IMG/VR virus record: IMGVR_UViG_3300029915_000016 | Span: 18,613 to 82,612 of that record | DNA from: a virus | Direction: 5' to 3' (one strand) | DNA: 64,000 bases | Shown here: positions 1 through 64,000 of the stretch, in pieces | Position numbering within the stretch: the stretch's first letter is position 1 | Layout of the letters: each line of letters begins with the position of its first letter | The notes under the pieces: generated by a model | The model's input: the letters and a program-made list of their open reading frames with translations, nothing else | What the model was told of the DNA's origin: nothing | The model's database searches: none | Translations under genes and position numbers: made by a program

Positions 1-777
1 GTTACGGCAAACTACAACGACAACAGCGGCAACGGTCACACGGCGACGGCGGCTGGATCAGGTACGACATTCATCACAGACCCGATTGGCGGGGGTGTAC
101 ACGGCACCGTGGCAAGTCTCAACGGCTCGGGCTATGCGACGACAACGGTAGCGCAGAACACCAGCTACTCAGAATGTGGATGGGCGTATCCCACAAACGC
201 AGCGCAGCCCTATACGATACTTGGAACAGGAACGGGAACTGGTGATCAGCTTTACATAGCAATCCAGGGCACCGGCGGCGCAAATTTGTTGTGGACTTTG
301 AAAGGGATACACGAGCAAGGCTCTGGCTTGTTCTCTCTTAATGTTCAGAACCCATCCGCGATGACTATCAATAGCTGGTATCGTGTGTGCTTGACCTATG
401 ATGGCTCACGATACTTTGTGTATGTCAACGGTGTGCAAGTGGGAACCTCTGGAGGCTTCTGGCAGCAGACAACCGCATACGCGCTTGGAAGCCTTGTTCT
501 TGATGCCGCAGGGCATATACAGAAAGTATCGATTGCAGGAACCTCTGGCTCAAGTATCCCGACGTTCAACGATCTGGGAGCAACCACGGTAGATGGGACT
601 GTAACTTGGTCCGACATTGGATTGTCAACGGTGGGAGGTCGCACAGGCGGCAACATGTACATCGCTGGAAACAATTTTGGAGCGAGTTTTAACGTTGGCT
701 ATCTTCACAAGGTTGACTACTGGGCATCCACAGTGTTGACATCGGCGCAGATCGTAGTCGATGCGACACAAAACTAG
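1..777 (+). CDS. Tail fibre/receptor-binding protein, C-terminal part (5' truncated); LamG/concanavalin-like domain
   Basis: Frame open from base 1 (VTANYNDNSGNG); LamG motifs WYRVCLTYDG and FVYVNG; CBM-like insert WQQTTAYALG. Confidence 0.7.
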   Translation, partial: VTANYNDNSGNGHTATAAGSGTTFITDPIGGGVHGTVASLNGSGYATTTVAQNTSYSECGWAYPTNAAQPYTILGTGTGTGDQLYIAIQGTGGANLLWTLKGIHEQGSGLFSLNVQNPSAMTINSWYRVCLTYDGSRYFVYVNGVQVGTSGGFWQQTTAYALGSLVLDAAGHIQKVSIAGTSGSSIPTFNDLGATTVDGTVTWSDIGLSTVGGRTGGNMYIAGNNFGASFNVGYLHKVDYWASTVLTSAQIVVDATQN

Positions 778-842
778 AGAGCAGGGTCCAAGGAGAGCCG
801 TGGGATTCCGTCTAAGGCTCCTGCATCGAAGAAGGATGGCTA

Positions 843-1160
843 ATGATCTCTGACGCCGTGCAAATCGCTTTGATCGGAGCGGCAGGACTCACAGGGGCCG
901 CAGTTGGTGCCGCGTTCGTCAAGGCTTTTGGCGACAAGAAGGCGGCTCAGTATGCGCGTGAAGCCAAAGAGGGGATCGACCGGGTGATTCACATGGTCGA
1001 TGGGACGCAGACGGCTATCTTGGAAGAGTTGAGAATCTTAACCAGTGAACGCGCTGGGGCTATTGGAGAATTGAAAGGGCGCGACTTTACCCGGCAGCAC
1101 ATGGAAGCCAGACAGGATAAGTTGACAGAAAGCAGTAAAACAGGCGTAACCGAGGGATAG
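843..1160 (+). CDS. Membrane protein, possible holin/antiholin
   Basis: N-terminal hydrophobic helix; lysis-module context. Confidence 0.55.
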   Translation: MISDAVQIALIGAAGLTGAAVGAAFVKAFGDKKAAQYAREAKEGIDRVIHMVDGTQTAILEELRILTSERAGAIGELKGRDFTRQHMEARQDKLTESSKTGVTEG

Positions 1161-1163
1161 CTG

Positions 1164-1628
1164 ATGGGACTGGACGAAGATGATCGCAGGCGAGTGGATA
1201 GCGGAACGAGGGAGATTATGAACGCTTTTGAACTCATGCTTGCACGGCACGTCAATGGGTGCCCAGCTATGCAGTCGCAGGGCCGTCTCGACAAAGTGTA
1301 TAAAGAGCTATTCAACGGGGATGATGGTGAACACGGGTTCGTCGCCGAGCATCGCAAATTCCAGCTTGATATAACGAACAAGGTTTCGTTCGTGCATGGA
1401 GCTGCGAAGGCGTGGTCAATCATTTTCGCCGTTCTCCTCAGCGCATGTATGAGCTTTTTCGTATGGGCTTTTCACGAGGTCTATCCAGCCTTCCGACAGA
1501 TCATGGCTGACTACTACACGCACCATCCAGAGGCAAAGATTCCACAACAAAAGAGCATCGTTGAACCGAACGAGGTATATACTGTGCGTATGAACTCTTC
1601 CACACAGCAAGCAGGAAAGGATTGGTAA
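1164..1628 (+). CDS. Single-pass membrane protein (lysis module)
   Basis: TM segment WSIIFAVLLSACMSFFVWAF. Confidence 0.55.
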   Translation: MGLDEDDRRRVDSGTREIMNAFELMLARHVNGCPAMQSQGRLDKVYKELFNGDDGEHGFVAEHRKFQLDITNKVSFVHGAAKAWSIIFAVLLSACMSFFVWAFHEVYPAFRQIMADYYTHHPEAKIPQQKSIVEPNEVYTVRMNSSTQQAGKDW

Positions 1629-1629
1629 A

Positions 1630-1815
1630 ATGTCATCAAGACCATCAGGACCGCCCCCTATTCCCAACCAGCCGGACCCGCCAATCGACTGTGTTGTAGC
1701 ACCATCCCCCGCCGATGGCCCTAAACGCTCCAATCTGGATAGAATTCCAGACGAGCCGCTCACCGACGAGGAGCGGGAGTTGATACAAAGGATAAGAGAG
1801 CAGGGAACGGTATGA
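1630..1815 (+). CDS. Small Pro-rich hypothetical protein
   Basis: Tightly packed; ATGA overlap with next gene. Confidence 0.5.
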   Translation: MSSRPSGPPPIPNQPDPPIDCVVAPSPADGPKRSNLDRIPDEPLTDEERELIQRIREQGTV

Positions 1816-2087
1816 ACAAGCTGATTGTAGCATTAAACTCACTAAACACACCATGGATCGCTATTCTTGTGATCATAATAGGAGCGGTGTTTTCTGTAGT
1901 TTCACACACGTATGGGATGAGCGGAGATGGAGCCTCTGGTATCATCGGTGCTGGTATCGGATTACTAACGGGACAGGCTTTGTCTAAATCATCGCAAACT
2001 TCAGAGCCTATGCCTCCTCCGCCAACCATCCCAACTAAACCAGACGCACCAACCGCCGCGCAAGTCGATGCGGCAACGACGAAGTGA
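1812..2087 (+). CDS. Two-TM membrane protein, holin-like
   Basis: Two hydrophobic segments; upstream of endolysin. Confidence 0.55.
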   Translation: MNKLIVALNSLNTPWIAILVIIIGAVFSVVSHTYGMSGDGASGIIGAGIGLLTGQALSKSSQTSEPMPPPPTIPTKPDAPTAAQVDAATTK

Positions 2088-2099
2088 AAGAAGGAACAC

Positions 2100-2519
2100 A
2101 TGAAACGAATCACCGCAATCACCGCCGTCCTGATGCTGGCGTTTTGCCTTACCGCCTGTACACACAAGACTGCACCACTGCCCTCTGGAGCAATCAACGC
2201 AACCGACGCCTCGATCAATGCTAATCTTCAGGCCGTCCGTGCTGGATTGGTTCAATATGAGGCCGACGTGGCCAACGGAACCCACATCCCGGACGCAACC
2301 GAAAAAGCTATCGTCAACAAGGTCATCGTCTCACTCAACTACGCCGACCTGCTCTATTGCGGAGCGCCGAATATAGGATCTCCATGCGCCCCCGCGAGTT
2401 ACCACGCGCAACTTATCGCCAACCCGGCAGCGGGTGAGCCTCAGCAGCTTATCGACGCCCTCACAGCCGTAACCACGAACTTTTCTGCGCTTCAGACTCT
2501 CATCAAGGCGGTGAAATAA
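2100..2519 (+). CDS. Lipoprotein (possible spanin component)
   Basis: Signal peptide with lipobox LTAC; RBS AAGGA. Confidence 0.6.
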   Translation: MKRITAITAVLMLAFCLTACTHKTAPLPSGAINATDASINANLQAVRAGLVQYEADVANGTHIPDATEKAIVNKVIVSLNYADLLYCGAPNIGSPCAPASYHAQLIANPAAGEPQQLIDALTAVTTNFSALQTLIKAVK

Positions 2520-2851
2520 TGCTAGTCACGATCATCACCCTCATCGGCTCCCTGCTTCCGTCAGTGCTCGGCGCGTTCGGCGTTTCCTCTACCATTGACA
2601 ATCTGATCCCTGCCCTGCTCACGGCAATTACACAGATCATCGCGGGAATCACGAACAAGACGCCTGTTGACTCGACACTGGTTGCACTTCAGACTGCGCT
2701 CACTGCGCTTCAGGCCGATACCAGCCTAAGTCCGGTCATCCTCGGAGACATTTCAGAGGGTGTGCGCGATCTTCAGAAGGCTATCGCGGCGTATCAGGCA
2801 GCGCAGTTGAAGACAGACCCATCGACGCTGCAACCGCTTCCTACCGTCTAA
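2519..2851 (+). CDS. Membrane-associated hypothetical protein
   Basis: Hydrophobic N-terminus; TAATG overlap with upstream gene. Confidence 0.55.
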   Translation: MLVTIITLIGSLLPSVLGAFGVSSTIDNLIPALLTAITQIIAGITNKTPVDSTLVALQTALTALQADTSLSPVILGDISEGVRDLQKAIAAYQAAQLKTDPSTLQPLPTV

Positions 2852-2891
2852 CCAGCTTGCGGGTGACCATCCGCAGGACCAAAGCAACATT

Positions 2892-2921
2892 GGGCGGCTT
2901 CGCAAAAGCTGCCCGTTTTTT
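2892..2921 (+). terminator. Intrinsic terminator-like hairpin
   Basis: GGGCGGCTT/AAGCTGCCC stem followed by T run. Confidence 0.5.
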
Positions 2922-2934
2922 AGAGGGGAAAGCG

Positions 2935-3426
2935 ATGTCAGATTGGGAAACATGCTACAACTTTATGATTGACAATGAGGATTCAAGCCGCGAATATAAA
3001 ACTGTTCCTGATGCTGGAGGAATGGCTATCAGTGGAATAAACAGCAATTCTTTTCCTCTTCAGTTTGCCAAGATCAACGAGCTTCCACAGGATCAGAGGG
3101 GAGTCGAGGTAGAAAACTTCTATCATGCTGTATTTTGGAACAAATGGTTCGATCAAATATCCAGTGATGAGGTTGCGAAGCGGGTATTCGACGCCAGTGT
3201 GAATATGGGATATGGAACGGCAGTTAAGATATTACAAGGTGTTTTAGGATGCCAAGTAGACGGTAGATTAGGTCCAAACACGGTATCATTTACGAACGCA
3301 AGTCCATCTCAAGCACTGGTTGCTAATTTTATCCTAGCCCGTTGCCAGCACTACAAGGACATTGTTGCGAAGAATCCAGACGATGAGAAGTACTTAGCAG
3401 TTTGGCTTGTGAGAGCATCTCGATAG
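2935..3426 (+). CDS. Endolysin, glycoside hydrolase family 108 (TtsA-like)
   Basis: NE..PDAGG..GI, VFDASVNMG, VDGRLGPNT and C-terminal WLVR motifs; RBS GAGGGG before ATG 2935. Confidence 0.85.
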   Translation: MSDWETCYNFMIDNEDSSREYKTVPDAGGMAISGINSNSFPLQFAKINELPQDQRGVEVENFYHAVFWNKWFDQISSDEVAKRVFDASVNMGYGTAVKILQGVLGCQVDGRLGPNTVSFTNASPSQALVANFILARCQHYKDIVAKNPDDEKYLAVWLVRASR

Positions 3427-3435
3427 GAGGATACC

Positions 3436-3657
3436 GTGCCGACAGAACACTTTAAAGACGAGGAATCATATCGTAAGAGTCGTGCATATACCCATATTCA
3501 CGGAATTCCTACTCGCGCCGTCGATGTAGTTGTTGGAGGAAAGAAACATAAGGTTAAGCATTCCAAGATCAAATCAGGAAAAGGTGCAAGCGGTAGAACT
3601 GGGAAGTATGTCGGAAAGAGGAAGACGAAGAAGAAAAAAGTGGCGTCAAAGCGTTGA
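3436..3657 (+). CDS. Small Lys-rich basic protein
   Basis: RBS AGGAGG; basic C-terminus. Confidence 0.6.
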   Translation: MPTEHFKDEESYRKSRAYTHIHGIPTRAVDVVVGGKKHKVKHSKIKSGKGASGRTGKYVGKRKTKKKKVASKR

Positions 3658-3730
3658 ACGTGGTAGAGTTTAAGAGATAAATGAGCAACCTGCCCTGACC
3701 TCATCCGGGAGATATTGAGGCCAATAAGCA

Positions 3731-3766
3731 ACGGCTCTGGCTGAGAGGCTAGGGCCTATTTCTTTT
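3731..3766 (+). terminator. Intrinsic terminator-like hairpin
   Basis: GGCTCTGGC/GCTAGGGCC stem + TATTTCTTTT. Confidence 0.45.
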
Positions 3767-3774
3767 GGAGTGAG

Positions 3775-3924
3775 ATGGTCAACGAGATCAACGCATCGAC
3801 TCAGGACTCAAGGGCGGGGAAGTCTCGTAGAAAAGTATCTCGTGCTGGTGTAGTAGACAAAGTGAAGAGTGAAAATCTGAAGAAACACGGAACCAAGAAA
3901 CGGTCTGTTCGGAAGAGGGTTTGA
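3775..3924 (+). CDS. Small basic protein, 49 aa (not in ORF track)
   Basis: GGAG RBS; MVNEINASTQ...KKRSVRKRV. Confidence 0.55.
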   Translation: MVNEINASTQDSRAGKSRRKVSRAGVVDKVKSENLKKHGTKKRSVRKRV

Positions 3925-3925
3925 T

Positions 3926-4216
3926 ATGTCAAAAGAGACATATGATCTCGTAAATACGGTCAAAGATGGATGGAAGACGGCGGCTGATTGGATGAGCGGT
4001 GGCCCAGTCAAAAGACTTTTCGATTCCAAGCCGAAAGGCGAACCGATTAAATTCGATGGCCCAAAAGAGAAAGAAGAACAACGGAAGGCAAACCAGAAGA
4101 CTACTCCAAAGCCAGCACCAGCAAAGAAAAAAGTAGGTGGTGGATCTCAATCTGGTACGCAGATTAAGACTGTCAAGAAGAGCGCACCAGCAAAGAAATA
4201 CGCAGCGAAGAGGTAA
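3926..4216 (+). CDS. Small Lys-rich basic protein
   Basis: Two APAKK motifs; tight packing. Confidence 0.6.
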   Translation: MSKETYDLVNTVKDGWKTAADWMSGGPVKRLFDSKPKGEPIKFDGPKEKEEQRKANQKTTPKPAPAKKKVGGGSQSGTQIKTVKKSAPAKKYAAKR

Positions 4217-4222
4217 AGGACA

Positions 4223-4510
4223 ATGGCGAAGAAGAAAAAGAATGTCGGTACGAGTGCAGCGCCCGCATCACCGTCTAGCTCTGGAAAGAGCCGAATCACT
4301 ACCGAAATCGAAAATGCAGAAAACGGTTTTGTAATCCGAGTGTGCAGTGATGGGCAAGGACCAGAAGGAAAGTATGAGAGCAAGAAATTCGTAGCTCCAG
4401 ATCACGCTTCCGCTCTCAGGATCGCAAACCAAGGGATGCTTGGAATGGGATTGAAGAGTGGAAAGAAAAAGAGAGCCAAAGGTAAAAGGTTGGTAAGCAA
4501 GAAGGCTTAA
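4223..4510 (+). CDS. Small basic protein
   Basis: RBS AAGGA; IENAENGF motif; basic termini. Confidence 0.6.
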   Translation: MAKKKKNVGTSAAPASPSSSGKSRITTEIENAENGFVIRVCSDGQGPEGKYESKKFVAPDHASALRIANQGMLGMGLKSGKKKRAKGKRLVSKKA

Positions 4511-4514
4511 GACT

Positions 4515-5867
4515 GTGGCAGGATCATATAGTTGGTTGACGTTTTTATCTGCTCGTCAACAGTTAGCCTCTCGCCTAGCTGATAGCGGGATGGTGTTCTG
4601 GACTGATAATGAGTTAAAGACCTATATCATTAAAGCACTTAGGATGTTCAACTGCATGACATTTACATTTAAGACTGATTTTTCATATAACCCCACAAAC
4701 CTATGGAACTCGCTAGGATCACTTACGGGGAGTCCTCGTCTTCGCACAGTCACCGATACGCAATCCTATATAAACATGGAGTACATGCTTTTGGAAAAAC
4801 CTTCTGGCGGGGTTTGGACGGGTACAACTCAGTTTGATATTGCGAGCATGAGCAGTGCGTTACAGCATCGTAGGGATGAGATGCTGCAAGTTTCTAACGC
4901 GAATCAATCTCTCATGCCGGGGATAGGATTAACACCGGGAACTAGACGTACAAATTTACCGGATACGGTTATAGACGTGGCAAGGATGAGGTATATCCCG
5001 GTAACTGGAAACCCTGCAACTCTCTATCGTGATGACTCGGTAGCGCAGGAGTTTTACGAGGCAGGATATTTGCAAGCGCCATCAGGAACGCCCCAAACGT
5101 ACATGGTATCGTCCGAACCTCCATTGTCGTTTGACGTGGATATTACACCAGATCAACCCGGAACCTATGAGGCTGTAGTATCACAATCAGGAACAGCGTT
5201 AAATCCTCCTACTGCTACTATATTAGGCATCCCCAACGACTACGCATGGGTAGCCGAGTATGGAGCCTTGGCAGATTTGCTAGGACGTGAATCAGAGGCG
5301 ACAGATAGGGAGAGATCGGCATACTGTTTGAAGCGTTATCAGGATGGTTTGAATCTTTTACTGCATACACCGTGGATTATGTTGGCAAACGTAAACGGAA
5401 TAGCGGTAAGCGTGGACTCGATCAAAGATATGGACAACTACAGTCCAGAGTGGGACTCAAACCCAACCGGATTTGGACCAGTGGTAGTGGCTGGAGGGAT
5501 TGATTTCATCGCAGCGCCCGTAGGATTGTCCATAGGTTTAACGGTTCTCGGTAACGCTCCAGTTCCAACACTTGATACGGATTATTTGCAAATTTCAAGA
5601 AGCGATGTCGATATAATTTACGATTTAGCGCAGTCGCTCGCGTGCTTCAAGCTCGGAGGGGCAGACTTTAAGTCTGCTCTCGAACTAGAATCAAGGGCAA
5701 TTCAGGCATGTGCAGCAGAGAATTCTCGCCTAAAATCGACAGGATCGTTCGCTGACATCATCATCCAGCGCGGTCAGGCACAAGATAGGAGTCAGAACAG
5801 GTACAACGACATTACGGATAGCAAGATACAAGCACTCCGTAAAACACATCCTGAGTATTTTCAGTAG
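4515..5867 (+). CDS. Putative head-tail adaptor/tail tubular protein A-like
   Basis: ARQQLASRL..FWTDNEL..YI N-terminus typical of adaptors; position before large tail gene. Confidence 0.5.
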   Translation: MAGSYSWLTFLSARQQLASRLADSGMVFWTDNELKTYIIKALRMFNCMTFTFKTDFSYNPTNLWNSLGSLTGSPRLRTVTDTQSYINMEYMLLEKPSGGVWTGTTQFDIASMSSALQHRRDEMLQVSNANQSLMPGIGLTPGTRRTNLPDTVIDVARMRYIPVTGNPATLYRDDSVAQEFYEAGYLQAPSGTPQTYMVSSEPPLSFDVDITPDQPGTYEAVVSQSGTALNPPTATILGIPNDYAWVAEYGALADLLGRESEATDRERSAYCLKRYQDGLNLLLHTPWIMLANVNGIAVSVDSIKDMDNYSPEWDSNPTGFGPVVVAGGIDFIAAPVGLSIGLTVLGNAPVPTLDTDYLQISRSDVDIIYDLAQSLACFKLGGADFKSALELESRAIQACAAENSRLKSTGSFADIIIQRGQAQDRSQNRYNDITDSKIQALRKTHPEYFQ

Positions 5868-5888
5868 TTGAGATTTTCTGGAGCACTA

Positions 5889-6026
5889 ATGGCGAAGATC
5901 AAAATTAGCGACAACAGGTGTAATCGTTGCGGAGCACATCAACTTGTGGCAACAACTCTTTGCCCTAAATGCGCTCAGAGTTTCCAACAAGAGGATAACG
6001 GAAAGCCGATCACGAAGAAGGAATAG
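5889..6026 (+). CDS. Small Zn-ribbon protein, 45 aa (not in ORF track)
   Basis: GGAG RBS; CNRC...CPKC; stop abuts next ATG. Confidence 0.55.
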   Translation: MAKIKISDNRCNRCGAHQLVATTLCPKCAQSFQQEDNGKPITKKE

Positions 6027-9000
6027 ATGGCTCTGAAATTCATAGGCGTCGATCTTACAAGTCCCCTCAACAGAATTCCTGCTGGTAGGACGAGTATAGC
6101 TCAAAATATCCGCGCTTATGCGCTTGGAGGAATATCTTTTCGTAATCTTCTCACGGCAGCGATAGAAACCCTTGGAGCAGCCGTTCATTCCCTAGCCAGG
6201 CTCAACGATTCTACCCCAAACGGACCTGTTTCAGGATACATAATCATTGGTGGAGCAGGAACAACTCTCTATGCAGGTTCTACAGCAATAGCAACCAGCA
6301 TGAGCGGTCATCCTCTATCGATGATTACATTTCGGCCTAATGCATCAGTTCAGCCATGGATGTATATTGGAGATTCTGCCCCTGCAAACACAGTAACTCT
6401 TCTCACAAAGTATCTTGGAGCTAACAGTTTTGGACCAGCAGGAACGCCTGTAAACTTTGTATCTAATGGATTAATGAAAGTTCGGTCGGATGGAATTGTT
6501 TACAAGACAGGTATCCGCGAGCCTCAACTTGCCCCTCTAGTCTCTACCGGAAATATTGTCACGAGCGCGACAGCAGTACCGCTTTCGGCAAAAACTATTC
6601 CGTGGACAAATGTTGGCGGGGCTAACTCGACAAATTACTCATACAATCAGACAAACCCATCAGACGGAACCCCTCCTTTTATTATCACTGGCGGAGGACC
6701 AGAGTTGGTTGCCGGATCAACTATACTTTTATCAGTAATAGCATCTCTGATAACCCCTCCAGTAGTGAACGGATCGGCACCCGGAGTAAGTCCAGCAACA
6801 CCTGGACCAACCGCAGGTTCACCGGGTCAGTTTGTCACATTCCCTACTCCGGGGTCGAGTTCGATCATAGTCGGAGCGTTTACTGATTCTAGCGGAAATA
6901 TCATCGCTCCGGGTGGACTGATTCCCATCGTCTTTTCAATTGGCACAGGAACATCTGTTACAGTTCCTACTGGTGCCTCACAATTGCATGTGGGGATCAA
7001 CTCGGTAGGATCAACGCCGTTAGGTTTTTCGTTCAATAATAACAGTGGAGACTTTCTTCTCGATTGGACGGTCACGATCAATCCTATTGCGGCGAACGTT
7101 GCCACGGTTGGGGACGTAACGGCTTATGTATGGGGATCTGTACCGGGAGGAATTGGTACAGGCGGAGGATCTCCACACTCGGGACCAGTGGCTCAATACA
7201 TCTGGAAGAACCCTGCTGATGGAGGTTCTGGCATTGTTCGAGGAATAACCAATCCAGTCCCCGACGTATCACCGACAAGCAATTCGTGGATATTTGACTC
7301 TACCCCTGAGAACGACACACTGCCTGTAAATTGGAGTGTATTGAATCCAGACGGTTCGGTTGCAAGCACGATCCCGCTTTTCACTCCCGCGCTGGAGCCG
7401 GAAGGAAACTATGCCGACTTCAATGTGTGCGTAGTTGGTAGCCTCTTCATTCCAGCGGCAGGGACGCACACATTCACGATTCAATACAAAGATCAGATAA
7501 TGTTCGGCATCGGTGGAGGGGCAACGCTTGTAGGGTCGTTCTCCAGCGGTCTTTTACGCGGCCAAACAATGACTGTAGTTCAAGCTCTGCCGCTTCTTTT
7601 TGGCGGAGTTATTGACGGTTCAGGATCGTTCCACACAGCAACTATCACAGTATCCTTTCCCGGTACTGGTCTGTACGACGTAGAGATTGACTGGGATTAC
7701 TGGTCCCACACTGGAAGGTCTCTCATTCTGACTTGCGATGGAGTTGTAATTCCTCCAATCTCTTCTAATATCCGCCAGAATGTTCAATACCGATATGTGT
7801 ACCGTAGCACAGCTACAGGAGCATTATCGAATCCATCTCCCGAATCAACAGCGCAATCTCTTCCGGTCATCGCAAATTCTGTATCATCTATATGGTCGAA
7901 TGACCCGCAGGTTGATGTAGTTGACTATTATCGACTTGATGAAAACACCACCAATTTCACTTATGTAGCAACAGGACCAAACGATAATCTTGGACCGGGT
8001 GGTACTAATACGCCGATTGTTGATCTGTTGACGGATTTGGAACTAGGAAACCAGTTGCTAGACTTTGACAACTTTGAGCCATTTCCATCTATAGATTTGC
8101 CTCAAAAGGGAACGGTTAGCATCTCTGGTGGAGTTATAACTTGGTTGACGGGTGGAGCGATTGGAGGGACTACTACTGGATTTAATGTACGTTGGTTGGC
8201 TGGTACGATAATCCTTATAGGATCACCAACATCACTGGCTTACATCCTCGTTGCAAGACCAACATCTACCACAAGCATGACGATTCCCGGAGTTCCAGAT
8301 GGAACCAATTTATCATATGAGATTCCAGAGCCTATCCTAGCCAATCAACCTCTGCCATATCAGTTTGGACCGACAGATAATATCAACTTCACTTTTGCGG
8401 TAGGAGACCCATTAAGGCCGGGGACTCTCTACTGGTGCAAAGGGTCTAATCTTGATTCCGCACCCGACACAAATCAATTAGAGGTAACCGATCCCGGAGA
8501 GACGTTAGTCAATGGTGCCATGAGCGGTGGACGGGGAGTTTTAGCGTCGATCAAGAGATTTTGGGTTATCATGCCTAACTTCTTTGATTTGACATCGACG
8601 GTAACAGGGACTCAAGGATCGACATGGACGCTACAAGAAACCAGCATTAATCGTGGTTTGTATATGCCACGGTGCTTGGCGGTTGAAGGAGGAGGAACGA
8701 TATTTTTCAGAGTGTCTGACGGTATCCACGCATCACCGGGAGGAGCCGCTTCGGTTTCCATTACCGATCAGGATTTGTATCCTTTATTTAGTCACGAGAA
8801 CGCAGACTCAGCGCCTAGTGTTCCTCAACCGATAACAAGGAATGGAGTAACCGTTTATCCACCAGACGACTCACAGCCACAAGGACAAAGATTCTCTGTA
8901 GTAAACGGTTTCCTTTACTATGATTACTTGGACGCCACCAGTACGCCAAGGACTCTAGTCTACGACATTAAGAATCACGGATGGGTATGGGATGTATATC

Positions 9001-9464
9001 AATTCCCTGCCACAATCCATGCATCAAGTGAGGGTTTAAGCCAACAAGGAACTCTGGTAGGATGCGCTGATGGGTCAGTACGTCAGATGGCGAGCGCAGG
9101 AATAGAAACAGGAACATCTATTGTTATGACTCCAGCGATAGGAGGAAAAGAATGGCAGCATTTGTATGAAGTAACGGTTGAATATGTGTCATCTAATCCA
9201 ATCACGTTATCTTTTGTTGTGTCTGACACAGGAAACGGAAGCTATGGTCCACCGAATATAATCCTTCCAAGTTCGGGTGGAACTTTAACGAAATTCAACA
9301 CCAAAGCTGGCGCTAACAAGTGGAAGTTGATGGCATTCCAATTCTCTTCTACGGATCAATTTCAATTAAATATGCAGGGAACCACCTTCGAGGTAAAGGA
9401 GTGGGGTAGTAACGCGGAATATCGTTTAGTGAATCCGTTTGGCGACAGTGGGGGTGAGGGATAA
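6027..9464 (+). CDS. Large tail protein (tubular B/nozzle-like) with PA14-like insert
   Basis: 1145 aa, G/T/S-rich; YRYVYRS..LSNPSP motif; PA14-like FIPAAGTHTF..YDVEIDW segment. Confidence 0.55.
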   Translation: MALKFIGVDLTSPLNRIPAGRTSIAQNIRAYALGGISFRNLLTAAIETLGAAVHSLARLNDSTPNGPVSGYIIIGGAGTTLYAGSTAIATSMSGHPLSMITFRPNASVQPWMYIGDSAPANTVTLLTKYLGANSFGPAGTPVNFVSNGLMKVRSDGIVYKTGIREPQLAPLVSTGNIVTSATAVPLSAKTIPWTNVGGANSTNYSYNQTNPSDGTPPFIITGGGPELVAGSTILLSVIASLITPPVVNGSAPGVSPATPGPTAGSPGQFVTFPTPGSSSIIVGAFTDSSGNIIAPGGLIPIVFSIGTGTSVTVPTGASQLHVGINSVGSTPLGFSFNNNSGDFLLDWTVTINPIAANVATVGDVTAYVWGSVPGGIGTGGGSPHSGPVAQYIWKNPADGGSGIVRGITNPVPDVSPTSNSWIFDSTPENDTLPVNWSVLNPDGSVASTIPLFTPALEPEGNYADFNVCVVGSLFIPAAGTHTFTIQYKDQIMFGIGGGATLVGSFSSGLLRGQTMTVVQALPLLFGGVIDGSGSFHTATITVSFPGTGLYDVEIDWDYWSHTGRSLILTCDGVVIPPISSNIRQNVQYRYVYRSTATGALSNPSPESTAQSLPVIANSVSSIWSNDPQVDVVDYYRLDENTTNFTYVATGPNDNLGPGGTNTPIVDLLTDLELGNQLLDFDNFEPFPSIDLPQKGTVSISGGVITWLTGGAIGGTTTGFNVRWLAGTIILIGSPTSLAYILVARPTSTTSMTIPGVPDGTNLSYEIPEPILANQPLPYQFGPTDNINFTFAVGDPLRPGTLYWCKGSNLDSAPDTNQLEVTDPGETLVNGAMSGGRGVLASIKRFWVIMPNFFDLTSTVTGTQGSTWTLQETSINRGLYMPRCLAVEGGGTIFFRVSDGIHASPGGAASVSITDQDLYPLFSHENADSAPSVPQPITRNGVTVYPPDDSQPQGQRFSVVNGFLYYDYLDATSTPRTLVYDIKNHGWVWDVYQFPATIHASSEGLSQQGTLVGCADGSVRQMASAGIETGTSIVMTPAIGGKEWQHLYEVTVEYVSSNPITLSFVVSDTGNGSYGPPNIILPSSGGTLTKFNTKAGANKWKLMAFQFSSTDQFQLNMQGTTFEVKEWGSNAEYRLVNPFGDSGGEG

Positions 9465-9467
9465 TCT

Positions 9468-10523
9468 ATGTCTAATAACCCAACATCAATGAGATTTCCT
9501 TTTGAGAGCCAAATCTCTGGTTTACCTCCAGAGGTTCAGCAGGTTCACAGAAACTCATGGAATGCTATTGTTGACATTCAAAATGCAGTCAAGGCTCTAC
9601 ATGCCAGCACAAGTTCAAACGCTACGACTATAAATAAAGTCACTCAGACTATTAACTCATCAAACGCATCGACGGCTGGAGTATCGTCATTCAACTCTCA
9701 GACTGGTAACGTTACATATTTTCCTTTCCTTGGAGGGGTCAACACAGAGACGGCATCGTATGTGACTCAGACCAGCGACAACGGGATTCTTATTTTGGTT
9801 AACTCGTCTTCTCCGGTAGTAGTCACGTTGAACTCTGCCATCTCAAATCCCTATTTCTTCTTCGTCGAAAATCAGGGGACGGCTACGGCGACACTGAATC
9901 CATCTACGGGGCTAATAAACGGATCGGCTTCGTTTGCTCTATTGCCGGGATACTTCACGATTACGTTCTTTGACGGGAATAACTGGCAAGCAATGAGTCT
10001 TCCTATTGTCCCGGTAAACACCCCTTCAGTGGTTCATGAATGGCTAAATTCATACAATTCGATGACAGGGGCATTCACGGCAACTCAGCCTTCCTTTAGC
10101 GATATATCCGGCACTGCCGCACCGTCTCAGTTGCCAAATCCAACCACGACCACGCTAGGAGGTGTAGAGGCGGTTAACGCGGTAACGCATCAATGGGTAG
10201 ACTCGATCAGCAATACCGGGGTTCCGCATTTAAGCCAACCGGCATACGGGGATGTTTCAGGAGCACCTTTAGCGTACCTGAGCGGAAACACGGCAAGCAT
10301 GGGTGGCTCTCCAATGACGGTAGGGCAGACGATCACGGCTACGGCGACGGTCACAGGGGCCACGACGACGATGGTAGCGGTGTGCAGCCCCCAAACCAAT
10401 CCGGGGGCAGGATTCTGCTTCGATTCATTCGTATCGTCGGCGAATACGGTAACAGTTAGATTGACGTGCGTACTGGCTGGAACACCAACGGCCAGTCTGT
10501 ACTCAGTCCGAGTAATTCAATAA
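9468..10523 (+). CDS. Tail fibre/virion protein
   Basis: GVSSFNSQTGNV repeat; T/S-rich; duplicated QPSFSDISG/QPAYGDVSG. Confidence 0.6.
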   Translation: MSNNPTSMRFPFESQISGLPPEVQQVHRNSWNAIVDIQNAVKALHASTSSNATTINKVTQTINSSNASTAGVSSFNSQTGNVTYFPFLGGVNTETASYVTQTSDNGILILVNSSSPVVVTLNSAISNPYFFFVENQGTATATLNPSTGLINGSASFALLPGYFTITFFDGNNWQAMSLPIVPVNTPSVVHEWLNSYNSMTGAFTATQPSFSDISGTAAPSQLPNPTTTTLGGVEAVNAVTHQWVDSISNTGVPHLSQPAYGDVSGAPLAYLSGNTASMGGSPMTVGQTITATATVTGATTTMVAVCSPQTNPGAGFCFDSFVSSANTVTVRLTCVLAGTPTASLYSVRVIQ

Positions 10524-10524
10524 T

Positions 10525-11280
10525 TTATAGACCGAATAGCGATCCCTGCCCGTCATCTTGTTCATCTTTGCTGCTGTACTTGTTGAGGTAGAATTTTGCT
10601 TGTTTAACCCACTCGCCCAACTCTAGAACACCAAGACGAGTATTACATTTAGTGCATAGTAGGCCGCGACGGCACTTTTCGCAGCCACGACCAGTAGGAC
10701 AGCATTTATGATTATGGTCGATAGACATACGTTTCCTTCCGCTCTCTTTATCGGGAATTCCGCATATAGCGCAATTTCCATTCTGATCTAAATACGTCTT
10801 CTCGTACCACTCCCTAGTTACGCCGTAATACGTAAAATTCTTGGTTTTTGATTTGTCTTGACAATACCCCTTATTAGCATCTCTCCACTCTTTATTTTTC
10901 CTCCTGTTTAATTCTGGTGGACGAGGCTGTTTTGCCCATTTTGCTTTATATATGGCAGATGTGCAAGTTTTGCATATATTGCTTTTCCCGTACAGACAAG
11001 AGTCGTGTTTATAGAAATCATCTAGAAATTTTTGAGTATTACATAAAAAACAGGTTTTCTTCTTTTCTGTAGAAAAATCAAGTGCGTGTTTTTCTTTGAG
11101 TTTCTCAGCGTATATCTTCGCACAACTTTTACACCTATAGCAAAGCCCGTCATGCCTATTAGTATCTTTACCGAAATTTGTTAAAGGCTGAGGAGTCTTA
11201 CAAGTTGAGCACATTTTTATTTGTGAATCCATTTGCAATACAGGTTGTTCTGGGTATAATGTGGCAGATGGAAGGGTCAT
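10525..11280 (-). CDS. Endonuclease VII-family (homing-type) nuclease with Zn fingers
   Basis: CAICG...IDHNH...RGLLCTKCN motif; inverted within structural module. Confidence 0.85.
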   Translation of the reverse strand: MTLPSATLYPEQPVLQMDSQIKMCSTCKTPQPLTNFGKDTNRHDGLCYRCKSCAKIYAEKLKEKHALDFSTEKKKTCFLCNTQKFLDDFYKHDSCLYGKSNICKTCTSAIYKAKWAKQPRPPELNRRKNKEWRDANKGYCQDKSKTKNFTYYGVTREWYEKTYLDQNGNCAICGIPDKESGRKRMSIDHNHKCCPTGRGCEKCRRGLLCTKCNTRLGVLELGEWVKQAKFYLNKYSSKDEQDDGQGSLFGL

Positions 11281-11425
11281 ATTCGCTCTCCTTAGCGATA
11301 GGATTCGTCCGGGGTGGCAACCCTTGACCCTTCTAGTGTATACTATTTCAAGGAATTGTGCTTATCCGGGAGTGGGCGCGATTCAAGAGAATACAGGAAA
11401 ACTTTGTCTCTCTTGGAGGTGTGAT

Positions 11426-11929
11426 TTGAGTTGGTTAACTTCTATGTGGGGGAACGACAAAACAGCGACAAAAGCTAGTGATTCTCTCCTTAACAATGGC
11501 AGTTGGGCTACCGGACAAGGACAGTCTGACGTTGGGAAAGCGTCGAATTTCTTTAGTTCTATATTAAGCGGTGATCCATCCAAAATAAGTCAGACTCTAT
11601 CGCCAGAAATAGGCGCGGCGAAAACATCTGCGCAGCAGGAGAATAAAACTAAGGCCGAGTTTGGTTCTCGTAGCGGTGGTACAGCAGCTTCAGCGGCAAT
11701 GACGGATGATAAACTCCATTCAGATATTGCGGGATGGACTGCCGCTTTGACTGGTCAAGCAGCAGAAACTTTAGGCTCAATGGGATCAAATCTTCTTCAA
11801 ACGGGTACTTCCGCAACGACATCAGGGGCGCAGATAGACCTTGCGAATAAACCATTCTGGCAACAGTTGCTTACATCTGTTGGTGAGGGTGCCGGAAAAG
11901 CTGCTGGTTCTGCGATGGCCGGAGGATAA
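11426..11929 (+). CDS. Putative ejection/pilot protein
   Basis: RBS GGAGGT before TTG 11426; G/S/A-rich. Confidence 0.5.
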   Translation: MSWLTSMWGNDKTATKASDSLLNNGSWATGQGQSDVGKASNFFSSILSGDPSKISQTLSPEIGAAKTSAQQENKTKAEFGSRSGGTAASAAMTDDKLHSDIAGWTAALTGQAAETLGSMGSNLLQTGTSATTSGAQIDLANKPFWQQLLTSVGEGAGKAAGSAMAGG

Positions 11930-11931
11930 AA

Positions 11932-13701
11932 ATGGCGCAAAATGCAGGAGGAGGACTTCTCGGCGGCTTATTGTTGGGGGTTGGAGAAGGGTATTTAGGA
12001 AGAAAAGAAGAGCAACATGCCCGTAAGCAGGGGATGAAGGCGCAAGAGTTTCAGGATAAGCATGATGAAATTCAAGGACAGATTGCCAACCTACAAACTA
12101 AACTTGCGTCAGTTCCCGAAGAGTCTAGGAATACTCCAGATTACCTAAAACTTCAAGACCAACTAGCCCAAGCCACTCAATCCCGTAACGAGCATTGGAA
12201 AAGCCTCGATCATCCTAACGCGATAATGAAGTTTGGGAAGATGCTTGGGAGAGACTTGAAGTTTGGGAATAAGAAGGATGATACGACTGTAGCTCCACCC
12301 GTTTACGGCCAGCCCACGATGGATATAGATGGGGAGAAAGTCCCGACAGGACCAGCGTACAAGGTTCAAGGACCACAGACTCCAGAACAAGTAAAAGCAC
12401 AGACTGAAGCGGGAAAGATGATTTCCGCTTTGCCTTTATCACCTGAGAGGCAAGCATTACAGGGAGTACAGACGGATGCATCTACAAAACTTGCATCGTT
12501 CAATGCATCGGTAAAGAACTTTCAAGCGATGAATCCTGATGCGACTCCTGAAGAGATTCAGTCATTCAGGAACGATCAAATCCAAAAGATGTACGTCATG
12601 ACCACGGCTGGAAATTGGGCGAATGTGAAGGGAAAGATGAATGGGCAGGATGTCACCCTTCTCTTTGACAAGAAGACTCATCAGTATCGTCTGCAAAACG
12701 GTGAGGCTGTACCTCAAGACATGCTTGCAACGTTTGTTCCTGAAACAAACACCACGGAATCGACTAGGACTCGTGCCGACTTCGCAGAGTATCAGAAACA
12801 GCATCCTGAATATAAGGGGACGTTTGAACAATGGAAGAATGAGCAGGCTGGAATAGGCAGAAATACGGCGGCTGCATCTAAACCTGAATCGTTTGACAAG
12901 CAGTACCAAGCTGTTCTTCTTAAAGAGGCGTCTGGTCAACCTCTTACCCCGGATGAGATTGCGCGTAAGGCCGCATGGCAGATTTGGAACAAGGAAACAA
13001 AAATCGATCCGGGTGTGGCGAGAATGGCAGCAGCAGGAGCCAATCGTTATATTATGGTCTACAATCCTGCCGATCCTGAAAACGTTATTCCTATGCGTGC
13101 TGGAGATGCTGCTAAAGCAGGATTTAGATCACCGCAGAGTATCGCATTCCAAACAGACAAGGCCATTACGCGTTACATGGTTGCTGGTCAAGGCGCGGTT
13201 AATATCAACTACTTCAATACTGCCACAGACCACTTGGAAATTCTTCGTCAAGCTGGAGAAGCGTTGAATAATGGGGATTACCCACTGTTCAATAAATACG
13301 CTAACAGCTTTGCAACTGCGACAGGAGCGCCTGCACCGACTAATTTTGATGCGGTAAAGAGCGCCGTGGCTGGTGAGTTGTCGAAGACGTTTAAGGGCAC
13401 AGGAGCAACAGATCAAGAAATCGCAGAGATCAACCAGACTATCAATAATGCTCAATCTCCACAGCAGATTCAAGGTGCAATTGAGTATTACACGAAACTG
13501 ATGGGAAGCAAGTTGAATGCATTGAAGGGGCAGTATGATGCTGGAAAGAGCGGAAGGCCAAACTTCCCCGGCGCATCTACTACGCCGCAAAGTGGAGGTG
13601 CAGGAGCAAAGCACAAGATCAAGATTGGGAACAAGTTTTACACCTACAACGGAACAGGAGACACGTCGGATATTAAGAGCTATACTGAGGTGCCAAAATA
13701 A
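11932..13701 (+). CDS. Putative ejection/internal virion protein
   Basis: Gly-rich N-terminus, coiled coil, helical body; follows tail genes. Confidence 0.55.
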   Translation: MAQNAGGGLLGGLLLGVGEGYLGRKEEQHARKQGMKAQEFQDKHDEIQGQIANLQTKLASVPEESRNTPDYLKLQDQLAQATQSRNEHWKSLDHPNAIMKFGKMLGRDLKFGNKKDDTTVAPPVYGQPTMDIDGEKVPTGPAYKVQGPQTPEQVKAQTEAGKMISALPLSPERQALQGVQTDASTKLASFNASVKNFQAMNPDATPEEIQSFRNDQIQKMYVMTTAGNWANVKGKMNGQDVTLLFDKKTHQYRLQNGEAVPQDMLATFVPETNTTESTRTRADFAEYQKQHPEYKGTFEQWKNEQAGIGRNTAAASKPESFDKQYQAVLLKEASGQPLTPDEIARKAAWQIWNKETKIDPGVARMAAAGANRYIMVYNPADPENVIPMRAGDAAKAGFRSPQSIAFQTDKAITRYMVAGQGAVNINYFNTATDHLEILRQAGEALNNGDYPLFNKYANSFATATGAPAPTNFDAVKSAVAGELSKTFKGTGATDQEIAEINQTINNAQSPQQIQGAIEYYTKLMGSKLNALKGQYDAGKSGRPNFPGASTTPQSGGAGAKHKIKIGNKFYTYNGTGDTSDIKSYTEVPK

Positions 13702-16124
13702 TGGCTCCCAAAAAGATGAAACTCCCTCCCGGTGCTGAGTTGGTCGATGATTCTTCGTCTATGAAGTTACCTGCTGGAGCGGAATTAGTTACAGACGAAG
13801 ATAGCTCTCAAACTCCCACCGAAGACACCACCGAGTTCGCATTCAAGCCGGGTGACCAACACGGAAAATACAGGATGAAGAGTCCTTCCGGTAAGGATAT
13901 TGACGTTGGTTACGAGAACGTGATGAATGCTTCCAAAAAAGGATACAAAATTCATCCAGACGACAGGGAAGTTTACGCAAATGATTATGTAGCAGATTTA
14001 CAGAAAAAAGCGAAAACAAGTGGACGCAAAGGATCGGAGTTTATCAATAAGCCGGTTGCCCAGCACATGCTTAACCCGGATACCGATCTACCACAATCAT
14101 ACGACGTGGTGAAGGCTGGACCTGAGAAGTGGAGTTTGGATTGGGTTAAGCAGAAAGCGAACAATTTAACGAGCCCACACGCGATATTGGACCAGCTTCC
14201 TACCGCTGGTAGCATCGCTGGTGGTGCTGCTGGCGCTACTGCTGGCGCTACGACTAGCCCGATAACTGGACCAGTTGGACCAATCGTCGGAAGGGTAGCA
14301 GGAGCGGGGGTAGGGGCAGGAGTGGGAGAGTCTGCTAGGCAGAAATTGGAGACAGTTGTATACCCATACGAGCATAGGCCAAGCGCGGAGGAGAATAAGA
14401 GACGGATTGCGATAGAGGCTGGTATGGGAGCAGCAGCGGAGGGTGCTGGATTAGGAGGGTCTAAAAGTATTGGTATCGCTGTTAAACCTCTACAGGAAAC
14501 CGCTCTTGCATCTGAAAAAGCAGGGGTTAATTTATTGCCATCAGAGGCGGCAGGAAAAGCACCTAGTTTCGTTGAGAGATTTATGAAAGGCTCCGTTCTT
14601 ACAAGCGGAAAGATGGAAAAGTTTCGTCAAACTCAAAACGCTGAGACGAAAGCGGTAGTAGAGAAAGTGGCAAATGATATATCAAAATTCAATGGAACCC
14701 CTGAAGAACTTGGTAATTTAGTTCAAGATGGAATTGAAAATCACAAAAAAGGTTTCCGCGTAATCCAGAATCAGATGTACGACGACATCGCCACAGATGT
14801 AAACGAGAGAACTATCAAGGTTCCGGTACAAACTCAGGTTCAATCGAAGGTATTGGATGCCCACGGCAAGCCAGTGATGACCACGGTTACAAAATTGGAA
14901 GATAGAGTTGTCGATGACGTTATGCCTTCCATGAAATCGTTGAAGGATTATGCGAAAGAAAAAATGGCAGATTTAGAACTAAAAAAAGACTTACTACCTA
15001 AGAAAGACCTAGAAGATTCCGAAGAATTGTTTAAGAAAATAATCAATTCTCCAGACAATGTACCGTTTAGAGTTGTAAAGGATATACGTAGTGATTATTT
15101 GGAAATATCCAGAAAACTAGACGAAGCATTGTCTACAAAGGCTGGAGGATTTGCGAAACACATGTCTGGTCTCTTCGATGAGTCCATGATGGATGCTGCT
15201 GAGAAAAGTGGGATACAAGGACTGCCAGAGAAGATTCGTGCGGCCAACGCTTTCACTGCGAACGAACACAAGATGTTTGAGCAGGCTCTCGTTGAGAAGA
15301 TAGTCAAGACGAAGAAGCCAGAAGCTATTGCTACGTTAATTCGTAATCCGAATATAGGGAATCAAGAGACACGTGATCTATTCGCAGTCCTTCCAAAACA
15401 ACTACATCAACCTGTCCAACGACAGATCATTATGGACACCATGCGGCAGTCTGTAAACTTAAACACCAAAGCGTTCAACGAGCGCAGGTTTGCAGAAACC
15501 ATAGCTAAAATAGGAGACGAAAGAGGACAGATAATATTTGGACCTAACTGGAAGAATGTAAAAGAGCTAACTGGAATTATGGAGAGGATCAACGGCCCTG
15601 TAGGAATAGGAGCCAGCGGTGGAGCATCGTTGCAGAACTTTGCGCTACTCAAGAATGCTATGTTGCTGGCAATTCCGGGAGGAGAGGCAGCAAGAGGACA
15701 GTATGGAAGTGCGGCGGCATCTCTAGTAGGAGAATGGGCGTCACTTAACTTATTAGCGTCAGCGATGACTCATCCTGCAACGGCTGTAAAGATGTTGAAA
15801 GTAGCTCAAGGGTTCGCTCGCACTCTACCCTACGCAGGGTATGTTCTAGGAAACGTAGGTCGTGGTGAGGAAATAGGAAAGGGAGAGACTCCAGACGAGA
15901 GACGGTTGGATGCAGTTAAACAGAAAGCGAAGGACTTGCAAGATAAGATGAGTCCTACGCCTGCCCCTGTCGCTCAACCTGCCGTGCAGCCAGTCGTTCC
16001 AGCACCCGTAGCCGTGCCTCAAATGCTGTACGATGAGGATGGTAATCCTGTTGGTCCACAATCTTCTAATCAAGGACACACGCATATATGGGACGCAAAG
16101 ACACAATCCATAGTGCCTGTATAA
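13701..16124 (+). CDS. Putative ejection/internal virion protein
   Basis: Duplicated MKLP.GAELV; Gly-zipper membrane segments. Confidence 0.55.
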   Translation: MAPKKMKLPPGAELVDDSSSMKLPAGAELVTDEDSSQTPTEDTTEFAFKPGDQHGKYRMKSPSGKDIDVGYENVMNASKKGYKIHPDDREVYANDYVADLQKKAKTSGRKGSEFINKPVAQHMLNPDTDLPQSYDVVKAGPEKWSLDWVKQKANNLTSPHAILDQLPTAGSIAGGAAGATAGATTSPITGPVGPIVGRVAGAGVGAGVGESARQKLETVVYPYEHRPSAEENKRRIAIEAGMGAAAEGAGLGGSKSIGIAVKPLQETALASEKAGVNLLPSEAAGKAPSFVERFMKGSVLTSGKMEKFRQTQNAETKAVVEKVANDISKFNGTPEELGNLVQDGIENHKKGFRVIQNQMYDDIATDVNERTIKVPVQTQVQSKVLDAHGKPVMTTVTKLEDRVVDDVMPSMKSLKDYAKEKMADLELKKDLLPKKDLEDSEELFKKIINSPDNVPFRVVKDIRSDYLEISRKLDEALSTKAGGFAKHMSGLFDESMMDAAEKSGIQGLPEKIRAANAFTANEHKMFEQALVEKIVKTKKPEAIATLIRNPNIGNQETRDLFAVLPKQLHQPVQRQIIMDTMRQSVNLNTKAFNERRFAETIAKIGDERGQIIFGPNWKNVKELTGIMERINGPVGIGASGGASLQNFALLKNAMLLAIPGGEAARGQYGSAAASLVGEWASLNLLASAMTHPATAVKMLKVAQGFARTLPYAGYVLGNVGRGEEIGKGETPDERRLDAVKQKAKDLQDKMSPTPAPVAQPAVQPVVPAPVAVPQMLYDEDGNPVGPQSSNQGHTHIWDAKTQSIVPV

Positions 16125-16142
16125 AATATTTCTTGTTAACTC

Positions 16143-16170
16143 TTGACAATAGTAACCATAGGTATATACT
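16143..16170 (+). promoter_or_regulatory. Sigma70-type promoter of the Zn-finger/RAMP/array cassette
   Basis: TTGACA-N16-TATACT; ATG 6 nt after the -10. Confidence 0.7.
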
Positions 16171-16176
16171 TAAAGT

Positions 16177-16320
16177 ATGCCACAGCGAATAGAAAAAAGG
16201 ACAATCTGGGTCTGTAGCCGGTGCAAGCACGAATGGGAGAGCAAAGACGGGCAGAAGCCTGTATGCTGCGCCAAGTGCAAATCTCCGTATTGGGACAGAG
16301 AACCTAAATCTGACCGCTAA
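16177..16320 (+). CDS. Small C4 Zn-finger protein, 47 aa, probably leaderless (not in ORF track)
   Basis: MPQRIEKRTIWVCSRCKHEW...CAKCKSPYW. Confidence 0.7.
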   Translation: MPQRIEKRTIWVCSRCKHEWESKDGQKPVCCAKCKSPYWDREPKSDR

Positions 16321-16343
16321 TCCAATGGCATACGAGGCAGTAA

Positions 16344-16964
16344 ATGGATGCGAAAGTAACCGCTTTGAGTGGTGTGTCTAACGATGCGCAGTTGGACATT
16401 GAAATTCAAACCCCATACATGGTTGAGGCGACAATCGAAGGAACGGCACCGATTCTATTTCATCGCTGGTCGTGTGATGCAGTTGAGGAAAAGTCGAAGG
16501 CGGCAAAAGGTTCAGCGGCCAAGAAGACAGATAATGTTGAGTCATACTTATACAGGGACGAAAAAGGAGAAGTGTCGATTCCAGCAGAATACTTCCGGCA
16601 ATCTGTTATTTCTGCCGCTAAGTTCAAGCAAGATCCTCGCTCCCCGCGCAAGTCGGCTATGGACTTATTTAAGGCTGGAATTGCAACACTCGGAGAACTC
16701 TGCTCTTTCGGGTTAAAAGAACCTGATTATATGGATCGTCGCAGGGTGGTAATTCAACGAAGTGCAATCACTCGTGTTCGGCCTGCGATGGCGATAGGAT
16801 GGAAATGCACTGTTGGTTTCCAGATTCTTCTTCCCGAATACATCAATCCTGCGCTGATGAATGATACTCTTCAATACGCTGGACGGATTGTAGGAGTAGG
16901 GGATTTTCGCCCGTCATTTGGTCGCTATCAAGTGACAGGATTTAACGTGATAAGATTAAATTAG
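16344..16964 (+). CDS. Stand-alone RAMP (Cas7/Csm3-like) protein; candidate VIPR-type effector
   Basis: IEGTAPILFH strand, IPAEYFRQSV helix and C-terminal Gly-rich loop GVGDFRPSFGRY; no other cas genes; pentamer array follows the stop. Confidence 0.75.
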   Translation: MDAKVTALSGVSNDAQLDIEIQTPYMVEATIEGTAPILFHRWSCDAVEEKSKAAKGSAAKKTDNVESYLYRDEKGEVSIPAEYFRQSVISAAKFKQDPRSPRKSAMDLFKAGIATLGELCSFGLKEPDYMDRRRVVIQRSAITRVRPAMAIGWKCTVGFQILLPEYINPALMNDTLQYAGRIVGVGDFRPSFGRYQVTGFNVIRLN

Positions 16965-16965
16965 C

Positions 16966-17090
16966 ATGGCTTGGCTTGGTTCGGCGGGGCATGGCTCGGT
17001 CTGGTGGGCTAAGGCGAGGCAAGGCATGGCCCGGTAAGGTCCGGCTCGGCACGGCTTGGAACGGCAAGGCGTGGTAAGGCATGGTAGAGC
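16966..17090 (+). ncRNA. NN-GGY pentamer array, 25 units; candidate guide RNA
   Basis: Strict 5-nt period; 22 of 25 units end in GGC/GGT; variable dinucleotides. Confidence 0.8.
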
Positions 17091-17117
17091 GGCGAACTTA
17101 GGTTCGCCGTTTCTTTT
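17089..17117 (+). terminator. Intrinsic terminator closing the array
   Basis: GCGGCGAAC-TTAG-GTTCGCCGT + TTCTTTT. Confidence 0.8.
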
Positions 17118-17137
17118 ATTTGAGGTATAATCTCGGT

Positions 17138-19771
17138 ATGCCTGATTCTAAGAAAACCACGAAAATTGTTCAGGTTAAAGGATTGGGGACCATATCTTTT
17201 CCGTCCGACATGGACGATGAGCATATCTCTCAGCAGATCATGTCGCATCTGAAGAAGAAGAAAACATCTCCCATCACAACAGAGGAGAGCGAGCACGCAC
17301 GGCAACTGAAGCCTGCGCAGCCGTTGAGCACGGCGATACCTAAGATGCCTGAGTGGGCTAACAAGCCTATACTCTCAGGTCTGACGGTTGATGCACAGAT
17401 TGAGAGAGCAGAGAAAGGTGGTCACCAAAAAGATGCAGATTGGTTAAGGAAACAGAAGGCTCTACAAGATAAGGCTTACGAGAAGAACAAAGAGAAATAT
17501 CCTATCGCCACAGGAGTAACCACGGGCGTAGGAGAATTCGCTGATAGTATGACGAGTCCTGCAAATCTGGCTTTGATTGTAGGATCTCCACAATCCAAAC
17601 TACTCAGTGCTTTCTTCTCTATCCAAGCTCTCAAAGGCTCATACCAGAACGCGAAGCAGGCTCAGGATGCATACGACAAAGGAAACAACCAAGAAGCTAT
17701 AAAGTACGCCACAGAAGCGGGTCTAGGGATCGGATTGGCCTACGGAGCAGGAAAACATGCAGTCAAGGATCTTCCTGTACCGGCTCCTGTACGGAACTTT
17801 ATGGAGAACGAGGAAGGAAGTCTTACCTACAAAGCATCCGATAAATCTCAGCCATTCTTTTTGAAGTCAGAGAAGATACTGAATGACAAGGTTCGGGGTC
17901 CAATGCCGGGTGAGGACATTCACAAGATGCTTTTGGCGAACGGCGTAGGACCGGAAGAGATGAAGTGGACTGGCTTGGATGACATGTTGAAGGGGAAGGG
18001 AAAAGAGAAAGTAACCCCTGCCGACATTCAGAAGCATATTGCAGAGAATGATATACAGATTAAGGAAGTGACAAAAGGAGACAATAGTGAAGAAGAAGCG
18101 TTAAGGAATGAATATTATCGTCTTGGAAATGCTCGTCAAGCTGCGTATAAGAAAGCAGAAGCGTCTGGAGATAAAGCGGATTATGAAGAATCTATACGAC
18201 TAGGACAACAAGAGAGCGAAGCACATAATAGATGGAACGAATACCGCGATAAACCGCGTGAATCAACTAAATTCGCAGGATACACTCTTCCCGGAGGCAG
18301 TAACTACCGGGAGATGCTGTTGACGATGCCTCAAGACAAATTTATGCCTTCGTTTGATGAATGGTCTAGAGCAAACGGATATGGAGACCATGAAGGATCT
18401 AGAAATCTATACGAAAAAATAAGGAATGGAGAGTCTCCAGATACCACTGGGAATTCCAACCAATTCCGTTCCTCTCACTGGGAAGAACCCAACGTACTAG
18501 GACACGTCCGCTTTAATGACCGTACTGGTCCTAATGGGGAGAAGATACTGCACGTCGAAGAGTTGCAGAGCGATTGGCATCAGAAAGGTAGATCGGAAGG
18601 GTATCGTCTTCCCGTATCTGAAACATCGAAGATGGACTCGGAATATCGTGCATTAGTTCACAAGAACGCAGATTCCAGAGCTAATGGAGGAACTCCTAAT
18701 CCGGCAGATGTTGCCAGAGCGAAGGAACTTGAGGAGCATTTAATAAGATCAGATAAATCAAAGATGCCCGATGCTCCATTTAAGAAGGAATGGCCAGAGC
18801 TTCTATTCAAGCGTATGCTCCGGTACGCGGCAGAGAACGGCTATGACGGCATTAGCTGGACGCCGGGAGAAGAGCAGGCGTCACGATACGACTTGTCGAA
18901 GCAGATCAGCCGAATTGAATATAAAAAAGGAATGAAGTATAACCACACCGACCCTCAGAAGTGGACGATCAACGCTTTTGATCTTGACGGTAATGGTGTG
19001 ATGAAACAATTCGTCACAGGTGATGAACTACCAAATATTGTTGGGAAAGAGGTAGCCGCAAAGATTATAGGCGATAAGGAAGACCAAGGAGAACTTTCCG
19101 GTCTCGATCTCAAGGTTGGCGGGGAAGGAATGAAGGGATTTTACGACAAGATCGTACCCGACATAGCCAACAAGCTAGGAAAGAAGTGGGGAACGAAGGT
19201 TGGAGAGACGAAGATACCAGTACAAGGAGATTTTGAATACAAATACAGTGGACCAGAAAGGACAATGGACGATGTAAACACTCTCTTGTCCGTAGCTCAG
19301 GGGAGAGGAAACACGAAGATTTCTCCGATCACTGGCAAGCCTATGATGTTTGTTGCGGAACGTGTGGATGTTGAAAACGGTCTGCAAAGAATAAAGAGAG
19401 AGATGAAGCAAGGCAAGACTTTCTCTCAAGCAATGGGAATAACAGGAACCCCTGAATTAGCAGAATGGTTTGGCGGAGAGGTAAAGGAAGCAGCTAACAT
19501 CAACCAGAAGCCAGTACCCTACATGCCTATCACTCCAGAGATGCGTAAGGGAGTGAAGGGGGAGCAGCACAGCCTATTCGGATCAGGAACGGCACCGACA
19601 CTATCTGATGTGAAGGCGAAAGCAGAAAAGTTGAATCCTAAGCAGATCAAAGAGTCCGTTGCTCACTCTCAGTCAAACGGAGTGAAAGTTACCGATCCGA
19701 ACGGACACATCCATACATTTCCTGACGAGCAGAGCGCGTCAAGGTTTAAGATGGCAGCAGGTATACAGTAG
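17138..19771 (+). CDS. Large virion-associated polyvalent-type protein
   Basis: EELQSDWHQKGR, APFKK and YAAENGYDGISW motifs seen in large phage injected proteins; TATAAT at 17126 suggests a leaderless ATG 17138. Confidence 0.55.
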   Translation: MPDSKKTTKIVQVKGLGTISFPSDMDDEHISQQIMSHLKKKKTSPITTEESEHARQLKPAQPLSTAIPKMPEWANKPILSGLTVDAQIERAEKGGHQKDADWLRKQKALQDKAYEKNKEKYPIATGVTTGVGEFADSMTSPANLALIVGSPQSKLLSAFFSIQALKGSYQNAKQAQDAYDKGNNQEAIKYATEAGLGIGLAYGAGKHAVKDLPVPAPVRNFMENEEGSLTYKASDKSQPFFLKSEKILNDKVRGPMPGEDIHKMLLANGVGPEEMKWTGLDDMLKGKGKEKVTPADIQKHIAENDIQIKEVTKGDNSEEEALRNEYYRLGNARQAAYKKAEASGDKADYEESIRLGQQESEAHNRWNEYRDKPRESTKFAGYTLPGGSNYREMLLTMPQDKFMPSFDEWSRANGYGDHEGSRNLYEKIRNGESPDTTGNSNQFRSSHWEEPNVLGHVRFNDRTGPNGEKILHVEELQSDWHQKGRSEGYRLPVSETSKMDSEYRALVHKNADSRANGGTPNPADVARAKELEEHLIRSDKSKMPDAPFKKEWPELLFKRMLRYAAENGYDGISWTPGEEQASRYDLSKQISRIEYKKGMKYNHTDPQKWTINAFDLDGNGVMKQFVTGDELPNIVGKEVAAKIIGDKEDQGELSGLDLKVGGEGMKGFYDKIVPDIANKLGKKWGTKVGETKIPVQGDFEYKYSGPERTMDDVNTLLSVAQGRGNTKISPITGKPMMFVAERVDVENGLQRIKREMKQGKTFSQAMGITGTPELAEWFGGEVKEAANINQKPVPYMPITPEMRKGVKGEQHSLFGSGTAPTLSDVKAKAEKLNPKQIKESVAHSQSNGVKVTDPNGHIHTFPDEQSASRFKMAAGIQ

Positions 19772-20911
19772 ATGCCCACACCGAACAAGCCGAAGGAGTT
19801 CTATCATTCCTTAGCGAAAACGCATGGTGCAACGTCCAGCGTGATACCTGATACCGGCTCTGTGATGCCGCCAGAAGAGCAGAGAATCGAACACGCCGTA
19901 GACGCTCGATACGTCAAAGCAGCACCGTATCAGGACGCCATATCATCGGTAGGAAAGAACGAACCGCACGAGATACAAATCAACGATCCTTCGCGCTTTT
20001 CTCTTGATCCGGTGCAGACAAAATCACACGAGTTGATCCATCTGGCGATGAACCAGCTTGCAGGCCCACTAAGGAACGCTATCCCGAAAGATGATCCGAA
20101 GAAGCCTTACGATATATCCAATATTGACGATCTTAGGAAGAAAGGACTCAAGTTGTGGCAACTACCACAAGAGCAGGCCGCAACTATTCTCCAGACCTAC
20201 ACAGCCGATCCTAGCCAGCGTAAGAGGCTTCAGGAGTGGGTGAACGACCTGAATAATATGCCTTTATCTGTGATGAATCCAACGAGTCCTAACCAAAAAG
20301 GGATCAACACAACAATACGACCACCAGTGCCACCGATAGAGGGATACGAGAGGCTGAAGGACATAAAAGCAAAGGCTCAAGAGCTACATAATCATTTCGT
20401 CAAGTCTGGATACGCGCAACCAAGTAAAGATATTCCTCTTCCATCACAGCCAAAGGACGCATTAAACAAGTATGCCAACCCTGAGCAGCAACCGCCGAAG
20501 GTATCGTTTGAGTTCAATAAGGGATGGTCGAAACCGGGTCCATACGCGACGAAACTTATTCCTACAGAGGAGCAGGAGTTCCGTCAGTGGGCGGCAAAGA
20601 ATCCTAATTCTATACGTGGCGAAGTAGGACCAGCACCGAAATTTGAGCCTATTCCTACGGCAGATTATGACGTGAGAGGACACTTTCATGCGGCCAAGAC
20701 AGGAGATCCTGCGGCGACACTGACACCTAACAAGTGGGATGGGAAGATACACGGTAATGATCGATTCAAGACGCCTTACAATGGAGGGTTTTCTAATGAG
20801 AGCATGTACGCTCTGCCTCATGCTCCACGGTGGGTAGTAAACAGATTGATGACGCATGATGGTAAGCTGGTAACAGACGAAACACCACGTAAGCCGGGAG
20901 GACAAAAGTGA
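19772..20911 (+). CDS. Putative virion protein with zincin-like HExxH motif
   Basis: SHELIH; abuts previous stop. Confidence 0.5.
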   Translation: MPTPNKPKEFYHSLAKTHGATSSVIPDTGSVMPPEEQRIEHAVDARYVKAAPYQDAISSVGKNEPHEIQINDPSRFSLDPVQTKSHELIHLAMNQLAGPLRNAIPKDDPKKPYDISNIDDLRKKGLKLWQLPQEQAATILQTYTADPSQRKRLQEWVNDLNNMPLSVMNPTSPNQKGINTTIRPPVPPIEGYERLKDIKAKAQELHNHFVKSGYAQPSKDIPLPSQPKDALNKYANPEQQPPKVSFEFNKGWSKPGPYATKLIPTEEQEFRQWAAKNPNSIRGEVGPAPKFEPIPTADYDVRGHFHAAKTGDPAATLTPNKWDGKIHGNDRFKTPYNGGFSNESMYALPHAPRWVVNRLMTHDGKLVTDETPRKPGGQK

Positions 20912-21132
20912 TTGAGCTAATTGAAGGTCAGTGGTTCAACCCGTATGAGATTGTATCGGTAAAGTCAATCAGCAAGGATAAATGTGTTTTATGGACGACA
21001 GGACAACCATCGACAGAAGGACACGTATTAGAATTTCCTGCCGAAGAAGTCGTCCAAGCAATTGAGGATGCAATAGAAGAGATCGAGAGCGAAGAAGTAG
21101 ACGACGAAGACGCCGATCAGAACGAAGAATGA
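20908..21132 (+). CDS. Small acidic hypothetical protein
   Basis: 4-nt overlaps on both sides. Confidence 0.55.
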   Translation: MIELIEGQWFNPYEIVSVKSISKDKCVLWTTGQPSTEGHVLEFPAEEVVQAIEDAIEEIESEEVDDEDADQNEE

Positions 21133-22052
21133 CAAGTCCATTCCTTTTATCTCACATAGAGCATTGCATACGTGACGGTTTCTGGACCCGCGATTGGAAA
21201 CGCTGGAAACTTGAGCCTAACGAGATGATCCAGCGTGGCCTATTGGCTGGACTAACCTCACCGCGACAGGATTACGGAGTAGTATGCGGTGAAGAGATCA
21301 TGGGTCTTGGTTCAGAACCGGGATTAGAGACCAAAGAACACAACTTATACGATCAAATAGTTCACTTAGCGGCACTCGCAGACATCGTATGCTCGGCCAT
21401 CCGTAAGCCCACCGAGGGCCCGTGGCTGCGCCCTGAGCCTGTTACGTTGGCGGAAGGATCAACGTGGCGATCAGGAGCCTATATGTCTCCAGATGGTCGT
21501 TTCTTGAGACGCATCGTCCTAGCGTCGGCGTGGAACGATGACCGTCACTACTCAGAGGCTCGTAGCTGGTATACATTGGGAGAAGTCTGTGCCTACGATC
21601 TTCCAATGCAGCAAGCCGTTATCATCCTTGGCCAACACCGGGAAGGAAAGCGACACGGCTACTGGTCGAAGGGACTCAGGCACCCGGTCAACAAAAAATT
21701 GCGATTCAGGAAGCGCAACGATGTGTCAACCGGGTTCAAGAGTTCATGGAACTCTGTATGGCGCGAGGATTATGACGAGATTACCACGAAAGAGTGGCTC
21801 GACGCCATGTATGAAGATGGGGTTTTACAGGACGTAGCATTCAACGTCGATATTCCTGTCCCTGTCAAGGAAGTTAGGAAGAAGATCGTAGACTTGGCGG
21901 CTAGGAAACTGGAAGAGATTGAAGAGATGAAAGAAATTCCAGATATGCAATTATCAACATGTTCATGGCCTGTGAAGTGCCAGTTTATCAGACCGTGCCA
22001 TAATTTCGAGACGCCCAATGGAAGGTATGGATTTGTTAATATCAATACCTGA
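21129..22052 (+). CDS. Degenerate PD-(D/E)XK/Cas4-like nuclease
   Basis: C-terminal CSWPVKCQFIRPC cluster; catalytic motif not clear. Confidence 0.45.
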   Translation: MTSPFLLSHIEHCIRDGFWTRDWKRWKLEPNEMIQRGLLAGLTSPRQDYGVVCGEEIMGLGSEPGLETKEHNLYDQIVHLAALADIVCSAIRKPTEGPWLRPEPVTLAEGSTWRSGAYMSPDGRFLRRIVLASAWNDDRHYSEARSWYTLGEVCAYDLPMQQAVIILGQHREGKRHGYWSKGLRHPVNKKLRFRKRNDVSTGFKSSWNSVWREDYDEITTKEWLDAMYEDGVLQDVAFNVDIPVPVKEVRKKIVDLAARKLEEIEEMKEIPDMQLSTCSWPVKCQFIRPCHNFETPNGRYGFVNINT

Positions 22053-22147
22053 TTAACTTCTTTGGAGACAAGCACTTATCAACACTTAATCCTTTGCTGA
22101 TACGTTTACGTATTCCTGCTTCAGTTATTCCTATTTTTCTAGCCCAA

Positions 22148-22405
22148 TCAGATACGCATAAGGTTTCGGATAGGATTAGGAGACGGTTTCCACCATTTAC
22201 TATCCCACGGCCATTCCCAACGAGATGGTTCATCTTTAGGAGCATAATCAACCCCTGTTGCTACTTGAGCGGAAGCAACGCGAGTATAAGAAATAGCTGC
22301 TCTTGCTAGTGTTGTATCCTTATGCTTATCATCATGTTCTGGAGTCCATTTCTCAACATCGATTTGACGTTTCCTCTCTGCTGCGATTAGCTCTATTCCG
22401 TTCAT
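22148..22405 (-). pseudogene. Common phage protein, apparently 3'-truncated and joined to an HNH-type HTH remnant
   Basis: IAAERKRQ...WPW..WWKP..RNL then early stop; ETLCVSDWARKIG HTH remnant in another frame to 22042. Confidence 0.4.
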
Positions 22406-22827
22406 CGTTTCTCCTTCTGGCTTTCAGACACCTGTACTCCATCAAACTTAAACCACCTGTTGAACTCGTACATCTCAGCCTCTCTAATCGTTCCGCCGAT
22501 GATTTCTCGGATAATATCCTCTGGTTTCATTACTTCAAAATGGTAGCGTGAGAAACTTCTGTAGTATCGAAACGTAGTCCTTTTCCGAACCGTTTTTCCG
22601 ATTGAGATAGCTAAACGTTCTCTCGCTCCAGACACCGTAGAGTTCTCAAGGCAAACAGGATCAAACGCAGCGTTCTCTGACTCGTATCCCTCATAAGTAC
22701 AGATCACTGAAATCATGTCCGATATGAGATCTTCGTGCAGACGTATCTTCCAACCGGGTTTGTACAATATTCTCTTGAGAAAATCGCTAACAGTATTCAC
22801 GGATTGTGAGGAAAAAAGAGGAGGCAT
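22402..22827 (-). CDS. Hypothetical protein
   Basis: Overlap-coupled in leftward operon. Confidence 0.55.
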   Translation of the reverse strand: MPPLFSSQSVNTVSDFLKRILYKPGWKIRLHEDLISDMISVICTYEGYESENAAFDPVCLENSTVSGARERLAISIGKTVRKRTTFRYYRSFSRYHFEVMKPEDIIREIIGGTIREAEMYEFNRWFKFDGVQVSESQKEKR

Positions 22828-23618
22828 TACTTGTCCTTGTTTTCTTCTGGGAGCAACACCTTATCGTACAGCCCGGCATCCTCTTCAGATTGAGCAATCC
22901 GGTTTATCGCATCAATCTTCGCATCAGGATACCGTTTCTTGGCCTCTTCGATGGTCATCTCTTGCACGATTTCTGCATCGTAAGGACCGAATAAGTGACG
23001 ATGAAGCATATAAACCTGCATAGCGTCCTGTTCGGTTGGTGGAACTCCGCGATGCACACCAGTATTGTCAACGTATCCACCGGGTAGTGGACGATAGGCA
23101 TACGGATCAAGTGGCTTAAATTCCAATGTTTTCATCGCAAGACGCATAGCGTGATCCCCCAATGTACACACGTCCTTAATCTTGAAGTAACCTCCGTCCT
23201 CTGGCTTCGCTGCCCACGACGATAAGATAAACGTCGTCACCTTACAAATTGGGCAGTACATCGCAATAGGCCACCCCTGCTCTGGTGGAGTGATGGATGC
23301 GATGTGGATTCCTGTTGTCGCCTCATGGATTCGATCAAGAAGATCATTGCTGACAAAGAAGTGATCGTATGTGTTCTTATTGGCCATACTCCATTCGATA
23401 GGAGGTTGCTTAGGAACATCAGCAAGAAGAGCATCTAAGTCATTCTTCATCTTCGTCAATTGGTCGATGGTCAACGGTTCGGAGTTGGCTGCTGTAGGAC
23501 GGTAAGGAGTCGTGTTTATGGGTGTACCAGACAAACCGGAAAAGATTTCCTTTTCAAACTCTTCTTTCAGTTTGGCAGACAGGTCATCAAGTTCCTTGGG
23601 AGTGAGATCGTCGCTCAT
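22827..23618 (-). CDS. Hypothetical protein
   Basis: RBS AAGGAG before MSDDLTPK; CPIC motif. Confidence 0.55.
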   Translation of the reverse strand: MSDDLTPKELDDLSAKLKEEFEKEIFSGLSGTPINTTPYRPTAANSEPLTIDQLTKMKNDLDALLADVPKQPPIEWSMANKNTYDHFFVSNDLLDRIHEATTGIHIASITPPEQGWPIAMYCPICKVTTFILSSWAAKPEDGGYFKIKDVCTLGDHAMRLAMKTLEFKPLDPYAYRPLPGGYVDNTGVHRGVPPTEQDAMQVYMLHRHLFGPYDAEIVQEMTIEEAKKRYPDAKIDAINRIAQSEEDAGLYDKVLLPEENKDK

Positions 23619-23631
23619 AGCTTTTTCTCCT

Positions 23632-23943
23632 TTACCTTCCATACCCAACGGAAGCACGCCGATATGCCTCGATGACTTTATCGTTCACTTCTGGATTATC
23701 TGTCAACAAGTCCTTAATGTGCTCAAGAGTTACATATCTTGGGCGGGAATAATATGATCCGTTTTGATCAGACCATTGTGTTCTTCTTCCCGTTCCGCTA
23801 CACGATGAACATGTGACAGCAGCCGATCTTCCATCGAAGGTTGGACCGCAGTCGTTGAAACCGGAACCATCGCAACTTTAGCACATGGCAACATATTCTC
23901 TCACTTTAAGTTTCTGCAACAAGATGTCATCAGGATTAGTCAT
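23632..23943 (-). pseudogene. DnaJ-type Zn-finger (CxxCxGxG) gene with internal TAA
   Basis: MTNPDD...MC*SCDGSG...CSSCSGTG; ATGA overlap with upstream gene; stop at 23878-23880. Confidence 0.65.
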
Positions 23944-24176
23944 TTCTCATCCTTTTCTGTACTCCAGTGAACAAACTTCAGAGTTGAATTAGGAGGAATA
24001 GACTTCATAGACTCCATCTGTTCTTTGGTTACTTCTCCAATCTCAGATAAATGAATCATCGATCCGCACTGCCTAGCCTTGCAAATCATAACGTGCATAT
24101 CAGGAAAGGATGGATCGAACCCCAACTCCTTACCGATTATCTTTTGTATTTCAGTTGGCTTAAACTTTTCCATCAA
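23940..24176 (-). CDS. Hypothetical protein
   Basis: Overlap-coupled ORF. Confidence 0.5.
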   Translation of the reverse strand: MMEKFKPTEIQKIIGKELGFDPSFPDMHVMICKARQCGSMIHLSEIGEVTKEQMESMKSIPPNSTLKFVHWSTEKDEK

Positions 24177-24483
24177 CTTTCTCCTTTTCTTGATACATAA
24201 AAGGAACGACTGTAGAGGTCATTGCTTTTAGATTCATGGTATCAAAGTGCAACTCTTCAATGTGCCGAGTCCTAGTCAGCAATTCCTCTTCCACTTTCTC
24301 GCAAAACTCGACAAACAGTGACGGCCAATCCATTCCTGATCCTTTGATGAAACGATCTACCTCATAGCGCATAGAACCGAACTTCCACGTTAGGAAAGCC
24401 TCAGCGCGTCGATAGTTCTCTCTGCGTTGGGACTCTTTGAAGTCCTGTTGCATCATCCACATAGTCTCTTTGTTGTCGTTCAT
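24160..24483 (-). CDS. Hypothetical protein
   Basis: RBS GAGGAG; overlap-coupled. Confidence 0.5.
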   Translation of the reverse strand: MNDNKETMWMMQQDFKESQRRENYRRAEAFLTWKFGSMRYEVDRFIKGSGMDWPSLFVEFCEKVEEELLTRTRHIEELHFDTMNLKAMTSTVVPFMYQEKEKVDGKV

Positions 24484-24752
24484 GCCTCTCCTCGTATTCC
24501 CGCCGCATCAATCAATAACCGAGCAGCTAGTTTCTCAAGATCGTTCAATTCATCGACTCCTGCGGCTTGCAGGAGGAGTCTTTTCTTTAGACACATCACA
24601 GCCGCCAATACCTCATCGTTATCGGGATACAATACTGGTCGTAAAGCGCAAATCTTTAGCGGTCCTTTTAACTCAAATGCCGCAATAAGGTCATCGATAA
24701 TTACGGAATCAAATGCCATTGTGTCTCCTACCGGATGTGAAAATCCATACAC
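24480..24752 (-). CDS. Hypothetical protein (start may be MAFDS)
   Basis: Overlap-coupled ORF. Confidence 0.45.
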   Translation of the reverse strand: MYGFSHPVGDTMAFDSVIIDDLIAAFELKGPLKICALRPVLYPDNDEVLAAVMCLKKRLLLQAAGVDELNDLEKLAARLLIDAAGIRGEA

Positions 24753-25153
24753 TCAGAAGTTCCTACCCCGCCAAGGAACTCCATCGTCTCAAACGTCATC
24801 GAGTTTCGTTCAACTACCCAAGGCCACACATCATCCGTAACCCAACACTGTGGCCGTCCATCAGCGCATCCATCACGAACTCTATCCAGCGTTAGGACGA
24901 TAGGTTTCTCGTCATCGGGAAACATGTGTCGATACTGATACTCGATCTCTTTGGCCATTATATGATTACCTGTCACGATGTAGCAGAATCCAGAACAGTA
25001 TTCGTGAACAAATCCCAAAAGAGCTAAAGTTTTTCCTGTCCTACGGTCACGATGAACCACCACACCTTTGCCTAGTTCGGCTTTGATGGAGTTGATAGAC
25101 TCAGCAAGCGTGGACAATCCAACGCTACGAGGTTTTAGCTTAATATCGGTCAT
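24728..25153 (-). CDS. Small protein with P-loop-like motif
   Basis: RDRRTGKT Walker-A-like and WVTDD Walker-B-like segments. Confidence 0.45.
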   Translation of the reverse strand: MTDIKLKPRSVGLSTLAESINSIKAELGKGVVVHRDRRTGKTLALLGFVHEYCSGFCYIVTGNHIMAKEIEYQYRHMFPDDEKPIVLTLDRVRDGCADGRPQCWVTDDVWPWVVERNSMTFETMEFLGGVGTSECMDFHIR

Positions 25154-25311
25154 CTCACCCAACTCAGAAACAGAATGTACCCCACAGCCAAAGTGAAGAG
25201 AGACGATCTGAAAAAATCTCCCCAACCGTATGTAAATGACGAGTTTTCAAACCACTCAAGAGCGATAAAACATACGACTACAAACGTCGCTAGGATATGT
25301 AAGAGCATCAT

Positions 25312-25965
25312 TTACAGCCATCCTCTCTCGCTGTTGATACCGATTGTATCGCCAGCAATGCCAACATCTCCGGGACCGGGATCGTCTTCCATCATGTCTT
25401 CTGGTATGCCTCCTATTGCGCCACCCATGCCAGCGGCGATAGGACGCGAAGGACCATCATTCGTGGTAAGGGTAGGGCGCACCATCTGCTGTAGTGGTTG
25501 AGTAGACTGTAGGGGCATGGATTCAGTCTCTATGGTTCCTCCTAGCGCCCTGATGGTCTTGATTAGGCGTGGCATCTTGGAGGTTAGACGTGCAACCATC
25601 TCTTCGTGATAGGCAAGGGCTTCTGCGGCTTCCTCGTAGTCTTTATTAGCGATTTCCAGAGCCTTTCCATAGACCTTTGAGACAGGCTTTTCTTTGAGGG
25701 CACGCATCCTACCTTTTTCGGCAGGAGTAGGCTCTGCTGGAATGACAGGAATAGGATCTATTTCAACGACAGGAACAAGTTCGGTAGTAGGAGACGGTAG
25801 CGATGTTTCTCCTGTCTGTGAGTTGACGTATGTTATTGTTGTGTTCTCAGCTTTCTTTTTATCCCATCGTGCTCGTGCTCCTGCTTTTGCAATGGCGCTT
25901 CTTTGCTCTTTCGAGAGCTTTGCCCTTCTCGCATTGCCGCCTCTTGATCCTTTTTTCTCAATCAT
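25312..25965 (-). CDS. Putative DNA-binding regulator with GGxAR..LS.EQRS.IA..GA.ARW motif
   Basis: N-terminal motif as found in P63C-associated phage proteins. Confidence 0.55.
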   Translation of the reverse strand: MIEKKGSRGGNARRAKLSKEQRSAIAKAGARARWDKKKAENTTITYVNSQTGETSLPSPTTELVPVVEIDPIPVIPAEPTPAEKGRMRALKEKPVSKVYGKALEIANKDYEEAAEALAYHEEMVARLTSKMPRLIKTIRALGGTIETESMPLQSTQPLQQMVRPTLTTNDGPSRPIAAGMGGAIGGIPEDMMEDDPGPGDVGIAGDTIGINSERGWL

Positions 25966-26510
25966 TTTGTGTCCTTTATTGACTTCAATTCGCGGTGTAA
26001 TGAGCAGATGATTTCTCTATTATGAAGGCATCCATAGCAAAGTGTAGGACTACCGGGCTTGGCACGGCAAGTGTCACACTCCACAAAAGACTCTTCCTTC
26101 TTTTTATTAAAAGAGGGGTTCCTGAACACACCCGGAGAAGAGTGGATGTCGCAATTTCCATCGCCATCATTGTCGCGCTCACATAATTTTAGAGGATCAG
26201 GAACGTTGGTTGTATATATCTTTCCACCAGACCATACGCCGATAGGAATAGTCGTACCAGCTCTCCAGACCACAGTACCGTCCTTGTGTTCAGGAGTGAC
26301 GCGAAACATGCGGCGAACATCTTCAATCGCCACGTTGTATCCAGCCTGCCACGAGTTCGTATTTGAGTTGTGATGTCTCTTTAATTCTCCGTCTAGCCAC
26401 TTGAGAGCCGCTTCAAGCATAGCTTCGACGGCAGGCATTGCAAACGAGGCGGGACAGTATTCATAAGCAGCCGACAACATTCCGTCTGGTACATTCATTT
26501 TATCGTCCAT
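25962..26510 (-). CDS. Hypothetical protein
   Basis: RBS AGGAG before MDDKM; Cys-rich C-terminus. Confidence 0.5.
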   Translation of the reverse strand: MDDKMNVPDGMLSAAYEYCPASFAMPAVEAMLEAALKWLDGELKRHHNSNTNSWQAGYNVAIEDVRRMFRVTPEHKDGTVVWRAGTTIPIGVWSGGKIYTTNVPDPLKLCERDNDGDGNCDIHSSPGVFRNPSFNKKKEESFVECDTCRAKPGSPTLCYGCLHNREIICSLHRELKSIKDTK

Positions 26511-26623
26511 CTTTTTCTCCTGATTCCAAACTCTACGCTTGCTTGCGACAATATGCAAGCATAAAAAGTAAGAAAGTTTGCACATCCACCAAACAGGTGT
26601 ATTCTATCGGCAGAGGACCACAA

Positions 26624-26833
26624 ATGGAATCTCCAGACGCTCTTTCAATCGCCTTCCAAGTGGCTGAGGAATCGGCCACACTCGTTAAACTACTCGTTAT
26701 TGGCGTGCGTGCCAACGGATCTGTGCTTATATTAGACAGCGGTCTATCGTTAGACGAAGCTCAGAAGATGGGCAAGGATTTGGGCCTCTGGGTGGGTGGG
26801 CAACTGGAAAAAGAATTTCTCAAAACCTCTTGA
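26624..26833 (+). CDS. Hypothetical protein
   Basis: RBS GAGGA before MESPD. Confidence 0.5.
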   Translation: MESPDALSIAFQVAEESATLVKLLVIGVRANGSVLILDSGLSLDEAQKMGKDLGLWVGGQLEKEFLKTS

Positions 26834-26877
26834 CAAATGCAAACTCTGCGCCTATGGTATGCGAATGGAGTGCAAGC

Positions 26878-27099
26878 ATGAGAATGCACGAGAGAGAAAT
26901 TCCCGTACAAAAAGCGCATAACGATATGGCTATAGTGGTCACGGAGGCCATTGGACGGCATCCGGGTCTGACCTATTTGGAACTTCTTGCCATACTAAAC
27001 CAAGTGGCCGCATCGTGGATTAAGATAGCTATTCGGGATGAAAGAAATACTAACGAAGCAATACAACCGGGAGGAGAAAGATATGTCGAAAAGCAATAA
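26878..27099 (+). CDS. Hypothetical protein
   Basis: GGAG RBS; TTGACA at 26830. Confidence 0.5.
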   Translation: MRMHEREIPVQKAHNDMAIVVTEAIGRHPGLTYLELLAILNQVAASWIKIAIRDERNTNEAIQPGGERYVEKQ

Positions 27100-27346
27100 C
27101 CATAGCATGACATCAAAAGGAGTAGGATTTAGCGAATTGTTAACCGTGTTGTTTATCGGCCTCAAGTTGGGACACGTTATTAACTGGAGTTGGTGGTGGG
27201 TGCTATGTCCATTGTGGATTGGCGCTGCTTTCATCTTTGCGATCCTTGCGCTTGTGTTCGTCGTCGCTATTCTTGTTAGCTCCGACAACAGAACGGAAAA
27301 GGAAGAGACGTTTGAGCCGCGTGCTGGAAAGACGCTGGGATTATGA
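27083..27346 (+). CDS. Small phage membrane protein
   Basis: GF..LLTVLFIGLKL..VINWSWWWVL.PLW family motif. Confidence 0.7.
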   Translation: MSKSNNHSMTSKGVGFSELLTVLFIGLKLGHVINWSWWWVLCPLWIGAAFIFAILALVFVVAILVSSDNRTEKEETFEPRAGKTLGL

Positions 27347-27645
27347 CACGAGAAGATCATCTCTTGGTAATTATCGCTGAAGAGTGCGTTGAGATTGCCA
27401 AGAATGCGACTAAGGCTCTCAGATTTGGTCTGGACGATTGTGAACCGGGACAGCCTGACACCAACGGAAGACGCATCTGCTTAGAGTGCGCTGATTTACA
27501 AGCGGTGTTGGAAATGCTTGCTGAGTCGAATTGTTTATTCCAACTCACAGGTAATAGCATAGACATGAAGCGCGCTATGGATGCGAAGAAGGTAAAGGTG
27601 GAGAAGTTTTTGAGGTATTCATCAGAACGAGGAAGGTTGGACTAA
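27343..27645 (+). CDS. MazG-like nucleotide pyrophosphohydrolase
   Basis: AEECVE...KALRFG...ECADL. Confidence 0.7.
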   Translation: MTREDHLLVIIAEECVEIAKNATKALRFGLDDCEPGQPDTNGRRICLECADLQAVLEMLAESNCLFQLTGNSIDMKRAMDAKKVKVEKFLRYSSERGRLD

Positions 27646-27899
27646 TGAGCAAGCCGCATGAATACTACATCTTTACCACCGCTCACGGAGGCTGTGATGA
27701 AGCGTTGTTTTGGAGGCCAGAAGAAGCCGGATACACGCGATTCCTAGCGGCAGCAGGACGATACTCTAAAGAAGAATCCGATGCAATTTGTAAGATGAGA
27801 GGACAGGACTTCGCTATTCCATGTGAAATTGCAGAGGAACGTGCTATGAGGATGGTTCCGTGGGATTCGGTACAGGAGTTTGTGAAGGAGGCGAAATGA
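27645..27899 (+). CDS. Hypothetical protein
   Basis: FWRP..AGYT..L..AGRYS phage motif. Confidence 0.6.
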   Translation: MSKPHEYYIFTTAHGGCDEALFWRPEEAGYTRFLAAAGRYSKEESDAICKMRGQDFAIPCEIAEERAMRMVPWDSVQEFVKEAK

Positions 27900-28276
27900 G
27901 AGCAGATAAAATTAGGGAACAGAAACTAGAAGGAGCGGGAGGAGTTAATTATTCTGCACACTACGAAAGGGATTGCGCTATATTTTTGAGAGAACTTGCA
28001 GCGCAAGCGGCTGAATTGAACGATAAACTGAAGATCATACTCAATCCTCCTCTCATATACGACACGAAAACGATTGATCCTAGTGATATGATGGGATTTT
28101 CTGACGATCTTCCTCATCCAATATTTACCATGAATGAGCCACGAGCTACGCTCCGTGACCAGTTTGCTATGGCTGCTCTGACTGGACTACTGTCCGATCC
28201 TACTAGCTCAGGACCAAAAGGATGTGCGGAAGCTGCGTACTCCTACGCTGATGCCATGATGGAGAGAAGAAAGTGA
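27896..28276 (+). CDS. Hypothetical phage protein
   Basis: TLRDQFAMAAL..AY.YADAM motif. Confidence 0.65.
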   Translation: MRADKIREQKLEGAGGVNYSAHYERDCAIFLRELAAQAAELNDKLKIILNPPLIYDTKTIDPSDMMGFSDDLPHPIFTMNEPRATLRDQFAMAALTGLLSDPTSSGPKGCAEAAYSYADAMMERRK

Positions 28277-28623
28277 CCGTCAAGAAGATCAAGCCACGCT
28301 ATCCCTGCCCTCTTTGTGACTCTGAAATGAGTTTTGAGTTGACTATCAACGCGCACAGAGGATTCAATGATTACGTGGCAGTGAACGTGAAAGCGAGTTG
28401 CTCAAACGATAAGTGTCGGTACGAGGAGCGAACAAAGGGACACTCCAAAAACATGGAAACCGTAGAAAAGATGCGAGATGTAGTGGCATCCTATCGCGGT
28501 GCGGAGATGTTCAAGCAGGGAAGATTTGAGGAAGGCAACATAGGAATCAATCGGCGTCGGCATACCGGCATAGGACACTTTGAACCCGTAACCGCAGAGG
28601 AAGTGAAAGGGAGGAAACGATGA
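28273..28623 (+). CDS. Zn-ribbon hypothetical protein
   Basis: CPLC...CSNDKC. Confidence 0.55.
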   Translation: MTVKKIKPRYPCPLCDSEMSFELTINAHRGFNDYVAVNVKASCSNDKCRYEERTKGHSKNMETVEKMRDVVASYRGAEMFKQGRFEEGNIGINRRRHTGIGHFEPVTAEEVKGRKR

Positions 28624-28898
28624 GCGCAGGAAAGCACAAGTATGATGGAATTAACCCGTTGAATAGGTTGCACGAAGGCGAACCGTGGTTTTTTGTTAGG
28701 GGACAGGATAGGCTAAGTGTTGATGCGGTAATCGAATACAGCCATCTCCTACGCCGTGAGGCAAACAAGGCGTCTCTACGAAATGATTACGACCTGTCGG
28801 ATTCTCTTTCCAAACAGGCCGCAGATGTGCTTGAGTTTGCTCAAGATTTCGTGGATTGGCAGAAAGAGAACAACGATCTGGTCAAGTATCCAGACTAG
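28620..28898 (+). CDS. Hypothetical phage protein
   Basis: EPWFFVRGQD motif, ends KYPD. Confidence 0.6.
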   Translation: MSAGKHKYDGINPLNRLHEGEPWFFVRGQDRLSVDAVIEYSHLLRREANKASLRNDYDLSDSLSKQAADVLEFAQDFVDWQKENNDLVKYPD

Positions 28899-29107
28899 CG
28901 GACTAACGGATGACCGAAACCACCCGATCCGATAAGAGGAACAAGAGCATAGATGAGCCAAATAAGGAAGATAACTCCAACAATTGCTGCTGCAATGTTT
29001 ATCCATGGCTGAGGCGCTCCAAGTGTACGGGCAACGTAGAAAATCAACGCGACGATCAGCATGAACACAAGGATTGTAATCAGAAATCCGATCATGGGAC
29101 ACCTCAC
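28895..29107 (-). CDS. Small two-TM membrane protein
   Basis: Two hydrophobic helices; own orientation. Confidence 0.55.
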   Translation of the reverse strand: MRCPMIGFLITILVFMLIVALIFYVARTLGAPQPWINIAAAIVGVIFLIWLIYALVPLIGSGGFGHPLVR

Positions 29108-29165
29108 ATCTCAGTAAACGACGTTTTTATCCTTTGCGATGTATCGGATTGAACAGGAGAGTGCA

Positions 29166-30047
29166 ATGAAAAACAGACGATGGGGCGATAACGACAAGTA
29201 TTGGGGTCCGTTTACATACGCGCATTCGGATAAAGAATACAATCCTTTCGCGGTTATACTTGGATCTGGAGACGAGGAGCATCCGGGGTGCTATCTCAGG
29301 CTTGGTGCATTCCATAGGACGCTGATCTGTTCGCTCCCGCCGATCATTCCACCGTATCGCAGGAAGGTAGTTGCGAAGTTTTGGAACGAGGATGACATTA
29401 AGCGTCTAGGACGCAACTGGTACTACGACGTTCATGAGCGTGAGTACGGATTCTCCTATGCCGCGAGTGGATGTATCGGAGATGGTGGATTTCTGCAAGT
29501 CTTTCTTGGCCGTCAGACGCACGACAGCAGCAACGAACAGCGGTGGTCATGCTTCACGCCATGGAATAAATGGAATAACTGGCGTCATGTGAGGAATAGT
29601 TATTACGGTTTGTATGGAGAGTTTTTTGCATCCGAACCACAGCATCGTATCGACTTCACTACGAAGGCAGGAAACGACAAGTACGCGGAGTGGACGGCGA
29701 TTGTGGATGCTTGCCCTACGTTTACGTTCGCATTCAATGACTTTGACGGTGAGTTGCTAACCGCCAAAACTCGTATCGAGGAGCGCCAGTGGGAACTTGG
29801 AACTGGATGGTTTAAGTGGCTATCTAATTTCCATAAGCCAATCATTCACCGTTCGCTTGATATTCAATTCTCAGGCGAAACCGGAAAGCGCAAAGGATCA
29901 TGGAAGGGTGGCACGGTAGGACATTCTATCGAGATGCTACCCGGAGAACTGCACGAGTCGGCGTTTAAGAGATACTGCAAAGAGCACGATATGGTATTCC
30001 TTGGCAGGAGCGGAATAGGAGCATTTGACAATTCCCGTAGTGTGTGA
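29166..30047 (+). CDS. Hypothetical protein
   Basis: RBS AGGAG; long ORF. Confidence 0.6.
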   Translation: MKNRRWGDNDKYWGPFTYAHSDKEYNPFAVILGSGDEEHPGCYLRLGAFHRTLICSLPPIIPPYRRKVVAKFWNEDDIKRLGRNWYYDVHEREYGFSYAASGCIGDGGFLQVFLGRQTHDSSNEQRWSCFTPWNKWNNWRHVRNSYYGLYGEFFASEPQHRIDFTTKAGNDKYAEWTAIVDACPTFTFAFNDFDGELLTAKTRIEERQWELGTGWFKWLSNFHKPIIHRSLDIQFSGETGKRKGSWKGGTVGHSIEMLPGELHESAFKRYCKEHDMVFLGRSGIGAFDNSRSV

Positions 30048-30053
30048 GAGGAT
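30025..30053 (+). promoter_or_regulatory. Putative promoter of tRNA operon 1
   Basis: TTGACA-N17-GAGGAT (weak -10). Confidence 0.45.
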
Positions 30054-30060
30054 TTACCTC

Positions 30061-30132
30061 ATGAAGAACTTGTGCTTATCTCTATCGTCTTATTGCTCAC
30101 TCAGTCTGAGTGGACGAGAGGCTATGGGATAA
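30061..30132 (+). CDS. Leader peptide 1 (MKNLCLSLSSYCSLSLSGREAMG)
   Basis: Codons 4-17 are all Leu/Cys/Ser/Tyr, matching downstream tRNAs. Confidence 0.85.
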   Translation: MKNLCLSLSSYCSLSLSGREAMG

Positions 30133-30156
30133 GTCCAAGTTTAGGATTTGTACCAC

Positions 30157-30185
30157 GAGCCTCCAGAAATGGGGGCTTTTGTTTT
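30157..30185 (+). terminator. Attenuator terminator 1
   Basis: GAGCCTCCA-GAAA-TGGGGGCTT + TTGTTTT; leader GAGGCT can pair with AGCCTC. Confidence 0.8.
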
Positions 30186-30187
30186 GT

Positions 30188-30266
30188 GGGAGAGTACGCC
30201 AACGGAAGAGCGTTTGGACTTAAAATCCAAAGGATATGACGGGTTCAAATCCCTCCTCTCCTACCA
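30188..30266 (+). tRNA. trnL: tRNA-Leu(TAA)
   Basis: Cloverleaf; TTGGA-ctTAAaa-TCCAA; CCA end. Confidence 0.8.
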
Positions 30267-30268
30267 TT

Positions 30269-30341
30269 GTGCCGTAAGCGAAGGACGAGCATCCGATCTG
30301 CAAAATCGGAGAACAGGGTTAAAGTCCCTGACGGCACTCCA
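30269..30341 (+). tRNA. trnC: tRNA-Cys(GCA)
   Basis: CCGAT-ctGCAaa-ATCGG; U discriminator; CCA. Confidence 0.85.
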
Positions 30342-30353
30342 AGTTTAAGATGT

Positions 30354-30439
30354 GCGCGTGTAGCAAAACGGCAAAGCGCAAGGTTTAGGCCCTTGAGGTG
30401 GAAACACCATTGGGAGTTCGAGTCTCCCCACGCGCACCA
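30354..30439 (+). tRNA. trnL: tRNA-Leu(TAG)
   Basis: CAAGG-ttTAGgc-CCTTG; long variable arm; CCA. Confidence 0.9.
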
Positions 30440-30452
30440 GATTTTAGAAGTA

Positions 30453-30530
30453 CCTCGCATGGCGAAATGGAAGAGCGGCGCTCTCAAAAAGCGTGTCATA
30501 TTCCCGGTTCGAGTCCGGGTGCGAGGACCA
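30453..30530 (+). tRNA. trnL: tRNA-Leu(CAA)
   Basis: GCGCT-ctCAAaa-AGCGT; CCA. Confidence 0.8.
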
Positions 30531-30531
30531 C

Positions 30532-30620
30532 GGAGAAGTGCCAGAACGGTAAATGGGCCGCACTGCTAATGCGGTGGTCCTGAAAAGGCCACGTGGGGTC
30601 AGCACCCACCTTCTCCGCCA
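30532..30620 (+). tRNA. trnS: tRNA-Ser(GCT)
   Basis: CCGCA-ctGCTaa-TGCGG; long arm; GCCA. Confidence 0.85.
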
Positions 30621-30627
30621 TGTTTAC

Positions 30628-30718
30628 GGAAGGATGAGCGGAATTGGTATCGCACTCGCTTGGAAAGCGAGCTTATGTCGAAAGGCATATGCAGGTTCGA
30701 GTCCTGTTCCTTCCGCCA
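30628..30718 (+). tRNA. trnS: tRNA-Ser(GGA)
   Basis: CTCGC-ttGGAaa-GCGAG; GCCA. Confidence 0.9.
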
Positions 30719-30722
30719 GTTT

Positions 30723-30813
30723 GGTATACGCCGTCAACGGTGAGACAATCCGCCTCGAAAACGGATGGGGTGTCAGAGATGGCACAGGAGTTCAATTCTC
30801 TCGTATACCGCCA
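30723..30813 (+). tRNA. trnS: tRNA-Ser(CGA)
   Basis: ctCGAaa loop; long arm; GCCA. Confidence 0.85.
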
Positions 30814-30818
30814 AGTTA

Positions 30819-30906
30819 GGCGAGTCCCGCAGACGGCTCTGCGAACGGCTTTGAATACCGTTGGCTCCTGAGAGGGATGGGGGATCGACACCTCGACTCG
30901 CCGCCA
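30819..30906 (+). tRNA. trnS: tRNA-Ser(TGA)
   Basis: ttTGAat loop; long arm; GCCA. Confidence 0.8.
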
Positions 30907-30912
30907 TGTTGT

Positions 30913-31003
30913 GCGTTGGCTGTAGTGACGGTGGACTGCACCAGACTGTAAATCTGGATTCTCTTTGAGGACACTGGGGGTTCAAATCCCTCCCAACGCA
31001 CCA
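30913..31003 (+). tRNA. trnY: tRNA-Tyr(GTA)
   Basis: CCAGA-ctGTAaa-TCTGG; ACCA. Confidence 0.9.
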
Positions 31004-31006
31004 GTA

Positions 31007-31426
31007 TTAAATATCCGAGTTGTACCAGCGAATCATCTTCCTAAATTCGCTTAATCTAATACAGATACAATGATTAATATATTGGCGAAGTGGAGAAATA
31101 ATAACTACATCTGGCATCTTCTTCATTATCCATTTCCCTTTTACCTTGACTCCAATCCGGGTAACTATCTCTGCGCCATAGGAACCTAACCTTAATCCAT
31201 CATTAGGTTTTTTATCTGTTAAGGTGGTCATGTCAAACGTGCTGACAAAATCTACTGCTTTACGGAAGTCTTTGATCGGAATCGTCACATCAGAAAAGTA
31301 TCCACGTACAGACACACGGAACCACATCCTTTTTCCGTCTGCCGTGACGCGAGCATCAAAACCCGGTGCTTCAAACACCGCTACGTTTACATCCCAATTA
31401 TTCCCGTTCAGATCGCGTGGTTTCAT
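31007..31426 (-). CDS. Hypothetical protein, probably leaderless
   Basis: TATAAT just upstream of ATG 31426; internal duplication IPIKDFRK/IRLSEFRK. Confidence 0.5.
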   Translation of the reverse strand: MKPRDLNGNNWDVNVAVFEAPGFDARVTADGKRMWFRVSVRGYFSDVTIPIKDFRKAVDFVSTFDMTTLTDKKPNDGLRLGSYGAEIVTRIGVKVKGKWIMKKMPDVVIISPLRQYINHCICIRLSEFRKMIRWYNSDI

Positions 31427-31734
31427 GAAAGCATTATACATCAAATCAAATAAGGCGCATTTTTTCCTTGACAACTCGCAAGGATAGCGATACGCTTTCT
31501 TTGGGTCTGGATGGCTTCGTATCCCGTTCAAGACGGACCCCACAAATGTCTACCAACGGGAGATAGGAGATAGCTTCTCGGTAGCTATCTGACTTGGTGG
31601 AGTCCTATTCAATACGAAATGGGCCAGAATTTGACGCGGGGAGACGGTATTTATACGTTTCCCCGTTTTCTGTTATACTAGGGGTGTCGGATGTGTCACC
31701 ATCCGGCAAAGCCTCATCGTTCGGAGGAACGAAT

Positions 31735-32475
31735 ATGACACCCCTATCCAAAGATACACCTATTACTCGTAAACGCGAAAGAGCATTATATTATCGAGAG
31801 TATAGGAAGAAAAAAGGTGCAAATCAAAGATCAGAACAAGAAGCCTTGCGTCTAAAAGCATTAGAAGAATACATCAAAAACCCAAACGTATGCTTGTTTT
31901 GCTCAAAAGTAATTGAACCTAAAATAACAGAAAAACTCTCGATAACTAAACGTAAGAGATACTGTGACGTTAAATGCTCAAGTGCGTCAAGAAAGAGAGA
32001 GTGTAAGTGTGTACCATGCATCTACTGCGGTAAACCATTAAAGAGACACCTAAAGAAATTCTGCACGAAAAGCTGCGCGTCTCGGTCAAGGGGAATCTTG
32101 CAATCTATTACGAAAGGCGATCTTTTCTCGAAAAGATCTGGATACCAATCGGCGAGGAGCGCCATACAAAGGGATGCTAGAACTGTGTACTTGTGGAGTA
32201 AAAGGAAACTGGAGTGTTTAATTTGTGGATACTCGAAGCATGTGGATATAGCGCACATCAAACCTGTTTCAGATTTCGATGATGCGTGTACTGTCGCTGA
32301 GATAAACGCGATGGATAACCTTGTTTCTCTATGTCCTAATCACCATTGGGAATTTGATCACGGTTTTTTGAAATTCAACGCTGGTTGCTTTGAAGGATCG
32401 AATACACGTAAAGTAATCCGAAAACGTGATTACGATCAAATAAACCTATTTCCACTAGCGCAGAATAATTCTTGA
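31735..32475 (+). CDS. HNH endonuclease with N-terminal Cys clusters
   Basis: CLICG...AHIKP...NLVSLCPNHH; RBS GGAGG. Confidence 0.85.
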   Translation: MTPLSKDTPITRKRERALYYREYRKKKGANQRSEQEALRLKALEEYIKNPNVCLFCSKVIEPKITEKLSITKRKRYCDVKCSSASRKRECKCVPCIYCGKPLKRHLKKFCTKSCASRSRGILQSITKGDLFSKRSGYQSARSAIQRDARTVYLWSKRKLECLICGYSKHVDIAHIKPVSDFDDACTVAEINAMDNLVSLCPNHHWEFDHGFLKFNAGCFEGSNTRKVIRKRDYDQINLFPLAQNNS

Positions 32476-32506
32476 CAACTGTATATAATTGCGTTATCGT
32501 TTAATT

Positions 32507-32584
32507 CGCGGGGTGGACTGGAGACGGTTCCAGCTTGGTCTCATAAGCCAAATCACGTCGGTTCGATTCCGATTCCCGCAACCA
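32507..32584 (+). tRNA. trnfM: tRNA-fMet(CAT), initiator type
   Basis: C1:A72 mismatch; ctCATaa; own promoter TTGACA-N17-TATCGT (32472-32500). Confidence 0.8.
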
Positions 32585-32658
32585 TTTCGAGACGTGACCT
32601 GATCTGTCTCAACGGGCTTGCACGATGACAAGCGCATCTAGCAATAAGGAGAATTGAG

Positions 32659-33018
32659 ATGCGTACACGCTGCAAGTTCAAAGTTGTGTCGGTGGAAGAA
32701 ATAGAAGGCGAAATCAGCCGCAAATCATTTAAGGGCGATTACGGAACCAACATCGATGAGTACGGTGGTCTAGCTGGACCGGAATACACCGAGAGTCAGG
32801 GTTTAAGAAACGGTGAACAGTACAAATGGGTTCCAACTGGGAAGTATTGCCAGAATGTACGGCTGGCCGCACAGTATGATTCGCGGGACTCGGAAGATAT
32901 GAGTTTTGCAGCGGCGACACCTTCAGGAGAACTCAAGATTCTTGTGAGTAACCCTGTGGTGGTTGGGAGTTTTAGGCCGGGGAAGAGTTTTTATCTCGAC
33001 CTGATTCCGTGTGAATAA
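32659..33018 (+). CDS. Hypothetical phage protein
   Basis: RCKFKV...ATPSGEL...NP...F.PGK.FYLD family motif; RBS AAGGAG. Confidence 0.7.
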   Translation: MRTRCKFKVVSVEEIEGEISRKSFKGDYGTNIDEYGGLAGPEYTESQGLRNGEQYKWVPTGKYCQNVRLAAQYDSRDSEDMSFAAATPSGELKILVSNPVVVGSFRPGKSFYLDLIPCE

Positions 33019-33238
33019 GGTTCCACGTCCCCTCACGGTATGGTGACGTGGTGGTGGTCCGGTGGGGTGCAAACCCTATTGGGGTCTGACAGCCGGGAAA
33101 GACCGGCAAGGATTGATGGGTTGCGTCGGCGCATCCCTTAACGGGTGGCCTAGGAGTTAGGAAACCAGACGGTTGTTACCGTTGGACGGAGAATACCGCT
33201 AGAACAGTTGGGCCGATGAGATGGGCGCTGTGGCACTC

Positions 33239-34480
33239 GTGAATCACCGTCATCTAAATCAGACAGTTTCCGGCTTCAATGGCATCTGCGTTAGCTAAAG
33301 ACTTGCGTCCCAACTTCCGTCTTACGTTGCCTCCACCAGCAGTAGCGCCAATCCCTGACGCCAGTATCCGTAAACCTTCGTCACGGATATTCTTCGCCGC
33401 ATTTATATCGCGGTCATGATGTGTTGAGCAGGATGGGCAGGTCCAAGAACGAACAATTAACGGCATCTTACCATTCTGAAATCCGCACTCGGAACAAACT
33501 TTGCTTGACGGAAAAAAGCGTCCTATTTTTATGAAAGCCTTACCATCGCGCTCTGCTTTGTACTTGAGAAACAATGTTAGTGTTCCCCACCCTACATCTG
33601 ATACTGCTTTCGCAAGGTTATGGTTAGCTATCATTCCCTTCACATTCAAATCCTCTACGATCACGACTTGGTTCTCATCAATGATCTTGCGAGAGACTTT
33701 GTGAAGGTAATCACGGCGCTGGTTTGTGATATGTTCATGAACTCGTGCAACCTGAATACGTGCTTTGTTGCGACTTGATGAGCCTTTCTTTTTGCGACTC
33801 AAAGATTGCTGCTTACGCTTTAGATTCTTTTCTGACTTGGCAATCCAGCGAGGATTATTAAACTTCGATCCATCGCTAGTAATTGCTAAATGCGTTAAAC
33901 CTACGTCTACACCGATTGCCTTCCCTTCGATAGAAATAGGAGGAACAGGAATAGAATCATCGGTAAGAATCGAAGCGTAGTAGTGGCCGCATGGATTCTT
34001 GCTCACCGTGACCGTCTTGATTCGTCCAACAATCTCACGGTGTATGACAGCCTTAACTTTGCCAACTTTAGGAAGATTTATTATACTCCCGTCTATTTTA
34101 ACGTGTTGCGGATACTGAATCGACTGTTTTCTATGCTTAGATTTGAATCGTGGATATCTAGCCCTCTTCTCAAAGAAGTTCTGGAACGCTGCTGCCAAAT
34201 TACGAATTGATGATTGAAGGACTTGCGCGTATGCGTCTTTCATCCATTCATGTTCTGTTTTCAATTCAGGCAAACGATTCGCCATTGCAACAAATGTGAG
34301 ACTTTTTCCGGTTTCCTTGTACACTTTCTGCGTTTCCGCCAAAGCCCAATTCCACGTCCAACGAGCACATCCAAACTGGCATACAAGTAAATTTTCCTGC
34401 TCAAAGGTGGGATAGAGACGAAATTTTGTCGTATTCAACATTTATTTAATCCTACCATGTATACGATTAAATGTCAATAT
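33239..34480 (-). mobile_element. IS200/IS605-derived tnpB unit with right end; no TnpA and no visible left end
   Basis: RE hairpin CTGTC..GACGG then TTCAC ending 33239; own TTGACA-N17-TAGGAT promoter. Confidence 0.6.
33254..34441 (-). CDS. tnpB: TnpB RNA-guided nuclease
   Basis: GVDVG, VEDL, Zn ribbon, DRDINAA; RuvC D-E-D intact. Confidence 0.95.
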   Translation of the reverse strand: MLNTTKFRLYPTFEQENLLVCQFGCARWTWNWALAETQKVYKETGKSLTFVAMANRLPELKTEHEWMKDAYAQVLQSSIRNLAAAFQNFFEKRARYPRFKSKHRKQSIQYPQHVKIDGSIINLPKVGKVKAVIHREIVGRIKTVTVSKNPCGHYYASILTDDSIPVPPISIEGKAIGVDVGLTHLAITSDGSKFNNPRWIAKSEKNLKRKQQSLSRKKKGSSSRNKARIQVARVHEHITNQRRDYLHKVSRKIIDENQVVIVEDLNVKGMIANHNLAKAVSDVGWGTLTLFLKYKAERDGKAFIKIGRFFPSSKVCSECGFQNGKMPLIVRSWTCPSCSTHHDRDINAAKNIRDEGLRILASGIGATAGGGNVRRKLGRKSLANADAIEAGNCLI

Positions 34481-34546
34481 TTCTCTATTTTTGCGTTTAC
34501 TTATTTCACTAAGATGTGATATAAAAAGTAACAGCAACAAGTTTAC

Positions 34547-34620
34547 GGTCCCATGGTCTAACGGTATGATTCATCTCTGTCTAAGATGCGTTCGGGGTTC
34601 GACTCCCCGTGGGATCGCCA
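34547..34620 (+). tRNA. trnD: tRNA-Asp(GTC)
   Basis: CATCT-ctGTCta-AGATG; GCCA. Confidence 0.85.
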
Positions 34621-34627
34621 TAGTTGT

Positions 34628-34711
34628 GCTGCCGTTCTCGGTACTGGTATCTGAGCACCGTCTTTCAAGCGGTTGAATTTAATGCGAGTTCGATTCTCGT
34701 CGGCAGCGCCA
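34628..34711 (+). tRNA. trnE: tRNA-Glu(TTC)
   Basis: ACCGT-ctTTCaa-GCGGT; GCCA. Confidence 0.8.
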
Positions 34712-34718
34712 AGTTTAT

Positions 34719-34793
34719 GTCCTTGTCTTCCAACGTTTAGGAACTCCGGCTCTCTACCGGATAACGCGGGGTAAGCACCCTCCAAGGACACCA
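34719..34793 (+). tRNA. trnE: tRNA-Glu(CTC)
   Basis: TCCGG-ctCTCta-CCGGA; atypical T loop; CCA. Confidence 0.75.
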
Positions 34794-34805
34794 TTTCGAG
34801 AACGT

Positions 34806-34907
34806 ATGACGAGAACGCAGATCGCAATAGGATTTGTAGTCAAGGTAGCAACCAAGATGTTTTGGTGGATAATTTTGATATTCCTGTTGTGGATACAAAG
34901 TTTGTGA
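34806..34907 (+). CDS. 33-aa hydrophobic peptide
   Basis: MTRTQIAIGFVVKVATKMFWWIILIFLLWIQSL. Confidence 0.35.
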   Translation: MTRTQIAIGFVVKVATKMFWWIILIFLLWIQSL

Positions 34908-35048
34908 GTTTGTGCGGCGGCGTGGAGCGACACGCTAAACCTTATCGTGATATTCATCCCCCACGAGATAAGATAAGGTGAGGAAGATTGGGGGAACGAC
35001 CTGTATGCCGGTTTCGTACCCGGCCCGCACAAATAAATCACAAACTGC

Positions 35049-35078
35049 TTGACATTTGAAAACGAACAAGGATATAGT
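35049..35078 (+). promoter_or_regulatory. Promoter of tRNA operon 2
   Basis: TTGACA-N18-TATAGT; ATG 7 nt downstream. Confidence 0.7.
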
Positions 35079-35085
35079 GAAAAAC

Positions 35086-35160
35086 ATGATGACCTTTACC
35101 ACACATACCGCGACACAAGCACCGACGCAGCCAGCCGGTAATCGCGGAAGTGCAGGATAG
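35086..35160 (+). CDS. Leader peptide 2 (MMTFTTHTATQAPTQPAGNRGSAG)
   Basis: Codons 3-21 all T/F/H/A/Q/P/G/N/R, the amino acids of the downstream tRNAs. Confidence 0.85.
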   Translation: MMTFTTHTATQAPTQPAGNRGSAG

Positions 35161-35203
35161 GGTCTCAGTAGGATTTTTACTCGCATAGCGAATAAAACTG
35201 AAG

Positions 35204-35236
35204 AGGCCCGGTTCAAACCAACGAATCGGGCCTTAG
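35204..35236 (+). terminator. Attenuator hairpin 2 (weak U tract)
   Basis: AGGCCCGGTTC/GAATCGGGCCT; competing GGGTCTC at 35160 pairs with GAGGCCC. Confidence 0.6.
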
Positions 35237-35251
35237 TGCGTAGGAGTAGCA

Positions 35252-35689
35252 ATGGGGAAAGCGATTCACGTTATTAGCAATGTTGATGAAGATATGAAGA
35301 CGGCAGATTGTGCGTTTTGTGGTCGCGTGAAAGTGAAACTGAAAAATAATGGTAAGGGTAGATCAAGGCGGTGGGCATGTACTATCGCGCAGAAAAAATG
35401 GGACGGTGCAAGATGTAAAACAGGAAAACCGCTTCGCAATATGACAGACGAGCAAATGGCTCACTACGTATTCAATCGACACGGAAGTTGTGATATTTGC
35501 GGTAGCGTACCACGCCGAATGTTGAACCGAGATCACTGCCATGTAACAGGAAACCTTCGCGGCTTGCTGTGCTATCGCTGTAATACGCTGCTAGGAAAAT
35601 TTGATGACAGCATCGAGAAACTCCGTATAAAGGCAGATATTTTCCTGAAGGCGGCATGTTATCTCGAAAGGAACGATACAAAGTTTTGA
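35252..35689 (+). CDS. Endonuclease VII-family nuclease
   Basis: CDICG..RDHCH.TG.LRGLLCYRCN. Confidence 0.85.
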   Translation: MGKAIHVISNVDEDMKTADCAFCGRVKVKLKNNGKGRSRRWACTIAQKKWDGARCKTGKPLRNMTDEQMAHYVFNRHGSCDICGSVPRRMLNRDHCHVTGNLRGLLCYRCNTLLGKFDDSIEKLRIKADIFLKAACYLERNDTKF

Positions 35690-35778
35690 TGTGCGATACC
35701 CGAGAGGTAGCAGGGACGATACTGTTAATATCGAGAGGTTTATCCTCCACCGTAGGTTCGAATCCTACTCGCACAGCC
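35690..35778 (+). tRNA. trnN: tRNA-Asn(GTT), long variable arm, encoded end GCCT rather than GCCA
   Basis: CGATA-ctGTTaa-TATCG. Confidence 0.75.
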
Positions 35779-35791
35779 TTTAGTAAGAAGT

Positions 35792-35865
35792 ACCTCGTTC
35801 GTTCAACGGCAGGACGACTGACTCTGACTCAGTTAATTGACGTTCAAATCGTCAACGGGGTGCCA
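35792..35865 (+). tRNA. trnQ: tRNA-Gln(CTG)
   Basis: ACTGA-ctCTGac-TCAGT; GCCA. Confidence 0.85.
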
Positions 35866-35876
35866 AAGATTAACGT

Positions 35877-35950
35877 GGGATCGTCGTTCAACGTTAGGAC
35901 ATTGCCCTTTGGAGGCAATTATCAAGGTTAGAATCCTTGCGATCCTGCCA
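35877..35950 (+). tRNA. trnQ: tRNA-Gln(TTG)
   Basis: TTGCC-ctTTGga-GGCAA; GCCA. Confidence 0.85.
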
Positions 35951-35958
35951 AACAGTAA

Positions 35959-36033
35959 GCGGGTGTATATCAACGGTAGATAGTCTCGTTGCCAACGAGA
36001 AGGAAGAGGGATCGTCACCCTCCACCCGCTCCA
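35959..36033 (+). tRNA. trnG: tRNA-Gly(GCC)
   Basis: TCTCG-ttGCCaa-CGAGA; TCCA. Confidence 0.85.
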
Positions 36034-36128
36034 TATTAGGAATAGTAGCCGACATGGAACATAAGATGATTTTGATGAGTGCCGACTTCCGAGAGGTACA
36101 CAAGGTTGTAGTGGCAAAACGTAAACAT

Positions 36129-36203
36129 GCTGGTATGGCCGAGAGCTTAGGCGCTGACCCCGTAAGTCAGAACACACAGGTTGAAATCCTGTTGCCAGCC
36201 CCA
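36129..36203 (+). tRNA. trnT: tRNA-Thr(CGT)
   Basis: CTGAC-ccCGTaa-GTCAG; CCA. Confidence 0.75.
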
Positions 36204-36238
36204 TTTCAAGAGAGTCAAGCTACGGATTGAGGTACGTG

Positions 36239-36784
36239 ATGAGCACGTTGATGAAAAAGCCGGTTTTGGTCCTTAACGCCTCGTATGAGCCGATCAGGAT
36301 AGTTCCAGCGCGTCGTGCTCTCACGTTGATTTGTAAGGGTGCTGCAATGGTTGAGCAACCTACACGGATAGAAGTCTATCCGGGTATAACTCTACCATCT
36401 GTAATCCGGCTTAGGACATATCGGCATATTCCTATACGCCTTCAAATTGTCAGTCGCAAGAACATTTATATCCGTGACGGTCATAGGTGCGGATATTGTG
36501 GACAGCAATTCAAAGGTGATGAACTGACGTTAGATCACATTCAACCAAGATCCCGTGGAGGAAAGAACGACTGGTCTAACCTAGTAACTTGCTGCCGAAA
36601 AGACAACCATCGTAAGGCAGACAGGACGCCAGAGGAGGCAGGAATGAAACTGCTCCGTAAGCCTCTTCCGGCAACAGTTCACACAGGACGTGGATTGCTA
36701 CGTTCCATGGCGCTTGAAGTTGGGGCGTGGGAAAAGTATTTGTATTCCGACTCAAAAGGAGAAACGAAGTTGCAGTTTTCGTAA
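36239..36784 (+). CDS. HNH endonuclease (McrA-like)
   Basis: VLVLNASYEP, RDGHRCGYCG, TLDHIQPRSRGG, WSNLV. Confidence 0.9.
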   Translation: MSTLMKKPVLVLNASYEPIRIVPARRALTLICKGAAMVEQPTRIEVYPGITLPSVIRLRTYRHIPIRLQIVSRKNIYIRDGHRCGYCGQQFKGDELTLDHIQPRSRGGKNDWSNLVTCCRKDNHRKADRTPEEAGMKLLRKPLPATVHTGRGLLRSMALEVGAWEKYLYSDSKGETKLQFS

Positions 36785-36788
36785 GTTT

Positions 36789-36860
36789 GCCGAATGCTCT
36801 GAGTAGCAGCGGGAGCTTGTATCTCCTGCCCGGTCGGTTCGATTCCGACATTCGGCTCCA
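36789..36860 (+). tRNA. trnT: tRNA-Thr(TGT)
   Basis: GGAG-ctTGTat-CTCC; TCCA. Confidence 0.75.
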
Positions 36861-36960
36861 AGTGGCTGAGGAAGCCAATCCGTTAAGCGTGGAGCACATG
36901 GCTTAACGGGCTAGGGGACACGGGGCGAGTGCTACGCAATCCGACTCCACCAAAGTTCAT

Positions 36961-37036
36961 GGCGGCTATAGTTCAGAGGCAGAACGCCGGTCTGTGGCAT
37001 CGGATGTCGGGATTTCAAAATTCCCTAGCCGCCCCA
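36961..37036 (+). tRNA. trnH: tRNA-His(GTG)
   Basis: G-1:C73; ctGTGgc. Confidence 0.85.
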
Positions 37037-37043
37037 TTTTAAC

Positions 37044-37118
37044 GGGCCAGTAGCATAGATGTAATGCGTCACCCCTGCAAGGTGAAGTTCGAGGACTCAA
37101 GCCCCTCCTGGTCCACCA
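37044..37118 (+). tRNA. trnA: tRNA-Ala(TGC)
   Basis: G3:U70; TCACC-ccTGCaa-GGTGA. Confidence 0.8.
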
Positions 37119-37127
37119 GTTTTGTAC

Positions 37128-37204
37128 GGCACTGTAGCTCAGAATGGTAGAGCAGGACTCTGAAAAGGTCCGTGTCGCGGTCTCGATAGCCGCCAGTGCC
37201 ACCA
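37128..37204 (+). tRNA. trnF: tRNA-Phe(GAA)
   Basis: GGACT-ctGAAaa-GGTCC; ACCA. Confidence 0.85.
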
Positions 37205-37205
37205 T

Positions 37206-37283
37206 CGGAATGTAGCGTAGTCTGCTTAACGCGCTCGCTTCGGGAGCGAGAGATCGCAGGTCGAAATCCTGCCATTCCGACCA
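37206..37283 (+). tRNA. trnP: tRNA-Pro(CGG)
   Basis: CTCGC-ttCGGga-GCGAG. Confidence 0.9.
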
Positions 37284-37289
37284 GTTTAA

Positions 37290-37364
37290 CGGGGTGTAGC
37301 TCAAAGGAAGAGCACTAGTTTTGGGAACTAGAGGCTGTGGTATCGTGATCCACCACCCCGACCA
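37290..37364 (+). tRNA. trnP: tRNA-Pro(TGG)
   Basis: CTAGT-ttTGGga-ACTAG. Confidence 0.85.
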
Positions 37365-37380
37365 TCTATTAGGAGTAGCG

Positions 37381-37626
37381 ATGAGGGATATAACAATACA
37401 GGAAGCATCCGAGTGTATCAAGAGAACGCTACCGCGCTGCACGCCTGATATTTGGTTTCTCACGCGCTTCAAGGATTACGTGAATAACAACACAGAAGTT
37501 GACGATATGGAGGAAGATGAATTTTTCGATAGTTTTCTTCCTTGCGCTTTGTGGGCTTTCACTGAAGCGATGTACAGCACGATTATGCCAGTTACTAGGT
37601 TTGGCGAATGTGCGCCTCTAGCTTAA
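37381..37626 (+). CDS. Small hypothetical protein
   Basis: RBS AGGAG; 3' end overlaps tRNA-Arg. Confidence 0.5.
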   Translation: MRDITIQEASECIKRTLPRCTPDIWFLTRFKDYVNNNTEVDDMEEDEFFDSFLPCALWAFTEAMYSTIMPVTRFGECAPLA

Positions 37627-37687
37627 TGGAAAGAGCGGCACTCTACGAAAGTGTCAGGTTCCCGTTCAAGTCGGGAGGGGCGTACCA
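37612..37687 (+). tRNA. trnR: tRNA-Arg(ACG)
   Basis: GCACT-ctACGaa-AGTGT; ACCA. Confidence 0.85.
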
Positions 37688-37717
37688 AAGATTTTCACAT
37701 GCAAGCAAAAATAGTGC

Positions 37718-37746
37718 TTGCAATTGCGCAGAGTTTGATGTAAGGT
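37718..37746 (+). promoter_or_regulatory. Putative promoter of the Y RNA/Ro60 operon
   Basis: TTGCAA-N17-TAAGGT with TG extension. Confidence 0.55.
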
Positions 37747-37865
37747 TGGAAATGTTGAGTTTGAGCTTCGGTGCAGGAATGGAAACATGACCATCCTGAC
37801 GAATTAGGTCTCAGAGTATCGAGCCTTGTAGCTAGGTTACAGGACGGCTACCACCGGAAATAAGT

Positions 37866-38011
37866 AAGCGAGAGCCGGAAGAGTTGGATTATCGCCTATG
37901 GAGCGGGTTATACGGGTTCGAGTCCCGTCTGGGGAACCAATAACGAATCGACTTCCCCGGTCGTCTAATGGCAGGACGCCTAAACATCCAGTTCGCTATT
38001 TGTTCTCGCTT
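37866..38011 (+). ncRNA. Y RNA-like 1 (YrlA-type; T arm before D arm)
   Basis: Terminal stem with GAGCCGGAAG/CTATTTGTTC; GGTTCGAGTCC precedes GTCTAATGGCAGGAC. Confidence 0.75.
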
Positions 38012-38018
38012 TAAGTTT

Positions 38019-38148
38019 TGCACGAGCCGTCCGAATTTCGTTATCCTCCGCCAAACTGGGGGCGTAGCTTAATGGCTAAAGCGCCAGAGTAATCTGGATA
38101 TTGGGTTCGAGTCCCACGTCAACGCGAAGTTCAATTTTTGTTCGTGCA
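38019..38148 (+). ncRNA. Y RNA-like 2 with embedded tRNA-like D/AC/T arms
   Basis: Same terminal motif; TAGCTTAATGG...GGTTCGAGTCC. Confidence 0.7.
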
Positions 38149-38155
38149 GTTTTTT

Positions 38156-38214
38156 GTACGGGTCGGAAGCCAGCGTTACCTTGTAAATATCGCTGTCTGA
38201 TTATTTATCCGTAC
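38156..38214 (+). ncRNA. Y RNA-like 3 (short)
   Basis: GTACGGGTCGGAAG...TTATTTATCCGTAC. Confidence 0.6.
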
Positions 38215-38230
38215 CAATGGAGAGTGAATC

Positions 38231-38710
38231 ATGGGTTTCATAGCCGAAGTTTCAGCCACAGATAGGTTTTGGAGTAAGGTTGATAAATCGGCTGGGCATG
38301 GTCCAAACGGGGACTGTTGGGTTTGGACTGCACGTAGGAATTTAGATGGCTATGGGCAGTTTCGTCCTTCCTCTTGGAGATCAGGTGGTAAACTTGTAAG
38401 CGCACACGTATTTTCGTATCGCGAGAGTTTTGGCGAGTTTGATGCTGGATTACAAGTCCTGCATCGCTGCGATAATCCGGCTTGCGTTAGGGCAGAACAT
38501 TTGTTTGTAGGTACGCAGGGTGACAATGTTCACGACATGATAGCGAAAAATAGATCGGGCCTAAATTTTCTTGGCTCTGATGTGATCGCTAACATTCTCG
38601 CGATGCATGGCAAAGGGATTAAACAGACAGAAATTGCCAAGAACGTTGGGATACACAAGCAATCTGTCTGGAGAATCATTAAGAGGATGGCGGTAAAATC
38701 CTTGGCGTGA
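38231..38710 (+). CDS. HNH endonuclease with C-terminal HTH
   Basis: RFWSKV..CWVW..VLHRCDNPACV..HLFVGT..DN. Confidence 0.9.
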   Translation: MGFIAEVSATDRFWSKVDKSAGHGPNGDCWVWTARRNLDGYGQFRPSSWRSGGKLVSAHVFSYRESFGEFDAGLQVLHRCDNPACVRAEHLFVGTQGDNVHDMIAKNRSGLNFLGSDVIANILAMHGKGIKQTEIAKNVGIHKQSVWRIIKRMAVKSLA

Positions 38711-38717
38711 TAAGTTT

Positions 38718-38787
38718 TGCATGGGTCGTTTGGCTCAGCGTTATCCTTCTAAGATAAAACCGCTGGCTGGTTGTTTTTATCCATGCA
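38718..38787 (+). ncRNA. Y RNA-like 4
   Basis: TGCATGGGTCG...TTTTATCCATGCA. Confidence 0.6.
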
Positions 38788-38795
38788 GTGTTTCA

Positions 38796-38938
38796 AAGTG
38801 CGAGTCGAAAGAAGTTGATTATCTCAACATGAATGTCATGGGTTCGATTCCCATCGTCGTAGTAATACGATGTAGCTCAGTTGGTAGAGCGTCTGGATGC
38901 CGAAAGGCGTATTCGACTTCAACCATTTATTCGCACTT
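38796..38938 (+). ncRNA. Y RNA-like 5 (YrlA-type; T arm before D arm)
   Basis: GTCGAAAG motif; GGTTCGATTCC then TAGCTCAGTTGGTAGAGC. Confidence 0.75.
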
Positions 38939-38942
38939 AAGT

Positions 38943-39044
38943 TTGTCAGAGCCGGATGGGTTTGGTTATCGGTTCAAATCCGCTACACCGCAAGGTGAAT
39001 GGCTGTCCGCAAGGACAATCCAAATCCGCTATTTGTTCTGACAA
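38943..39044 (+). ncRNA. Y RNA-like 6
   Basis: TTGTCAGAGCCG...CTATTTGTTCTGACAA; T arm; GCAA hairpins. Confidence 0.65.
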
Positions 39045-39050
39045 TAAGTT

Positions 39051-39127
39051 TGCAGGGTCGGAAGTTCACTGTTCTCTACTACGAATAGAATGCCGAAAGG
39101 CGCACGGTGGGCACTATTTATCCTGCA
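39051..39127 (+). ncRNA. Y RNA-like 7
   Basis: TGCAGGGTCGGAAG...CTATTTATCCTGCA. Confidence 0.6.
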
Positions 39128-39136
39128 TTGAATGTC

Positions 39137-39179
39137 CATAAGGGTCGAGCGGCAAAGCCGTTCCAATTTTATCCTTATG
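39137..39179 (+). ncRNA. Y RNA-like 8 (minimal; directly upstream of Ro60 RBS)
   Basis: CATAAGGGTCG...TTTTATCCTTATG. Confidence 0.5.
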
Positions 39180-39195
39180 ACCGGGAGAAAGACGA

Positions 39196-40881
39196 ATGAA
39201 GAACTATATCACCAATGTAATTGATCCATCCACCACGCCTCAGACTGAGGCACTTCCAAACAAAAACCAAGTGAAGAACTCCGCTGGCGGATTCGTGTTT
39301 GCTGTGACGCCATGGACCCGGCTTGAGAGGTTCCTTGTACTGGGAACTGAGGGCGGATCATACTACGCATCAGAGCGCGATCTGACCAAGACCAACATCG
39401 ATGGCCTCAAGTCTGCTTTGGCTGAGGATGGCATCCGGTTTGTCAACACGGTTGCCCAAATCAGTCATGCTGGCCGTGCGCCGAAGAATGATCCTGCGTT
39501 GTTTGCATTGGCTTTGGCTGTTGCCGACAAGCGCAAGGATGTATCCGCATACGCCCTGAGCAAGCTGTCAGACGTGGCGAGAATTCCCACACACCTGTTT
39601 TCCTTTGCACAGTACGTGCAGAGCCTACGGGGTTGGGGAAGGGCGCTGCGTGGTGGAGTGGCTGATTGGTATCTGTCTAAGCCTGCTGACAAGTTGGCTT
39701 ACCAACTTGCAAAGTACCAGTCGCGTAACGGATGGTCAAACGCAGACCTTTTGCGCCTGAGTCATGCCAACCCTGAGTTGCAGCCTGACCATAAGATTCT
39801 TTTGAATTGGGCTGTGAAGGGATGGGAGTCTGTTGGTGACGATCCTCATCCGTCAAAGGCTGTTCTTCCGGTGTGGGCATTTGAAAAGGCAAAGCGCCTC
39901 ACTCCTCAAACGGGAATCAAGGAACTGGTTAGTCTCATTGCGGATTACGATCTTCCGCGTGAGTGCATTCCTACCGAGTTCTTGTCTCATATTGAGGTAT
40001 GGGATGCATTGCTTCAGAAGATGCCAATGACGGCCATGATTCGCAACCTTGGAAAGATGACTTCCATCGGACTAGTCTCGCCAAACAGTGAGGCGGCAAA
40101 GATGGTAGGAAAGCGCCTTGAGGACGCAGAACTGCTCCACAAGGCACGGATTCATCCTATCTCTGTGCTGATGGCACAATCTGTCTACAAGTGCGGTCAT
40201 GGACTCAAAGGCAACTTGTCATGGTCTCCTGTACCGCGTGTTGTAAACGCTCTAGAGAAGGCTTTCTATGCTTCTTTTGCCAACGCACCAAAGACCGGAA
40301 AGAGGTTCTACATCGGCCTTGACGTTTCCGGTTCGATGGGAAGCGGATATGTTGCCGGAAGTCAATTGACTCCTCGTGAGGCTGCTGCTGCTATGGCAAT
40401 GGTAACCATGAAGACGGAGGACGAGTATTACATCGCTGGATTCACGAACGGCACATCCCGCTCTGCATGGTCTAGCCAAGGATATGGCTCTGGTGTCACG
40501 AAGTTGGAATTGACTCCTGATATGACTTTGAAAGCTGCTTGCCGGTACACTTCTGATTTGCCTTTCGGTGGAACAGACTGCGCTTTGCCAATGATCGATG
40601 CTTTGGAGAAGAAGATCCCTGCGGACGTGTTCATGGTCATCACTGACTCTGAAACGTGGGCAGGAACCAAGCACCCAACCGTTGCTTTGCAGGAATACCG
40701 CAACAAGATGAAGATCGACGCCAAGTTGATCGTCATGGGAATGGTATCGAACGAGTTCACGATTGCCGATCCTACCGATGCGGGACAGATGGACGTGGTT
40801 GGATTCGATGCGTCCGTTCCACAGGTCATCGCTCAGTTCATCGGCGTGGATGAGCCTCTGGCTGTTGAAACAGACGACTAA
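39196..40881 (+). CDS. rsr: Ro60/Rsr TROVE-vWA RNA-binding protein
   Basis: NSAGGFVF, RLERFLVLGTEGGSYY, GWGRALR, KYQSRNGWS, MIRNLGKM, vWA DVSGSM, ITDSET. Confidence 0.95.
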   Translation: MKNYITNVIDPSTTPQTEALPNKNQVKNSAGGFVFAVTPWTRLERFLVLGTEGGSYYASERDLTKTNIDGLKSALAEDGIRFVNTVAQISHAGRAPKNDPALFALALAVADKRKDVSAYALSKLSDVARIPTHLFSFAQYVQSLRGWGRALRGGVADWYLSKPADKLAYQLAKYQSRNGWSNADLLRLSHANPELQPDHKILLNWAVKGWESVGDDPHPSKAVLPVWAFEKAKRLTPQTGIKELVSLIADYDLPRECIPTEFLSHIEVWDALLQKMPMTAMIRNLGKMTSIGLVSPNSEAAKMVGKRLEDAELLHKARIHPISVLMAQSVYKCGHGLKGNLSWSPVPRVVNALEKAFYASFANAPKTGKRFYIGLDVSGSMGSGYVAGSQLTPREAAAAMAMVTMKTEDEYYIAGFTNGTSRSAWSSQGYGSGVTKLELTPDMTLKAACRYTSDLPFGGTDCALPMIDALEKKIPADVFMVITDSETWAGTKHPTVALQEYRNKMKIDAKLIVMGMVSNEFTIADPTDAGQMDVVGFDASVPQVIAQFIGVDEPLAVETDD

Positions 40882-40900
40882 CAACAACCGATTGTGAGCA

Positions 40901-40934
40901 GGGGGTGCGGGAATATTCGCACTCCCTATTTTTT
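40901..40934 (+). terminator. Intrinsic terminator after Ro60
   Basis: GGGGTGCGG/TCGCACTCC + T run. Confidence 0.7.
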
Positions 40935-40945
40935 CAGGAGTAAAC

Positions 40946-41269
40946 ATGTATATCGTAGCTCTAATCTGGATGCACTTTGTATCTGATTTCGTCCTACAAT
41001 CGGACAAGATGGCGATCAATAAGTCAAAGGATAACCGTTGGCTCTTCTTTCACTGCCTTGTGTACTCTACACCATTCTTTGTCTTTGGATGGAAGTTTGG
41101 ATGCGTCACACTCCTATTCCATTTCGTGACAGACTACTTCACATCTCGTGGAACGTCCTACTTGTGGAAGAAAGAGATGCGCCACTGGTTCTTCACTTTA
41201 ATCGGCTTCGATCAAGCGATCCATCTGACGACATTATTTTTCACGTACCGATTTTTATGCTTGCGTTAG
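40946..41269 (+). CDS. DUF3307-like membrane protein
   Basis: HFVSDFVLQ...K...HF.TD...DQAIH. Confidence 0.8.
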   Translation: MYIVALIWMHFVSDFVLQSDKMAINKSKDNRWLFFHCLVYSTPFFVFGWKFGCVTLLFHFVTDYFTSRGTSYLWKKEMRHWFFTLIGFDQAIHLTTLFFTYRFLCLR

Positions 41270-41289
41270 GACTCGAAGTGGTGTACATT
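41261..41289 (+). promoter_or_regulatory. Putative promoter of tRNA operon 3
   Basis: TTGCGT-N17-TACATT. Confidence 0.55.
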
Positions 41290-41337
41290 GATTTTACACC
41301 GCAGAAGATCGTGCAGTCGCAGTCGGAAGGATTGAAT

Positions 41338-41412
41338 ATGCAGATCAGGACCAAATCCGTGAGATCCATAACCATGACCGGGAAGCGGGTCATTTGGGGA
41401 ACTTGCGTATGA
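41338..41412 (+). CDS. Leader peptide 3 (MQIRTKSVRSITMTGKRVIWGTCV)
   Basis: RBS GGAAGGA; 19 of 23 post-start codons are amino acids of the downstream tRNAs. Confidence 0.85.
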   Translation: MQIRTKSVRSITMTGKRVIWGTCV

Positions 41413-41437
41413 GGGTCTGAGTGCATTTGTGGTACAC

Positions 41438-41468
41438 AGACCTTCGCCTAGAGCGAGGGTTTTTTGTT
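41438..41468 (+). terminator. Attenuator terminator 3
   Basis: AGACCTTCGC-CTAGA-GCGAGGGTTT + TTTGTT; antiterminator GAGGGTCTG (41411-41419) pairs with CAGACCTTC. Confidence 0.85.
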
Positions 41469-41484
41469 GGAGTTCTTTGACAAT

Positions 41485-41558
41485 AGGGGATTAGTCTAAT
41501 GGCAAAACGTCTGCCTCCAGAGCAGAATTTACGGGTTCGAGTCCTGTATCCCCTGCCA
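41485..41558 (+). tRNA. trnW: tRNA-Trp(CCA)
   Basis: TCTGC-ctCCAga-GCAGA; GCCA. Confidence 0.9.
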
Positions 41559-41563
41559 GATTT

Positions 41564-41632
41564 GGCACGTATCCAAGGCGGAAAGCGGCTCTCATAAAGC
41601 CGTAAACTGGTTCGAGTCCAGACGTGCTACCA
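41564..41632 (+). tRNA. tRNA-Met or Ile2 (CAT), short D arm
   Basis: CGGCT-ctCATaa-AGCCG; ACCA. Confidence 0.7.
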
Positions 41633-41693
41633 AGTTCACGGCGGTTTAAACCTAAACCGATGGCGCAACACCATCCTGCCGTGATTAGTTTTT

Positions 41694-41771
41694 GGGGGTG
41701 TAGCTAGTGTTGGCACCAGCAGTCTCCTTATAAGAGACCGTCCGAAGGTTCGATTCCTTCCACCCCTACCA
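41694..41771 (+). tRNA. trnI: tRNA-Ile(TAT)
   Basis: GTCTC-ctTATaa-GAGAC; ACCA. Confidence 0.8.
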
Positions 41772-41775
41772 TAGT

Positions 41776-41862
41776 GGGACTGTGGCCTAGTCAGGTTTTG
41801 GGCACCCGGCTCTTACCCGGCGCGGAAACGCAACGTAGGTTCAAATCCTACCAGTCCCACCA
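41776..41862 (+). tRNA. trnK: tRNA-Lys(CTT), long variable arm
   Basis: CCGG-ctCTTac-CCGG; GCGGAAACGC arm. Confidence 0.75.
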
Positions 41863-41873
41863 ACACTTTTAAC

Positions 41874-41949
41874 GGGTTTGTCCTCCAACGTCTAGGAAAC
41901 TCGCCTTTTAAGCGAAGCAATGTGGGTTAGAGTCCCACCAAACCCACCA
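41874..41949 (+). tRNA. trnK: tRNA-Lys(TTT)
   Basis: TCGC-ctTTTaa-GCGA; ACCA. Confidence 0.8.
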
Positions 41950-41950
41950 T

Positions 41951-42028
41951 GCACTCGTACCGGCCTCGCCTTCTAAGCGAGTTCACCGTAACTGGAATAT
42001 GCGAGTTCGACTCTCGCCGAGTGCCCCA
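41951..42028 (+). tRNA. trnR: tRNA-Arg(TCT), no canonical D arm
   Basis: Perfect acceptor, anticodon and T arms; only 7 nt at the D position. Confidence 0.7.
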
Positions 42029-42033
42029 GTTTT

Positions 42034-42110
42034 GCCGCTGTATCTCCCCTGCCTCCTAAGCAGGTAAGAGTAAGTGGATGATGACGGTTCGAGTCCGTCC
42101 AGCGGTTCCA
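42034..42110 (+). tRNA. trnR: tRNA-Arg(CCT), no canonical D arm
   Basis: Same architecture as the neighbouring Arg(TCT). Confidence 0.7.
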
Positions 42111-42125
42111 TGAGGGAGAAGTGAA

Positions 42126-42401
42126 ATGCGAAAGTCATCATTAACCGATCCATTGACGGACGAGGAAGTAGACGCAGCAAACGCCGATCCTAGCGACATG
42201 TGGATTCATGTGCGGTGCAAGGATTGTGGGGATGTTGAGTGTTGCTTCAACCGGACAGTAACGTCATGGCAACGTCGGTGTTTTCCTTGCCAGATGGGTT
42301 GGAAGCCGATGAAGAGCGTTAAGAAGATCGCAGAGGTCAACGGATTCAAGCCAGTTCCTATGCGACAACAGGAAGATACGTTTGATCGTGAAACACGATG
42401 A
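42126..42401 (+). CDS. Small Zn-ribbon protein
   Basis: CKDC...CFPC; RBS GGGAG. Confidence 0.55.
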   Translation: MRKSSLTDPLTDEEVDAANADPSDMWIHVRCKDCGDVECCFNRTVTSWQRRCFPCQMGWKPMKSVKKIAEVNGFKPVPMRQQEDTFDRETR

Positions 42402-42408
42402 ACTTTTT

Positions 42409-42483
42409 GCAGGCGTGGTGAAACGGAGATCACAAAGCCCCCCGAAGGCTTAATTCTCGGTTCGAATCCGAGCGCTTGTACCA
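42409..42483 (+). tRNA. trnR: tRNA-Arg(CCG)
   Basis: AAGCC-ccCCGaa-GGCTT; ACCA. Confidence 0.8.
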
Positions 42484-42491
42484 TAGTTTTT

Positions 42492-42566
42492 GCCCCGCTC
42501 GTCTAAAGGTAAAGACCGAAGTCCTACAAACTTCAGATCGGCGTTCAATTCGTCGGTGGGGCACCA
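42492..42566 (+). tRNA. trnV: tRNA-Val(TAC)
   Basis: GAAGT-ccTACaa-ACTTC; ACCA. Confidence 0.8.
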
Positions 42567-42645
42567 AGTTCGGAGTCTGAGGGTTGGTAGCCCTTGGAGG
42601 TTACAACGCACAGATCGAACACCTGTGACTCTGGGATGTGTAAAT

Positions 42646-42719
42646 GTCGATGTAGCACAGTGGCAGTGCCATTGCTCGGTAAGCAATAGACCCGCGTTCG
42701 ATTCGCGGCATCGGCTCCA
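42646..42719 (+). tRNA. trnT: tRNA-Thr(GGT)
   Basis: ATTGC-tcGGTaa-GCAAT; TCCA. Confidence 0.8.
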
Positions 42720-42720
42720 T

Positions 42721-42798
42721 GGCGGTCTAGCTCACATTGAGAAGAGCGTTCCCCTGATAAGGGAGAGGCACCCAGTTCAATTCTGGGGACCGCCACCA
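42721..42798 (+). tRNA. trnI: tRNA-Ile(GAT)
   Basis: TCCC-ctGATaa-GGGA; ACCA. Confidence 0.85.
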
Positions 42799-42806
42799 TA
42801 CGTTGT

Positions 42807-42890
42807 GCGGGTCTTGAGTAATTGGTTGCTCAGTGGTCCTCCAAACCACCGCCGTAAGGCATACGGGTTCGACCCCCGTGACCCGCTCCA
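42807..42890 (+). tRNA. trnG: tRNA-Gly(TCC), long variable arm
   Basis: GTGGT-ccTCCaa-ACCAC; GCCGTAAGGC arm; TCCA. Confidence 0.8.
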
Positions 42891-42893
42891 TCT

Positions 42894-43223
42894 CTAATTT
42901 AGAAAAACAGGATCAACTATATCTATTTTAGATTTAGGTTCCTGTATTTTTACCGGCTGAGGAATAATACCTTGAACTAGAACAAATATTCCTCGAAATG
43001 TCTCTCTCGTCTCAGCGCACCGCATTCCGAAAAGCTCTTCGCCAAAGTAAACTCCTGCCATATTGGAACAATGCGGATAGGACGTGCTCACGGTGTATCC
43101 TTCTCCTTCTACCCAGTAGAGGGGTTGACCGTATTCTGCAAATTCCTTTTTGTCGATGGTCACTGCTATATATGTTTGTCGTGCATCAGATATACTTAAA
43201 CCGAACGCTATTTCATTATTCAT
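42894..43223 (-). CDS. Hypothetical protein
   Basis: RBS GGAGG. Confidence 0.55.
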   Translation of the reverse strand: MNNEIAFGLSISDARQTYIAVTIDKKEFAEYGQPLYWVEGEGYTVSTSYPHCSNMAGVYFGEELFGMRCAETRETFRGIFVLVQGIIPQPVKIQEPKSKIDIVDPVFLN

Positions 43224-43396
43224 ATTTTCCTCCGTATTTGAATTGTACTCTTGGATAGGAACTAAAGCGCAGATTAGACAGAAAAATAGGACTTGTGTTT
43301 AGATAGTCCTAGCGCGTAACAATCCCAGTTGCGCAGCCGTTGTACTGTCCTCTCCACGATGGGCCAGCACCTTCCCGGTTGTCGGCCCTTTGTGTT

Positions 43397-43642
43397 TCAT
43401 AGAACCAACTCCTCTGGTAGTACCTTAACGGCATCTATGATCCTTTCCGCCTCTCTTTTGGCTACTTCAGGTGTTTCGTAAACAGGACCGCTTTCGAGTA
43501 GCACTCGTGGCCTTGAGCATCCTGACGGCGTTTTGTCGTCGAACACAATAGCAAGACAATACTTTCCATCTATGGGTCCTAAAGAAGCGCCATAGATTAG
43601 ATTCTCTGGATTGCGGATTATAAGAGCAGTCAATCGCGTCAT
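43397..43642 (-). CDS. Hypothetical protein
   Basis: TAATG overlap; RBS GGAGG. Confidence 0.55.
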   Translation of the reverse strand: MTRLTALIIRNPENLIYGASLGPIDGKYCLAIVFDDKTPSGCSRPRVLLESGPVYETPEVAKREAERIIDAVKVLPEELVL

Positions 43643-43923
43643 TATTCCTCCAAAAGTTTCCTATACTTCTCTTCTTCTTCCTTGCCGTGGATATGCAGGA
43701 TCGTGCTCATAGTTTCTTCGTAGCGTCCTGTACCGCCATCCAAAGTCTTGTCCTCATCGGCGGCTAGGACTTTCAACTCAGACGCTTTCGGTCCTAAATC
43801 CCACTCACTTACGCAGAACATCAACGTCTCTTCTCTTGTCATATCGTAGGCTATGAAGTGGTCTACAATATCGCTGAATGCTGCGTACTTCCCGTTAGGT
43901 GTCTTAACGATTCTCTGTCCCAT
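43642..43923 (-). CDS. Hypothetical phage protein
   Basis: IVKTPNGKYA.FS.IVD family motif. Confidence 0.6.
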   Translation of the reverse strand: MGQRIVKTPNGKYAAFSDIVDHFIAYDMTREETLMFCVSEWDLGPKASELKVLAADEDKTLDGGTGRYEETMSTILHIHGKEEEEKYRKLLEE

Positions 43924-44057
43924 TATTCCTCTCCCGAATTTTGTTTCCCATGCGCGTTAGGATTCCGTTGATCCTTCCTATTCTGTTCTTAATCAGTCTT
44001 TTTGACTTATATGCCGCGTATTGAGCAGAGCAAAGAGGACACTCGTTCATTGTGAGG

Positions 44058-45371
44058 TTTGTGCGAGGATACCGTCTGCTTTAGCTGACGGAGGAATCGC
44101 ATCGTCCTTTCTGTAGATTGACAATTACATCGTAACATAGTATTGTGTGAATGTGAGCATTAAACGCGCATATCGTTTTCGAGTTACCCCCACGCCTGCT
44201 CAAGAGAACATCCTTGCTCGGACGTTTGGGAGTGCGCGTTTTGCCTACAATTACATGCTTCGTCTGCGAACGGATGCATGGTTCAACGAACAGAAGAGAA
44301 TCGGCTACCATGAAACCTCCGCTATTCTGACAAAACTAAAGGATAATCCAGAATTCGAGTGGTTGAACGAAGTCAGTTGTGTTCCCGTCCAGCAATCGTT
44401 AAGGCACCTCCAAACCGCTTTTGGAAACTTCTTTGCGCACCGGAACAAGTATCCTATGTTCAAGAAGAAGGACGGAAAACAAGCTGCGGAGTACACAACT
44501 AGCGCATTCAAGTGGGATGGGAAAGAACTGAAACTGGCGAAGATGGATGAACCATTAAATATTATCTGGTCCCGTTCTATCCCTAAAGCGGCTAAGGTAA
44601 CAACTTGTACAGTGTCTAAAGACTGCTCAGGCCGATACTTTGTTTCAATGCTATGCGATGATTCAGTAAGCGCAAAGCCTGAAGTTGATGGGAAAGTTGG
44701 AATTGATCTTGGATTGACACACTTTGCAATTCTGTCCAATGGAGAAAAGATTGCATCTCCTAATACTTTCCGTAAGAACGAAGCTAGACTTGCCATACTG
44801 CAAAGGAGACTAGCAAAGAAGCATAAAGGTTCCGCCAATCGCGCAAAGGCAAAGCTGAAAGTAGCACGTATCCATGCCAAGATAGCCGATACGCGAAAAG
44901 ATTTTCTCCACAAACTCTCTACACGGCTGATAAACGAAAACCAAGTGATCTCCGTCGAGAGTCTAGCAGTAAACAACATGCAAAAGAACCATAGTCTTGC
45001 AAAGTCAATCTCCGATGCGAGTTGGTCAGAGTTTGTGAGGCAACTGGAGTACAAAGCACTTTGGTACGGACGCACTTTAATAGGAATTGATCGCTGGTAT
45101 CCATCTAGTAAACGATGCAACGATTGCGGGTATACCATCGGTTCTCTTCCGTTGAACGTTCGAGAGTGGACTTGTCCAGAGTGCGGCGTGGTCCATGATC
45201 GAGACATAAACGCAGCACGTAATATCTTGGCCGTAGGGCTTGCGGTGTCAGTCTGTGGAGAGGATGTAAGTCCCGTGTTGCTGTAAAGCGACATTGGCAG
45301 TCCTCGGTGAAGCAGAAAGTCTCAACAGTGATGTTGGGAATCCACCCTCTTTAAGGGGTGGAGGATGTCAA
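44058..45371 (+). mobile_element. IS605/IS1341-type element, tnpB only
   Basis: LE TTTGTGCGAGGATACC..CTTTAG..CGGAGGAATCGCAT; RE hairpin ending GGAGGATGTCAA. Confidence 0.8.
44147..45286 (+). CDS. tnpB: TnpB RNA-guided nuclease
   Basis: GIDLG, VESL, Zn ribbon, DRDINAA. Confidence 0.95.
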   Translation: MNVSIKRAYRFRVTPTPAQENILARTFGSARFAYNYMLRLRTDAWFNEQKRIGYHETSAILTKLKDNPEFEWLNEVSCVPVQQSLRHLQTAFGNFFAHRNKYPMFKKKDGKQAAEYTTSAFKWDGKELKLAKMDEPLNIIWSRSIPKAAKVTTCTVSKDCSGRYFVSMLCDDSVSAKPEVDGKVGIDLGLTHFAILSNGEKIASPNTFRKNEARLAILQRRLAKKHKGSANRAKAKLKVARIHAKIADTRKDFLHKLSTRLINENQVISVESLAVNNMQKNHSLAKSISDASWSEFVRQLEYKALWYGRTLIGIDRWYPSSKRCNDCGYTIGSLPLNVREWTCPECGVVHDRDINAARNILAVGLAVSVCGEDVSPVLL

Positions 45372-45927
45372 TTAGATGATTCACAGCCCGTAGAAGTATA
45401 GACCTACCCACCATCAGGTTGACTATTGTTTGGGACTTCTTTTGGATACCCCGTACCTTTTGTTGCTCGTCACAGAATTTACCGATCCATAGCCTTCTCT
45501 CATCGTCATACTTGATGATCTTTTCGTAGTCGTAATAGGCATAGGTTGGTCCAGTGTACGTGGCTCTCAGGGATGCTAGGTCTTCTAGTGTGATGGAGGC
45601 TCCATGGAACACATAGCATCTTTTCAGACCTTCTACGTCCCTAACCGTGATGTCCGTGTACCCTTTCTTGCATGTTTGCCACCAATAATCCTTGATTTTC
45701 TTGGTAGACCCATCGGCCATCTTCAACGTCAATTCTCGTCCAGCGAAGGCTTTCATGCCGCATCCGCAACTATAACCGAGAAAATCACGGAATGGGCCAT
45801 CCACTCCGATGAAACTCTTTCCGTCTTTTGGGTCTATGTCGTAGACGAACTCGATAGGACGGTTCAAAACCAGAGCTTCACCATCATTGAATTTAACAAC
45901 AGATACCACCTTGAAATCTTCGATCAT
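45322..45927 (-). CDS. Hypothetical protein; last residues supplied by IS right end
   Basis: RBS AGGAG; C-terminus runs into the RE. Confidence 0.55.
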   Translation of the reverse strand: MIEDFKVVSVVKFNDGEALVLNRPIEFVYDIDPKDGKSFIGVDGPFRDFLGYSCGCGMKAFAGRELTLKMADGSTKKIKDYWWQTCKKGYTDITVRDVEGLKRCYVFHGASITLEDLASLRATYTGPTYAYYDYEKIIKYDDERRLWIGKFCDEQQKVRGIQKKSQTIVNLMVGRSILLRAVNHLIDILHPLKRVDSQHHC

Positions 45928-45993
45928 CTAACTCTCCTATAAGAATAAGTCTGCGCTTTTGAAGAGGATAAAGCAAGAGGAAAATAAGGAATT

Positions 45994-46218
45994 TTACGCA
46001 GCTAATTTATCGAATTCAAGGCAGAACTGCTTGCACTTAAATTGCTGATCGACAATCAGGCTCTCAGGATCGTGATGAGTCATGCGGCCAAGATTCAAAT
46101 CCGGCCAATCGACGATAACTCGTCCTCTCTGGTCAAATCCATAGACAATACCGGGTTCACCGGCTACTGCGTTTGCCAGATACACACGAGAACCGGGTTG
46201 GAATATGACGCTCATCAC
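45994..46218 (-). CDS. Small SH3/KOW-like hypothetical protein
   Basis: FQPGSRV...G.V....VIVDW. Confidence 0.45.
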   Translation of the reverse strand: MMSVIFQPGSRVYLANAVAGEPGIVYGFDQRGRVIVDWPDLNLGRMTHHDPESLIVDQQFKCKQFCLEFDKLAA

Positions 46219-46374
46219 ACTTGTATATAACTATAAGCGCATTCTTTCACCTTGTCAAGTTTTATTTCACCGAATAGGACTAAAAAGCGCAGTTTCTACT
46301 CTTTAAGACAGAGGTTCGTTTTGCTCATCCACTGTTAAAGATTTAGGTGTACTATTCTATTTGAGGTCGTCCCC

Positions 46375-46923
46375 TTGGAACATCACGAAAAAGATCTATT
46401 TGAGAGAGTCCTCAAGGGCCAAGAGAAGCTGGATCATGAGCTTAAACGCGGCCTTGAGCGCATTGACCGGGACTTTGAGCACGTTAACCGCAGATTGAAC
46501 GAGATTGAGCGGGAGATCAATAAACCAAAACCAATAACCGCTTCCGTAGCAAACGTATTCACAGGAGATGTAACCATGGCAGACAATATCCTCGTTTTCA
46601 ACGTCGGTCAGACAGCTATCGACACCCTGACCCCTCGCCTAACTGATGGCGTTACACCTTCTGGTGGTGTGATTAGCAACGTCGTTGTTACCTTCAGCGA
46701 CCCATCGGCAACCGCAGTCCTTCAGCCCGACAACACGATCCTGTTTACCGGCGTTGCGGCATCTGCTGCCCCTGTAAGCGGATCTACGGCACTGACCATC
46801 ACAGACACGGACGGAGTTGTGTCCACATGGAACATCCCGTTCACGGTCCAGACCAACGCTCCTGTTCCTCCAGCGCAGTTGACGCAGAGCGTTGCGAACG
46901 TGTTCTCGACTCCAACCCCGTAA
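46375..46923 (+). CDS. Coiled-coil plus Ig-like beta protein; internal start at 46576 possible
   Basis: SVANVF occurs twice; RBS AGGAG before MADNIL; hairpin terminator near 46941. Confidence 0.55.
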   Translation: MEHHEKDLFERVLKGQEKLDHELKRGLERIDRDFEHVNRRLNEIEREINKPKPITASVANVFTGDVTMADNILVFNVGQTAIDTLTPRLTDGVTPSGGVISNVVVTFSDPSATAVLQPDNTILFTGVAASAAPVSGSTALTITDTDGVVSTWNIPFTVQTNAPVPPAQLTQSVANVFSTPTP

Positions 46924-47156
46924 TCCAAGGGAAGACAGAGACGCCCCCGGCTAACCAGTCGAGGGCGTTTCGTTTGTCGAATATTATTTCCAGTCTTTTC
47001 CAACGCATCGTGGGCAACTATTCTCGTGTTCCATGCGTCTTTTCTCTATAACCTCAGCGCATTTATCCCATTCGATCCTGTCGTCGTCGTGGCATGTCCT
47101 AGCGATTCTTACACACGCGACTTGCTGCTCAATCAAGTATTTTTCTACATTACAAC

Positions 47157-47858
47157 TCATACTACCTCCCGGAAAGCCTCTGATCTTCTGCACCCTAAAC
47201 GCTCGAAATGACCTTCCCAGTCACTCACAGGGCAGTGGTGGATAGGACATATCTCAAGGCGTGATCTTTCCTCGCGCACAGGACGCTTAACTGAGACGCG
47301 CTTTGCAGGTTTTCTATCCCTTTGTTGTACTTGTGCTTCTCCCTTTGGACGCCTCGATTCGCATAAGACTATCCCAAGACATTTCGCTTTACGCAGGACT
47401 GTGCTAGTGTCCTTACCGAGCTTCTGAGCCGCTTCCTTGGCGCTCTTGGACTGGCGTAGAACTTCGATTTTATCCTCAGTCCATTCCACGTAGGGAAGAA
47501 AATTGATCTTGAACTTTTTGGCGTGATTATAGGTAGAGTCCTTTAAAGTCCCATACTGAGTCATAAACTGCTTTGCAGTCATAGTAGGACCGCATATTTT
47601 CAAGCTCTCGACAAGAGAATCAGGCCACTGCTCACACTTATTGTCTTTACGGTTTTGGAGTCCTAATCGCTTTACTCTTTTAAGAACCCCGTTCTTATTG
47701 CGACCACCGATCTTTTCTCCGATCTTCTCAGAGGTCATCTTCCCAAGCAATTCGCGCAACAGATTATCTTCGTCCTCTGTCCATTTGTCGCACGCTCTCT
47801 TTTTAGTTATCTCAACCAATTCTTTTCCCTCTCTATCTTTGCGGGTTTGCACATCCAC
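47157..47858 (-). CDS. Myb/SANT-like repeat DNA-binding protein
   Basis: Three WT.DE..LL-type repeats. Confidence 0.6.
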   Translation of the reverse strand: MDVQTRKDREGKELVEITKKRACDKWTEDEDNLLRELLGKMTSEKIGEKIGGRNKNGVLKRVKRLGLQNRKDNKCEQWPDSLVESLKICGPTMTAKQFMTQYGTLKDSTYNHAKKFKINFLPYVEWTEDKIEVLRQSKSAKEAAQKLGKDTSTVLRKAKCLGIVLCESRRPKGEAQVQQRDRKPAKRVSVKRPVREERSRLEICPIHHCPVSDWEGHFERLGCRRSEAFREVV

Positions 47859-47981
47859 CTGTCAATCTGTTCGTGGCTGTGTTTAGTACAGAATCTTTGG
47901 TTACTTTCGTGGTTGCGATAATACCCGTTAGGGTTTACATCGCCGCAGATAGGACACACTGTCCCTCGCATTAAAGCGTCA

Positions 47982-48194
47982 TCATTCATCGAAAATCCCC
48001 TTCATTGCAGTAACCATTTTATCACCAGTTGGCATCTGGCAGTCGCGGTGCTGGAGGAGTCCGTTACTTCCTATCCGGTACTTATGCCTCTTACGGATAG
48101 GATTACCGCACAGACAGCATATACGCCGCCCTGCCGTCTGCATTCCAATGCGAAGAGATCTATTACATAGAGGGCAAATATCAGTTGTGCTCAT
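47982..48194 (-). CDS. Small Cys-rich protein
   Basis: CPLC, CCLC, HRDC. Confidence 0.5.
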   Translation of the reverse strand: MSTTDICPLCNRSLRIGMQTAGRRICCLCGNPIRKRHKYRIGSNGLLQHRDCQMPTGDKMVTAMKGIFDE

Positions 48195-48205
48195 TATTTT
48201 CTTCC

Positions 48206-48571
48206 TTACGGGACACTGTTGTAATCAATTCTAACTGATCCCTTCTTGCTGTTACAGATAAAATGGGCGGCTCCGTTGATATTCTTACCGTTAACCGAAG
48301 TCCTGTCGTCCCTATGTCCACCGCCATGACCTCTACCAGCCTCGTGCTCAAACGTAGACTCTGCCAACGCTAACTTTCCAGGACATCCCTCAACACGGCC
48401 ATAGAGACAGCATATCTTTCCTTGGCGCTCCCACATCTCACGAATCCTACGCGCATACTCATCTTTTCCAGACTTAATGAGCAAATTACAAGCCTCGCGT
48501 CCGTCTTTGAATATGCGCACAGGAACAGGAGCCTTCTTTTGATCTTTAGGTTTCGGAAACATCAGATTCAT
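48206..48571 (-). CDS. HNH-like protein
   Basis: STFEH...GGG...AHFICNSKKG. Confidence 0.6.
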   Translation of the reverse strand: MNLMFPKPKDQKKAPVPVRIFKDGREACNLLIKSGKDEYARRIREMWERQGKICCLYGRVEGCPGKLALAESTFEHEAGRGHGGGHRDDRTSVNGKNINGAAHFICNSKKGSVRIDYNSVP

Positions 48572-48575
48572 AGGT

Positions 48576-49778
48576 TTTGTGCGAGGATACCTCTTCCTTT
48601 AGGTAGCGGAGGAATCGCATTCCTTTCTCAGATTTGACAAGTCAATTGTACCACGATATACTTCAAACAGATGAAACTGGTAGCTAAAATCCGGTTGGAT
48701 TCCAACGCAGAACAAGCAAAACTTCTTCTGCGCACGTTGGAAACAGCAAACGAGTGTGCCAATTGGATGAGCCATGAAGCGTGGGAAAACAAAGTATTTA
48801 CGCCATTCTCGCTCCACAAATTTCTCTACCATGATGCTCGTGAGCGATTTCCACTCTCTGCTCAGATGGTTGTTCGACTGTTTTCCAAGGTCTGCGATGC
48901 CTACAAATTGGACAAGAAGACGGAACGTCGTTTTTCCAAGCATGGAGCCATCAGCTACGATTCTCGCATTCTGAGCTATGGAGAGAACAAGGTTAGCATT
49001 TGGACGTTGGACGGAAGAGAGCCAATCTCGTACTCGGCTGGACCGCGCCAAAAGGAATTGCTTCTCAAGCAACAAGGCGAATCGGATCTGATCTACCATC
49101 GCGGCAAGTGGTTTCTGGCTGCAACGTGCGATGTTACCGATCCCGAACCGATTGTTATTGACGACTTTCTCGGGGTTGATCTTGGCGTAGTTGAGATTGC
49201 CACCGATTCCGATGGACAATCGTTCTCTGGTTCTATGGTCAAAGGGGTTCGTTACAGATGCCGTAAACTCCGTTCTAAACTCCAAGCGGCGCAGAGCAAA
49301 TCTGCTAAACGACATTTGAAGAAACTTTCCGGCAAAGAAGCGCGTTTTGCTGCTGACGTAAACCATTGCATTGCGAAACAAATCGTTGAAAAAGCCAAAC
49401 GCACGAATCGTGGTATTGCCATTGAAGAACTTACTGGTATACGCACGAGGATTAGGGCTAGGAAACCTCAACGAACGATATTGCATTCTTGGGCATTCGC
49501 GCAGTTGGGAACATTCTTGACATATAAGGCCGTCCTTGCGGGCGTACCTTTGGTCAAGGTTGATCCTCGTAATTCTAGTCGTGAATGTTCCAAGTGTGGG
49601 CATACTAAAAAGTTGAACCGTCCTTCGCAATCCAAGTTTCGGTGCAAGTCTTGTGGTTATGAGGCAAACGCCGATTTTAACGCTGCTCTTAATATTCGGA
49701 GCAGGGCCTCAGTCAATAGGCCAATCGTAGCCTGTATTTAGAGCTACAAGCCGTCTGATTTAGCTGGCGGTATTTGAC
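48576..49778 (+). mobile_element. IS605/IS1341-type element, tnpB only
   Basis: LE similar to the 44058 element; RE CCGTC..TTTAG..GGCGG ending TTGAC. Confidence 0.75.
48671..49741 (+). CDS. tnpB: TnpB RNA-guided nuclease (different subfamily)
   Basis: GVDLG, IEEL, CSKC/CKSC, NADFNAA. Confidence 0.9.
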   Translation: MKLVAKIRLDSNAEQAKLLLRTLETANECANWMSHEAWENKVFTPFSLHKFLYHDARERFPLSAQMVVRLFSKVCDAYKLDKKTERRFSKHGAISYDSRILSYGENKVSIWTLDGREPISYSAGPRQKELLLKQQGESDLIYHRGKWFLAATCDVTDPEPIVIDDFLGVDLGVVEIATDSDGQSFSGSMVKGVRYRCRKLRSKLQAAQSKSAKRHLKKLSGKEARFAADVNHCIAKQIVEKAKRTNRGIAIEELTGIRTRIRARKPQRTILHSWAFAQLGTFLTYKAVLAGVPLVKVDPRNSSRECSKCGHTKKLNRPSQSKFRCKSCGYEANADFNAALNIRSRASVNRPIVACI

Positions 49779-50391
49779 TTGATTTCTCTTTCTCTAAATC
49801 TTCTTTGAGTTGCTTCCAGAGATGTTCCATATTGATCCTCTGCTTACCGGGGTGCCAACACGATGGCCCTTGCGCCTTAATTACGGCGTTGAGGGCGTCT
49901 ATGGCCTCTCCTACTTCGTCTGATAGTTCACCCTCATCTGCAAGATCGTCTTCCCACTCGCTTCCATCGAGTTGATGCAGGTAATGAGGCTCACATATGA
50001 CGACGTGCATCTCTGGTTCCTCTCCGCGCTTCGTGGACTCTTCCAGTTGCCAGTACATTTCGTCAAGCAACTGCTCTTTATCCCAAAAATACTTATCTCT
50101 GGAATCGTCGCAGGTTGGCGTTTCTCCGTCCCATTCCGCGATAGGAAGAGTGTAATACTTCTCGCAGTCAATCTTAGCTTGGCAGGAATCGCAACGTGTT
50201 ACTCCTTGCCGCATAACTTTTCCACATTTGCAAAACTGGTGAGTGCATCCTGACCACCGTGCCCCGTGCTCACTGCTTGGGTTATCTCCGGGGTAGAAGT
50301 GTCCTAGTCTGGATTTCCAACCCGGCATCTCAACTCGTGTAGCCGCTTCAGGACTGTCATACATCACGATCTTCTCTGTCTCTTTAATCAT
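49744..50391 (-). CDS. Hypothetical phage protein; C-terminus from IS right end
   Basis: GWKSR.G.FY..EH.ARW.GCTH motif. Confidence 0.6.
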   Translation of the reverse strand: MIKETEKIVMYDSPEAATRVEMPGWKSRLGHFYPGDNPSSEHGARWSGCTHQFCKCGKVMRQGVTRCDSCQAKIDCEKYYTLPIAEWDGETPTCDDSRDKYFWDKEQLLDEMYWQLEESTKRGEEPEMHVVICEPHYLHQLDGSEWEDDLADEGELSDEVGEAIDALNAVIKAQGPSCWHPGKQRINMEHLWKQLKEDLEKEKSSQIPPAKSDGL

Positions 50392-50404
50392 GTCACTCTC
50401 CCGG

Positions 50405-51639
50405 TTAGTACTTTTCGGATATATCCCTGAGATAGAACAATTGCTTCACGCTCACAAATCGAGCATCGTTCATTTGCATCACAAATTCTCGTTCTTTGTG
50501 AGTTAATTCATCTTGGCAAGCTGCAAGACGGTTTGTAATCCTACCAGCCTCTGCAAGCCTCTCGTCGTCAGTTAGGCTGCATTCGCTTAGGTCGTGGTAT
50601 CCCACTAAGACTCCTTCCCTTCACAGCTACCGCATACAATCCCATCGGCGAGTAGTTTCTTCACGTCGGAATCCAACTCAACGGAAACGCGATGCTGTAC
50701 CTCTTCCGTTGACCTTATTGACCCATCGTCGTTTTTATTGAATAGATTGACGGTGTGTGTAACAGAAACATATCTATTTCTCATTTTCCCGCATACGTTG
50801 CATTTGACACGAACTTTACGTTTGCGGGTGACCTGTTCAAATCGCATGGTAATCACGATTAAGACTCCTTTCCTCTGACGAATCCAGCATGTACGGCTCC
50901 TTGGATATTCTCCTCAAAATACCGTACTCGGACGTATTCCTTGATTGCGTCTGCTTCCTCTTGAGTGAGAGTCATACCGACGCTAGGCATAAAGAAAGAG
51001 GCGGTTATTAGGTCAACAATTTCTTTGCTTTCCTGATTCATTGGTTTTCCTTTCCTTCCTCCGGTAAGCGGCAGTCGATCAACCGTTTTCCCGGTTCCCA
51101 TTGATAACGTCCTGCTTCGGCACGCTCGCCTTGTAACCCGCCGCTCAATTTCTCTGATTCCTCATCGGAAATAAGAAACTGTTTCCCGGTTTTGTAAACC
51201 TCACCCGCCACATCAGCCGGATTACCATCAGCTACAGCTTTGGCACGGATAGCGCCATACAAGGCCACGATACGAACCAAATCGCACCATCTCTGCGCAA
51301 TTTGTTGATCGCCTGTAGGATGCAAATCGTTCGTCTTTGAGCGCATCAGGAGAATAAATTTCTCTGCCGCGTCCAGTTGCTCTTGAGTAAGGTCTGATCC
51401 TCTCATTTACCCTCCCTCTCTTTTGAGTCCTGTCGCGCTACGCTACGTTCGGCACACGTCACTTGCCTAATCGCGTTCTCGACACACTGCATCGCTGTCT
51501 CGTACTGACACTTTGCGGAGATATTCTTGTGGATGAATTCCTCACCGTGCGCTTGTGCTGCACATTGCCCATGTGCGCGGAGCAGGAGTCCAAGGATACT
51601 CTCGTCTGTTGTGCTCATCACGCAACCGCCTTCCAGCAA
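50405..51639 (-). other. Run of small leftward hypothetical genes (about 50405-50605, 50605-50856, 50859-51041, 51038-51406, 51403-51620)
   Basis: Overlap-coupled short ORFs with GGAG-type RBSs. Confidence 0.5.
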
Positions 51640-52199
51640 CTAATCCACCGCTGCTCGCATTTCTGAATTGAATTGAAATCCAGTCCAAACCCGCTTACCT
51701 CATCCCCACTCTGGCGCAGGCTAGGATGCTGCAAAAGTAATTCCACAGCCGAGTCCAAGTTTCCACCCCCAAACCGTACCAGCGTCTTGACCCATGGTTT
51801 TTCAGACAGCGGTGGGACTTTCAACTCTGCAATTCTTTTATCCCTGATTACCTCTGGATCGTGCCGCAAGTCGCGTAGGACTTTCAGGACTTTAGCGAGT
51901 GCATCCAGTGCCTCTTTTTCCATTCTCTCAGCTTCAGTTGGAACACCGGCCAAAACCAGCAACTCAGCCGCACTTGGCCAAAAGCGGCATTCCTTCAATG
52001 ACTTTGGGATGAGTTTTTTCACTTGCTCTGGACTCAATTCCGTCAAAAGCGTCAAAGCATAAATCCCCAACATCTGATCCGTTAGGACTCGATTGTGGGC
52101 TACACAGAGAGCCGCCATTAGAGCCTGTACCTGCCCTTGCCCGTCCGATAACGTCTTGGACAGACTGAGTGACTGTCCTTGGGTCGTTTGATCTGCCAT
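51618..52199 (-). CDS. Putative helicase loader/loader-inhibitor-like protein
   Basis: CRFWPSAAEL motif; follows initiator; RBS GGAGG. Confidence 0.55.
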   Translation of the reverse strand: MADQTTQGQSLSLSKTLSDGQGQVQALMAALCVAHNRVLTDQMLGIYALTLLTELSPEQVKKLIPKSLKECRFWPSAAELLVLAGVPTEAERMEKEALDALAKVLKVLRDLRHDPEVIRDKRIAELKVPPLSEKPWVKTLVRFGGGNLDSAVELLLQHPSLRQSGDEVSGFGLDFNSIQKCEQRWISCWKAVA

Positions 52200-53013
52200 T
52201 CGCATATCCTCCGTTTGGTTTATTTAATCCGTAAGGGTTTGTGATTGCTTTCTCGATATTCTCAGAATTTTTCACTAACCAATCAAACGTTGCCACCCAA
52301 CCACTGTCGTTTTCTCCCATCAAAAACGGTTTGACTCTGCAATTTTCAACCGCCTCTGAAAATCTTTCGATGGTTAATCCAGCCCTGATTCGCGCTTGGA
52401 CTTTCTTTCTTCTCCCATCTGTGAACTTGTCCACTTTTGGTAGTTTTCCTCTAAGGCGGTTCCATGTGTTCGCAAATTCTTCAGGACGAATATTTGTATC
52501 TACGGGAGCCGTAGGCAACAAGGGTGATAACCCTTGTTCTTTATCGCTCTCTAGTTTCTTGTCTCTAGTATCTACTCTTGCGGCACTGTCATTGACACCA
52601 TCATTGCCATTGTCATTGACATTCTCATTGACACCATCAAGGCGAATATCGTAAATAATATTATCGCAACTAGATGATTTATCAGAGTTTACATATAATC
52701 CGCTCATGGCACCAGAAGAGCATCGAAACTTGTTAACTAGAATAGGGTATGAACCATGCTTCCCACGGGTAGGAAAGCGCCGTAGGTAGCCTTTTTGTTC
52801 GAGTTTTTCCAGAGCATCACGACATGTACGAGTTGGTACAGAGTAGACCACAGAAAATAACCCTGCCGACCCATAGCAGAGTCCAGTAGACGGGTTGGTG
52901 TCCGATAAAATAGCCACGTAAAGAGAAGCCTCAAAAAACGATAAACGACCATCCCGGACGTGCTCAAAGAGTCCGCGTCGAAGCTGTACAAATCCAGATC
53001 CACCTATTGCCAT
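51964..53013 (-). CDS. Phage replication initiator (lambda O-like)
   Basis: GFVQLRR N-terminus, wHTH, C-terminal FL.G.N..GW.ATFDWL. Confidence 0.75.
   Translation of the reverse strand: MAIGGSGFVQLRRGLFEHVRDGRLSFFEASLYVAILSDTNPSTGLCYGSAGLFSVVYSVPTRTCRDALEKLEQKGYLRRFPTRGKHGSYPILVNKFRCSSGAMSGLYVNSDKSSSCDNIIYDIRLDGVNENVNDNGNDGVNDSAARVDTRDKKLESDKEQGLSPLLPTAPVDTNIRPEEFANTWNRLRGKLPKVDKFTDGRRKKVQARIRAGLTIERFSEAVENCRVKPFLMGENDSGWVATFDWLVKNSENIEKAITNPYGLNKPNGGYANGRSNDPRTVTQSVQDVIGRARAGTGSNGGSLCSPQSSPNGSDVGDLCFDAFDGIESRASEKTHPKVIEGMPLLAKCG
52589..52636. repeat. Four 12-bp tandem repeats, putative origin iterons
   Basis: TCATTGACACCA/TCATTGCCATTG/TCATTGACATTC/TCATTGACACCA inside initiator gene. Confidence 0.65.
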
Positions 53014-53023
53014 TAGTAAAACC

Positions 53024-53578
53024 TCAAAAAGGACAGTAATTTGGATCGTTTTCGATCCTTTTTTGTAATTCTGAACGCTGTCTCAAAGTTTCGCTAATGA
53101 CCGGTAAAATGTCCTCAAGAGGAATCTTATTGAAATGAATAAAACTGCAAAATTCAACAACCATAGCTTTCCAAATAGGTTGATTATCTCTTGGATCAAC
53201 ACAACCTAATCGCAACTCAATTGGTAAATCCTCACCCATAAAAGAACGACAAACAGGGCATAATCCACCATAAACATCCCAATGAGTCTTCCTGCATATA
53301 TCGCATTTTGTTCTTTTTGGAGCGCGAAAATCAGATCTACCATAAGTTTCAATGTCGTGGCATCGGCGGCAAAGAACCTGTACGTCTGTATACTCCTCGT
53401 GACCTAAATTTGCGTAGTTAAGATGGTGAACATGTAAATCTTGATCGTAAGCAATAGCGGCCAACCATCTTGGCATATCGCATTTTTCGCAGATATTACC
53501 CGCGTCAATTATGACTTTTCGACGAAATTCCTGCCAATGCTCCGACTGAATATACTTCGCGTATTCTGATTTCTTCAT
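53024..53578 (-). CDS. HNH endonuclease
   Basis: Y..YI.S.HW...CEKC..LHVHH..Y..LG.E....VLCRRCH. Confidence 0.85.
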   Translation of the reverse strand: MKKSEYAKYIQSEHWQEFRRKVIIDAGNICEKCDMPRWLAAIAYDQDLHVHHLNYANLGHEEYTDVQVLCRRCHDIETYGRSDFRAPKRTKCDICRKTHWDVYGGLCPVCRSFMGEDLPIELRLGCVDPRDNQPIWKAMVVEFCSFIHFNKIPLEDILPVISETLRQRSELQKRIENDPNYCPF

Positions 53579-53999
53579 ACACCCTCAAAGGGCAAGGCTC
53601 TCCCGACCGCGTGAACTTCAAGGTCTGCGTGGGATAGGTTGCCAGCGATTTATGTTACGCCTTCACCTTTGAAAGTTTCGCGGGGTCAGCTTGGAAGCCA
53701 ACCCCGGAACTTTTCGCTGGCGGGGCATCTAGCAGATCAGGCTAGACAGTTCCCACCCTATTCGCATCCTTTGCTATTTGTCAAGGATTTTCTTTGGGAA
53801 GGCTGATTTTGAATTTCCTATCGCGCTCAGGAAAATAGTCGTCCTATTTATATTCTTAGCGGTAATAAAAATGTAAACTATAGATAACAAAGTAGATAGA
53901 AAATAAATACGAATTATTGAAAATAAGTCTTGACAAACTATGCGCCTAAGACTACGTTTAATTCATTGCAGCCGTAATCCAACGGCGAGGAGAAAGAAA

Positions 54000-54482
54000 A
54001 TGAGCGACAAGTTGACGTTAATCACCAACCTTGATTTCGTGAAGCCGCATGATTCTGATATTCGTTTGTATGTGTGGGCTTTGTTGATTGAACAAAACAA
54101 CGAGAAACAAGGTTTTCTTGGTCCTACGCGGAAGGTGCGCGGTTTCTTGTCTGACGGTAGCCTTCCTGTCTTCGACAAATTCCTAGCCGCTGATCCACTA
54201 CCGCTAAAATTCACTGATGCACAGGGTGCTGATATTTTCATCGGCTGCGATGGGGTACGGAAGCCACTGTTTTCGGGTATGATTCTTGAACTCGCTGGCG
54301 GAGAGAAGTTCGATCTGTTTTTGGATGACGGTAACCGCCCTTTGGACGTGATGGAGTTCACAGATTACCTTGAGGTATGGGAAGCATTGCCGGGGAAGGT
54401 GGCCGAGTATTGGCATAGGCCAAACATGCCGCTTCCGAATTGGGTATCCGCAGAGTCCGTGCGTAGGACGGTGAAAGCATGA
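54000..54482 (+). CDS. Hypothetical protein, first gene of rightward early operon
   Basis: RBS GAGGAG; TTGACA at 53930. Confidence 0.55.
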   Translation: MSDKLTLITNLDFVKPHDSDIRLYVWALLIEQNNEKQGFLGPTRKVRGFLSDGSLPVFDKFLAADPLPLKFTDAQGADIFIGCDGVRKPLFSGMILELAGGEKFDLFLDDGNRPLDVMEFTDYLEVWEALPGKVAEYWHRPNMPLPNWVSAESVRRTVKA

Positions 54483-54865
54483 GCGATATTGAGAAGGATT
54501 ATTTCACTCCTAAGAAATCATTCCGAGAGTTTTTGGAGAAGAAATACCCTCGCATAAAATCCTACATCGGAATTGACGGACTTTTGGAAATAGCAAAGCG
54601 TCACGGTTTGGAGTCTTACACGACGGCGATAGGACCCGGAGCGGATGGGTTGGAGTGTGTTGCTGTTCTTCACTGGAAGGACAAGGATACAGAATTTCGT
54701 GCAACACGTAATGAAGCCATACTAGATGGCAGACGCTCCTCTAAAGTGTGGGACGAGTACCCGGATAGGATGCTTGAACGGTACACGGTAGGAAAAGCCA
54801 TCGAAGCTGAGTTGAAGGACGAACTTGAGCGGGTGAAGTCTCAGGCTGAAGGGAAGCTCGTATGA
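54479..54865 (+). CDS. Short Red-beta/RecT-like protein
   Basis: IGIDGLLEIA and WDEYPDRML motifs. Confidence 0.5.
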   Translation: MSDIEKDYFTPKKSFREFLEKKYPRIKSYIGIDGLLEIAKRHGLESYTTAIGPGADGLECVAVLHWKDKDTEFRATRNEAILDGRRSSKVWDEYPDRMLERYTVGKAIEAELKDELERVKSQAEGKLV

Positions 54866-55221
54866 AAGGTGAACTTTTCATCAGCGATTGCGGCGGTTAC
54901 TACGCCAGAGATTTAGGTGGTTGTAATTTTGAAGTATGGACAAGCAACGGATGCGTTCACTACAGGAATGAAAACCGAAGGCCGATGTGTGAATATCCGA
55001 TGGTTTACCAATTAGGCGGATATTCCGGCACAAAATTAGGACAAAAGAAAGGTTCATTCACGCTCAACCTTTTGCATTGCAACACATCCATCAAAATTAT
55101 AAACTTTAGTGGAAACACGATCATCGACAAGAGAGACGTGATATTCCGTCGCAAGGTTCAGAGTAACCACGTAAAGTCTGTATTGAGAAAGATTGGTGCG
55201 GCTGAAGGGAGACTGGCATGA
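54862..55221 (+). CDS. Hypothetical protein
   Basis: ATGA-coupled. Confidence 0.5.
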   Translation: MKGELFISDCGGYYARDLGGCNFEVWTSNGCVHYRNENRRPMCEYPMVYQLGGYSGTKLGQKKGSFTLNLLHCNTSIKIINFSGNTIIDKRDVIFRRKVQSNHVKSVLRKIGAAEGRLA

Positions 55222-55508
55222 GATTGACACTCTATATAGCAGATCGAAAAACAAACGCATTTATGGCTGCTGCTGATTTGTGTCCATCATATAAAGTCTT
55301 TGTCAAACCCGTTGAACAAGAAACAGAGAGAAAAGGTGTGGGTTCAGACGAGGATTTCATTAACCGTATTATCCAATTGTCTAAATCCGAAAAGGATTAT
55401 TGGATTCCAGCCGTTAAGTATAACGGGTTGATTTACGCCGACGAAGGTATCAGAGAGATTTCTGATGGAAACAAGATCATGTTTATCCAGCAAGGAGTTG
55501 CGGCATGA
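55218..55508 (+). CDS. Hypothetical protein
   Basis: ATGA-coupled. Confidence 0.5.
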   Translation: MRLTLYIADRKTNAFMAAADLCPSYKVFVKPVEQETERKGVGSDEDFINRIIQLSKSEKDYWIPAVKYNGLIYADEGIREISDGNKIMFIQQGVAA

Positions 55509-55798
55509 GCATATCTAAATTTGAACCAAAGCCTTTACCTGACGATGAAATCCGTCTTGCACAAGAGTTGTGCGTAGAGATGGGTGAGTGCGCAGCTACT
55601 TATCACATCGTCATCCAGTTGGGCGAGATTGAACGCCTGAAGCAAGTCAACAAGGAGATGTACGAGGCGCTGAGTAATATCCTGATTTGGGCGTCAACTA
55701 TTGCGTCTCTGTATCCCGGACACGAGAGGAACGAAGGAACAGTAGAGGGAGACATTGCGGCTGCTCGTGCGGCACTTGCTAAGGCAGTGAAGGAATGA
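55505..55798 (+). CDS. Hypothetical phage protein
   Basis: MYEAL...ARAALAKA motif. Confidence 0.55.
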   Translation: MSISKFEPKPLPDDEIRLAQELCVEMGECAATYHIVIQLGEIERLKQVNKEMYEALSNILIWASTIASLYPGHERNEGTVEGDIAAARAALAKAVKE

Positions 55799-56097
55799 AA
55801 CCAGAATACATCATCAAGCAGGGAATCTACAAGATCATCCGCGTAAATGGAACAGAGGAATTGGTATTAGGAAAACCATCCTCTAAGAAGATCATGGAAG
55901 TAATCGACGCGGAAGGACTCGACACGGTAATTCTGGATTTCAAGAACTGCCAAGTGATGATGGTGGACGATACAGGATTGATAGACGGAAAGCCTGAGAA
56001 TCCTATCGCGACACAGCTTTACCGTTCGGTATGCAAGCCGGGAAGTAAGGGAACGATTCACGGGGATGTGGTTTTGGTGAACGACAAGGACTTTTAA
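55795..56097 (+). CDS. DUF3846-like protein
   Basis: MVDDTG...P.N..AT.LY...IHGDVV. Confidence 0.65.
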   Translation: MKPEYIIKQGIYKIIRVNGTEELVLGKPSSKKIMEVIDAEGLDTVILDFKNCQVMMVDDTGLIDGKPENPIATQLYRSVCKPGSKGTIHGDVVLVNDKDF

Positions 56098-56223
56098 CGT
56101 TTCGGTTCGCTCGCTCCTGAGCAGCCGATTACTGGTGAGAGGGATACTCACCCATTCTGACTAGTTAAGGTCATGGATCGCGGTGGGGAGTCGAAAGGCT
56201 CCCTGCTGCTGAAAGAAGGAAAA

Positions 56224-56586
56224 ATGTCAACAACTGATAAGAAATACACACTGCTTGAGAGTTTCTTTATTTTCGTATTTGGTGGATTGGCGGCTGGAGT
56301 AGTGATTCCCTTGATTGGATTGGTCACTTTTCCTCTGGTCATGCTTGTCGCGTGGATCAGGTTGACTGAATGGAATTGGTTTGCTGTTACATATCTTCAT
56401 CTCCCAACCGTCCCGTATTGGGTTGTAGTAGGACTTGGATATTTTATATCCACGTTTAGTCATACAAACTCGCCTAACGGCTATAAACCAACCACCAAAG
56501 ACACCGTAGGCGTGATATTGTTGCCTATTGTCGCTCAACTTATCGGTCTTGGAATCTGCTACATCATCCACATTTACTTGCGGTAA
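56224..56586 (+). CDS. Membrane protein
   Basis: Three hydrophobic segments; RBS AAGGA. Confidence 0.55.
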   Translation: MSTTDKKYTLLESFFIFVFGGLAAGVVIPLIGLVTFPLVMLVAWIRLTEWNWFAVTYLHLPTVPYWVVVGLGYFISTFSHTNSPNGYKPTTKDTVGVILLPIVAQLIGLGICYIIHIYLR

Positions 56587-56616
56587 CCCGGTAATACCGG
56601 AGAAGGATACAGAACA

Positions 56617-57789
56617 ATGGCAACCGATTTGACTATCATTGATCCTAAAACGATTGGATCAGAACTTCAGAAGTACAAGGGACAAATGGAAGCAGCCTTA
56701 CCGCGTCACATGACGGCGGATAGGATGGCAAGAATTGCCTTAACATCCTTGCGTGTTAACCCAAAGCTGTTGAACTGTACTCGTGAGTCGTTTTACGGGT
56801 CACTCATGGCCGCGTCTCAGTTGGGTCTTGAGCCGGGAATTAACGGTCAATGCTATCTGATCCCCTACAAGGCAACTTGCACCCTCATCCCCGGATGGCG
56901 TGGGTACATGGAGTTGCTGAACAGGACAGAGAGGGCGTCGGCGTGGACTGAGGCTGTCTATGATGGTGATGAGTTTGATTACGCTCTTGGAACCAATCCA
57001 ACCATCCATCACAAGCGCGGAAAGTGGGCAGGTACGGAAGCTGCTTTGCAGTTTGTGTATGCGGTAGGACGCATCAAGAACTCCGACTTCCCTATCATCG
57101 ACGTATGGGATATTGCGAAGATTTGGGCGCATCGGGACAAGAATAACAAGTGCTACGACAAATCCGATCATTACTCGTTCAAGCATCCTGAGATGTATTC
57201 ACGGAAGATTCCTCTGCTCCAAGTGTTGAAGTATCTTCCATCGTCTATCGAGTTGGCGAACGCCTCTGCGCTTGACGTGACGGGAACTGAGGGACGGCAA
57301 GCTCTCACTATCGACATGGCTCTTACGGGAGCTTTGGAGAACGGTGCTGATTCCGGGACGCCTAACGAGAATGATCCACGCGAACAGGAACTTGAAACGT
57401 TGTTTGAGAAGTTGGGCAAGAACCCCACCGAGCGCAAGATGTTGCGGGACTCGTATCTGCCACAGGGTAAGATTGACGAACTGATTGCCTCTCTGAAGGG
57501 GCGGTTAGCGCCTGAAGTGAGGACTCAACAGACTCAGGAGCAGAAGCCATCAGAGACAGTGCAACAGACCACCACAGCGGCACAGGACACGCCTCAGACT
57601 CAGCAGACCACCGCACGGCGTCGTGGACGGCCTACACGGGAAGAGATGGCAGCACGGCAACAGGCGGCAGCGCAGCAGGAAACCGCTCAACCTGACACGC
57701 AAGCATCGGCGCAAGCACAGACCGAGCAACCGGCACAGGAATCAAAACCAGTGCAAGCATCGGAATCAGGGCAGTTCTCGTTCGTGTAA
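56617..57789 (+). CDS. recT: RecT single-strand annealing protein with Q/T-rich tail
   Basis: ALPRHM..DRMARI, SQLGLEP..GQCYLIPY, VYDGDEF, KYLP.SIE. Confidence 0.9.
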   Translation: MATDLTIIDPKTIGSELQKYKGQMEAALPRHMTADRMARIALTSLRVNPKLLNCTRESFYGSLMAASQLGLEPGINGQCYLIPYKATCTLIPGWRGYMELLNRTERASAWTEAVYDGDEFDYALGTNPTIHHKRGKWAGTEAALQFVYAVGRIKNSDFPIIDVWDIAKIWAHRDKNNKCYDKSDHYSFKHPEMYSRKIPLLQVLKYLPSSIELANASALDVTGTEGRQALTIDMALTGALENGADSGTPNENDPREQELETLFEKLGKNPTERKMLRDSYLPQGKIDELIASLKGRLAPEVRTQQTQEQKPSETVQQTTTAAQDTPQTQQTTARRRGRPTREEMAARQQAAAQQETAQPDTQASAQAQTEQPAQESKPVQASESGQFSFV

Positions 57790-57911
57790 TCGACCTTTCC
57801 ACGGAAGGTGGAGAGAAGGGTGCGAGTTCACGTTGGCTCGTGAGAGAAATCTATCCGAGGGGCGCGTCTTGGACAACCCAATCGCGCATAGGATTCAACC
57901 GGGAGGGGAAC

Positions 57912-58220
57912 ATGAAAATCATCGCGACAGTTAACAGTAGAAACTTTATTGCCGAATTATCTATCTCGGAGATTGATTACCTAGCAGGTAAGAAGATCGG
58001 AGAAGAAAAAGTATACTACGGCAATGAGAGATCTGTCACGACTGGAACAACCTTCAATATCGTAAAAGCATTCGATCAGATTCACAGAAATGATGAGAGA
58101 AAGAAGCAGGTAGAGTATTTACGCGCCACACTGAACGCGATGCTTGTTGGTTTGGATATGATTGAACCTCTGATTGAGGAGCCAAAGGTTGAGGAAAAAG
58201 AACCGGAGGCTCAATCATGA
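57912..58220 (+). CDS. Hypothetical protein
   Basis: RBS GGAGGGG. Confidence 0.55.
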   Translation: MKIIATVNSRNFIAELSISEIDYLAGKKIGEEKVYYGNERSVTTGTTFNIVKAFDQIHRNDERKKQVEYLRATLNAMLVGLDMIEPLIEEPKVEEKEPEAQS

Positions 58221-58645
58221 ACGCTCTGACAAAGTACGTGTATGACAATACGGAGAGAGGGGAATGTAAATGCGGAAAATGCATAGATTCCGGCAACTCT
58301 CCCGATCCAACCGGGCATACAATCGACATGGTTTTCTTCAAAGTCGCCGTTGATGATGGGGCGTCAATAGATACGTTCAAAGAATTAACGGAAGGGAATC
58401 AAGATGGAGATTTCTGCTCTCTCAATCCGTTGGACGGCAAGGAACATAACTACATGGAACTAGGAGCGTGGATAGGTGACCAAGGACTCGCAATGATGTA
58501 CATGGCTCTTGGCGTGTCTGTTGGTGCGTTCACTCTCCTAAGTCCATCAATGCTTGGATTGAGTGGTCCAGATGCTCTTCAGTTGGCTGGAATGGGTATG
58601 CTGGCAATTCAAGTGAAGAAAGATCAGGTTGAGGTAGCGGCGTGA
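58217..58645 (+). CDS. Hypothetical protein
   Basis: Y.ELGAWIGDQG motif; coupled. Confidence 0.55.
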   Translation: MNALTKYVYDNTERGECKCGKCIDSGNSPDPTGHTIDMVFFKVAVDDGASIDTFKELTEGNQDGDFCSLNPLDGKEHNYMELGAWIGDQGLAMMYMALGVSVGAFTLLSPSMLGLSGPDALQLAGMGMLAIQVKKDQVEVAA

Positions 58646-59664
58646 AAATCGATAATGGATTCAATCTCTACGTTGACGTAACATCTGCCTGCAATGCATC
58701 GTGCCCGTTTTGTATTGCCCCTACTGTTGGCAGGAAAGACGGGATAGGATTCCTTTCTGGCTTGCAATGGGGTTTGACTTTTACAGAAAAGCATGATGGC
58801 TCTGTGCAAGTTACAGGTGGAGAGCCTAGCTTTAGCAGACGATTGCCGATTGTGCTCAACGAAGTAGGAAATCATTCATTCCATCGAAAAGTATTCAACA
58901 GCAACGGGAGTGGAATTGATAGGAGAGTGGTTGGATTATTCTTAGATGCAGGAATTACGCACGTTAATCTGAGCCGTCACCACTACGTTGAGCAGCGTAA
59001 TCAGGAAGTCATGCGCTTCAGCCATGCAGAGTGGGGAAGCGATGAAAGATTCAAGGCGGCAGTTCGGTTGATTCATGAGGCTGGAATTCTTGTACGTGTG
59101 AACTGCAACCTGCTTGCTGGTTATGTGGATTCCGTATCGTCTATGGAGAGGTTTGTTTCGTGGTGCGAATCGTTCGGCGTGAATGACGTGGCATTTTCTG
59201 AGACATTCCATCTCGGTATGTACGAACATAACCTTCCAATCGAATCAGGATACGCAGAGAAGATGGGTGTTGATCTCCAGTATATCGTCAGACGACTCGA
59301 TGCAGAGTGGAACCCTGTCTATGAAACCGCATCAGAGAAGATGGCGAGTTGGGGGCAAACGCAATGGATAAGTTCTTTCTTGGTTGGTGGTCATCGGCGT
59401 TTCTGGAACACGTCAATCGGTGGTCAGATTTCAATTAAGACTATGGCTGGATGGAATCAAGATGGTACTCCGAAACCTCCAATATATTCCAAGGCGGACG
59501 ATCCAGAGTTACGGGATGGAGAAATCTACTTTGCTGTAGTTCATCCAGACGGAGTAGTATCTGCATCGTGGGATAAGAGTGAAAGAAAACTCTTTGTTCC
59601 GAGCGATCTTATTGTTTTAGAACCATTGAAGATGAAGGGTGATTTTCTGGAGGCTTATGCATGA
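58642..59664 (+). CDS. Radical SAM protein
   Basis: CNASCPFC, TGGEP, NSNG. Confidence 0.9.
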   Translation: MKIDNGFNLYVDVTSACNASCPFCIAPTVGRKDGIGFLSGLQWGLTFTEKHDGSVQVTGGEPSFSRRLPIVLNEVGNHSFHRKVFNSNGSGIDRRVVGLFLDAGITHVNLSRHHYVEQRNQEVMRFSHAEWGSDERFKAAVRLIHEAGILVRVNCNLLAGYVDSVSSMERFVSWCESFGVNDVAFSETFHLGMYEHNLPIESGYAEKMGVDLQYIVRRLDAEWNPVYETASEKMASWGQTQWISSFLVGGHRRFWNTSIGGQISIKTMAGWNQDGTPKPPIYSKADDPELRDGEIYFAVVHPDGVVSASWDKSERKLFVPSDLIVLEPLKMKGDFLEAYA

Positions 59665-59873
59665 GACACCGTAAGCAAATGATACCGCGCAAGCCAAAGG
59701 ATATTCTAGGACTTGCTTTGAAGAATCTATCGGTAGGTGAGGAAGTGTTCTGCACATCCAAGACCTACGATGCGATCAAGGACCGAGTACACGAGTTTAC
59801 ACAAGCTCGTCAGGACCGTAGCTGGTCGATATTACAGTGGGGATCGATCAAGAAGATCAAGAGGACCGCATGA
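59661..59873 (+). CDS. Small basic hypothetical protein
   Basis: ATGA-coupled on both sides. Confidence 0.55.
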   Translation: MRHRKQMIPRKPKDILGLALKNLSVGEEVFCTSKTYDAIKDRVHEFTQARQDRSWSILQWGSIKKIKRTA

Positions 59874-61180
59874 GCACAGAACTGGTAAAGATTCAACCGA
59901 GTCCTATCCCGCCACTGAGACAATCAACTCAGGAGTGTCTTAGTTGCCCTAGATTCTACGTTGAAGTCTTCATCAAGGGGCGTAGGACTCCAAGCGGTAT
60001 GGACGCTATGCGCGGAACCGAAATCCATAATACGATGTCTCTGTACCTGTCACATTGCGCTCGCAAGGGTGTAGGAATGGATTTAGACGCCTTCGATAAT
60101 TTTAGCCGTGGTGCAGGACCGCAGGCGTTTAAGATTCTCTCAGGGCTTAGAGATGGTTATCAAGTTGATTACAACAACCTTTTTGCCACGGAAATACGAA
60201 TGGCGTTGGATGAGAATTTTCAACCAACCGATATTGCAGAAGGGTTTCAAGGTCTAGTACAGGACAGCGGTCTACCTGTCGCATACGAGGGTACTCTGGA
60301 TGGACTCTACATGTTCCGCTCAGAGAACACTATTCTAATTGACGACTTCAAATCTCACGTTAAGCCATACGAGCCGAAGGATAAGCCGCAGGCAAAAGAA
60401 TACGCGCTGTTCGTTTTCCAGCACTTCCCTTGGGTTATGACGGTTAAGTTCAGATTGACATTCGTCAGATACAAGCGTTTGACTCGTGAGGTTGTGTTTG
60501 AGCGTTCTGACGTTCCAACTCTTATTGAGGACTTACGTGCTGCTCGTTCAAAACAGATAATGGTGCATGACAATTACGATGCAGGGAACGATATTCAACC
60601 AATCGGCGGATCTCACTGCTTCTACTGCCATCTTCTATCTAACCGTACCTGTCCTATCGCTGAATATAACGAAAACATGCAGTTGACAATGGAAGACAGG
60701 TTGAGTTGGGATAATTGGAACAGTGCTTTCAGTAGGGCAAACAAGAAAGTGTTGAGAGATTATGTGCAGGCAACTGGTAGACGTGTCGTTCTCCGTGACT
60801 ATATGGGGAAGTCGTATGTGTTCGATAAAGAAAGTAAGGAATCAAACGTATATCCGTTGTTTGTAAGAAACGGAAAGGATATTCTAACAGACCCGTCAGG
60901 ATCGCCTATTATGCCTATAGTAGGTCTGTTATTGACACATCGAGAAATTTCACCAGAGGATTGCGATTGGTTGCCGAATATCGTGATTTCCTCTAGCAAA
61001 CTGGAGAGTTATTTGAAAGCGTCTAAGAGGGTAATCACTCACAACGCGGTACAGGACACGGCAGAGAAAGTAACCAAGGTGATAATGAAAGTATCAAAGC
61101 CTTTAGATGTTCTTCCCCCGGACGACTTCGAGGATGAGGACGGAGACGATGGGGAGTTTGGTGAGGACACAGATTTCTAA
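59870..61180 (+). CDS. PD-(D/E)XK exonuclease (RecB/Cas4-like)
   Basis: CPR, RGTEIH, GTLD..IDDFKS, Q...Y, CFYC..C. Confidence 0.85.
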   Translation: MSTELVKIQPSPIPPLRQSTQECLSCPRFYVEVFIKGRRTPSGMDAMRGTEIHNTMSLYLSHCARKGVGMDLDAFDNFSRGAGPQAFKILSGLRDGYQVDYNNLFATEIRMALDENFQPTDIAEGFQGLVQDSGLPVAYEGTLDGLYMFRSENTILIDDFKSHVKPYEPKDKPQAKEYALFVFQHFPWVMTVKFRLTFVRYKRLTREVVFERSDVPTLIEDLRAARSKQIMVHDNYDAGNDIQPIGGSHCFYCHLLSNRTCPIAEYNENMQLTMEDRLSWDNWNSAFSRANKKVLRDYVQATGRRVVLRDYMGKSYVFDKESKESNVYPLFVRNGKDILTDPSGSPIMPIVGLLLTHREISPEDCDWLPNIVISSSKLESYLKASKRVITHNAVQDTAEKVTKVIMKVSKPLDVLPPDDFEDEDGDDGEFGEDTDF

Positions 61181-61209
61181 AGGTAAGACAACCGGGAGAA
61201 AGGGAAGAC

Positions 61210-63120
61210 ATGCACATCAAAAAAATTAGGCTCCAATCGATAAGAAACCACGCAGATTCCACGCTCGACCTGTCCGACGCCAAGTTCGTTGTCATCAGAG
61301 GCGTGATGGGCGCAGGTAAGAGCAGTATCGCGCAAGGACTCAGCTTAAACGTGGCTCAATCCACCATGGATTTGTCGGCAGACGGTAAGGGCTTTGTATC
61401 TAAGATCAAGCGTGGGGAGAGTAAAGGTACGATCACGGCTGAGATCCAAGGAAAGCATCTTATCCGTAACGCTGTCACTCTTGATGCTGTGAAGTCTGAG
61501 AGATCGTCTTATGTGGAGTGCTTGGACAATCCAGACGAGAAGGGAATCATCATCGGATTTGCCAACTTCCTGAAGGCGAAGCGAGAGCCTTTGCTGGTGG
61601 CGACGAACACTCAGTATCTCATGTCGGTTAAGGATGAGGCAACGCTGAAGAACATCCTAGCCAAGTTGGTCCTTCCTGCCCATCATGACTTTCCAGAGGA
61701 TAAGATTGCTGCTGTAAACAGTGCGCTTGGGACAGGAATAGTGGACTTCTCAGGAGAGCCGTTTGGGATCATCGAGAAGGCGTATAAACTACTCTACAAA
61801 GAGCGTGAGACGATCAACCGTCAAGTGAAGGAGTTTGTAGTTCCTGATCCCCTACCGGCAGTGCAGGGAGTGGACTCTGCGGCATTGCAGATTAAGCTGA
61901 ATCAGGCTCGTGAGGAGAGACAGAAACTCTCAAACGACAAAGACGAAGCGGTACGCAAGGCGAATGAGATTGAGGTTAAGCGGACACGGTTGCAGACGAG
62001 GATTGAAGGTCTTCAAACCAAGATCACCGATGAGACGAACCGGCTCAAGACGGCAGGGGATAATATCCTGTCTGATGCGAAACTGAAGTCTCTTGCCAAG
62101 ATCGCAGAGGGAAAGGACGCACTGATAAAACTGGAGCGCGAGAGGACCATCCTTTCATCTACTATCGAAGATAACAAGAAGCAGATGGACAGGTTTGAGG
62201 CGTTGCCTGATGCGGGTACTACTTGCCCAACATGCGATCAAGTGATTGATGGGAACAAACTATCGCAGATGGCGGTTAAAGCTGAAATAGACTTTAGGAA
62301 TGCTCAACAGAGGGATAACGAGATCCTGCGCCAGATGCATGAGTTAGGAGACGTAGCAGGAGCACTCTCGTCACTTGCCAAGCACGAGACGGCCATCAAG
62401 GAAAAGGCTGCGATTGAGAGCATCCTAGCGGAGAAGTCTAAGCTGTTGAAGGCAGACCGTACCGAACTGGACGCGCTAGGTATGCAACAGGATGCAACTC
62501 AGGCATTCATCCAGCCTTTAGCCGATGTGGACACGAAGATCAACGCTATACTTTCCCAACTACAGCCAGTCATAGCGGCAGAGCAGAGAAAGACGGAGAT
62601 CGCAACCAAGACAGAGCAGTTGAAGAAACTGCAAGTCAAAGCGGCGAGTCTAAATTCTCTTGTAGTCTATTTTGACAAGGATGGCGTCAAGAAAGATTTG
62701 ATTGACGATAACATAGGTCAATTCGAGGATGACATCAACGAAGTATTGGGAGTATGCGGATACGAGACAACGCTATGCATGGAACCGTTCAGTTTTGAAG
62801 TGAAGACTCCTACTGCCGACTTTGGACCAATGAAGGAACTATCTAAGGCTGAGAGACAGCTATTCCTACCCGCTTTCCAGTGCGCTGTGAGCATCGCGGC
62901 AGGAATCAATATGGTCGTAGTGGACGACATGGATACGTATCTCAAGGAAACCGGACTACGGGGCAAGATTTATGGAAAACTCTACGAACTGATTAGCAAA
63001 GGATTGCTTGAGCAGGTAATCATGATCGAGGCTAGTTCCGACGATAAGTTACCGAATCCACAGGCTCCCGGAAGTTGCTATTTCTTTGTTGAGGGCGGGA
63101 CTGTCAGACGGTTAGGATAA
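61210..63120 (+). CDS. Rad50/SbcC-like ATPase
   Basis: Walker A GVMGAGKSS, coiled coil, CPTC hook, LSKAE, VVVDD. Confidence 0.85.
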   Translation: MHIKKIRLQSIRNHADSTLDLSDAKFVVIRGVMGAGKSSIAQGLSLNVAQSTMDLSADGKGFVSKIKRGESKGTITAEIQGKHLIRNAVTLDAVKSERSSYVECLDNPDEKGIIIGFANFLKAKREPLLVATNTQYLMSVKDEATLKNILAKLVLPAHHDFPEDKIAAVNSALGTGIVDFSGEPFGIIEKAYKLLYKERETINRQVKEFVVPDPLPAVQGVDSAALQIKLNQAREERQKLSNDKDEAVRKANEIEVKRTRLQTRIEGLQTKITDETNRLKTAGDNILSDAKLKSLAKIAEGKDALIKLERERTILSSTIEDNKKQMDRFEALPDAGTTCPTCDQVIDGNKLSQMAVKAEIDFRNAQQRDNEILRQMHELGDVAGALSSLAKHETAIKEKAAIESILAEKSKLLKADRTELDALGMQQDATQAFIQPLADVDTKINAILSQLQPVIAAEQRKTEIATKTEQLKKLQVKAASLNSLVVYFDKDGVKKDLIDDNIGQFEDDINEVLGVCGYETTLCMEPFSFEVKTPTADFGPMKELSKAERQLFLPAFQCAVSIAAGINMVVVDDMDTYLKETGLRGKIYGKLYELISKGLLEQVIMIEASSDDKLPNPQAPGSCYFFVEGGTVRRLG

Positions 63121-63153
63121 TAAAACAATCAACCGAAAGGAAAGGGAACGATT

Positions 63154-63357
63154 ATGCAAGGCTCTGTAATCTGGTTCAACAACGCGAAGGGAATAGGATT
63201 TATCAAGCGTGACGATGGTGGTAAGGACGTGTTTACACACTACAGCGCAATTGAGTGCTCAGGTTACAAGAGCCTCAAGGAAGGTCAACGGGTCGAGTTC
63301 GACATTGAGCAAGGTACGCAGGGAATTCAGGCTGCAAAAGTGAAAGTAGTGAAGTAG
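63154..63357 (+). CDS. cspA: Cold-shock domain protein
   Basis: [28 protein letters not shown]. Confidence 0.95.
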
Positions 63358-63358
63358 T

Positions 63359-63916
63359 ATGGCTAAACCTATTGGAGTTGGGGCGTTGTTTCAGGAAGAT
63401 AGCCATAGTGTTTTTATGCGTATCACTGGATCGCGTTACGATGGATTATGTGACCGACTTGAGAAAAAGAAACTGCCACCACTTACGTTTTCTAAGGTTC
63501 AGTTCCGTGCTCACGTCCTAGCGGCGTTAGGAGGCCGTGAGGATGGAGCCTGTAAATGCCGCTACTGCAATTTTCATTTTTCACTACCTGATCTTGCTGT
63601 GGATCATGCAAACCCTTTGAGTCGAGGAGGGAGTACGGGACTAGATAATCTTGAATTTCCATGCAAGCCGTGCAATAACAGGAAAGGCAGCATGAGTCCG
63701 GGTGAGTATCTATCCTTGCTTGCGTTCCTAGAAACCATACCACTGGCAAGGATTGACGTGCTGAAGCGCCTAGAGCAGAGTGTAGCTCTGGCGGCTGGTG
63801 CTAGAGGGAATGCGGCGGTGATTCATACGCTAAAGCAAACAGGACAATGGCAAGCGGTACAGGCTTCTCGTAGGGAAAAAATGAAGGCAAAGAAAGACGG
63901 ACTACCGAAGTTCTAG
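63359..63916 (+). CDS. HNH endonuclease
   Basis: CRYC..VDH..PLSRGG..DNL..CKPCNNRKG. Confidence 0.85.
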   Translation: MAKPIGVGALFQEDSHSVFMRITGSRYDGLCDRLEKKKLPPLTFSKVQFRAHVLAALGGREDGACKCRYCNFHFSLPDLAVDHANPLSRGGSTGLDNLEFPCKPCNNRKGSMSPGEYLSLLAFLETIPLARIDVLKRLEQSVALAAGARGNAAVIHTLKQTGQWQAVQASRREKMKAKKDGLPKF

Positions 63917-63929
63917 AAAGGCAAGAAAA

Positions 63930-64000
63930 ATGAAAACATTATCTCTCCACCAGCCGCACGCACAGGCAATCGGGTTGAAGTTGAAAACTTTCGAGACCCG
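63930..64000 (+). CDS. ASCH-domain protein (3' truncated)
   Basis: MKTLSLHQPHA..I...K.FETR. Confidence 0.7.
   Translation, partial: MKTLSLHQPHAQAIGLKLKTFET

Follow-up and report, generated by a model that had tools for sequence, protein, structure and literature searches.

A probable VIPR system on a ~1-kb mobile cassette of an uncultured peat phage

Organization and setting of the cassette

The stretch of DNA analyzed here (the window, 64,000 nucleotides) corresponds to positions 18613-82612 of one contig of 82,612 bp, and coordinates are those of the window unless stated otherwise. At least 20 metagenome samples from peat contain this contig. In gene content it resembles a phage, with several very large ORFs as well as genes for an SU10-adaptor-like protein and a GH108 endolysin, both of which are located upstream of the region described below. 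Between an 807-aa ORF (13701-16124) and an 877-aa ORF (17138-19771) lies a cassette (16143-17118) that runs from a promoter to a terminator and contains the genes for a 47-aa zinc ribbon and a 206-aa protein, 24 in-register YNNGG pentamers and a hairpin terminator. The features of the region are the following.

16143-16170, + strand: sigma-70-like promoter, TTGACA-16-TATACT, 11/12 matches
16177-16320, + strand: zinc-ribbon ORF of 47 aa (CxxC...CxxC), a candidate accessory protein of this sub-lineage only
16344-16964, + strand: vipr, encoding a 206-aa single-RRM RAMP protein with profile homology to SUSP1 Vipr
16965-17089, + strand: putative vrRNA guide region, 24 YNNGG units that supply 48 guide bases, followed by a degenerate unit
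17087-17118, + strand: putative vrRNA 3' tail, a GC-rich hairpin (17087-17112; loop of 4 nt) that leads into a U-run
17138-19771, + strand: downstream 877-aa gene; PF18760 and a conserved motif at the N-terminus occur in its relatives
17156-17226, - strand: partial match of the guide in its own genome, 33/48 under the 1-nt-skip rule
21594-21676, + strand: match of the guide of the related locus L003 inside ORF 21129-22052, 36/56, in frame

Promoter, Shine-Dalgarno sequence, ORF and terminator are all intact in the cassette. With 6 nt between the end of the -10 box and the ATG at 16177, the first ORF may be leaderless. The closest relative, locus L003 (85% protein identity), carries the same cassette, made up of promoter, zinc ribbon, vipr, 28 pentamer units and hairpin. 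The stretch containing the promoter (16143-16176) is 79% identical in the two loci and the sequence just upstream of it 44%, and outside the span from promoter to hairpin the sequence of L003 is unrelated. In two other loci, L083 and L084, homologues of the flanking 807-aa and 877-aa genes abut directly. Together, the abutting flanks and the unrelated surroundings of the L003 cassette indicate that the cassette is a mobile insertion of ~1 kb. The original prediction had described a promoter-to-terminator cassette dropped between virion genes. All parts of such a cassette are present, and the insertion is borne out by L083 and L084; the virion context is plausible, the annotation of the flanking genes being weak.

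The same prediction held that neither a CRISPR array nor cas1 or a nuclease is adjacent, and several scans agree with it. None of the six proteins scanned with PADLOC (Vipr, the zinc ribbon and four flanking proteins) matched a model, comparison of the neighboring proteins with Pfam, PHROGs and NCBIfam revealed no cas family, and an Rfam scan of region 15900-17400 detected neither a CRISPR direct repeat nor any other family. Thus, the hallmarks of class 1 CRISPR-Cas systems, a repeat-spacer array and further cas genes, do not accompany the Cas7-like gene.

The Vipr protein and its guide array

VIPR systems were first described in April 2026 (bioRxiv 10.64898/2026.04.26.720920; companion 10.64898/2026.04.26.720927). 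In the published picture, a phage-borne minimal RAMP protein occupies its guide with one subunit per GGY/NN repeat, in such a way that GGY is hidden and NN is presented; double-stranded DNA is read as NNx ('1-nt skip'), and satellites, prophages and rival VIPR loci are silenced at the level of transcription. The mechanism suggested in the original prediction, in which each subunit grips a GGY and displays NN for non-contiguous recognition and silencing of a competitor, coincides with the published one.

When used as a single sequence, the 206-aa protein matched chain D of PDB entry 36pp ('SUSP1 Vipr protein') with E=3e-4, via its C-terminal glycine loop; its C-terminus reads GVGDFRPSFGRY. A profile based on alignment A1 (30 homologues, 62-100% identity) matched 36pp_D with E=2.6e-9, residues 27-199 being aligned with residues 4-189 of 202, and nothing else in the PDB was matched by this profile. 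The protein also matches phrog_4652, a family of unknown function (E=5e-18), and gave no match in Pfam, NCBIfam or PADLOC. In the cryo-EM preprint on VIPR, residues H17, R138, D177, W178, R179 and K33 of SUSP1 Vipr are reported to make the G1, G2, Y3 and target-backbone contacts. In the printed HMMER alignment, from which the mapping was read, H40, K55, R146, D187, F188 and R189 of the phage protein align with SUSP1 H17, K33, R138, D177, W178 and R179, respectively. All six residues are invariant across the 30 homologues in A1, and F188 keeps the aromatic character of its counterpart.

The AlphaFold (AF2) model of the protein (pLDDT 77, pTM 0.73) displays a beta-alpha-beta-beta-alpha-beta RRM core, a beta-hairpin 'thumb' (134-149) and a glycine loop (183-194). 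Foldseek searches with this model retrieved members of the Cas7 group exclusively (119 matches at E<=0.001), with type VII Cas7, Csm3 and Cas7-11 at the top. In agreement with what had been predicted for it, ORF 16344-16964 therefore encodes a protein that has a Cas7/Csm3 fold with a C-terminal glycine loop in the model, and its VIPR-like identity is backed by the profile match and by the contact residues that are kept; the combination of structure prediction and Foldseek that had been proposed as a check points to RAMP/Cas7 as well. These comparisons identify the 206-aa protein as a Vipr. The family is large (6,820 proteins at E<=0.001), and nearly all its members are metagenomic.

The array begins at the vipr stop codon and consists of 24 YNNGG units (16965-17084) in a single register, on the strand of vipr and well beyond the four tandem units taken as the minimum for a vrRNA. 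Two of its units, TGGGC and AACGG, are imperfect, and the degenerate unit (17085-17089) runs into the hairpin. No second such array was found on either strand of the 82,612-bp genome, and 20 shuffled genomes contained none; the GGY/NN array of the original prediction is therefore present and unique in the genome. It is identical across contigs from four peat samples. A comparison with L003 revealed that the GG positions of the array are 94% identical and the Y positions 54%, and that the NN positions, at 21%, are at the random level; the nucleotide identity is 84% for the zinc-ribbon ORF and 72% for vipr. We assembled 82 homologous loci, namely 80 IMG/VR loci fetched with the profile plus the phages DSL-LC04 and LESphi2. 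GGYNN arrays with other NN are located directly beside the gene in 72 of them, almost always on the same strand, as the original prediction had anticipated for homologues. The original prediction also remarked that the NN series lacks CA, CG, TA and TG. These dinucleotides account for 21% of NN in the arrays of the relatives; their absence is therefore a property of this guide and not a rule of the system. The target peptide implied by the guide is devoid of Cys, Trp, Tyr, His, Gln and CGN-Arg codons.

The terminator hairpin is kept in L003 and in another related locus, L008. RNAalifold analysis of the tail hairpin in three relatives identified four pairs that are preserved despite changes on both sides, the clearest compensatory cases being a stem position with AU, UA or GC and a second one with UA or CG. 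The hairpin and the U-run probably serve both as guide cap and as intrinsic terminator.

Taken together, the defining features of VIPR that can be read from sequence are all present, and the cassette almost certainly belongs to the VIPR systems. It probably constitutes a complete, active one, and we estimate the probability that it is functional at about 0.8. Its homology to the system of SUSP1, which has been studied experimentally, suggests how it would work. Transcription from the promoter at 16143 would generate a single transcript spanning the zinc-ribbon ORF, vipr and the array, and would end at the hairpin. One Vipr protomer would then bind per GGY, with H40 and D187 holding G1, R146 and F188 holding G2, and R189 contacting Y3. 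The resulting filament of ~24 subunits would display 48 NN bases and would pair with double-stranded DNA as NNxNNx over 71 bp, thereby blocking transcription.

It might be argued that the cassette is in decay or no longer active, with its Vipr gene followed by a degenerating repeat tract, given that three units depart from GGY and that the zinc-ribbon partner is not conserved across the clade. This is very unlikely, because the RNA-contact residues are all intact and invariant and promoter, Shine-Dalgarno sequence, ORF and terminator are preserved; moreover, internal degeneracy of vrRNAs is called frequent in the VIPR preprint, and the array does not vary between samples. Even less credence, indeed hardly any, can be given to the explanation that the pentamer tract is a coding or slippage repeat next to a stray CRISPR Cas7. 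A 33-aa ORF does cross the tract, but coding sequence is not compatible with a period of 5. The NN series does not repeat itself; the rows that TRF lists, of period 10 and 15, are weak and confined to short parts of the tract. Homologues are accompanied by the same tract with other NN, and the scans detected no cas genes or CRISPR matches nearby.

The best-studied relative is the type II VIPR of the Escherichia phage SUSP1 (Vipr, vap1 and four vrRNAs; PDB 36pp). The two systems have a homologous Vipr with the same GGY- and DNA-contact residues, albeit with an identity of only ~20-25%, and in both a guide of GGY/NN pentamers that ends in a structured 3' tail is borne by a phage without cas genes. 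Also as in SUSP1, the 1-nt-skip rule finds in-frame sites at which the wobble position is skipped, and the own site scores below rival sites. They differ in their layout. A single guide of 24 units directly follows the vipr stop codon here, whereas SUSP1 has one guide upstream and three downstream, of 9-16 units each; the present guide is also longer than the vrRNAs of P. fulva, for which the same range of 9-16 units is reported. The tail is a simple hairpin-terminator here and a pseudoknot in SUSP1, and the position upstream of vipr is taken by the 47-aa zinc ribbon here and by vap1 in SUSP1. Finally, the target would be a virion-module gene of a rival phage in the present case, and is a satellite recombinase in the case of SUSP1.

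Vipr homologues are also present in phage DSL-LC04 (OR003939; 59% identity, annotated as 'helix-turn-helix transcriptional regulator') and in P. aeruginosa LESphi2 (OQ594955; 27% identity). Both have same-strand GGYNN arrays beside the gene, as is the case here, but they have three arrays each, located just upstream, and an extra ORF that overlaps the vipr stop codon, and they lack the zinc ribbon. With the Cas7-group RAMPs of CRISPR systems (type VII Cas7, Csm3, Cas7-11) Vipr has in common the RRM core, the thumb hairpin and the C-terminal glycine loop, and both kinds of protein polymerise on guide RNA with bases flipped periodically. The sequence identity between them is however 8-15%, and no CRISPR array or other cas genes accompany the gene here. 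The guide period of VIPR is 5 nt with three bases sequestered, as compared with 6 nt and one flipped base for the CRISPR Cas7 group, and the published VIPR target is double-stranded DNA. Since this class of systems has already been published (three preprints of 2026), the locus is a confirmation rather than a discovery. It does provide a clean, minimal natural example of VIPR, in which a promoter, a protein gene, a long guide and a terminator, each present once, fit into ~1 kb, and it supplies a testable hypothesis about the target.

Guide matches in the downstream 877-aa gene and its alleles

To search for targets, the 24 NN pairs of the guide were joined with one wildcard each (NNx, 1-nt skip). 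In the own 82.6-kb genome a sole outlier was obtained, with 33 of 48 positions matching at 17156-17226 (- strand), the next best match being 26. None of 1500 shuffles of the unit order reached 33 (maximum 31). Other skips did not produce outliers (skip 0, 29; skip 2, 27), and skip 3 found the array itself, followed by a next best match of 26. The site begins 38 nt beyond the cassette terminator and spans codons 7-30 of the 877-aa gene, in such a register that codon position 3 (wobble) is skipped. According to the preprints, real VIPR targets are in frame with their wobble positions skipped (bioRxiv 10.64898/2026.04.26.720920). Read as codons, the guide gives a variant of the motif that members of this gene family have in common at their N-terminus, roughly LVKV-D/E-GLG..SFPSDMPD..I. 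Units 9-20 match the own site at 20/24 (83%), a core that was picked after seeing the data. A self-match of 69% that includes a core of 83% could itself be functional.

The own allele differs from the guide at 15 of the 48 positions read, i.e. it matches at 69%. Since a match of 80% is the cut-off that the preprints use for calling a VIPR target, the own allele probably escapes. In another phage, the L083 homologue of the gene matches at 34/48 at the same site, again as a single outlier (next best 24), so that the best matches for the guide of the window are 69-71%. Both the own and the L083 site match continuously across unit 9 and at both ends, and a division of the array into two guides split at the imperfect unit 9 was rejected.

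Exact-seed NNx scans of viral, metagenome and genome collections yielded no target at >=80%. For viral contigs, units 9-18 gave 0 matches, units 14-21 gave 77 random matches of at most 31/48, and nothing was matched by a relaxed pattern for codons 14-24; for metagenome contigs, units 8-16 gave 28 matches, all of them random and of at most 30/48; and for genome contigs two relaxed patterns gave 0 matches. At the protein level, a single-sequence search of viral contigs with the 877-aa protein found no relatives. A search with an alignment found four loci, among which only L083 has the GLG-type N-terminus, and a word-index search of longer proteins with the N-terminal 60 aa found nothing. The best protein-level candidate is P0148, a metagenomic fragment of 94 aa that, as estimated from the protein, could reach at most ~40/48; used as a locus query it gave no usable match. 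The peat samples that contain the phage also harbor divergent relatives of the 877-aa gene; in three of their runs, divergent contigs cover 17351-17518, with loose ends that extend upstream.

From these matches, the odds lean somewhat towards a guide that is aimed at rival alleles of the neighboring 877-aa gene, within its first 30 codons.

Sister cassettes, neighboring genes and the choice of target

Guides of related cassettes were compared with the genome of the peat phage in the same way. In L003 the gene immediately downstream of the cassette encodes 311 aa and shares 50% identity with ORF 21129-22052 of the window. The 28-unit guide of L003 has a sole outlier in the genome of the peat phage, with 36/56 at 21594-21676 (next best 30), a score that 0 of 1000 shuffles reached. 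At its own locus the best match of this guide is 30/56, at exactly the homologous codon, as confirmed by protein alignment. In L006 and L008 the cassette is flanked on its two sides by homologues of the ORFs at 3588-3983 and 4498-6441 (genome coordinates). The 13-unit array of L008, which adjoins the homologue of ORF 3588-3983, matches the allele of the peat phage in frame at 22/26 (85%; genome coordinates 3693-3730), with a next best match of 18 and 0 of 1000 shuffles reaching 22. On its own allele it scores 19/26 at the same offset. Three guides of the clade thus have outliers beyond all shuffles, with skip 1 only, and all of these sites are in frame with the wobble position skipped.

We also tested 91 arrays of at least 12 units from 80 loci against their own loci. 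Twelve of the 19 most significant self-locus matches were located within 700 nt of the array versus 4.2 expected, and the top five were all within that distance versus 1.1 expected. Together with the L003 and L008 matches, this enrichment indicates that guides of the clade tend to resemble the adjacent gene imperfectly. The enrichment beside neighboring alleles was noticed post hoc and in one Vipr clade, and our confidence in neighbor targeting is for this reason kept just on the favorable side of even. None of the three VIPR preprints describes neighbor-gene targeting in its main text. Guides directed against vrRNA or vipr have been reported to score lower on self-matches than on rival matches, by which autoimmunity is avoided (bioRxiv 10.64898/2026.10.15.759431).

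The site in the own genome could alternatively reflect self-regulation, the guide binding the 877-aa gene of its own phage at 17156-17226 and throttling or timing its transcription. The site is after all the single outlier of the genome, and units 9-20, at 83%, would exceed 80% if the core alone counts. That 12-unit core was however chosen after the data had been seen, the full guide stays under the cut-off at 69%, and the preprints report no VIPR self-target at >=80%. In addition, the foreign L083 homologue matches slightly better than the own allele, and the L003 and L008 guides match their own alleles worse than those of the peat phage. The observations that foreign alleles match equally well or better and that sister guides match their own alleles worse disfavor self-regulation, which we consider quite unlikely. 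Somewhat less improbable, yet still doubtful, is that the true target lies outside the databases covered, for instance in a satellite, in a gene of the host or in some unrelated phage, and that the match in the neighboring gene reflects the origin of the guide (one written from flanking DNA, for example, or carried along by recombination) instead of indicating targeting at present. The lack of a match of >=80% in the collections scanned would fit a target of this kind, and the partial matches that recur beside arrays of the clade are as compatible with an origin of the guide there as with a function. On the other hand, the matches are in frame and skip the wobble position, as is the case for proven targets, the 85% match of the L008 guide on the allele of the peat phage is a target-grade score, and divergent relatives of the 877-aa gene are found in the very samples that contain the phage. 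If rival alleles of the neighboring gene are indeed the targets, this would explain target choice and the spread of VIPR cassettes among related phages, and it would extend the range of VIPR targets beyond satellites, prophage regulators and rival VIPR loci to virion-module genes of sister phages.

The free-standing homing endonucleases of T4-like phages provide an analogy. There, a mobile gene adjoins the gene whose rival allele is attacked, and the linked own allele is resistant. More tentatively, and with the balance against it, the cassettes of the clade might similarly be selfish homing-like modules that insert beside a gene and direct their guide against its rival alleles, the linked own allele having diverged to immunity. 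If so, rivals without the cassette would be silenced in mixed infections, and the cassette would spread together with the immune allele by recombination, which would make it an RNA-guided counterpart of marker exclusion by free-standing homing endonucleases. Such a reading draws on the three cassettes, each at an insertion site of its own, and on the excess of partial self-matches near arrays. The likeness is one of analogy alone: in 'intronless homing' and marker exclusion the endonucleases cleave, whereas RNA-guided silencing would act here.

The 47-aa zinc finger named in the original prediction is present as the CxxC...CxxC ORF at the start of the cassette. Its matches to Pfam zinc ribbons are weak (best E=4.8e-4) and below the curated cut-off. 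The zinc ribbon is 85% identical in L003, where it occupies the same position, and in the rest of the 82 loci it recurs just once, in L012, where ~2 kb separate it from the vipr gene downstream. A role as accessory gene of the whole clade was rejected in view of this distribution. The zinc ribbon falls outside the vap classes named in the main text of the preprint (winged helix, HTH, HNH and helicase). VIPR loci 'typically' have a vap according to the VIPR preprint, and this wording implies that a vap is not strictly defining for such loci.

Guides of related cassettes that match this phage

The guides carried by related VIPR cassettes included one that matched this phage closely. A 13-unit vrRNA from a related phage (L008:2589-2653, minus strand) matched 22 of 26 positions (85%) at the following site:

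G000 (whole contig) 3693-3730, in ORF 3588-3983, about 14.9 kb ahead of the window start and outside the window: site matched by the L008 vrRNA

The frame is kept across this match, and the wobble positions coincide with the skipped bases. Since 85% exceeds the published cut-off of 80% for calling a VIPR target, the sequence match makes the peat phage a predicted target of the VIPR of a related phage. For the guide of L003, the closest related cassette, the sole outlier match in this genome was 36/56 at window 21594-21676, within ORF 21129-22052. In L003 itself, the gene immediately downstream of the cassette is homologous to this ORF.

Divergent contigs, 12-19% different, were present in the same peat samples (runs X17, X18 and X20) over the zinc-ribbon/vipr start (window 16212-16426), and likewise over a conserved part of the 877-aa gene (window 17351-17518). 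Therefore, related phages and related VIPR cassettes share peat samples with this phage.

VIPR loci in other phages

VIPR loci without annotation are present in two GenBank entries, Phage DSL-LC04 (OR003939, 3703-4609) and phage LESphi2 (OQ594955, 2413-3414). The Vipr protein of the former is annotated as 'helix-turn-helix transcriptional regulator', and in the latter, a P. aeruginosa LES prophage, a cI/cro switch adjoins the VIPR locus. Whereas our phage has a single 24-unit guide, some relatives contain very long arrays, with 37-71 consecutive GGYNN units per run (L049:965-2903, L063:2698-4149 and L058:2233-2955) and hundreds of units in total per locus.

Start signals and the downstream 877-aa protein

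Only 6 nt separate the end of the cassette -10 box from the zinc-ribbon ATG (window 16165-16177), and hence the cassette mRNA may be leaderless. Just past the cassette terminator, a perfect TATAAT is located 6 nt ahead of the ATG of the 877-aa gene (window 17126-17140).

Comparison with proteins P0121-P0152 showed that the 877-aa protein opens with a conserved motif, roughly KLVKV.GLG...FP..M.D..I (window 17138-17230). This motif is also N-terminal on proteins with very different bodies, namely PF18760-bearing ones and one of 1414 aa that has methyltransferase and HATPase domains. It may be a packaging or ejection signal common to large virion proteins.

Follow-up and report, generated by a model that had tools for sequence, protein, structure and literature searches.

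tRNA genes and their transcription units

The locus described here raises the question of whether a very short open reading frame (ORF), placed ahead of each of three blocks of phage tRNA genes, decides when that block is transcribed. The window, meaning the whole 64-kb stretch of DNA that was analysed, derives from an uncultured phage from peat soil. ARAGORN called 30 tRNAs in it, and six more were recognised with relaxed ARAGORN, Rfam and reading by eye (Table 1). The resulting phage total of 36 is a near-complete set in which all 20 amino acids are represented. The clusters of 9, 12 and 12 genes given in a preliminary description of this DNA, which was made from the sequence alone, were recovered by the same combination of methods. 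A fourth group (Met, Asp and Glu) is unattenuated, and the arrangement of its leaderless tRNA-Met(CAU) unit is the same in relatives. Ro60 and a Y RNA are also encoded in this phage.

Table 1 Features of the tRNA region (window coordinates; anticodons of the added tRNAs in DNA letters).
Feature	Position	Strand	Description
Leader 1 promoter-like site	30025-30053	+	TTGACA, 17 nt, GAGGAT; read from sequence
Leader ORF 1	30061-30132	+	23 codons; sensor codons 4-17: Leu, Cys, Ser, Tyr
Antiterminator 1 (predicted)	30118-30163	+	30118-30136 pairs with 30145-30163; nascent-transcript fold -25.3 kcal/mol, z = -3.6; ribosome-position scan
Intrinsic terminator 1	30157-30186	+	GC-rich 9-bp stem, then UUUUGUUUUG
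tRNA block 1 (9 genes)	30188-31003	+	Leu-UAA, Cys-GCA, Leu-UAG, Leu-CAA, Ser-GCU, Ser-GGA, Ser-CGA, Ser-UGA, Tyr-GUA
Added tRNA Ser-CGA	30723
Added tRNA Ser-TGA	30819-30906		block 1; read by eye
tRNA-Met(CAU) unit	32472-32584	+	promoter-like site then directly tRNA, no leader; ARAGORN and consensus promoter scan
TnpB element	33254-34441	-	between tRNA-Met and tRNA-Asp/Glu
tRNA-Asp and tRNA-Glu	34547-34711	+	no leader; ARAGORN
Leader 2 promoter-like site	35049-35078	+	TTGACA, 18 nt, TATAGT; consensus scan
Leader ORF 2	35086-35160	+	24 codons; sensor codons: Thr, Phe, His, Ala, Gln, Pro, Gly, Asn, Arg
Antiterminator 2 (predicted)	35155-35214	+	35155-35166 pairs with 35203-35214; fold -25 kcal/mol; ribosome-position scan
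Hairpin 2	35203-35234	+	12 bp, -20.8 kcal/mol, no U-tract
Endonuclease VII-family gene	35252-35689	+	Pfam PF02945; between hairpin 2 and tRNA-Asn
tRNA block 2 (12 genes)	35690-37687	+	Asn, Gln-CUG, Gln-UUG, Gly-GCC, Thr-CGU, (HNH_5 gene 36239-36784), Thr-UGU, His, Ala-UGC, Phe, Pro-CGG, Pro-UGG, Arg-ACG
Added tRNA Ala-TGC	37044
Leader ORF 3	41338-41412	+	24 codons; Shine-Dalgarno GGAAGGA; sensor codons: Ile, Arg, Thr, Lys, Val, Met, Gly, Trp
Antiterminator 3 (predicted)	41410-41446	+	41410-41419 (stop codon UGA and GGGUCUG) pairs with 41437-41446; folding and ribosome-position scan
Intrinsic terminator 3	41438-41470	+	with U-run; terminator scan
tRNA block 3 (12 genes)	41485-42890	+	Trp, Met, Ile-UAU, Lys-CUU, Lys-UUU, Arg-UCU, Arg-CCU, (ORF 42126-42401), Arg-CCG, Val-UAC, Thr-GGU, Ile-GAU, Gly-UCC
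Added tRNA Lys-TTT	41874
Added tRNA Arg-TCT	~41950		block 3; read by eye
Added tRNA Arg-CCT	~42030		block 3; read by eye

Codon content of the leader ORFs

Each block is preceded on the same strand by an ORF of the length and at the place first reported for it (MKNLCLSLSSYCSLSLSGREAMG, MMTFTTHTATQAPTQPAGNRGSAG and MQIRTKSVRSITMTGKRVIWGTCV for leaders 1, 2 and 3). The distances from ORF end to first tRNA are 55, 529 and 72 nt, respectively. The 529 nt behind leader 2 include the endonuclease VII-family gene, which is probably an insertion and is missing from the corresponding place in the related phages G001 and G003.

The codons of each leader cover every tRNA of its own block (9/9, 12/12 and 12/12, or 33/33 in all), whereas cross-block coverage is only 1–5. 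Among body codons, 13 of 22, 15 of 23 and 18 of 23 are cognate to the block that follows. The preliminary description had equated the amino-acid set of each leader with that of its cluster. Some codons are non-cognate for their own block (ACC three times and GGA twice in leader 2, TCC twice in leader 3). The partition of shared amino acids by isoacceptor, also noted there, stands: Arg is encoded by CGC in leader 2 versus AGG/AGA/CGG in leader 3, and the Thr codons of leader 3 are ACC/ACT only. When leader codons were compared with cluster anticodons by random 23-codon draws from the phage's own codon usage, the match exceeded chance for all three leaders (p = 6e-4, 2.4e-4 and 6.7e-5 for full coverage by leaders 1, 2 and 3). 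In a blind six-frame scan of the window, stretches giving full coverage occurred at only 18, 4 and 2 places, leaders included.

Promoters, terminators and antiterminators

The promoter proposed ahead of each cluster could be upheld for leader 2, whose promoter-like site has the best score in the region (11/12 matches, consensus scan). The site of leader 1 was not called by that scan because its weak -10 (GAGGAT) fails, and its layout recurs in relatives; for leader 3, no convincing promoter was found. The -10 ends 7 nt upstream of the ATG in both leaders 1 and 2, so the leader 1 mRNA would be near-leaderless.

An intrinsic terminator (GC-rich hairpin with U-tract) is present for leaders 1 and 3, and these hairpins are two of the top three terminator-like sites in the region. 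The hairpin behind leader 2 lacks a U-tract in this phage, with the Shine-Dalgarno and ATG of the next gene lying downstream of it, and its homologues in G001 and G002 have U-runs. Because the U-tract is missing, constitutive read-through or another mode of control is possible for block 2.

In all three leaders, the stop codon either falls within the antiterminator's 5' strand or adjoins it (30130-30132 in antiterminator 1, which captures terminator bases 30158-30163, and 35158-35160 in antiterminator 2). The folds agree for every leader with the earlier remark that a sequence at or just before the stop is complementary to the 5' arm of the downstream hairpin. The stop codon is 25–27 nt upstream of the terminator arm, and a terminating ribosome therefore cannot itself melt the terminator. 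In nascent-transcript folds, the terminator 5' arm is paired upstream with the ribosomal A site at codons 2-16, 2-21 and 2-21 (leaders 1, 2 and 3) and becomes free once the ribosome nears the stop codon, a switch point that matches the extent of the sensor codons. The arm is predicted by these folds to be sequestered only while a ribosome occupies a sensor codon. Masking of the antiterminator by a ribosome at the ORF end is likewise predicted for the three leaders and for nine homologues in relatives.

Conservation and occurrence in other viruses

Three complete relatives (terminase 54–69% identical) have syntenic tRNA arrays that are mostly too diverged for blastn. Leader ORF 1 is conserved in G001, G002, G003 and the cultured Tunturiibacter phage Tunturi 5, which carries all three leaders; leader ORF 2 is conserved in relatives and leader ORF 3 in 12 other phage contigs. 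The relatives keep the design, with twelve leaders covering 130 of 134 of their own tRNAs; coverage in 20,000 synonymous-codon shuffles averaged 111 and never exceeded 126. The relatives are not statistically independent of one another. Composition is kept among these leaders while residue order drifts, and leader 2 of G002 retains its Phe codon, yet no Phe tRNA was found in G002. Co-variation of leader codons with array content, which the preliminary description had proposed to seek in related arrays, was found in unrelated arrays and in Tunturi 5, in which block 3 includes tRNAs for Asp and Glu and leader 3 has codons for both.

Terminator 3 covaries across 13 homologues (19 double-change cells; 0/500 shuffles reach the observed score). 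Antiterminator 3 pairing in the 13 homologues holds in 82% of cells versus 28–57% with the partner slid; antiterminator covariation alone is not significant (46/500 shuffles reach the observed score). Alignment column 106 changes jointly with its antiterminator partner and its terminator partner.

A blind scan identified matched leaders in 33 of 66 other viral tRNA array loci. Among arrays linked to an HNH gene, it returned 12 non-redundant ORFs at p < 1e-3, compared to 0.27 expected. A hairpin with a T-run was present at 46 of 51 leader sites, and arrays that sort amino acids differently have leaders of different, matching composition. Matched leaders occur in soil and aquatic phage lineages as well as in Tunturi 5; a leader of this kind is lacking from three further arrays (T5, S-CBWM1 and locus L024).

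Proposed mechanism

Three independent ribosome-mediated transcription attenuators of the trp/ilv style probably stand in front of the tRNA genes. This interpretation is based on anatomy, codon statistics, conservation, terminator covariation and thermodynamic predictions; leader translation, stalling, read-through and the trigger are inferred, without expression or ribosome data, and the phage occurs in no RNA run. The attenuation put forward in the preliminary description is thereby supported at the sequence level by codon match, stop/antiterminator geometry, folds, conservation and co-variation. Its term "network" is overstated, as the three switches are parallel and independent and the Met/Asp/Glu group is unattenuated.

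A matched leader wired to a switchable stop implies that the tRNAs are probably made only when those codons are read slowly. Host sigma-70-type RNA polymerase would initiate at each leader, giving a short transcript that is probably near-leaderless, and a ribosome would translate the ORF of 23-24 codons, in which each downstream tRNA species is represented by one or more codons. If all codons were decoded promptly, the ribosome would arrive at the stop codon and, since this lies in or beside the antiterminator 5' strand, melt the antiterminator helix. The terminator would then form and transcription would stop ahead of the tRNA genes. If any one sensor codon were slow because its charged tRNA was scarce, the ribosome would stall upstream, the antiterminator would capture the terminator 5' arm, and the polymerase would continue into the entire tRNA block. 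The tRNA supply would then be under negative feedback with codon resolution. The scheme assumes that translation is near-leaderless and that the polymerase pauses. In classical attenuators, mild starvation is sensed only weakly if each tRNA has a single codon; such a design would be suited to detecting near-total loss of a single species.

More tentatively, codon-matched leaders may be a widespread device with which large phages watch the tRNA pool of the cell at single-isoacceptor resolution, such that loss of one species (e.g. to a host anticodon nuclease, or because the phage induces host tRNA to decay) switches on only the block with the replacement. The involvement of host anticodon nucleases is plausible but no more than inferred. 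If this proposal is true, the purpose of phage tRNAs, an old question, becomes directly testable.

Alternative interpretations

The same switch could serve as a homeostat or timer of the phage's own tRNA output rather than as a sensor of host defence nucleases, being open early in infection, while host tRNAs that read phage-preferred codons are in short supply, and shut once phage tRNAs accumulate. We regard this as possible without holding it to be probable. The sensed tRNAs are exactly those produced, which is the signature of product feedback, and the near-complete tRNA set is not focused on known nuclease targets. However, a graded shortage is poorly detected by single codons, and the tRNA repair genes adjoining homologous arrays (RtcB-type tRNA ligase and CCA-adding enzyme in Tunturi 5), with the Ro60 and Y RNA of the present phage, are suggestive of tRNA damage. 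One purpose does not exclude the other.

It is very unlikely that the leaders are translated and sense decoding but act with the opposite sign or by another route, either through a stall that uncouples ribosome from polymerase and lets Rho terminate or through mRNA cleavage. The missing U-tract of hairpin 2 leaves room for something besides intrinsic termination, but intrinsic terminators of canonical form are found behind leaders 1 and 3 as well as 46 of the 51 related leader sites, the alternative pairing shows classical polarity, and switching tRNA genes off during a tRNA shortage makes little sense.

The hairpins might also be constitutive partial terminators or tRNA-precursor processing signals, with untranslated ORFs whose codon match is due to chance or is a by-product. 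Such a reading could draw on the lack of translation data for the leaders, on the possible absence of a Shine-Dalgarno from leaders 1 and 2 if transcripts start at the nearby -10, and again on hairpin 2. It was judged highly improbable given three full-coverage ORFs at the right places (joint probability far below 1e-6), the excess of matches in the blind scan, and the persistence of the ORFs, their length and their codon sets in diverged phages despite drifting residue order. That the ORFs encode functional micropeptides resembling the arrays in composition for some other reason is scarcely tenable, since, despite some conserved segments such as KRVIWG in leader 3 homologues, residue order is poorly conserved where the codon set is kept (e.g. 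across the four leader 2 versions), the conserved 3' parts fall on the RNA pairing strands, and synonymous codon choices track anticodons.

Relation to known systems

Leader-peptide attenuation is a known kind of control; a literature search found no published case of its use on tRNA genes, in agreement with the preliminary description. Enterobacterial leaders include thrL, which senses Thr and Ile, ilvL of ilvGMEDA, which senses Leu, Val and Ile, and also trpL, hisL, leuL and pheL. They share with the phage leaders a small ORF with many regulatory codons, an intrinsic terminator (for leaders 1 and 3 of this phage) overlapped by an antiterminator that is predicted in the phage and, by inference, control by ribosome position and the sensing of several amino acids by one leader. 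They differ in that biosynthetic enzymes are regulated rather than tRNAs, so that only in the phage is the sensed molecule the product itself. Enterobacterial leaders contain runs of one codon, whereas the phage-borne leaders address up to 12 tRNA species each, mostly with 1–2 codons and at isoacceptor resolution. No Rfam leader family (His, Thr, Trp and Leu leaders and others) and no T-box was matched in a cmscan of 28000-45000 at E <= 0.01, in which only tRNA-clan and YrlA matches were obtained.

The pheM leader of the E. coli pheST operon attenuates an aminoacyl-tRNA synthetase. As is proposed for the phage leaders, it ties a component of the translation apparatus to charged-tRNA supply by leader-peptide attenuation, but senses one amino acid and controls a protein-coding operon that is cellular rather than viral. 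T-box riboswitches resemble the proposed phage switch in coupling transcription antitermination to the status of one particular tRNA at codon-like specificity. Unlike the phage leaders, they bind uncharged tRNA directly, without ribosome or ORF, and one tRNA per element. In phage T5, promoters, terminators and small ORFs occur among the tRNA genes. Its tRNA region resembles the present one in being divided into several transcription units, with HNH genes and small ORFs scattered between the tRNA genes, and differs in its lack of a codon-matched leader by our scan.

The trn operon of Anabaena sp. PCC 7120 is a long tRNA array that stays silent until translational stress induces it (PMC8421152, PMC10272220). 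As is proposed for the phage blocks, it is an accessory array, expressed only under impaired translation, with co-regulated tRNA repair genes. Its control is exerted at the promoter via direct repeats, which overlap the -10 and the transcription start, and the repressor TrcR that binds them (PMC8421152), and neither report (PMC8421152, PMC10272220) mentions a leader peptide, attenuation or a terminator. The trn response is global rather than codon-specific, and its mechanism differs from the one suggested by the anatomy seen here.

tRNA gene content of the window

The virus record containing the window is 82.6 kb in length and about 83% complete. Thirty tRNA genes were identified by ARAGORN, and six more (Ser-CGA, Ser-UGA, Ala-UGC, Lys-UUU, Arg-UCU and Arg-CCU) were recovered using relaxed settings, Rfam and inspection of anticodon loops by eye, giving a total of 36 tRNAs for 20/20 amino acids. 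Most lie in three blocks (Table), ahead of which are three ORFs of 23–24 codons, designated leaders 1, 2 and 3. The Met(-Asp-Glu) group has a promoter immediately 5′ of the tRNA and no leader, both in the window and in its relatives. The window sequence was seen again in many peat metagenomes; all carriers are peat metagenome DNA, and no RNA sequencing runs carrying the phage were listed.

Table. Coordinates of features in the window and in related loci
Feature	Position	Strand	Comment
Leader 1	30061-30132		ahead of block 1
tRNA block 1	30188-31003		9 genes
Lone tRNA-Met	32507		
TnpB (IS605 OrfB) gene 1	33254-34441	(-)	
tRNA-Asp + tRNA-Glu	34547-34711		
Leader 2	35086-35160		ahead of block 2
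Endonuclease VII-family gene	35252-35689		
tRNA block 2	35690-37687		12 genes
ORF through tRNA-Thr(CGU)	36054-36230		
HNH_5 gene	36239-36784		inside block 2
Ro60/YrlA-like/tRNA-like region	37880-38125, 38805-38919, 39196-40881		
Leader 3	41338-41412		ahead of block 3
tRNA block 3	41485-42890		12 genes
TnpB (IS605 OrfB) gene 2	44147-45286	(+)	
Antiterminator pairing 1	30118-30136 with 30145-30163		transcript fold
Antiterminator pairing 2	35155-35166 with 35203-35214		transcript fold
Antiterminator pairing 3	41410-41419 with 41437-41446		transcript fold
TTTGACA(A/T)A motif	41476-41484; also in viral loci L133, L134, L151, L157, L192, L194, L210, L214, L219		
Permuted tmRNA, relative G002	L134:6220-6485		Rfam 78 bits
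UCA-anticodon tRNAs, G002 and G003	L134:5018-5089, L134:7545-7620; L135 8809-8879		L135: reverse strand, reversed coordinates
CCA-adding enzyme and RtcB-type tRNA ligase genes, Tunturi 5	L219 (PP885688) 10988-12436, 21615-22796		

Leader codons match the tRNAs that follow

The preliminary description held that the codon set of each leader corresponds to the tRNAs downstream of it, and this was borne out. Under standard wobble rules, cognate codons were present in the own leader for 9/9, 12/12 and 12/12 tRNAs of blocks 1, 2 and 3, compared to only 1–5 tRNAs of the other blocks per leader. As a check against chance, full coverage by random codon strings of the same length had p = 6e-4, 2.4e-4 and 6.7e-5 (leaders 1, 2 and 3, respectively), and a blind six-frame scan of the 64-kb window found full-coverage strings at 18, 4 and 2 places, leaders included. 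The division of isoacceptors described for Arg and Thr is likewise real: leader 2 contains CGC (tRNA-ACG) and leader 3 contains AGG, AGA and CGG (CCU, UCU and CCG), while leader 2 contains Thr ACA/ACG and the only Thr codons of leader 3 are ACC/ACU. Gly codons are split as GGU in the leader 2 sensor zone and GGG/GGA in leader 3. Leader 2 also has codons foreign to its own block (ACC and GGA), as does leader 3 (TCC).

Conservation in complete relatives

Megablast and blastn searches of the region against cultured phages returned no relative, only stray tRNA matches. Three complete relatives (G001, G002 and G003; 122–143 kb) were located via the terminase large subunit, which is 54–69% identical; five more terminase relatives contained zero tRNAs. 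The tRNA arrays of the three are syntenic with the window, most of their tRNAs being beyond blastn detection, and all three leaders are present in 3/3. Residue order in the leader peptides varies while the codon set is retained, including paired isoacceptor codons (CAA and CAG, CCA and CCG, AAA and AAG, ATA and ATC/ATT, and four Ser codon types). Across the 12 leaders of the four genomes, 130 of 134 own tRNAs were covered, again with 1–5 tRNAs of other blocks. When synonymous codons were redrawn from phage usage with the amino acids fixed, coverage averaged 111 of 134 and never exceeded 126 (20,000 trials); this is supportive but not an exact probability, since the four genomes are related. 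No Phe tRNA was found in G002, yet its leader 2 retains a Phe codon.

Matched leaders in other tRNA arrays

Further arrays were reached through the HNH_5 protein encoded inside block 2, which lies between tRNA-Thr(CGU) and tRNA-Thr(UGU) in 4/4 related genomes. In most of 80 additional IMG/VR loci (L139–L218) its homologues likewise mark a tRNA array, and they are found in the arrays of the cultured phages Tunturi 5 and S-CBWM1 (the latter inspected), with protein matches only, arrays not viewed, in S-TIM5, S-CRM01 and Mx1. HNH_5 behaves as an array resident rather than a random homing gene. All short ORFs ending 15–170 nt upstream of a tRNA block were scored. Twelve non-redundant ORFs reached p < 1e-3, compared to 0.27 expected with random codons (maximum 1) and 1.9 in a mismatched-block control. 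The search for co-varying short ORFs suggested at the outset was positive, with a matched leader at 33/66 loci and a hairpin with a T-run at 46/51 leader sites. Arrays with quite different amino-acid sorting have leaders composed accordingly; for example, MISQINGCYQTVAFWAKGKEPDRS precedes tRNAs for Phe, Lys, Trp, Arg, Cys, Ser, Ile, Val, Asn, Tyr, Gly and Ala. The same scan detected no matched leader in T5 or in Synechococcus phage S-CBWM1. The only Ro60-anchored locus with an array (L024) showed none either, its array start possibly lying beyond the locus edge.

The cultured jumbo phage Tunturi 5 (host Tunturiibacter psychrotolerans) has three leaders covering 8/9, 14/15 and 15/15 tRNAs. Asp and Glu tRNAs are part of block 3 in this phage, and codons for both are abundant in its leader 3, which is annotated only as a hypothetical protein. 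The paper describing the phage mentions neither leaders nor attenuation. Genes for a CCA-adding enzyme and an RtcB-type tRNA ligase beside the putatively attenuated arrays hint at a tRNA repair context.

Predicted attenuator structures

A GC-rich hairpin is located 3′ of every leader. U-runs are present on the hairpins following leaders 1 and 3, both of which rank in the region's top three terminator-like sites. Before the hairpin 3′ arm is made, the transcript was predicted to fold into an alternative helix (antiterminator) that takes up the hairpin 5′ arm and whose own 5′ strand includes the leader stop codon. The pairing of leader-end sequence with the hairpin arm noted in the preliminary description was reproduced in folds of all three leaders. 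The leader 2 hairpin is without a U-tract. A promoter had also been assigned to every cluster; TTGACA-type promoters precede leaders 1 and 2, but none was evident for leader 3. The -10 element is only 7 nt before the ATG of leaders 1 and 2, from which we infer near-leaderless mRNAs.

The ribosome footprint was then placed codon by codon and the transcript folded. The antiterminator was predicted with the A site at codons 2–16 (leader 1) or 2–21 (leaders 2 and 3) and disappeared once the ribosome approached the stop codon, at a boundary that matches where the sensor codons end. Since stop codons lie 25–27 nt before the terminator arm, a terminating ribosome would mask the antiterminator and not the terminator. 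The polarity would be classical, with quick decoding leading to termination and a stall to read-through. Without a ribosome, each leader was predicted to fold on itself while the terminator still forms, as in trp superattenuation.

In the relatives, every leader has the hairpin, and the same dependence on ribosome position was predicted. In an alignment of 13 leader-3 homologues, 90% of cells in the terminator helix pair, with 19 double-change cells and a score matched by 0/500 shuffles. For the antiterminator, 82% of cells pair compared to 28–57% with the partner slid; covariation alone was not significant because the helix is mostly conserved. One shared-arm column varies jointly with its antiterminator and terminator partners.

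Block 2 of the window may be deregulated, because its hairpin lacks the U-tract and an endonuclease VII-family gene lies between that hairpin and tRNA-Asn, with its Shine-Dalgarno sequence directly after the hairpin and its stop codon abutting the tRNA. No gene occupies this place in G001 and G003; G002 has a similar insertion with the U-run retained.

Separately, a conserved TTTGACA(A/T)A motif occurs just past many leader terminators, 10–25 nt upstream of the first tRNA. Despite its resemblance to a -35 box, it is too near the tRNA to serve it.

Relation to known systems

The codon-matched leader feature is real and far above what chance would give, and it is both conserved and co-varying. 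The best reading is that a known mechanism has been put to a new use; leader translation and read-through upon stalling have not been shown experimentally. The thr and ilvGMEDA leaders follow the same logic, but the leaders described here would regulate tRNAs themselves and sense up to 12 species through one or two codons each. Neither the Rfam leader models nor the T-box model gave a match. The stress-induced tRNA array of Anabaena is controlled differently, by a repressor acting at the promoter (PMC8421152). No description of tRNA genes under leader-peptide control was found by full-text literature search, consistent with the initial claim that it is undescribed, though papers beyond those searchable are not excluded.

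The purpose of phage tRNA genes has been debated for decades: they have been proposed to provide codon compensation, to replace host tRNAs that are degraded, or to allow escape from anticodon nucleases. If the attenuation proposal is true, conditional codon-specific control implies that phage tRNAs are needed only under certain states, which would be identifiable because each leader lists the species sensed. Leader-peptide attenuation, familiar from amino-acid metabolism, would then also reach the tRNA pool, and this example would exceed every natural attenuator known to us in multiplexing, at up to 12 species per leader in the window and 15–16 in relatives. The leaders also offer small natural elements with which to report how fast selected codons are decoded. 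The idea is open to bench testing, since the cultured pair Tunturi 5 and T. psychrotolerans has the same design.

Other features of the tRNA region

Interspersed with the window tRNAs are genes for homing-type nucleases, a TnpB element, and a Ro60 gene accompanied by Y-RNA-like RNAs. TnpB gene 1 splits tRNA-Met from tRNA-Asp/Glu, which adjoin Met in G001. Metagenome contigs from four runs contained identical pieces and relatives' fragments, with nothing deciding on the leaders; one short-sided contig joint (33238/34519) may represent a variant without the TnpB element. A 302-aa gene upstream of leader 1 (PF25187) was set aside as a common accessory gene without synteny to tRNA arrays. Within block 2, an ORF starting MEHKMILMSADF runs through tRNA-Thr(CGU) and stops at the HNH_5 gene start; its N-terminal peptide is kept in G003. 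G002 encodes a permuted tmRNA, and tRNAs bearing a UCA anticodon, whose codon would be UGA, occur in both G002 and G003.

The window's Ro60 has no counterpart in the array regions examined for G001–G003. In the window, the Ro60 homologue (TROVE and vWA_Ro60 domains) adjoins a YrlA-like RNA that scores 41 bits in Rfam, where the family cut-off is 69. The same neighborhood contains a second permuted tRNA-like stretch as well as a tRNA-like gene with a 4-nt 'anticodon' loop; as a group, these elements resemble a phage Ro/Y-RNA module situated between tRNA blocks 2 and 3.

Follow-up and report, generated by a model that had tools for sequence, protein, structure and literature searches.

A candidate leader-peptide attenuator ahead of a nine-gene tRNA cluster in an uncultured phage

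Transcription attenuation of the Yanofsky type can be multivalent, as in the ilvGMEDA leader, which senses Ile, Leu, and Val, and the thr leader, which senses Thr and Ile. The pheST attenuator of E. coli, with its pheM leader, controls phenylalanyl-tRNA synthetase. A T-box needs neither ribosome nor ORF: it binds a single uncharged tRNA directly, by means of its specifier codon and T-box motif.

The purpose and expression of phage tRNA genes have been debated for decades. They have been explained by codon compensation, by host shut-off, and by escape from defences that target tRNAs (PMC10264068), phage tRNAs being proposed to stand in for host tRNAs lost to defence nucleases; leader-peptide control of tRNA genes is mentioned in neither the title nor the abstract of that paper. 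A literature search found no published account of such control. The pheU and pheV genes of E. coli might have a leader of this kind, a possibility on which nothing here rests.

The locus described here belongs to a roughly 100-kb uncultured peat-soil phage. The window, meaning the whole 64,000-nucleotide stretch of DNA that was analysed and whose numbering is used throughout, contains a short ORF (leader A) just ahead of a group of Leu, Cys, Ser, and Tyr tRNA genes (cluster A). As in pheST, leader-peptide attenuation would act on a component of the translation apparatus, with the level of charged tRNA as the signal; pheST differs in that it answers to one amino acid, has a protein product, is chromosomal, and does not target a tRNA gene. 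As in T-box riboswitches, a leader RNA precedes translation-related genes, and the choice between terminator and antiterminator would follow tRNA status, but the phage leader relies on a ribosome and an ORF, and no match to the T-box family (RF00230) was found in 30000-43000 at E values up to 1. Rfam contained no cis-regulatory family matching 30000-30190, whether at the gathering score or with E values up to 1, and the Leu_leader, His_leader, Thr_leader, Trp_leader, and Phe_leader families gave no match, with no sequence similarity to known leaders.

The tRNA cluster and its promoter

Cluster A comprises nine Leu/Cys/Ser/Tyr tRNA genes spanning 30188-31003, seven of which were called by default ARAGORN and at the Rfam gathering score:

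30188-30266, plus strand: tRNA-Leu (TAA), ARAGORN/Rfam
30269-30341, plus strand: tRNA-Cys (GCA), ARAGORN/Rfam
30354-30439, plus strand: tRNA-Leu (TAG), ARAGORN/Rfam
30453-30530, plus strand: tRNA-Leu (CAA), ARAGORN/Rfam
30532-30620, plus strand: tRNA-Ser (GCT), ARAGORN/Rfam
30628-30718, plus strand: tRNA-Ser (GGA), ARAGORN/Rfam
30723-30813, plus strand: tRNA-Ser (CGA), ARAGORN at relaxed threshold only, weak match to the Rfam tRNA clan
about 30819-30908, plus strand: tRNA-Ser (TGA)-like gene, cloverleaf by folding and eye only, non-canonical T-loop
30913-31003, plus strand: tRNA-Tyr (GTA), ARAGORN/Rfam

The Ser-TGA-like gene was called by no tRNA finder; the matching stretch in a relative (L113) also folds into a cloverleaf and, by eye, has the identical T-loop sequence ATCGACA. 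The elements that precede the cluster are as follows:

30025-30030, plus strand: -35 hexamer TTGACA of the operon's own promoter, perfect and at equal distance in 7/7 A-type leaders
30045-30053, plus strand: extended -10 (TGa GAGGAT), 17 nt past the -35, inferred without transcription start data
30061-30132, plus strand: leader A ORF, 23 codons plus TAA (ATG at 30061, TAA at 30130-30132)
30070-30111, plus strand: sensor run of leader A, codons 4-17, 14 consecutive codons, every one for Leu, Ser, Cys, or Tyr

Six relatives, all from other metagenomes, have the complete module, which consists of TTGACA, a 17-nt spacer, the extended -10, the ORF with its run of Leu/Ser/Cys/Tyr (L/S/C/Y) codons (13-14 in 7/7 A leaders), and a hairpin with a U-run abutting the first tRNA. 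Four of them (L110, L111, L113, and L115) are syntenic with the window, and two (G001 and G002) are complete phages of 134-138 kb; together with the window they provide the seven A-type leaders. In their alignment (A2) the TTGACA columns show no variation, positions A2 and T6 of the -10 are invariant, and the start codon lies 6-10 nt past the -10 in all seven, from which it is inferred that the leader mRNA is leaderless or nearly so. The promoter is located between the upstream gene and the leader A ORF and persists where that gene is missing. G001 and G002 both lack the upstream gene (PF25187), indicating that leader and tRNAs travel as a unit.

The bases at 30045-30053 could alternatively serve as a Shine-Dalgarno sequence (GAGAGGA) on read-through transcripts from the upstream gene, judging by their sequence. 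The -10 site of L115 (AATCCT) and L111 (TAGTGT) contains no purine-rich Shine-Dalgarno, which favours the promoter reading. Two relatives begin the leader ORF with GTG, a poor start for leaderless initiation in E. coli. The Shine-Dalgarno of leader A is ambiguous, and this counts against an attenuator.

Codon match, relatives, and sister leaders

The leader A peptide, if translated, reads MKNLCLSLSSYCSLSLSGREAMG. An earlier note on this DNA had listed codons 4-17 and claimed that every anticodon of the cluster finds a codon among them; rechecked against the sequence, the listing is exact, and all nine anticodons are indeed represented, six by Watson-Crick pairing and three by G:U wobble (AGT, TCT, and TAT). 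Its remark that CTC has no dedicated tRNA in the cluster also holds, and CTC is retained in all leaders nonetheless. L/S/C/Y codons occupy 14 of 22 positions in frame, compared with 7/21 and 8/21 in the other frames. The probability of covering 9/9 in 22 codons is 4.0e-4 under the codon usage of the phage genes and 2e-3 under a trinucleotide null. The 82.6-kb genome has 771 ATG ORFs that are 15-40 codons long, and eight of them reach 9/9; leader A is one of the two shortest, the other, likewise of 23 codons, lying within tRNA cluster C on the opposite strand, and the remaining ones have 34-39 codons. The match between leader A and its tRNAs is beyond chance. Each codon type is present once or twice and without tandem runs, leaving the sensitivity of any sensing uncertain.

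Two further leaders in the window precede their own tRNA clusters:

35086-35160, plus strand: sister leader B ORF, 24 codons, covering 12/12 tRNAs of 35690-37687
41338-41412, plus strand: sister leader C ORF, 24 codons, covering 12/12 tRNAs of 41485-42890, all by Watson-Crick pairing
41411-41446, plus strand: antiterminator of leader C
41438-41462, plus strand: terminator of leader C

The leader B ORF starts 7 nt past a promoter (TTGACA-18-TATAGT), and no U-run follows its hairpin in the window or in G002. Leaders B and C differ greatly from A in base composition, yet match their own tRNA sets. In the coverage matrix the diagonal is 9/9, 12/12, and 12/12, and the off-diagonal values are 1-5, leader A covering 2/12 of cluster B and 5/12 of cluster C. 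The exact probability of full coverage is 3.1e-4 for B and 6.0e-5 for C; the product for all three leaders is about 7e-12. Of the 771 ORFs, leader B alone covers all of cluster B and leader C alone all of cluster C. An unbiased scan of 317 ORFs ranked every leader top for its own cluster, leader A being tied with one other ORF, and the three leaders rank 1, 1, 1 of 641 ORFs in G001 and 1, 3, 1 of 608 ORFs in G002. Neither the Asp/Glu cluster nor the Met tRNA yielded a leader in the window, L111, or L113.

Across the relatives the ORF has 20-24 codons, and the L/S/C/Y enrichment is frame-specific in the five leaders tested (14-15 of 20-23 codons, compared with 3-8 in other frames). L110, L115, and G001 have the codons in a different order yet retain the inventory, and each of five leaders tabulated has one CTA, CTG, TTA, and TAT apiece. 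At variable positions, all 13 alternative codons remain within L/S/C/Y (expected fraction 0.40), although seven of them change the amino acid. The relatives' substitutions break 8/44 pairs of the minimum-free-energy (MFE) fold, six in the long hairpin formed by the ORF (helix 1:2, see below) and two in the terminator stem, and none is compensated. As far as substitutions can tell, selection on leader A is on codon class and on neither peptide nor hairpin, since the codon changes stay in the set with altered residues. Two more variants in peat metagenomes consist wholly of L/S/C/Y codons except for two leading codons. Covariation of codons and tRNAs is imperfect within the A family, because L111 keeps TCC without having Ser-GGA.

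Beyond these relatives the searches yielded little. Neither megablast nor blastn matched the region to a cultured phage, an exact 25-mer of tRNA-Leu(TAA) was absent from IMG/VR, and the upstream gene as a single-sequence query turned up nothing among viral contigs. A profile scan with the same gene returned 80 loci at no more than 60% identity; 60 of the 80 were scanned for tRNAs, which were missing in almost all of them, and one locus with a Ser-Ser-Tyr cluster, L022, lacks a convincing leader. No codon-matched leader was found in two tRNA-rich phages, the negative control L104, which is the only Ro60-anchored locus with a large tRNA array, and mycobacteriophage Catera. In metatranscriptome run X24, coverage was limited to short tRNA-like pieces at 90-95% likeness, which is uninformative on expression. 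Ro60/Y-RNA-like genes neighbour the tRNA region in the phage, and relatives carry an alpha-type tmRNA, which together with prophage homologues of PF25187 hints weakly at Alphaproteobacteria as hosts.

Predicted folds of the leader RNA

Three alternative helices are predicted in the leader RNA:

30066-30142, plus strand: helix 1:2 (anti-antiterminator or pause hairpin), -32.8 kcal/mol
30116-30165, plus strand: helix 2:3 (antiterminator), a composite hairpin, -22.6 kcal/mol
30157-30187, plus strand: helix 3:4 (intrinsic terminator), -14.8 kcal/mol, U-run at 30179-30187

The 5′ arm of helix 1:2 is formed by the sensor codons and the 3′ arm by GAGGCU and the stop codon. This helix is present in the relatives, but less perfect; no compensatory pairs were found in it among the window, L113, and L111, and several pairs are broken. 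Helix 2:3 is built from GAGGCU:AGCCUC, UGG:CCA, and an 8-bp inner stem, with 16 of its 18 pairs invariant among the same three sequences. The terminator stem (30157-30178) is GC-rich, with nine base pairs and a GAAA loop, and TTGTTTTGT comes next. The terminator stops one base short of the first tRNA, leaving no room there for a further promoter. Hairpin and U-run are retained in all relatives, and compensatory changes affect 4/9 of the terminator pairs. The fold of the whole leader has a z score of -4.7 relative to shuffles.

The earlier note had placed GAGGCT at 30118-30123, its partner AGCCTC at 30158-30163, and a ribosome reaching the stop codon over the former, in the classical geometry. 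Both positions are correct, and in the predicted folds such a ribosome would cover the 5′ strand of the antiterminator. The accompanying expectation that the antiterminator can compete with the terminator survives only in part: the antiterminator is predicted to form first, before the 3′ arm of the terminator, but the terminator is favoured at equilibrium in the window. It is more stable there by 3.8 kcal/mol and, with the downstream RNA alone folding, has a probability of at least 0.9 at every stall position; its lead is 3.8-8.3 kcal/mol at every stall position in the window, G002, L111, and L113. The switch must therefore be kinetic, with read-through by kinetic trapping, as is the switch of the trp attenuator. 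In L110, L115, and sister leader C the antiterminator is at least as stable as the terminator, and the stall model gives clean switching between the two. Codons 4-6 (UUG, UGC, and UUA) and 16-17 of leader A are outside the modelled stall window.

Helix 2:3 is the MFE fold of the window leader prior to the terminator 3′ arm. At this stage, all seven A leaders pair 6-11 nt of the terminator 5′ arm with RNA located at the stop codon or immediately ahead of it, and the structure is more stable than 293-300 of 300 shuffles. The 6-bp GAGGCU:AGCCUC count itself is not above chance, 171 of 300 shuffles reaching the window's six terminator-arm bases paired upstream. From inspection of the modelled folds, three sub-families appear to differ in the sequences that make the antiterminator pairing. 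A pairing at the 5′ end (CCUCAU:AUGGGG), under which the antiterminator won, was discounted because it would be behind the ribosome and would be absent from a leaderless RNA.

Competing explanations and the proposed circuit

We consider it probable that the nine-tRNA operon is gated by a ribosome-mediated (leader-peptide) transcription attenuator, although no experimental data exist and both translation and the switch are inferred. The attenuator proposed in the earlier note is supported, by computation only, in its promoter, conserved ORF, codon-class selection, terminator position, helix geometry, and sister leaders. It is unlikely, albeit conceivable, that the ORF is a real sensor whose output bypasses the competition of helices 2:3 and 3:4, the ribosome instead modulating Rho access, RNase E/III cleavage, or precursor stability next to a hairpin and U-run that act as a leaky constitutive terminator. 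Such an arrangement would accommodate the thermodynamic advantage of the terminator in the window and its closest relatives, the pairing count no higher than in shuffles, and leader B, which keeps its codon match with a strong hairpin but without a U-run (window and G002). It does not account for the clean switching of L115, L110, and leader C in the stall model, and all folded A-type leaders have the antiterminator 5′ strand at the stop codon or immediately ahead of it, the specific geometry that attenuation requires.

Two explanations that dispense with a sensor are highly improbable in our judgement. The region might be ordinary punctuation, a terminator of the upstream gene plus a processing or stability hairpin such as an RNase III site, with an accidental ORF; the ORF does lie almost wholly within one near-perfect 77-nt hairpin, whose T/C-rich 5′ arm would by a hand estimate from its composition contain about 41% L/S/C/Y codons anyway. 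The frame-specific enrichment in 5/5 leaders, the shuffled codon order in three relatives, the retention of codon class at 13/13 changed codons in spite of uncompensated broken pairs, the matching of leaders B and C to their own tRNAs at a different composition, and a conserved promoter between upstream gene and ORF, kept where that gene is missing, all contradict this reading, which on sequence grounds seems already largely refuted. A double-stranded RNase III-type site would show a compensated long helix free of coding constraint; neither was seen, and frame and codon class are kept. There is equally a slim chance that the roughly 125-nt unit is a gene of its own, specifying a trans-acting sRNA or a small hydrophobic peptide, with the adjacent tRNAs incidental. 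The unit is self-contained from promoter through terminator, its terminated transcript would build up and is highly structured, and its Leu/Ser/Cys-rich peptide resembles some small membrane peptides. Against this, the peptide is unconserved (7/13 codon changes replace an amino acid, and three relatives have the codons in another order), the unit abuts a matching tRNA cluster in every relative examined, and three distinct units match three distinct tRNA sets.

For the leader-peptide attenuator, the observed sequence anatomy, statistics, conservation, substitution pattern, and alternative folds suggest a circuit in which transcription start, translation, stalling, the switch, and the response to charged-tRNA limitation are inferred. 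Host RNA polymerase would start at the conserved promoter (TTGACA, 17 nt, extended -10) and produce a leaderless or nearly leaderless transcript beginning at the 23-codon ORF. When codons 4-17 are read at normal speed, the ribosome would reach the stop codon and mask GAGGCU, so that the terminator and U-run form and transcription ends one base before tRNA-Leu. Without translation, helix 1:2 would sequester GAGGCU, with termination likewise. When a matching charged tRNA is scarce, a ribosome stalled in about codons 7-15 would keep helix 1:2 open and GAGGCU free, the hairpin at 30116-30165 would form before the terminator 3′ arm, and the polymerase would read into the tRNA genes. Most likely the phage makes the cluster A tRNAs only when ribosomes slow on their codons, as inferred from these features. 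The circuit would span four amino acids and nine isoacceptors, and leader A is proposed to act as an OR gate since each codon type occurs only once or twice. The output (tRNAs) would relieve the input (slow decoding), making the element a proposed homeostatic sensor of tRNA supply.

A broader idea is held only tentatively, that attenuators A, B, and C together form an inducible counter-defence, each monitoring how the codons of one tRNA block are decoded and switching that block on. The trigger would be cleavage or depletion of host tRNAs, for example by anticodon nucleases or phage-induced host shut-off; the phage would detect which tRNAs are attacked and replace those alone, and the leaders, the Ro60/Y-RNA-like genes, and the tmRNA of relatives might constitute a phage-borne translation surveillance module.

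If the attenuator is real, it would give phage tRNAs a regulatory logic, their being made only while their codons decode slowly, and would extend a textbook mechanism to a new target class; the loop would be direct feedback, the regulated product being the sensed molecule itself. For synthetic biology, the leaders would offer compact multi-codon sensors of ribosome speed that occur naturally. As an annotation signal they mark operon boundaries in tRNA islands, and they predict which tRNAs share a transcript that runs across inserted homing-endonuclease genes.

Large tRNA arrays interspersed with homing endonuclease genes are shared with cultured phages such as the Bixzunavirus Catera, as is the presumed role of sustaining translation in the infected cell, but the clusters of Catera show no sorting by amino acid and lack codon-matched leader ORFs. 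The closer resemblance is to the ilvGMEDA and thr leaders: a short ORF rich in sensed codons follows the promoter directly, one leader serves several amino acids, helices 1:2, 2:3, and 3:4 are predicted to be mutually exclusive, an intrinsic terminator lies ahead of the first structural gene, and a ribosome at the stop codon would mask the antiterminator strand. In place of their tandem runs, the phage leader has nine isoacceptor codons once or twice for four amino acids; its mRNA is inferred to be leaderless or nearly so, and the element is phage-borne. It would regulate tRNAs rather than biosynthetic enzymes, and its product would consequently relieve the stall directly. Leader A most likely represents a known mechanism, leader-peptide attenuation, applied to a new target, tRNA genes.

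Leader A and the tRNA island

The ORF preceding the first tRNA cluster and its codons 4–17 are, exact to the base, as the earlier note had listed them, and the two complementary hexamers that it had named, GAGGCT (30118–30123) and AGCCTC (30158–30163), lie where it placed them. All nine downstream anticodons are indeed served by this ORF, each through a cognate or G:U-wobble codon.

Leaders and tRNA clusters (+ strand)
30061–30132, leader A ORF
30157–30178, terminator hairpin of 9 bp, followed by a U-run that ends one base short of tRNA-Leu(TAA)
30188–31003, cluster A: Leu TAA, Cys GCA, Leu TAG, Leu CAA, Ser GCT, Ser GGA, Ser CGA, Ser TGA, Tyr GTA
35086–35160, leader B ORF
35690–37687, cluster B, 12 tRNAs
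41338–41412, leader C ORF
41485–42890, cluster C, 12 tRNAs

In cluster A, the Ser CGA tRNA was detected by relaxed search only and the Ser TGA-like tRNA, which has a non-canonical T-loop, by inspection. The cluster holds exactly the class II (long-variable-arm) tRNAs, Leu, Ser and Tyr, with Cys as the exception. Clusters A, B and C are sorted by amino acid with slight overlap, Thr, Gly and Arg being divided by anticodon between B and C.

The window comprises bases 18613–82612 of its source IMG/VR record, which is 82.6 kb (CheckV completeness 83%), and the same sequence recurs across many peat metagenomes; no close relative was found among cultured phages. About 37 tRNA genes, without exception on the + strand, lie between 30188 and 42890, interspersed with genes for HNH and EndoVII endonucleases, an IS transposase and a Ro60-like protein. 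The IS-type transposase gene (33254–34441, − strand; phrog_506, E = 9e-129) is directly upstream of an Asp/Glu/Glu tRNA trio (34547 to about 34790), for which no codon-matched leader was found in the window or in the syntenic metagenome relatives L111 and L113. The tRNA-like gene at 32507–32584 is given a two-base 'anticodon' by ARAGORN and scores 27.6 bits in Rfam, under the gathering score; the matching position in L111 and L113 is a tRNA-Met(CAT), 3′ of an ORF of 139–175 aa. Upstream of the gene for the Ro60-like RNA-binding protein (39196–40881, phrog_850) are sub-threshold YrlA (Y-RNA-like) matches at 38805–38919 (41 bits against a gathering score of 69) and 37885–38009; Ro-like genes are often carried by the mycobacteriophages of cluster C. 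Intra-cluster spacers at 36861–36961, 41632–41693 and 42567–42645 form stable stem-loops or tRNA-half-like folds named by no tool.

Codon match and what selection acts on

The exact probability of 22 codons covering all nine cluster A tRNAs is 4.0e-4 when codon usage is taken from the phage's genes, and 2e-3 with a trinucleotide null. Such coverage is reached by 8 of 771 ATG ORFs genome-wide, leader A among them and most of the others 34–39 codons long, so that the match of leader A on its own has a modest P value. Leaders B and C each cover 12/12 tRNAs of their own clusters, leader C with Watson-Crick codons throughout (P = 6.8e-8 for all-Watson-Crick), and no further ATG ORF in the genome does so for either cluster. 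Against clusters other than their own, the three leaders cover only 1–5 tRNAs, and their P values multiply to 7e-12. In an unbiased ranking of all 317 + strand ORFs in 29–44 kb, each leader came top for its own downstream cluster, leader A tied with one ORF; the same scan of the tRNA-rich phages L104 and Catera gave no codon-matched leaders. Chance is excluded as the source of the match between leaders and clusters.

The main rival explanation treats the ORF as a chance by-product of a pyrimidine-rich hairpin arm. Enrichment in Leu/Ser/Cys/Tyr codons is limited to the ORF frame, with 14–15 of 20–23 codons versus 3–8 in the alternative frames across the five leaders tested. Codon order is shuffled in three relatives (L110, L115 and G001), and the inventory is nearly constant, with one CTA, CTG, TTA and TAT apiece in the five leaders tabulated. 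Over codons 4–17 of the four colinear leaders, 13/13 alternative codons remain within the Leu/Ser/Cys/Tyr class, where random single-base change would give 40%, and 7/13 alter the amino acid. These substitutions break 8 of the 44 pairs in the MFE fold of the window (six in helix 1:2, the anti-antiterminator or pause hairpin, and two in the terminator stem), none being compensated. Two extra leader variants, from loose ends in peat contigs, are of the same class throughout bar two leading codons. Because substitutions keep the class yet alter residues and break hairpin pairs, the conserved object, as judged from sequence comparison, is the codon class rather than the peptide or the long hairpin, and its conservation largely rules out the hairpin-arm accident.

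The module in relatives and in the sister leaders

Searching with a profile for the upstream gene, a member of the PF25187 family, turned up four syntenic metagenome contigs (L110, L111, L113 and L115; protein identity 61–70%), and two complete phages, G001 (138.5 kb) and G002 (134 kb), were reached via the small membrane-protein gene preceding leader C. The A-type module is present in 6/6: a promoter consisting of a perfect TTGACA, a spacer of 17 nt and TGn followed by a hexamer in which position 2 is A and position 6 is T; a start codon 6–10 nt past the hexamer; an ORF of 20–24 codons with 13–14 consecutive Leu/Ser/Cys/Tyr codons; and a hairpin and U-run, followed by Leu TAA, Cys GCA, Leu, Ser and Tyr tRNAs. 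The PF25187 gene is absent from G001 and G002, and the promoter and leader are therefore part of the tRNA operon, not of the upstream gene. Because neither L115 nor L111 shows a purine-rich Shine-Dalgarno before the ORF, the hexamer makes more sense as a −10 element and the leader A mRNA as leaderless or nearly so, both by inference.

Leaders B and C are also kept in G001 and G002, where the three leaders rank 1, 1, 1 of 641 ORFs and 1, 3, 1 of 608 ORFs, respectively. Leaders A and C stop with TAG in G002 (also labelled L192), and with TAA and TGA, respectively, in the window. The same phage carries an ochre-suppressor-like tRNA (anticodon TTA) at 3903–3988; the window equivalent is tRNA-Lys(TTT). 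L113 encodes, between tRNA-Met and tRNA-Asp (5803–6151), a permuted two-piece tmRNA of alpha-proteobacterial type (Rfam 70.8 and 73.9 bits), which weakly suggests alphaproteobacterial hosts.

The leader B region (35049–35251) has a near-consensus promoter (TTGACA, 18 nt, TATAGT) with the ATG 7 nt past the −10. Its strong hairpin (35203–35232) is separated from the tRNAs by an EndoVII-type endonuclease gene (35252–35689); in G002 the leader lies 93 nt upstream of tRNA-Asn with no endonuclease gene between. The hairpin lacks a U-run in both, suggesting that leader B may use another termination mode. For leader C (region 41261–41484), stalls at codons 2–21 yield as MFE structure the antiterminator GAGGGUCUG..CAGACCUUC, which shares bases with the UGA stop, and the terminator (41438–41462) re-forms with the ribosome at codons 22 to stop. 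In these models leader C is the cleanest switch of the leaders.

A predicted switch and its relation to known attenuators

Untranslated leader A folds into helix 1:2 (30066–30142, −32.8 kcal/mol) and the terminator, with z = −4.7. The GAGGCU:AGCCUC pairing proposed in the earlier note is the outer stem of an alternative composite hairpin (30116–30165, −22.6 kcal/mol) and uses six bases of the terminator 5′ arm; GAGGCU would, as the note also held, be covered by a ribosome at the stop (footprint 30115–30142 with the stop codon in the A site). A modelled ribosome stalled at about codons 7–15 disrupts helix 1:2 while GAGGCU stays accessible. With the ribosome at codon 10 and the terminator 3′ arm not yet made, the antiterminator is the MFE structure in 7/7 A-type leaders, and on inspection of the predicted folds three sub-families appear to achieve this pairing by different sequences. 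The ability of the antiterminator to compete, on which the proposal depended, is upheld only in part: it forms first, before the 3′ arm, but at equilibrium the terminator is the more stable, the margin being 3.8 kcal/mol in the window and 6.8–8.3 in G002, L113 and L111, equilibrium switching being confined to L110, L115 and leader C. Upstream partners for terminator-arm bases are no more numerous than in shuffled upstream sequence; structure stability alone is unusual.

The evidence best fits ribosome-mediated attenuation of the classical kind acting on tRNA genes, in which slow decoding of any sensed codon would allow read-through into the tRNA genes, and the resulting tRNA supply would relieve the ribosome stall. 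The physiological trigger could be either a loss of host tRNAs, through shut-off or defence nucleases, or general homeostasis; phage tRNAs are proposed as replacements for attacked host tRNAs (PMC10264068).

No cis-regulatory family in Rfam matches leader A, and full-text literature searches returned no account of tRNA genes under leader-peptide control. The mechanism itself is known, and its inferred use on tRNA genes would be a variant of it. In the trp attenuator the terminator is more stable than the antiterminator and the system operates kinetically. The predicted terminator of leader A likewise outweighs its antiterminator and, because it prevails as soon as the 3′ arm has been made, the switch must by analogy be kinetic, as in trp.
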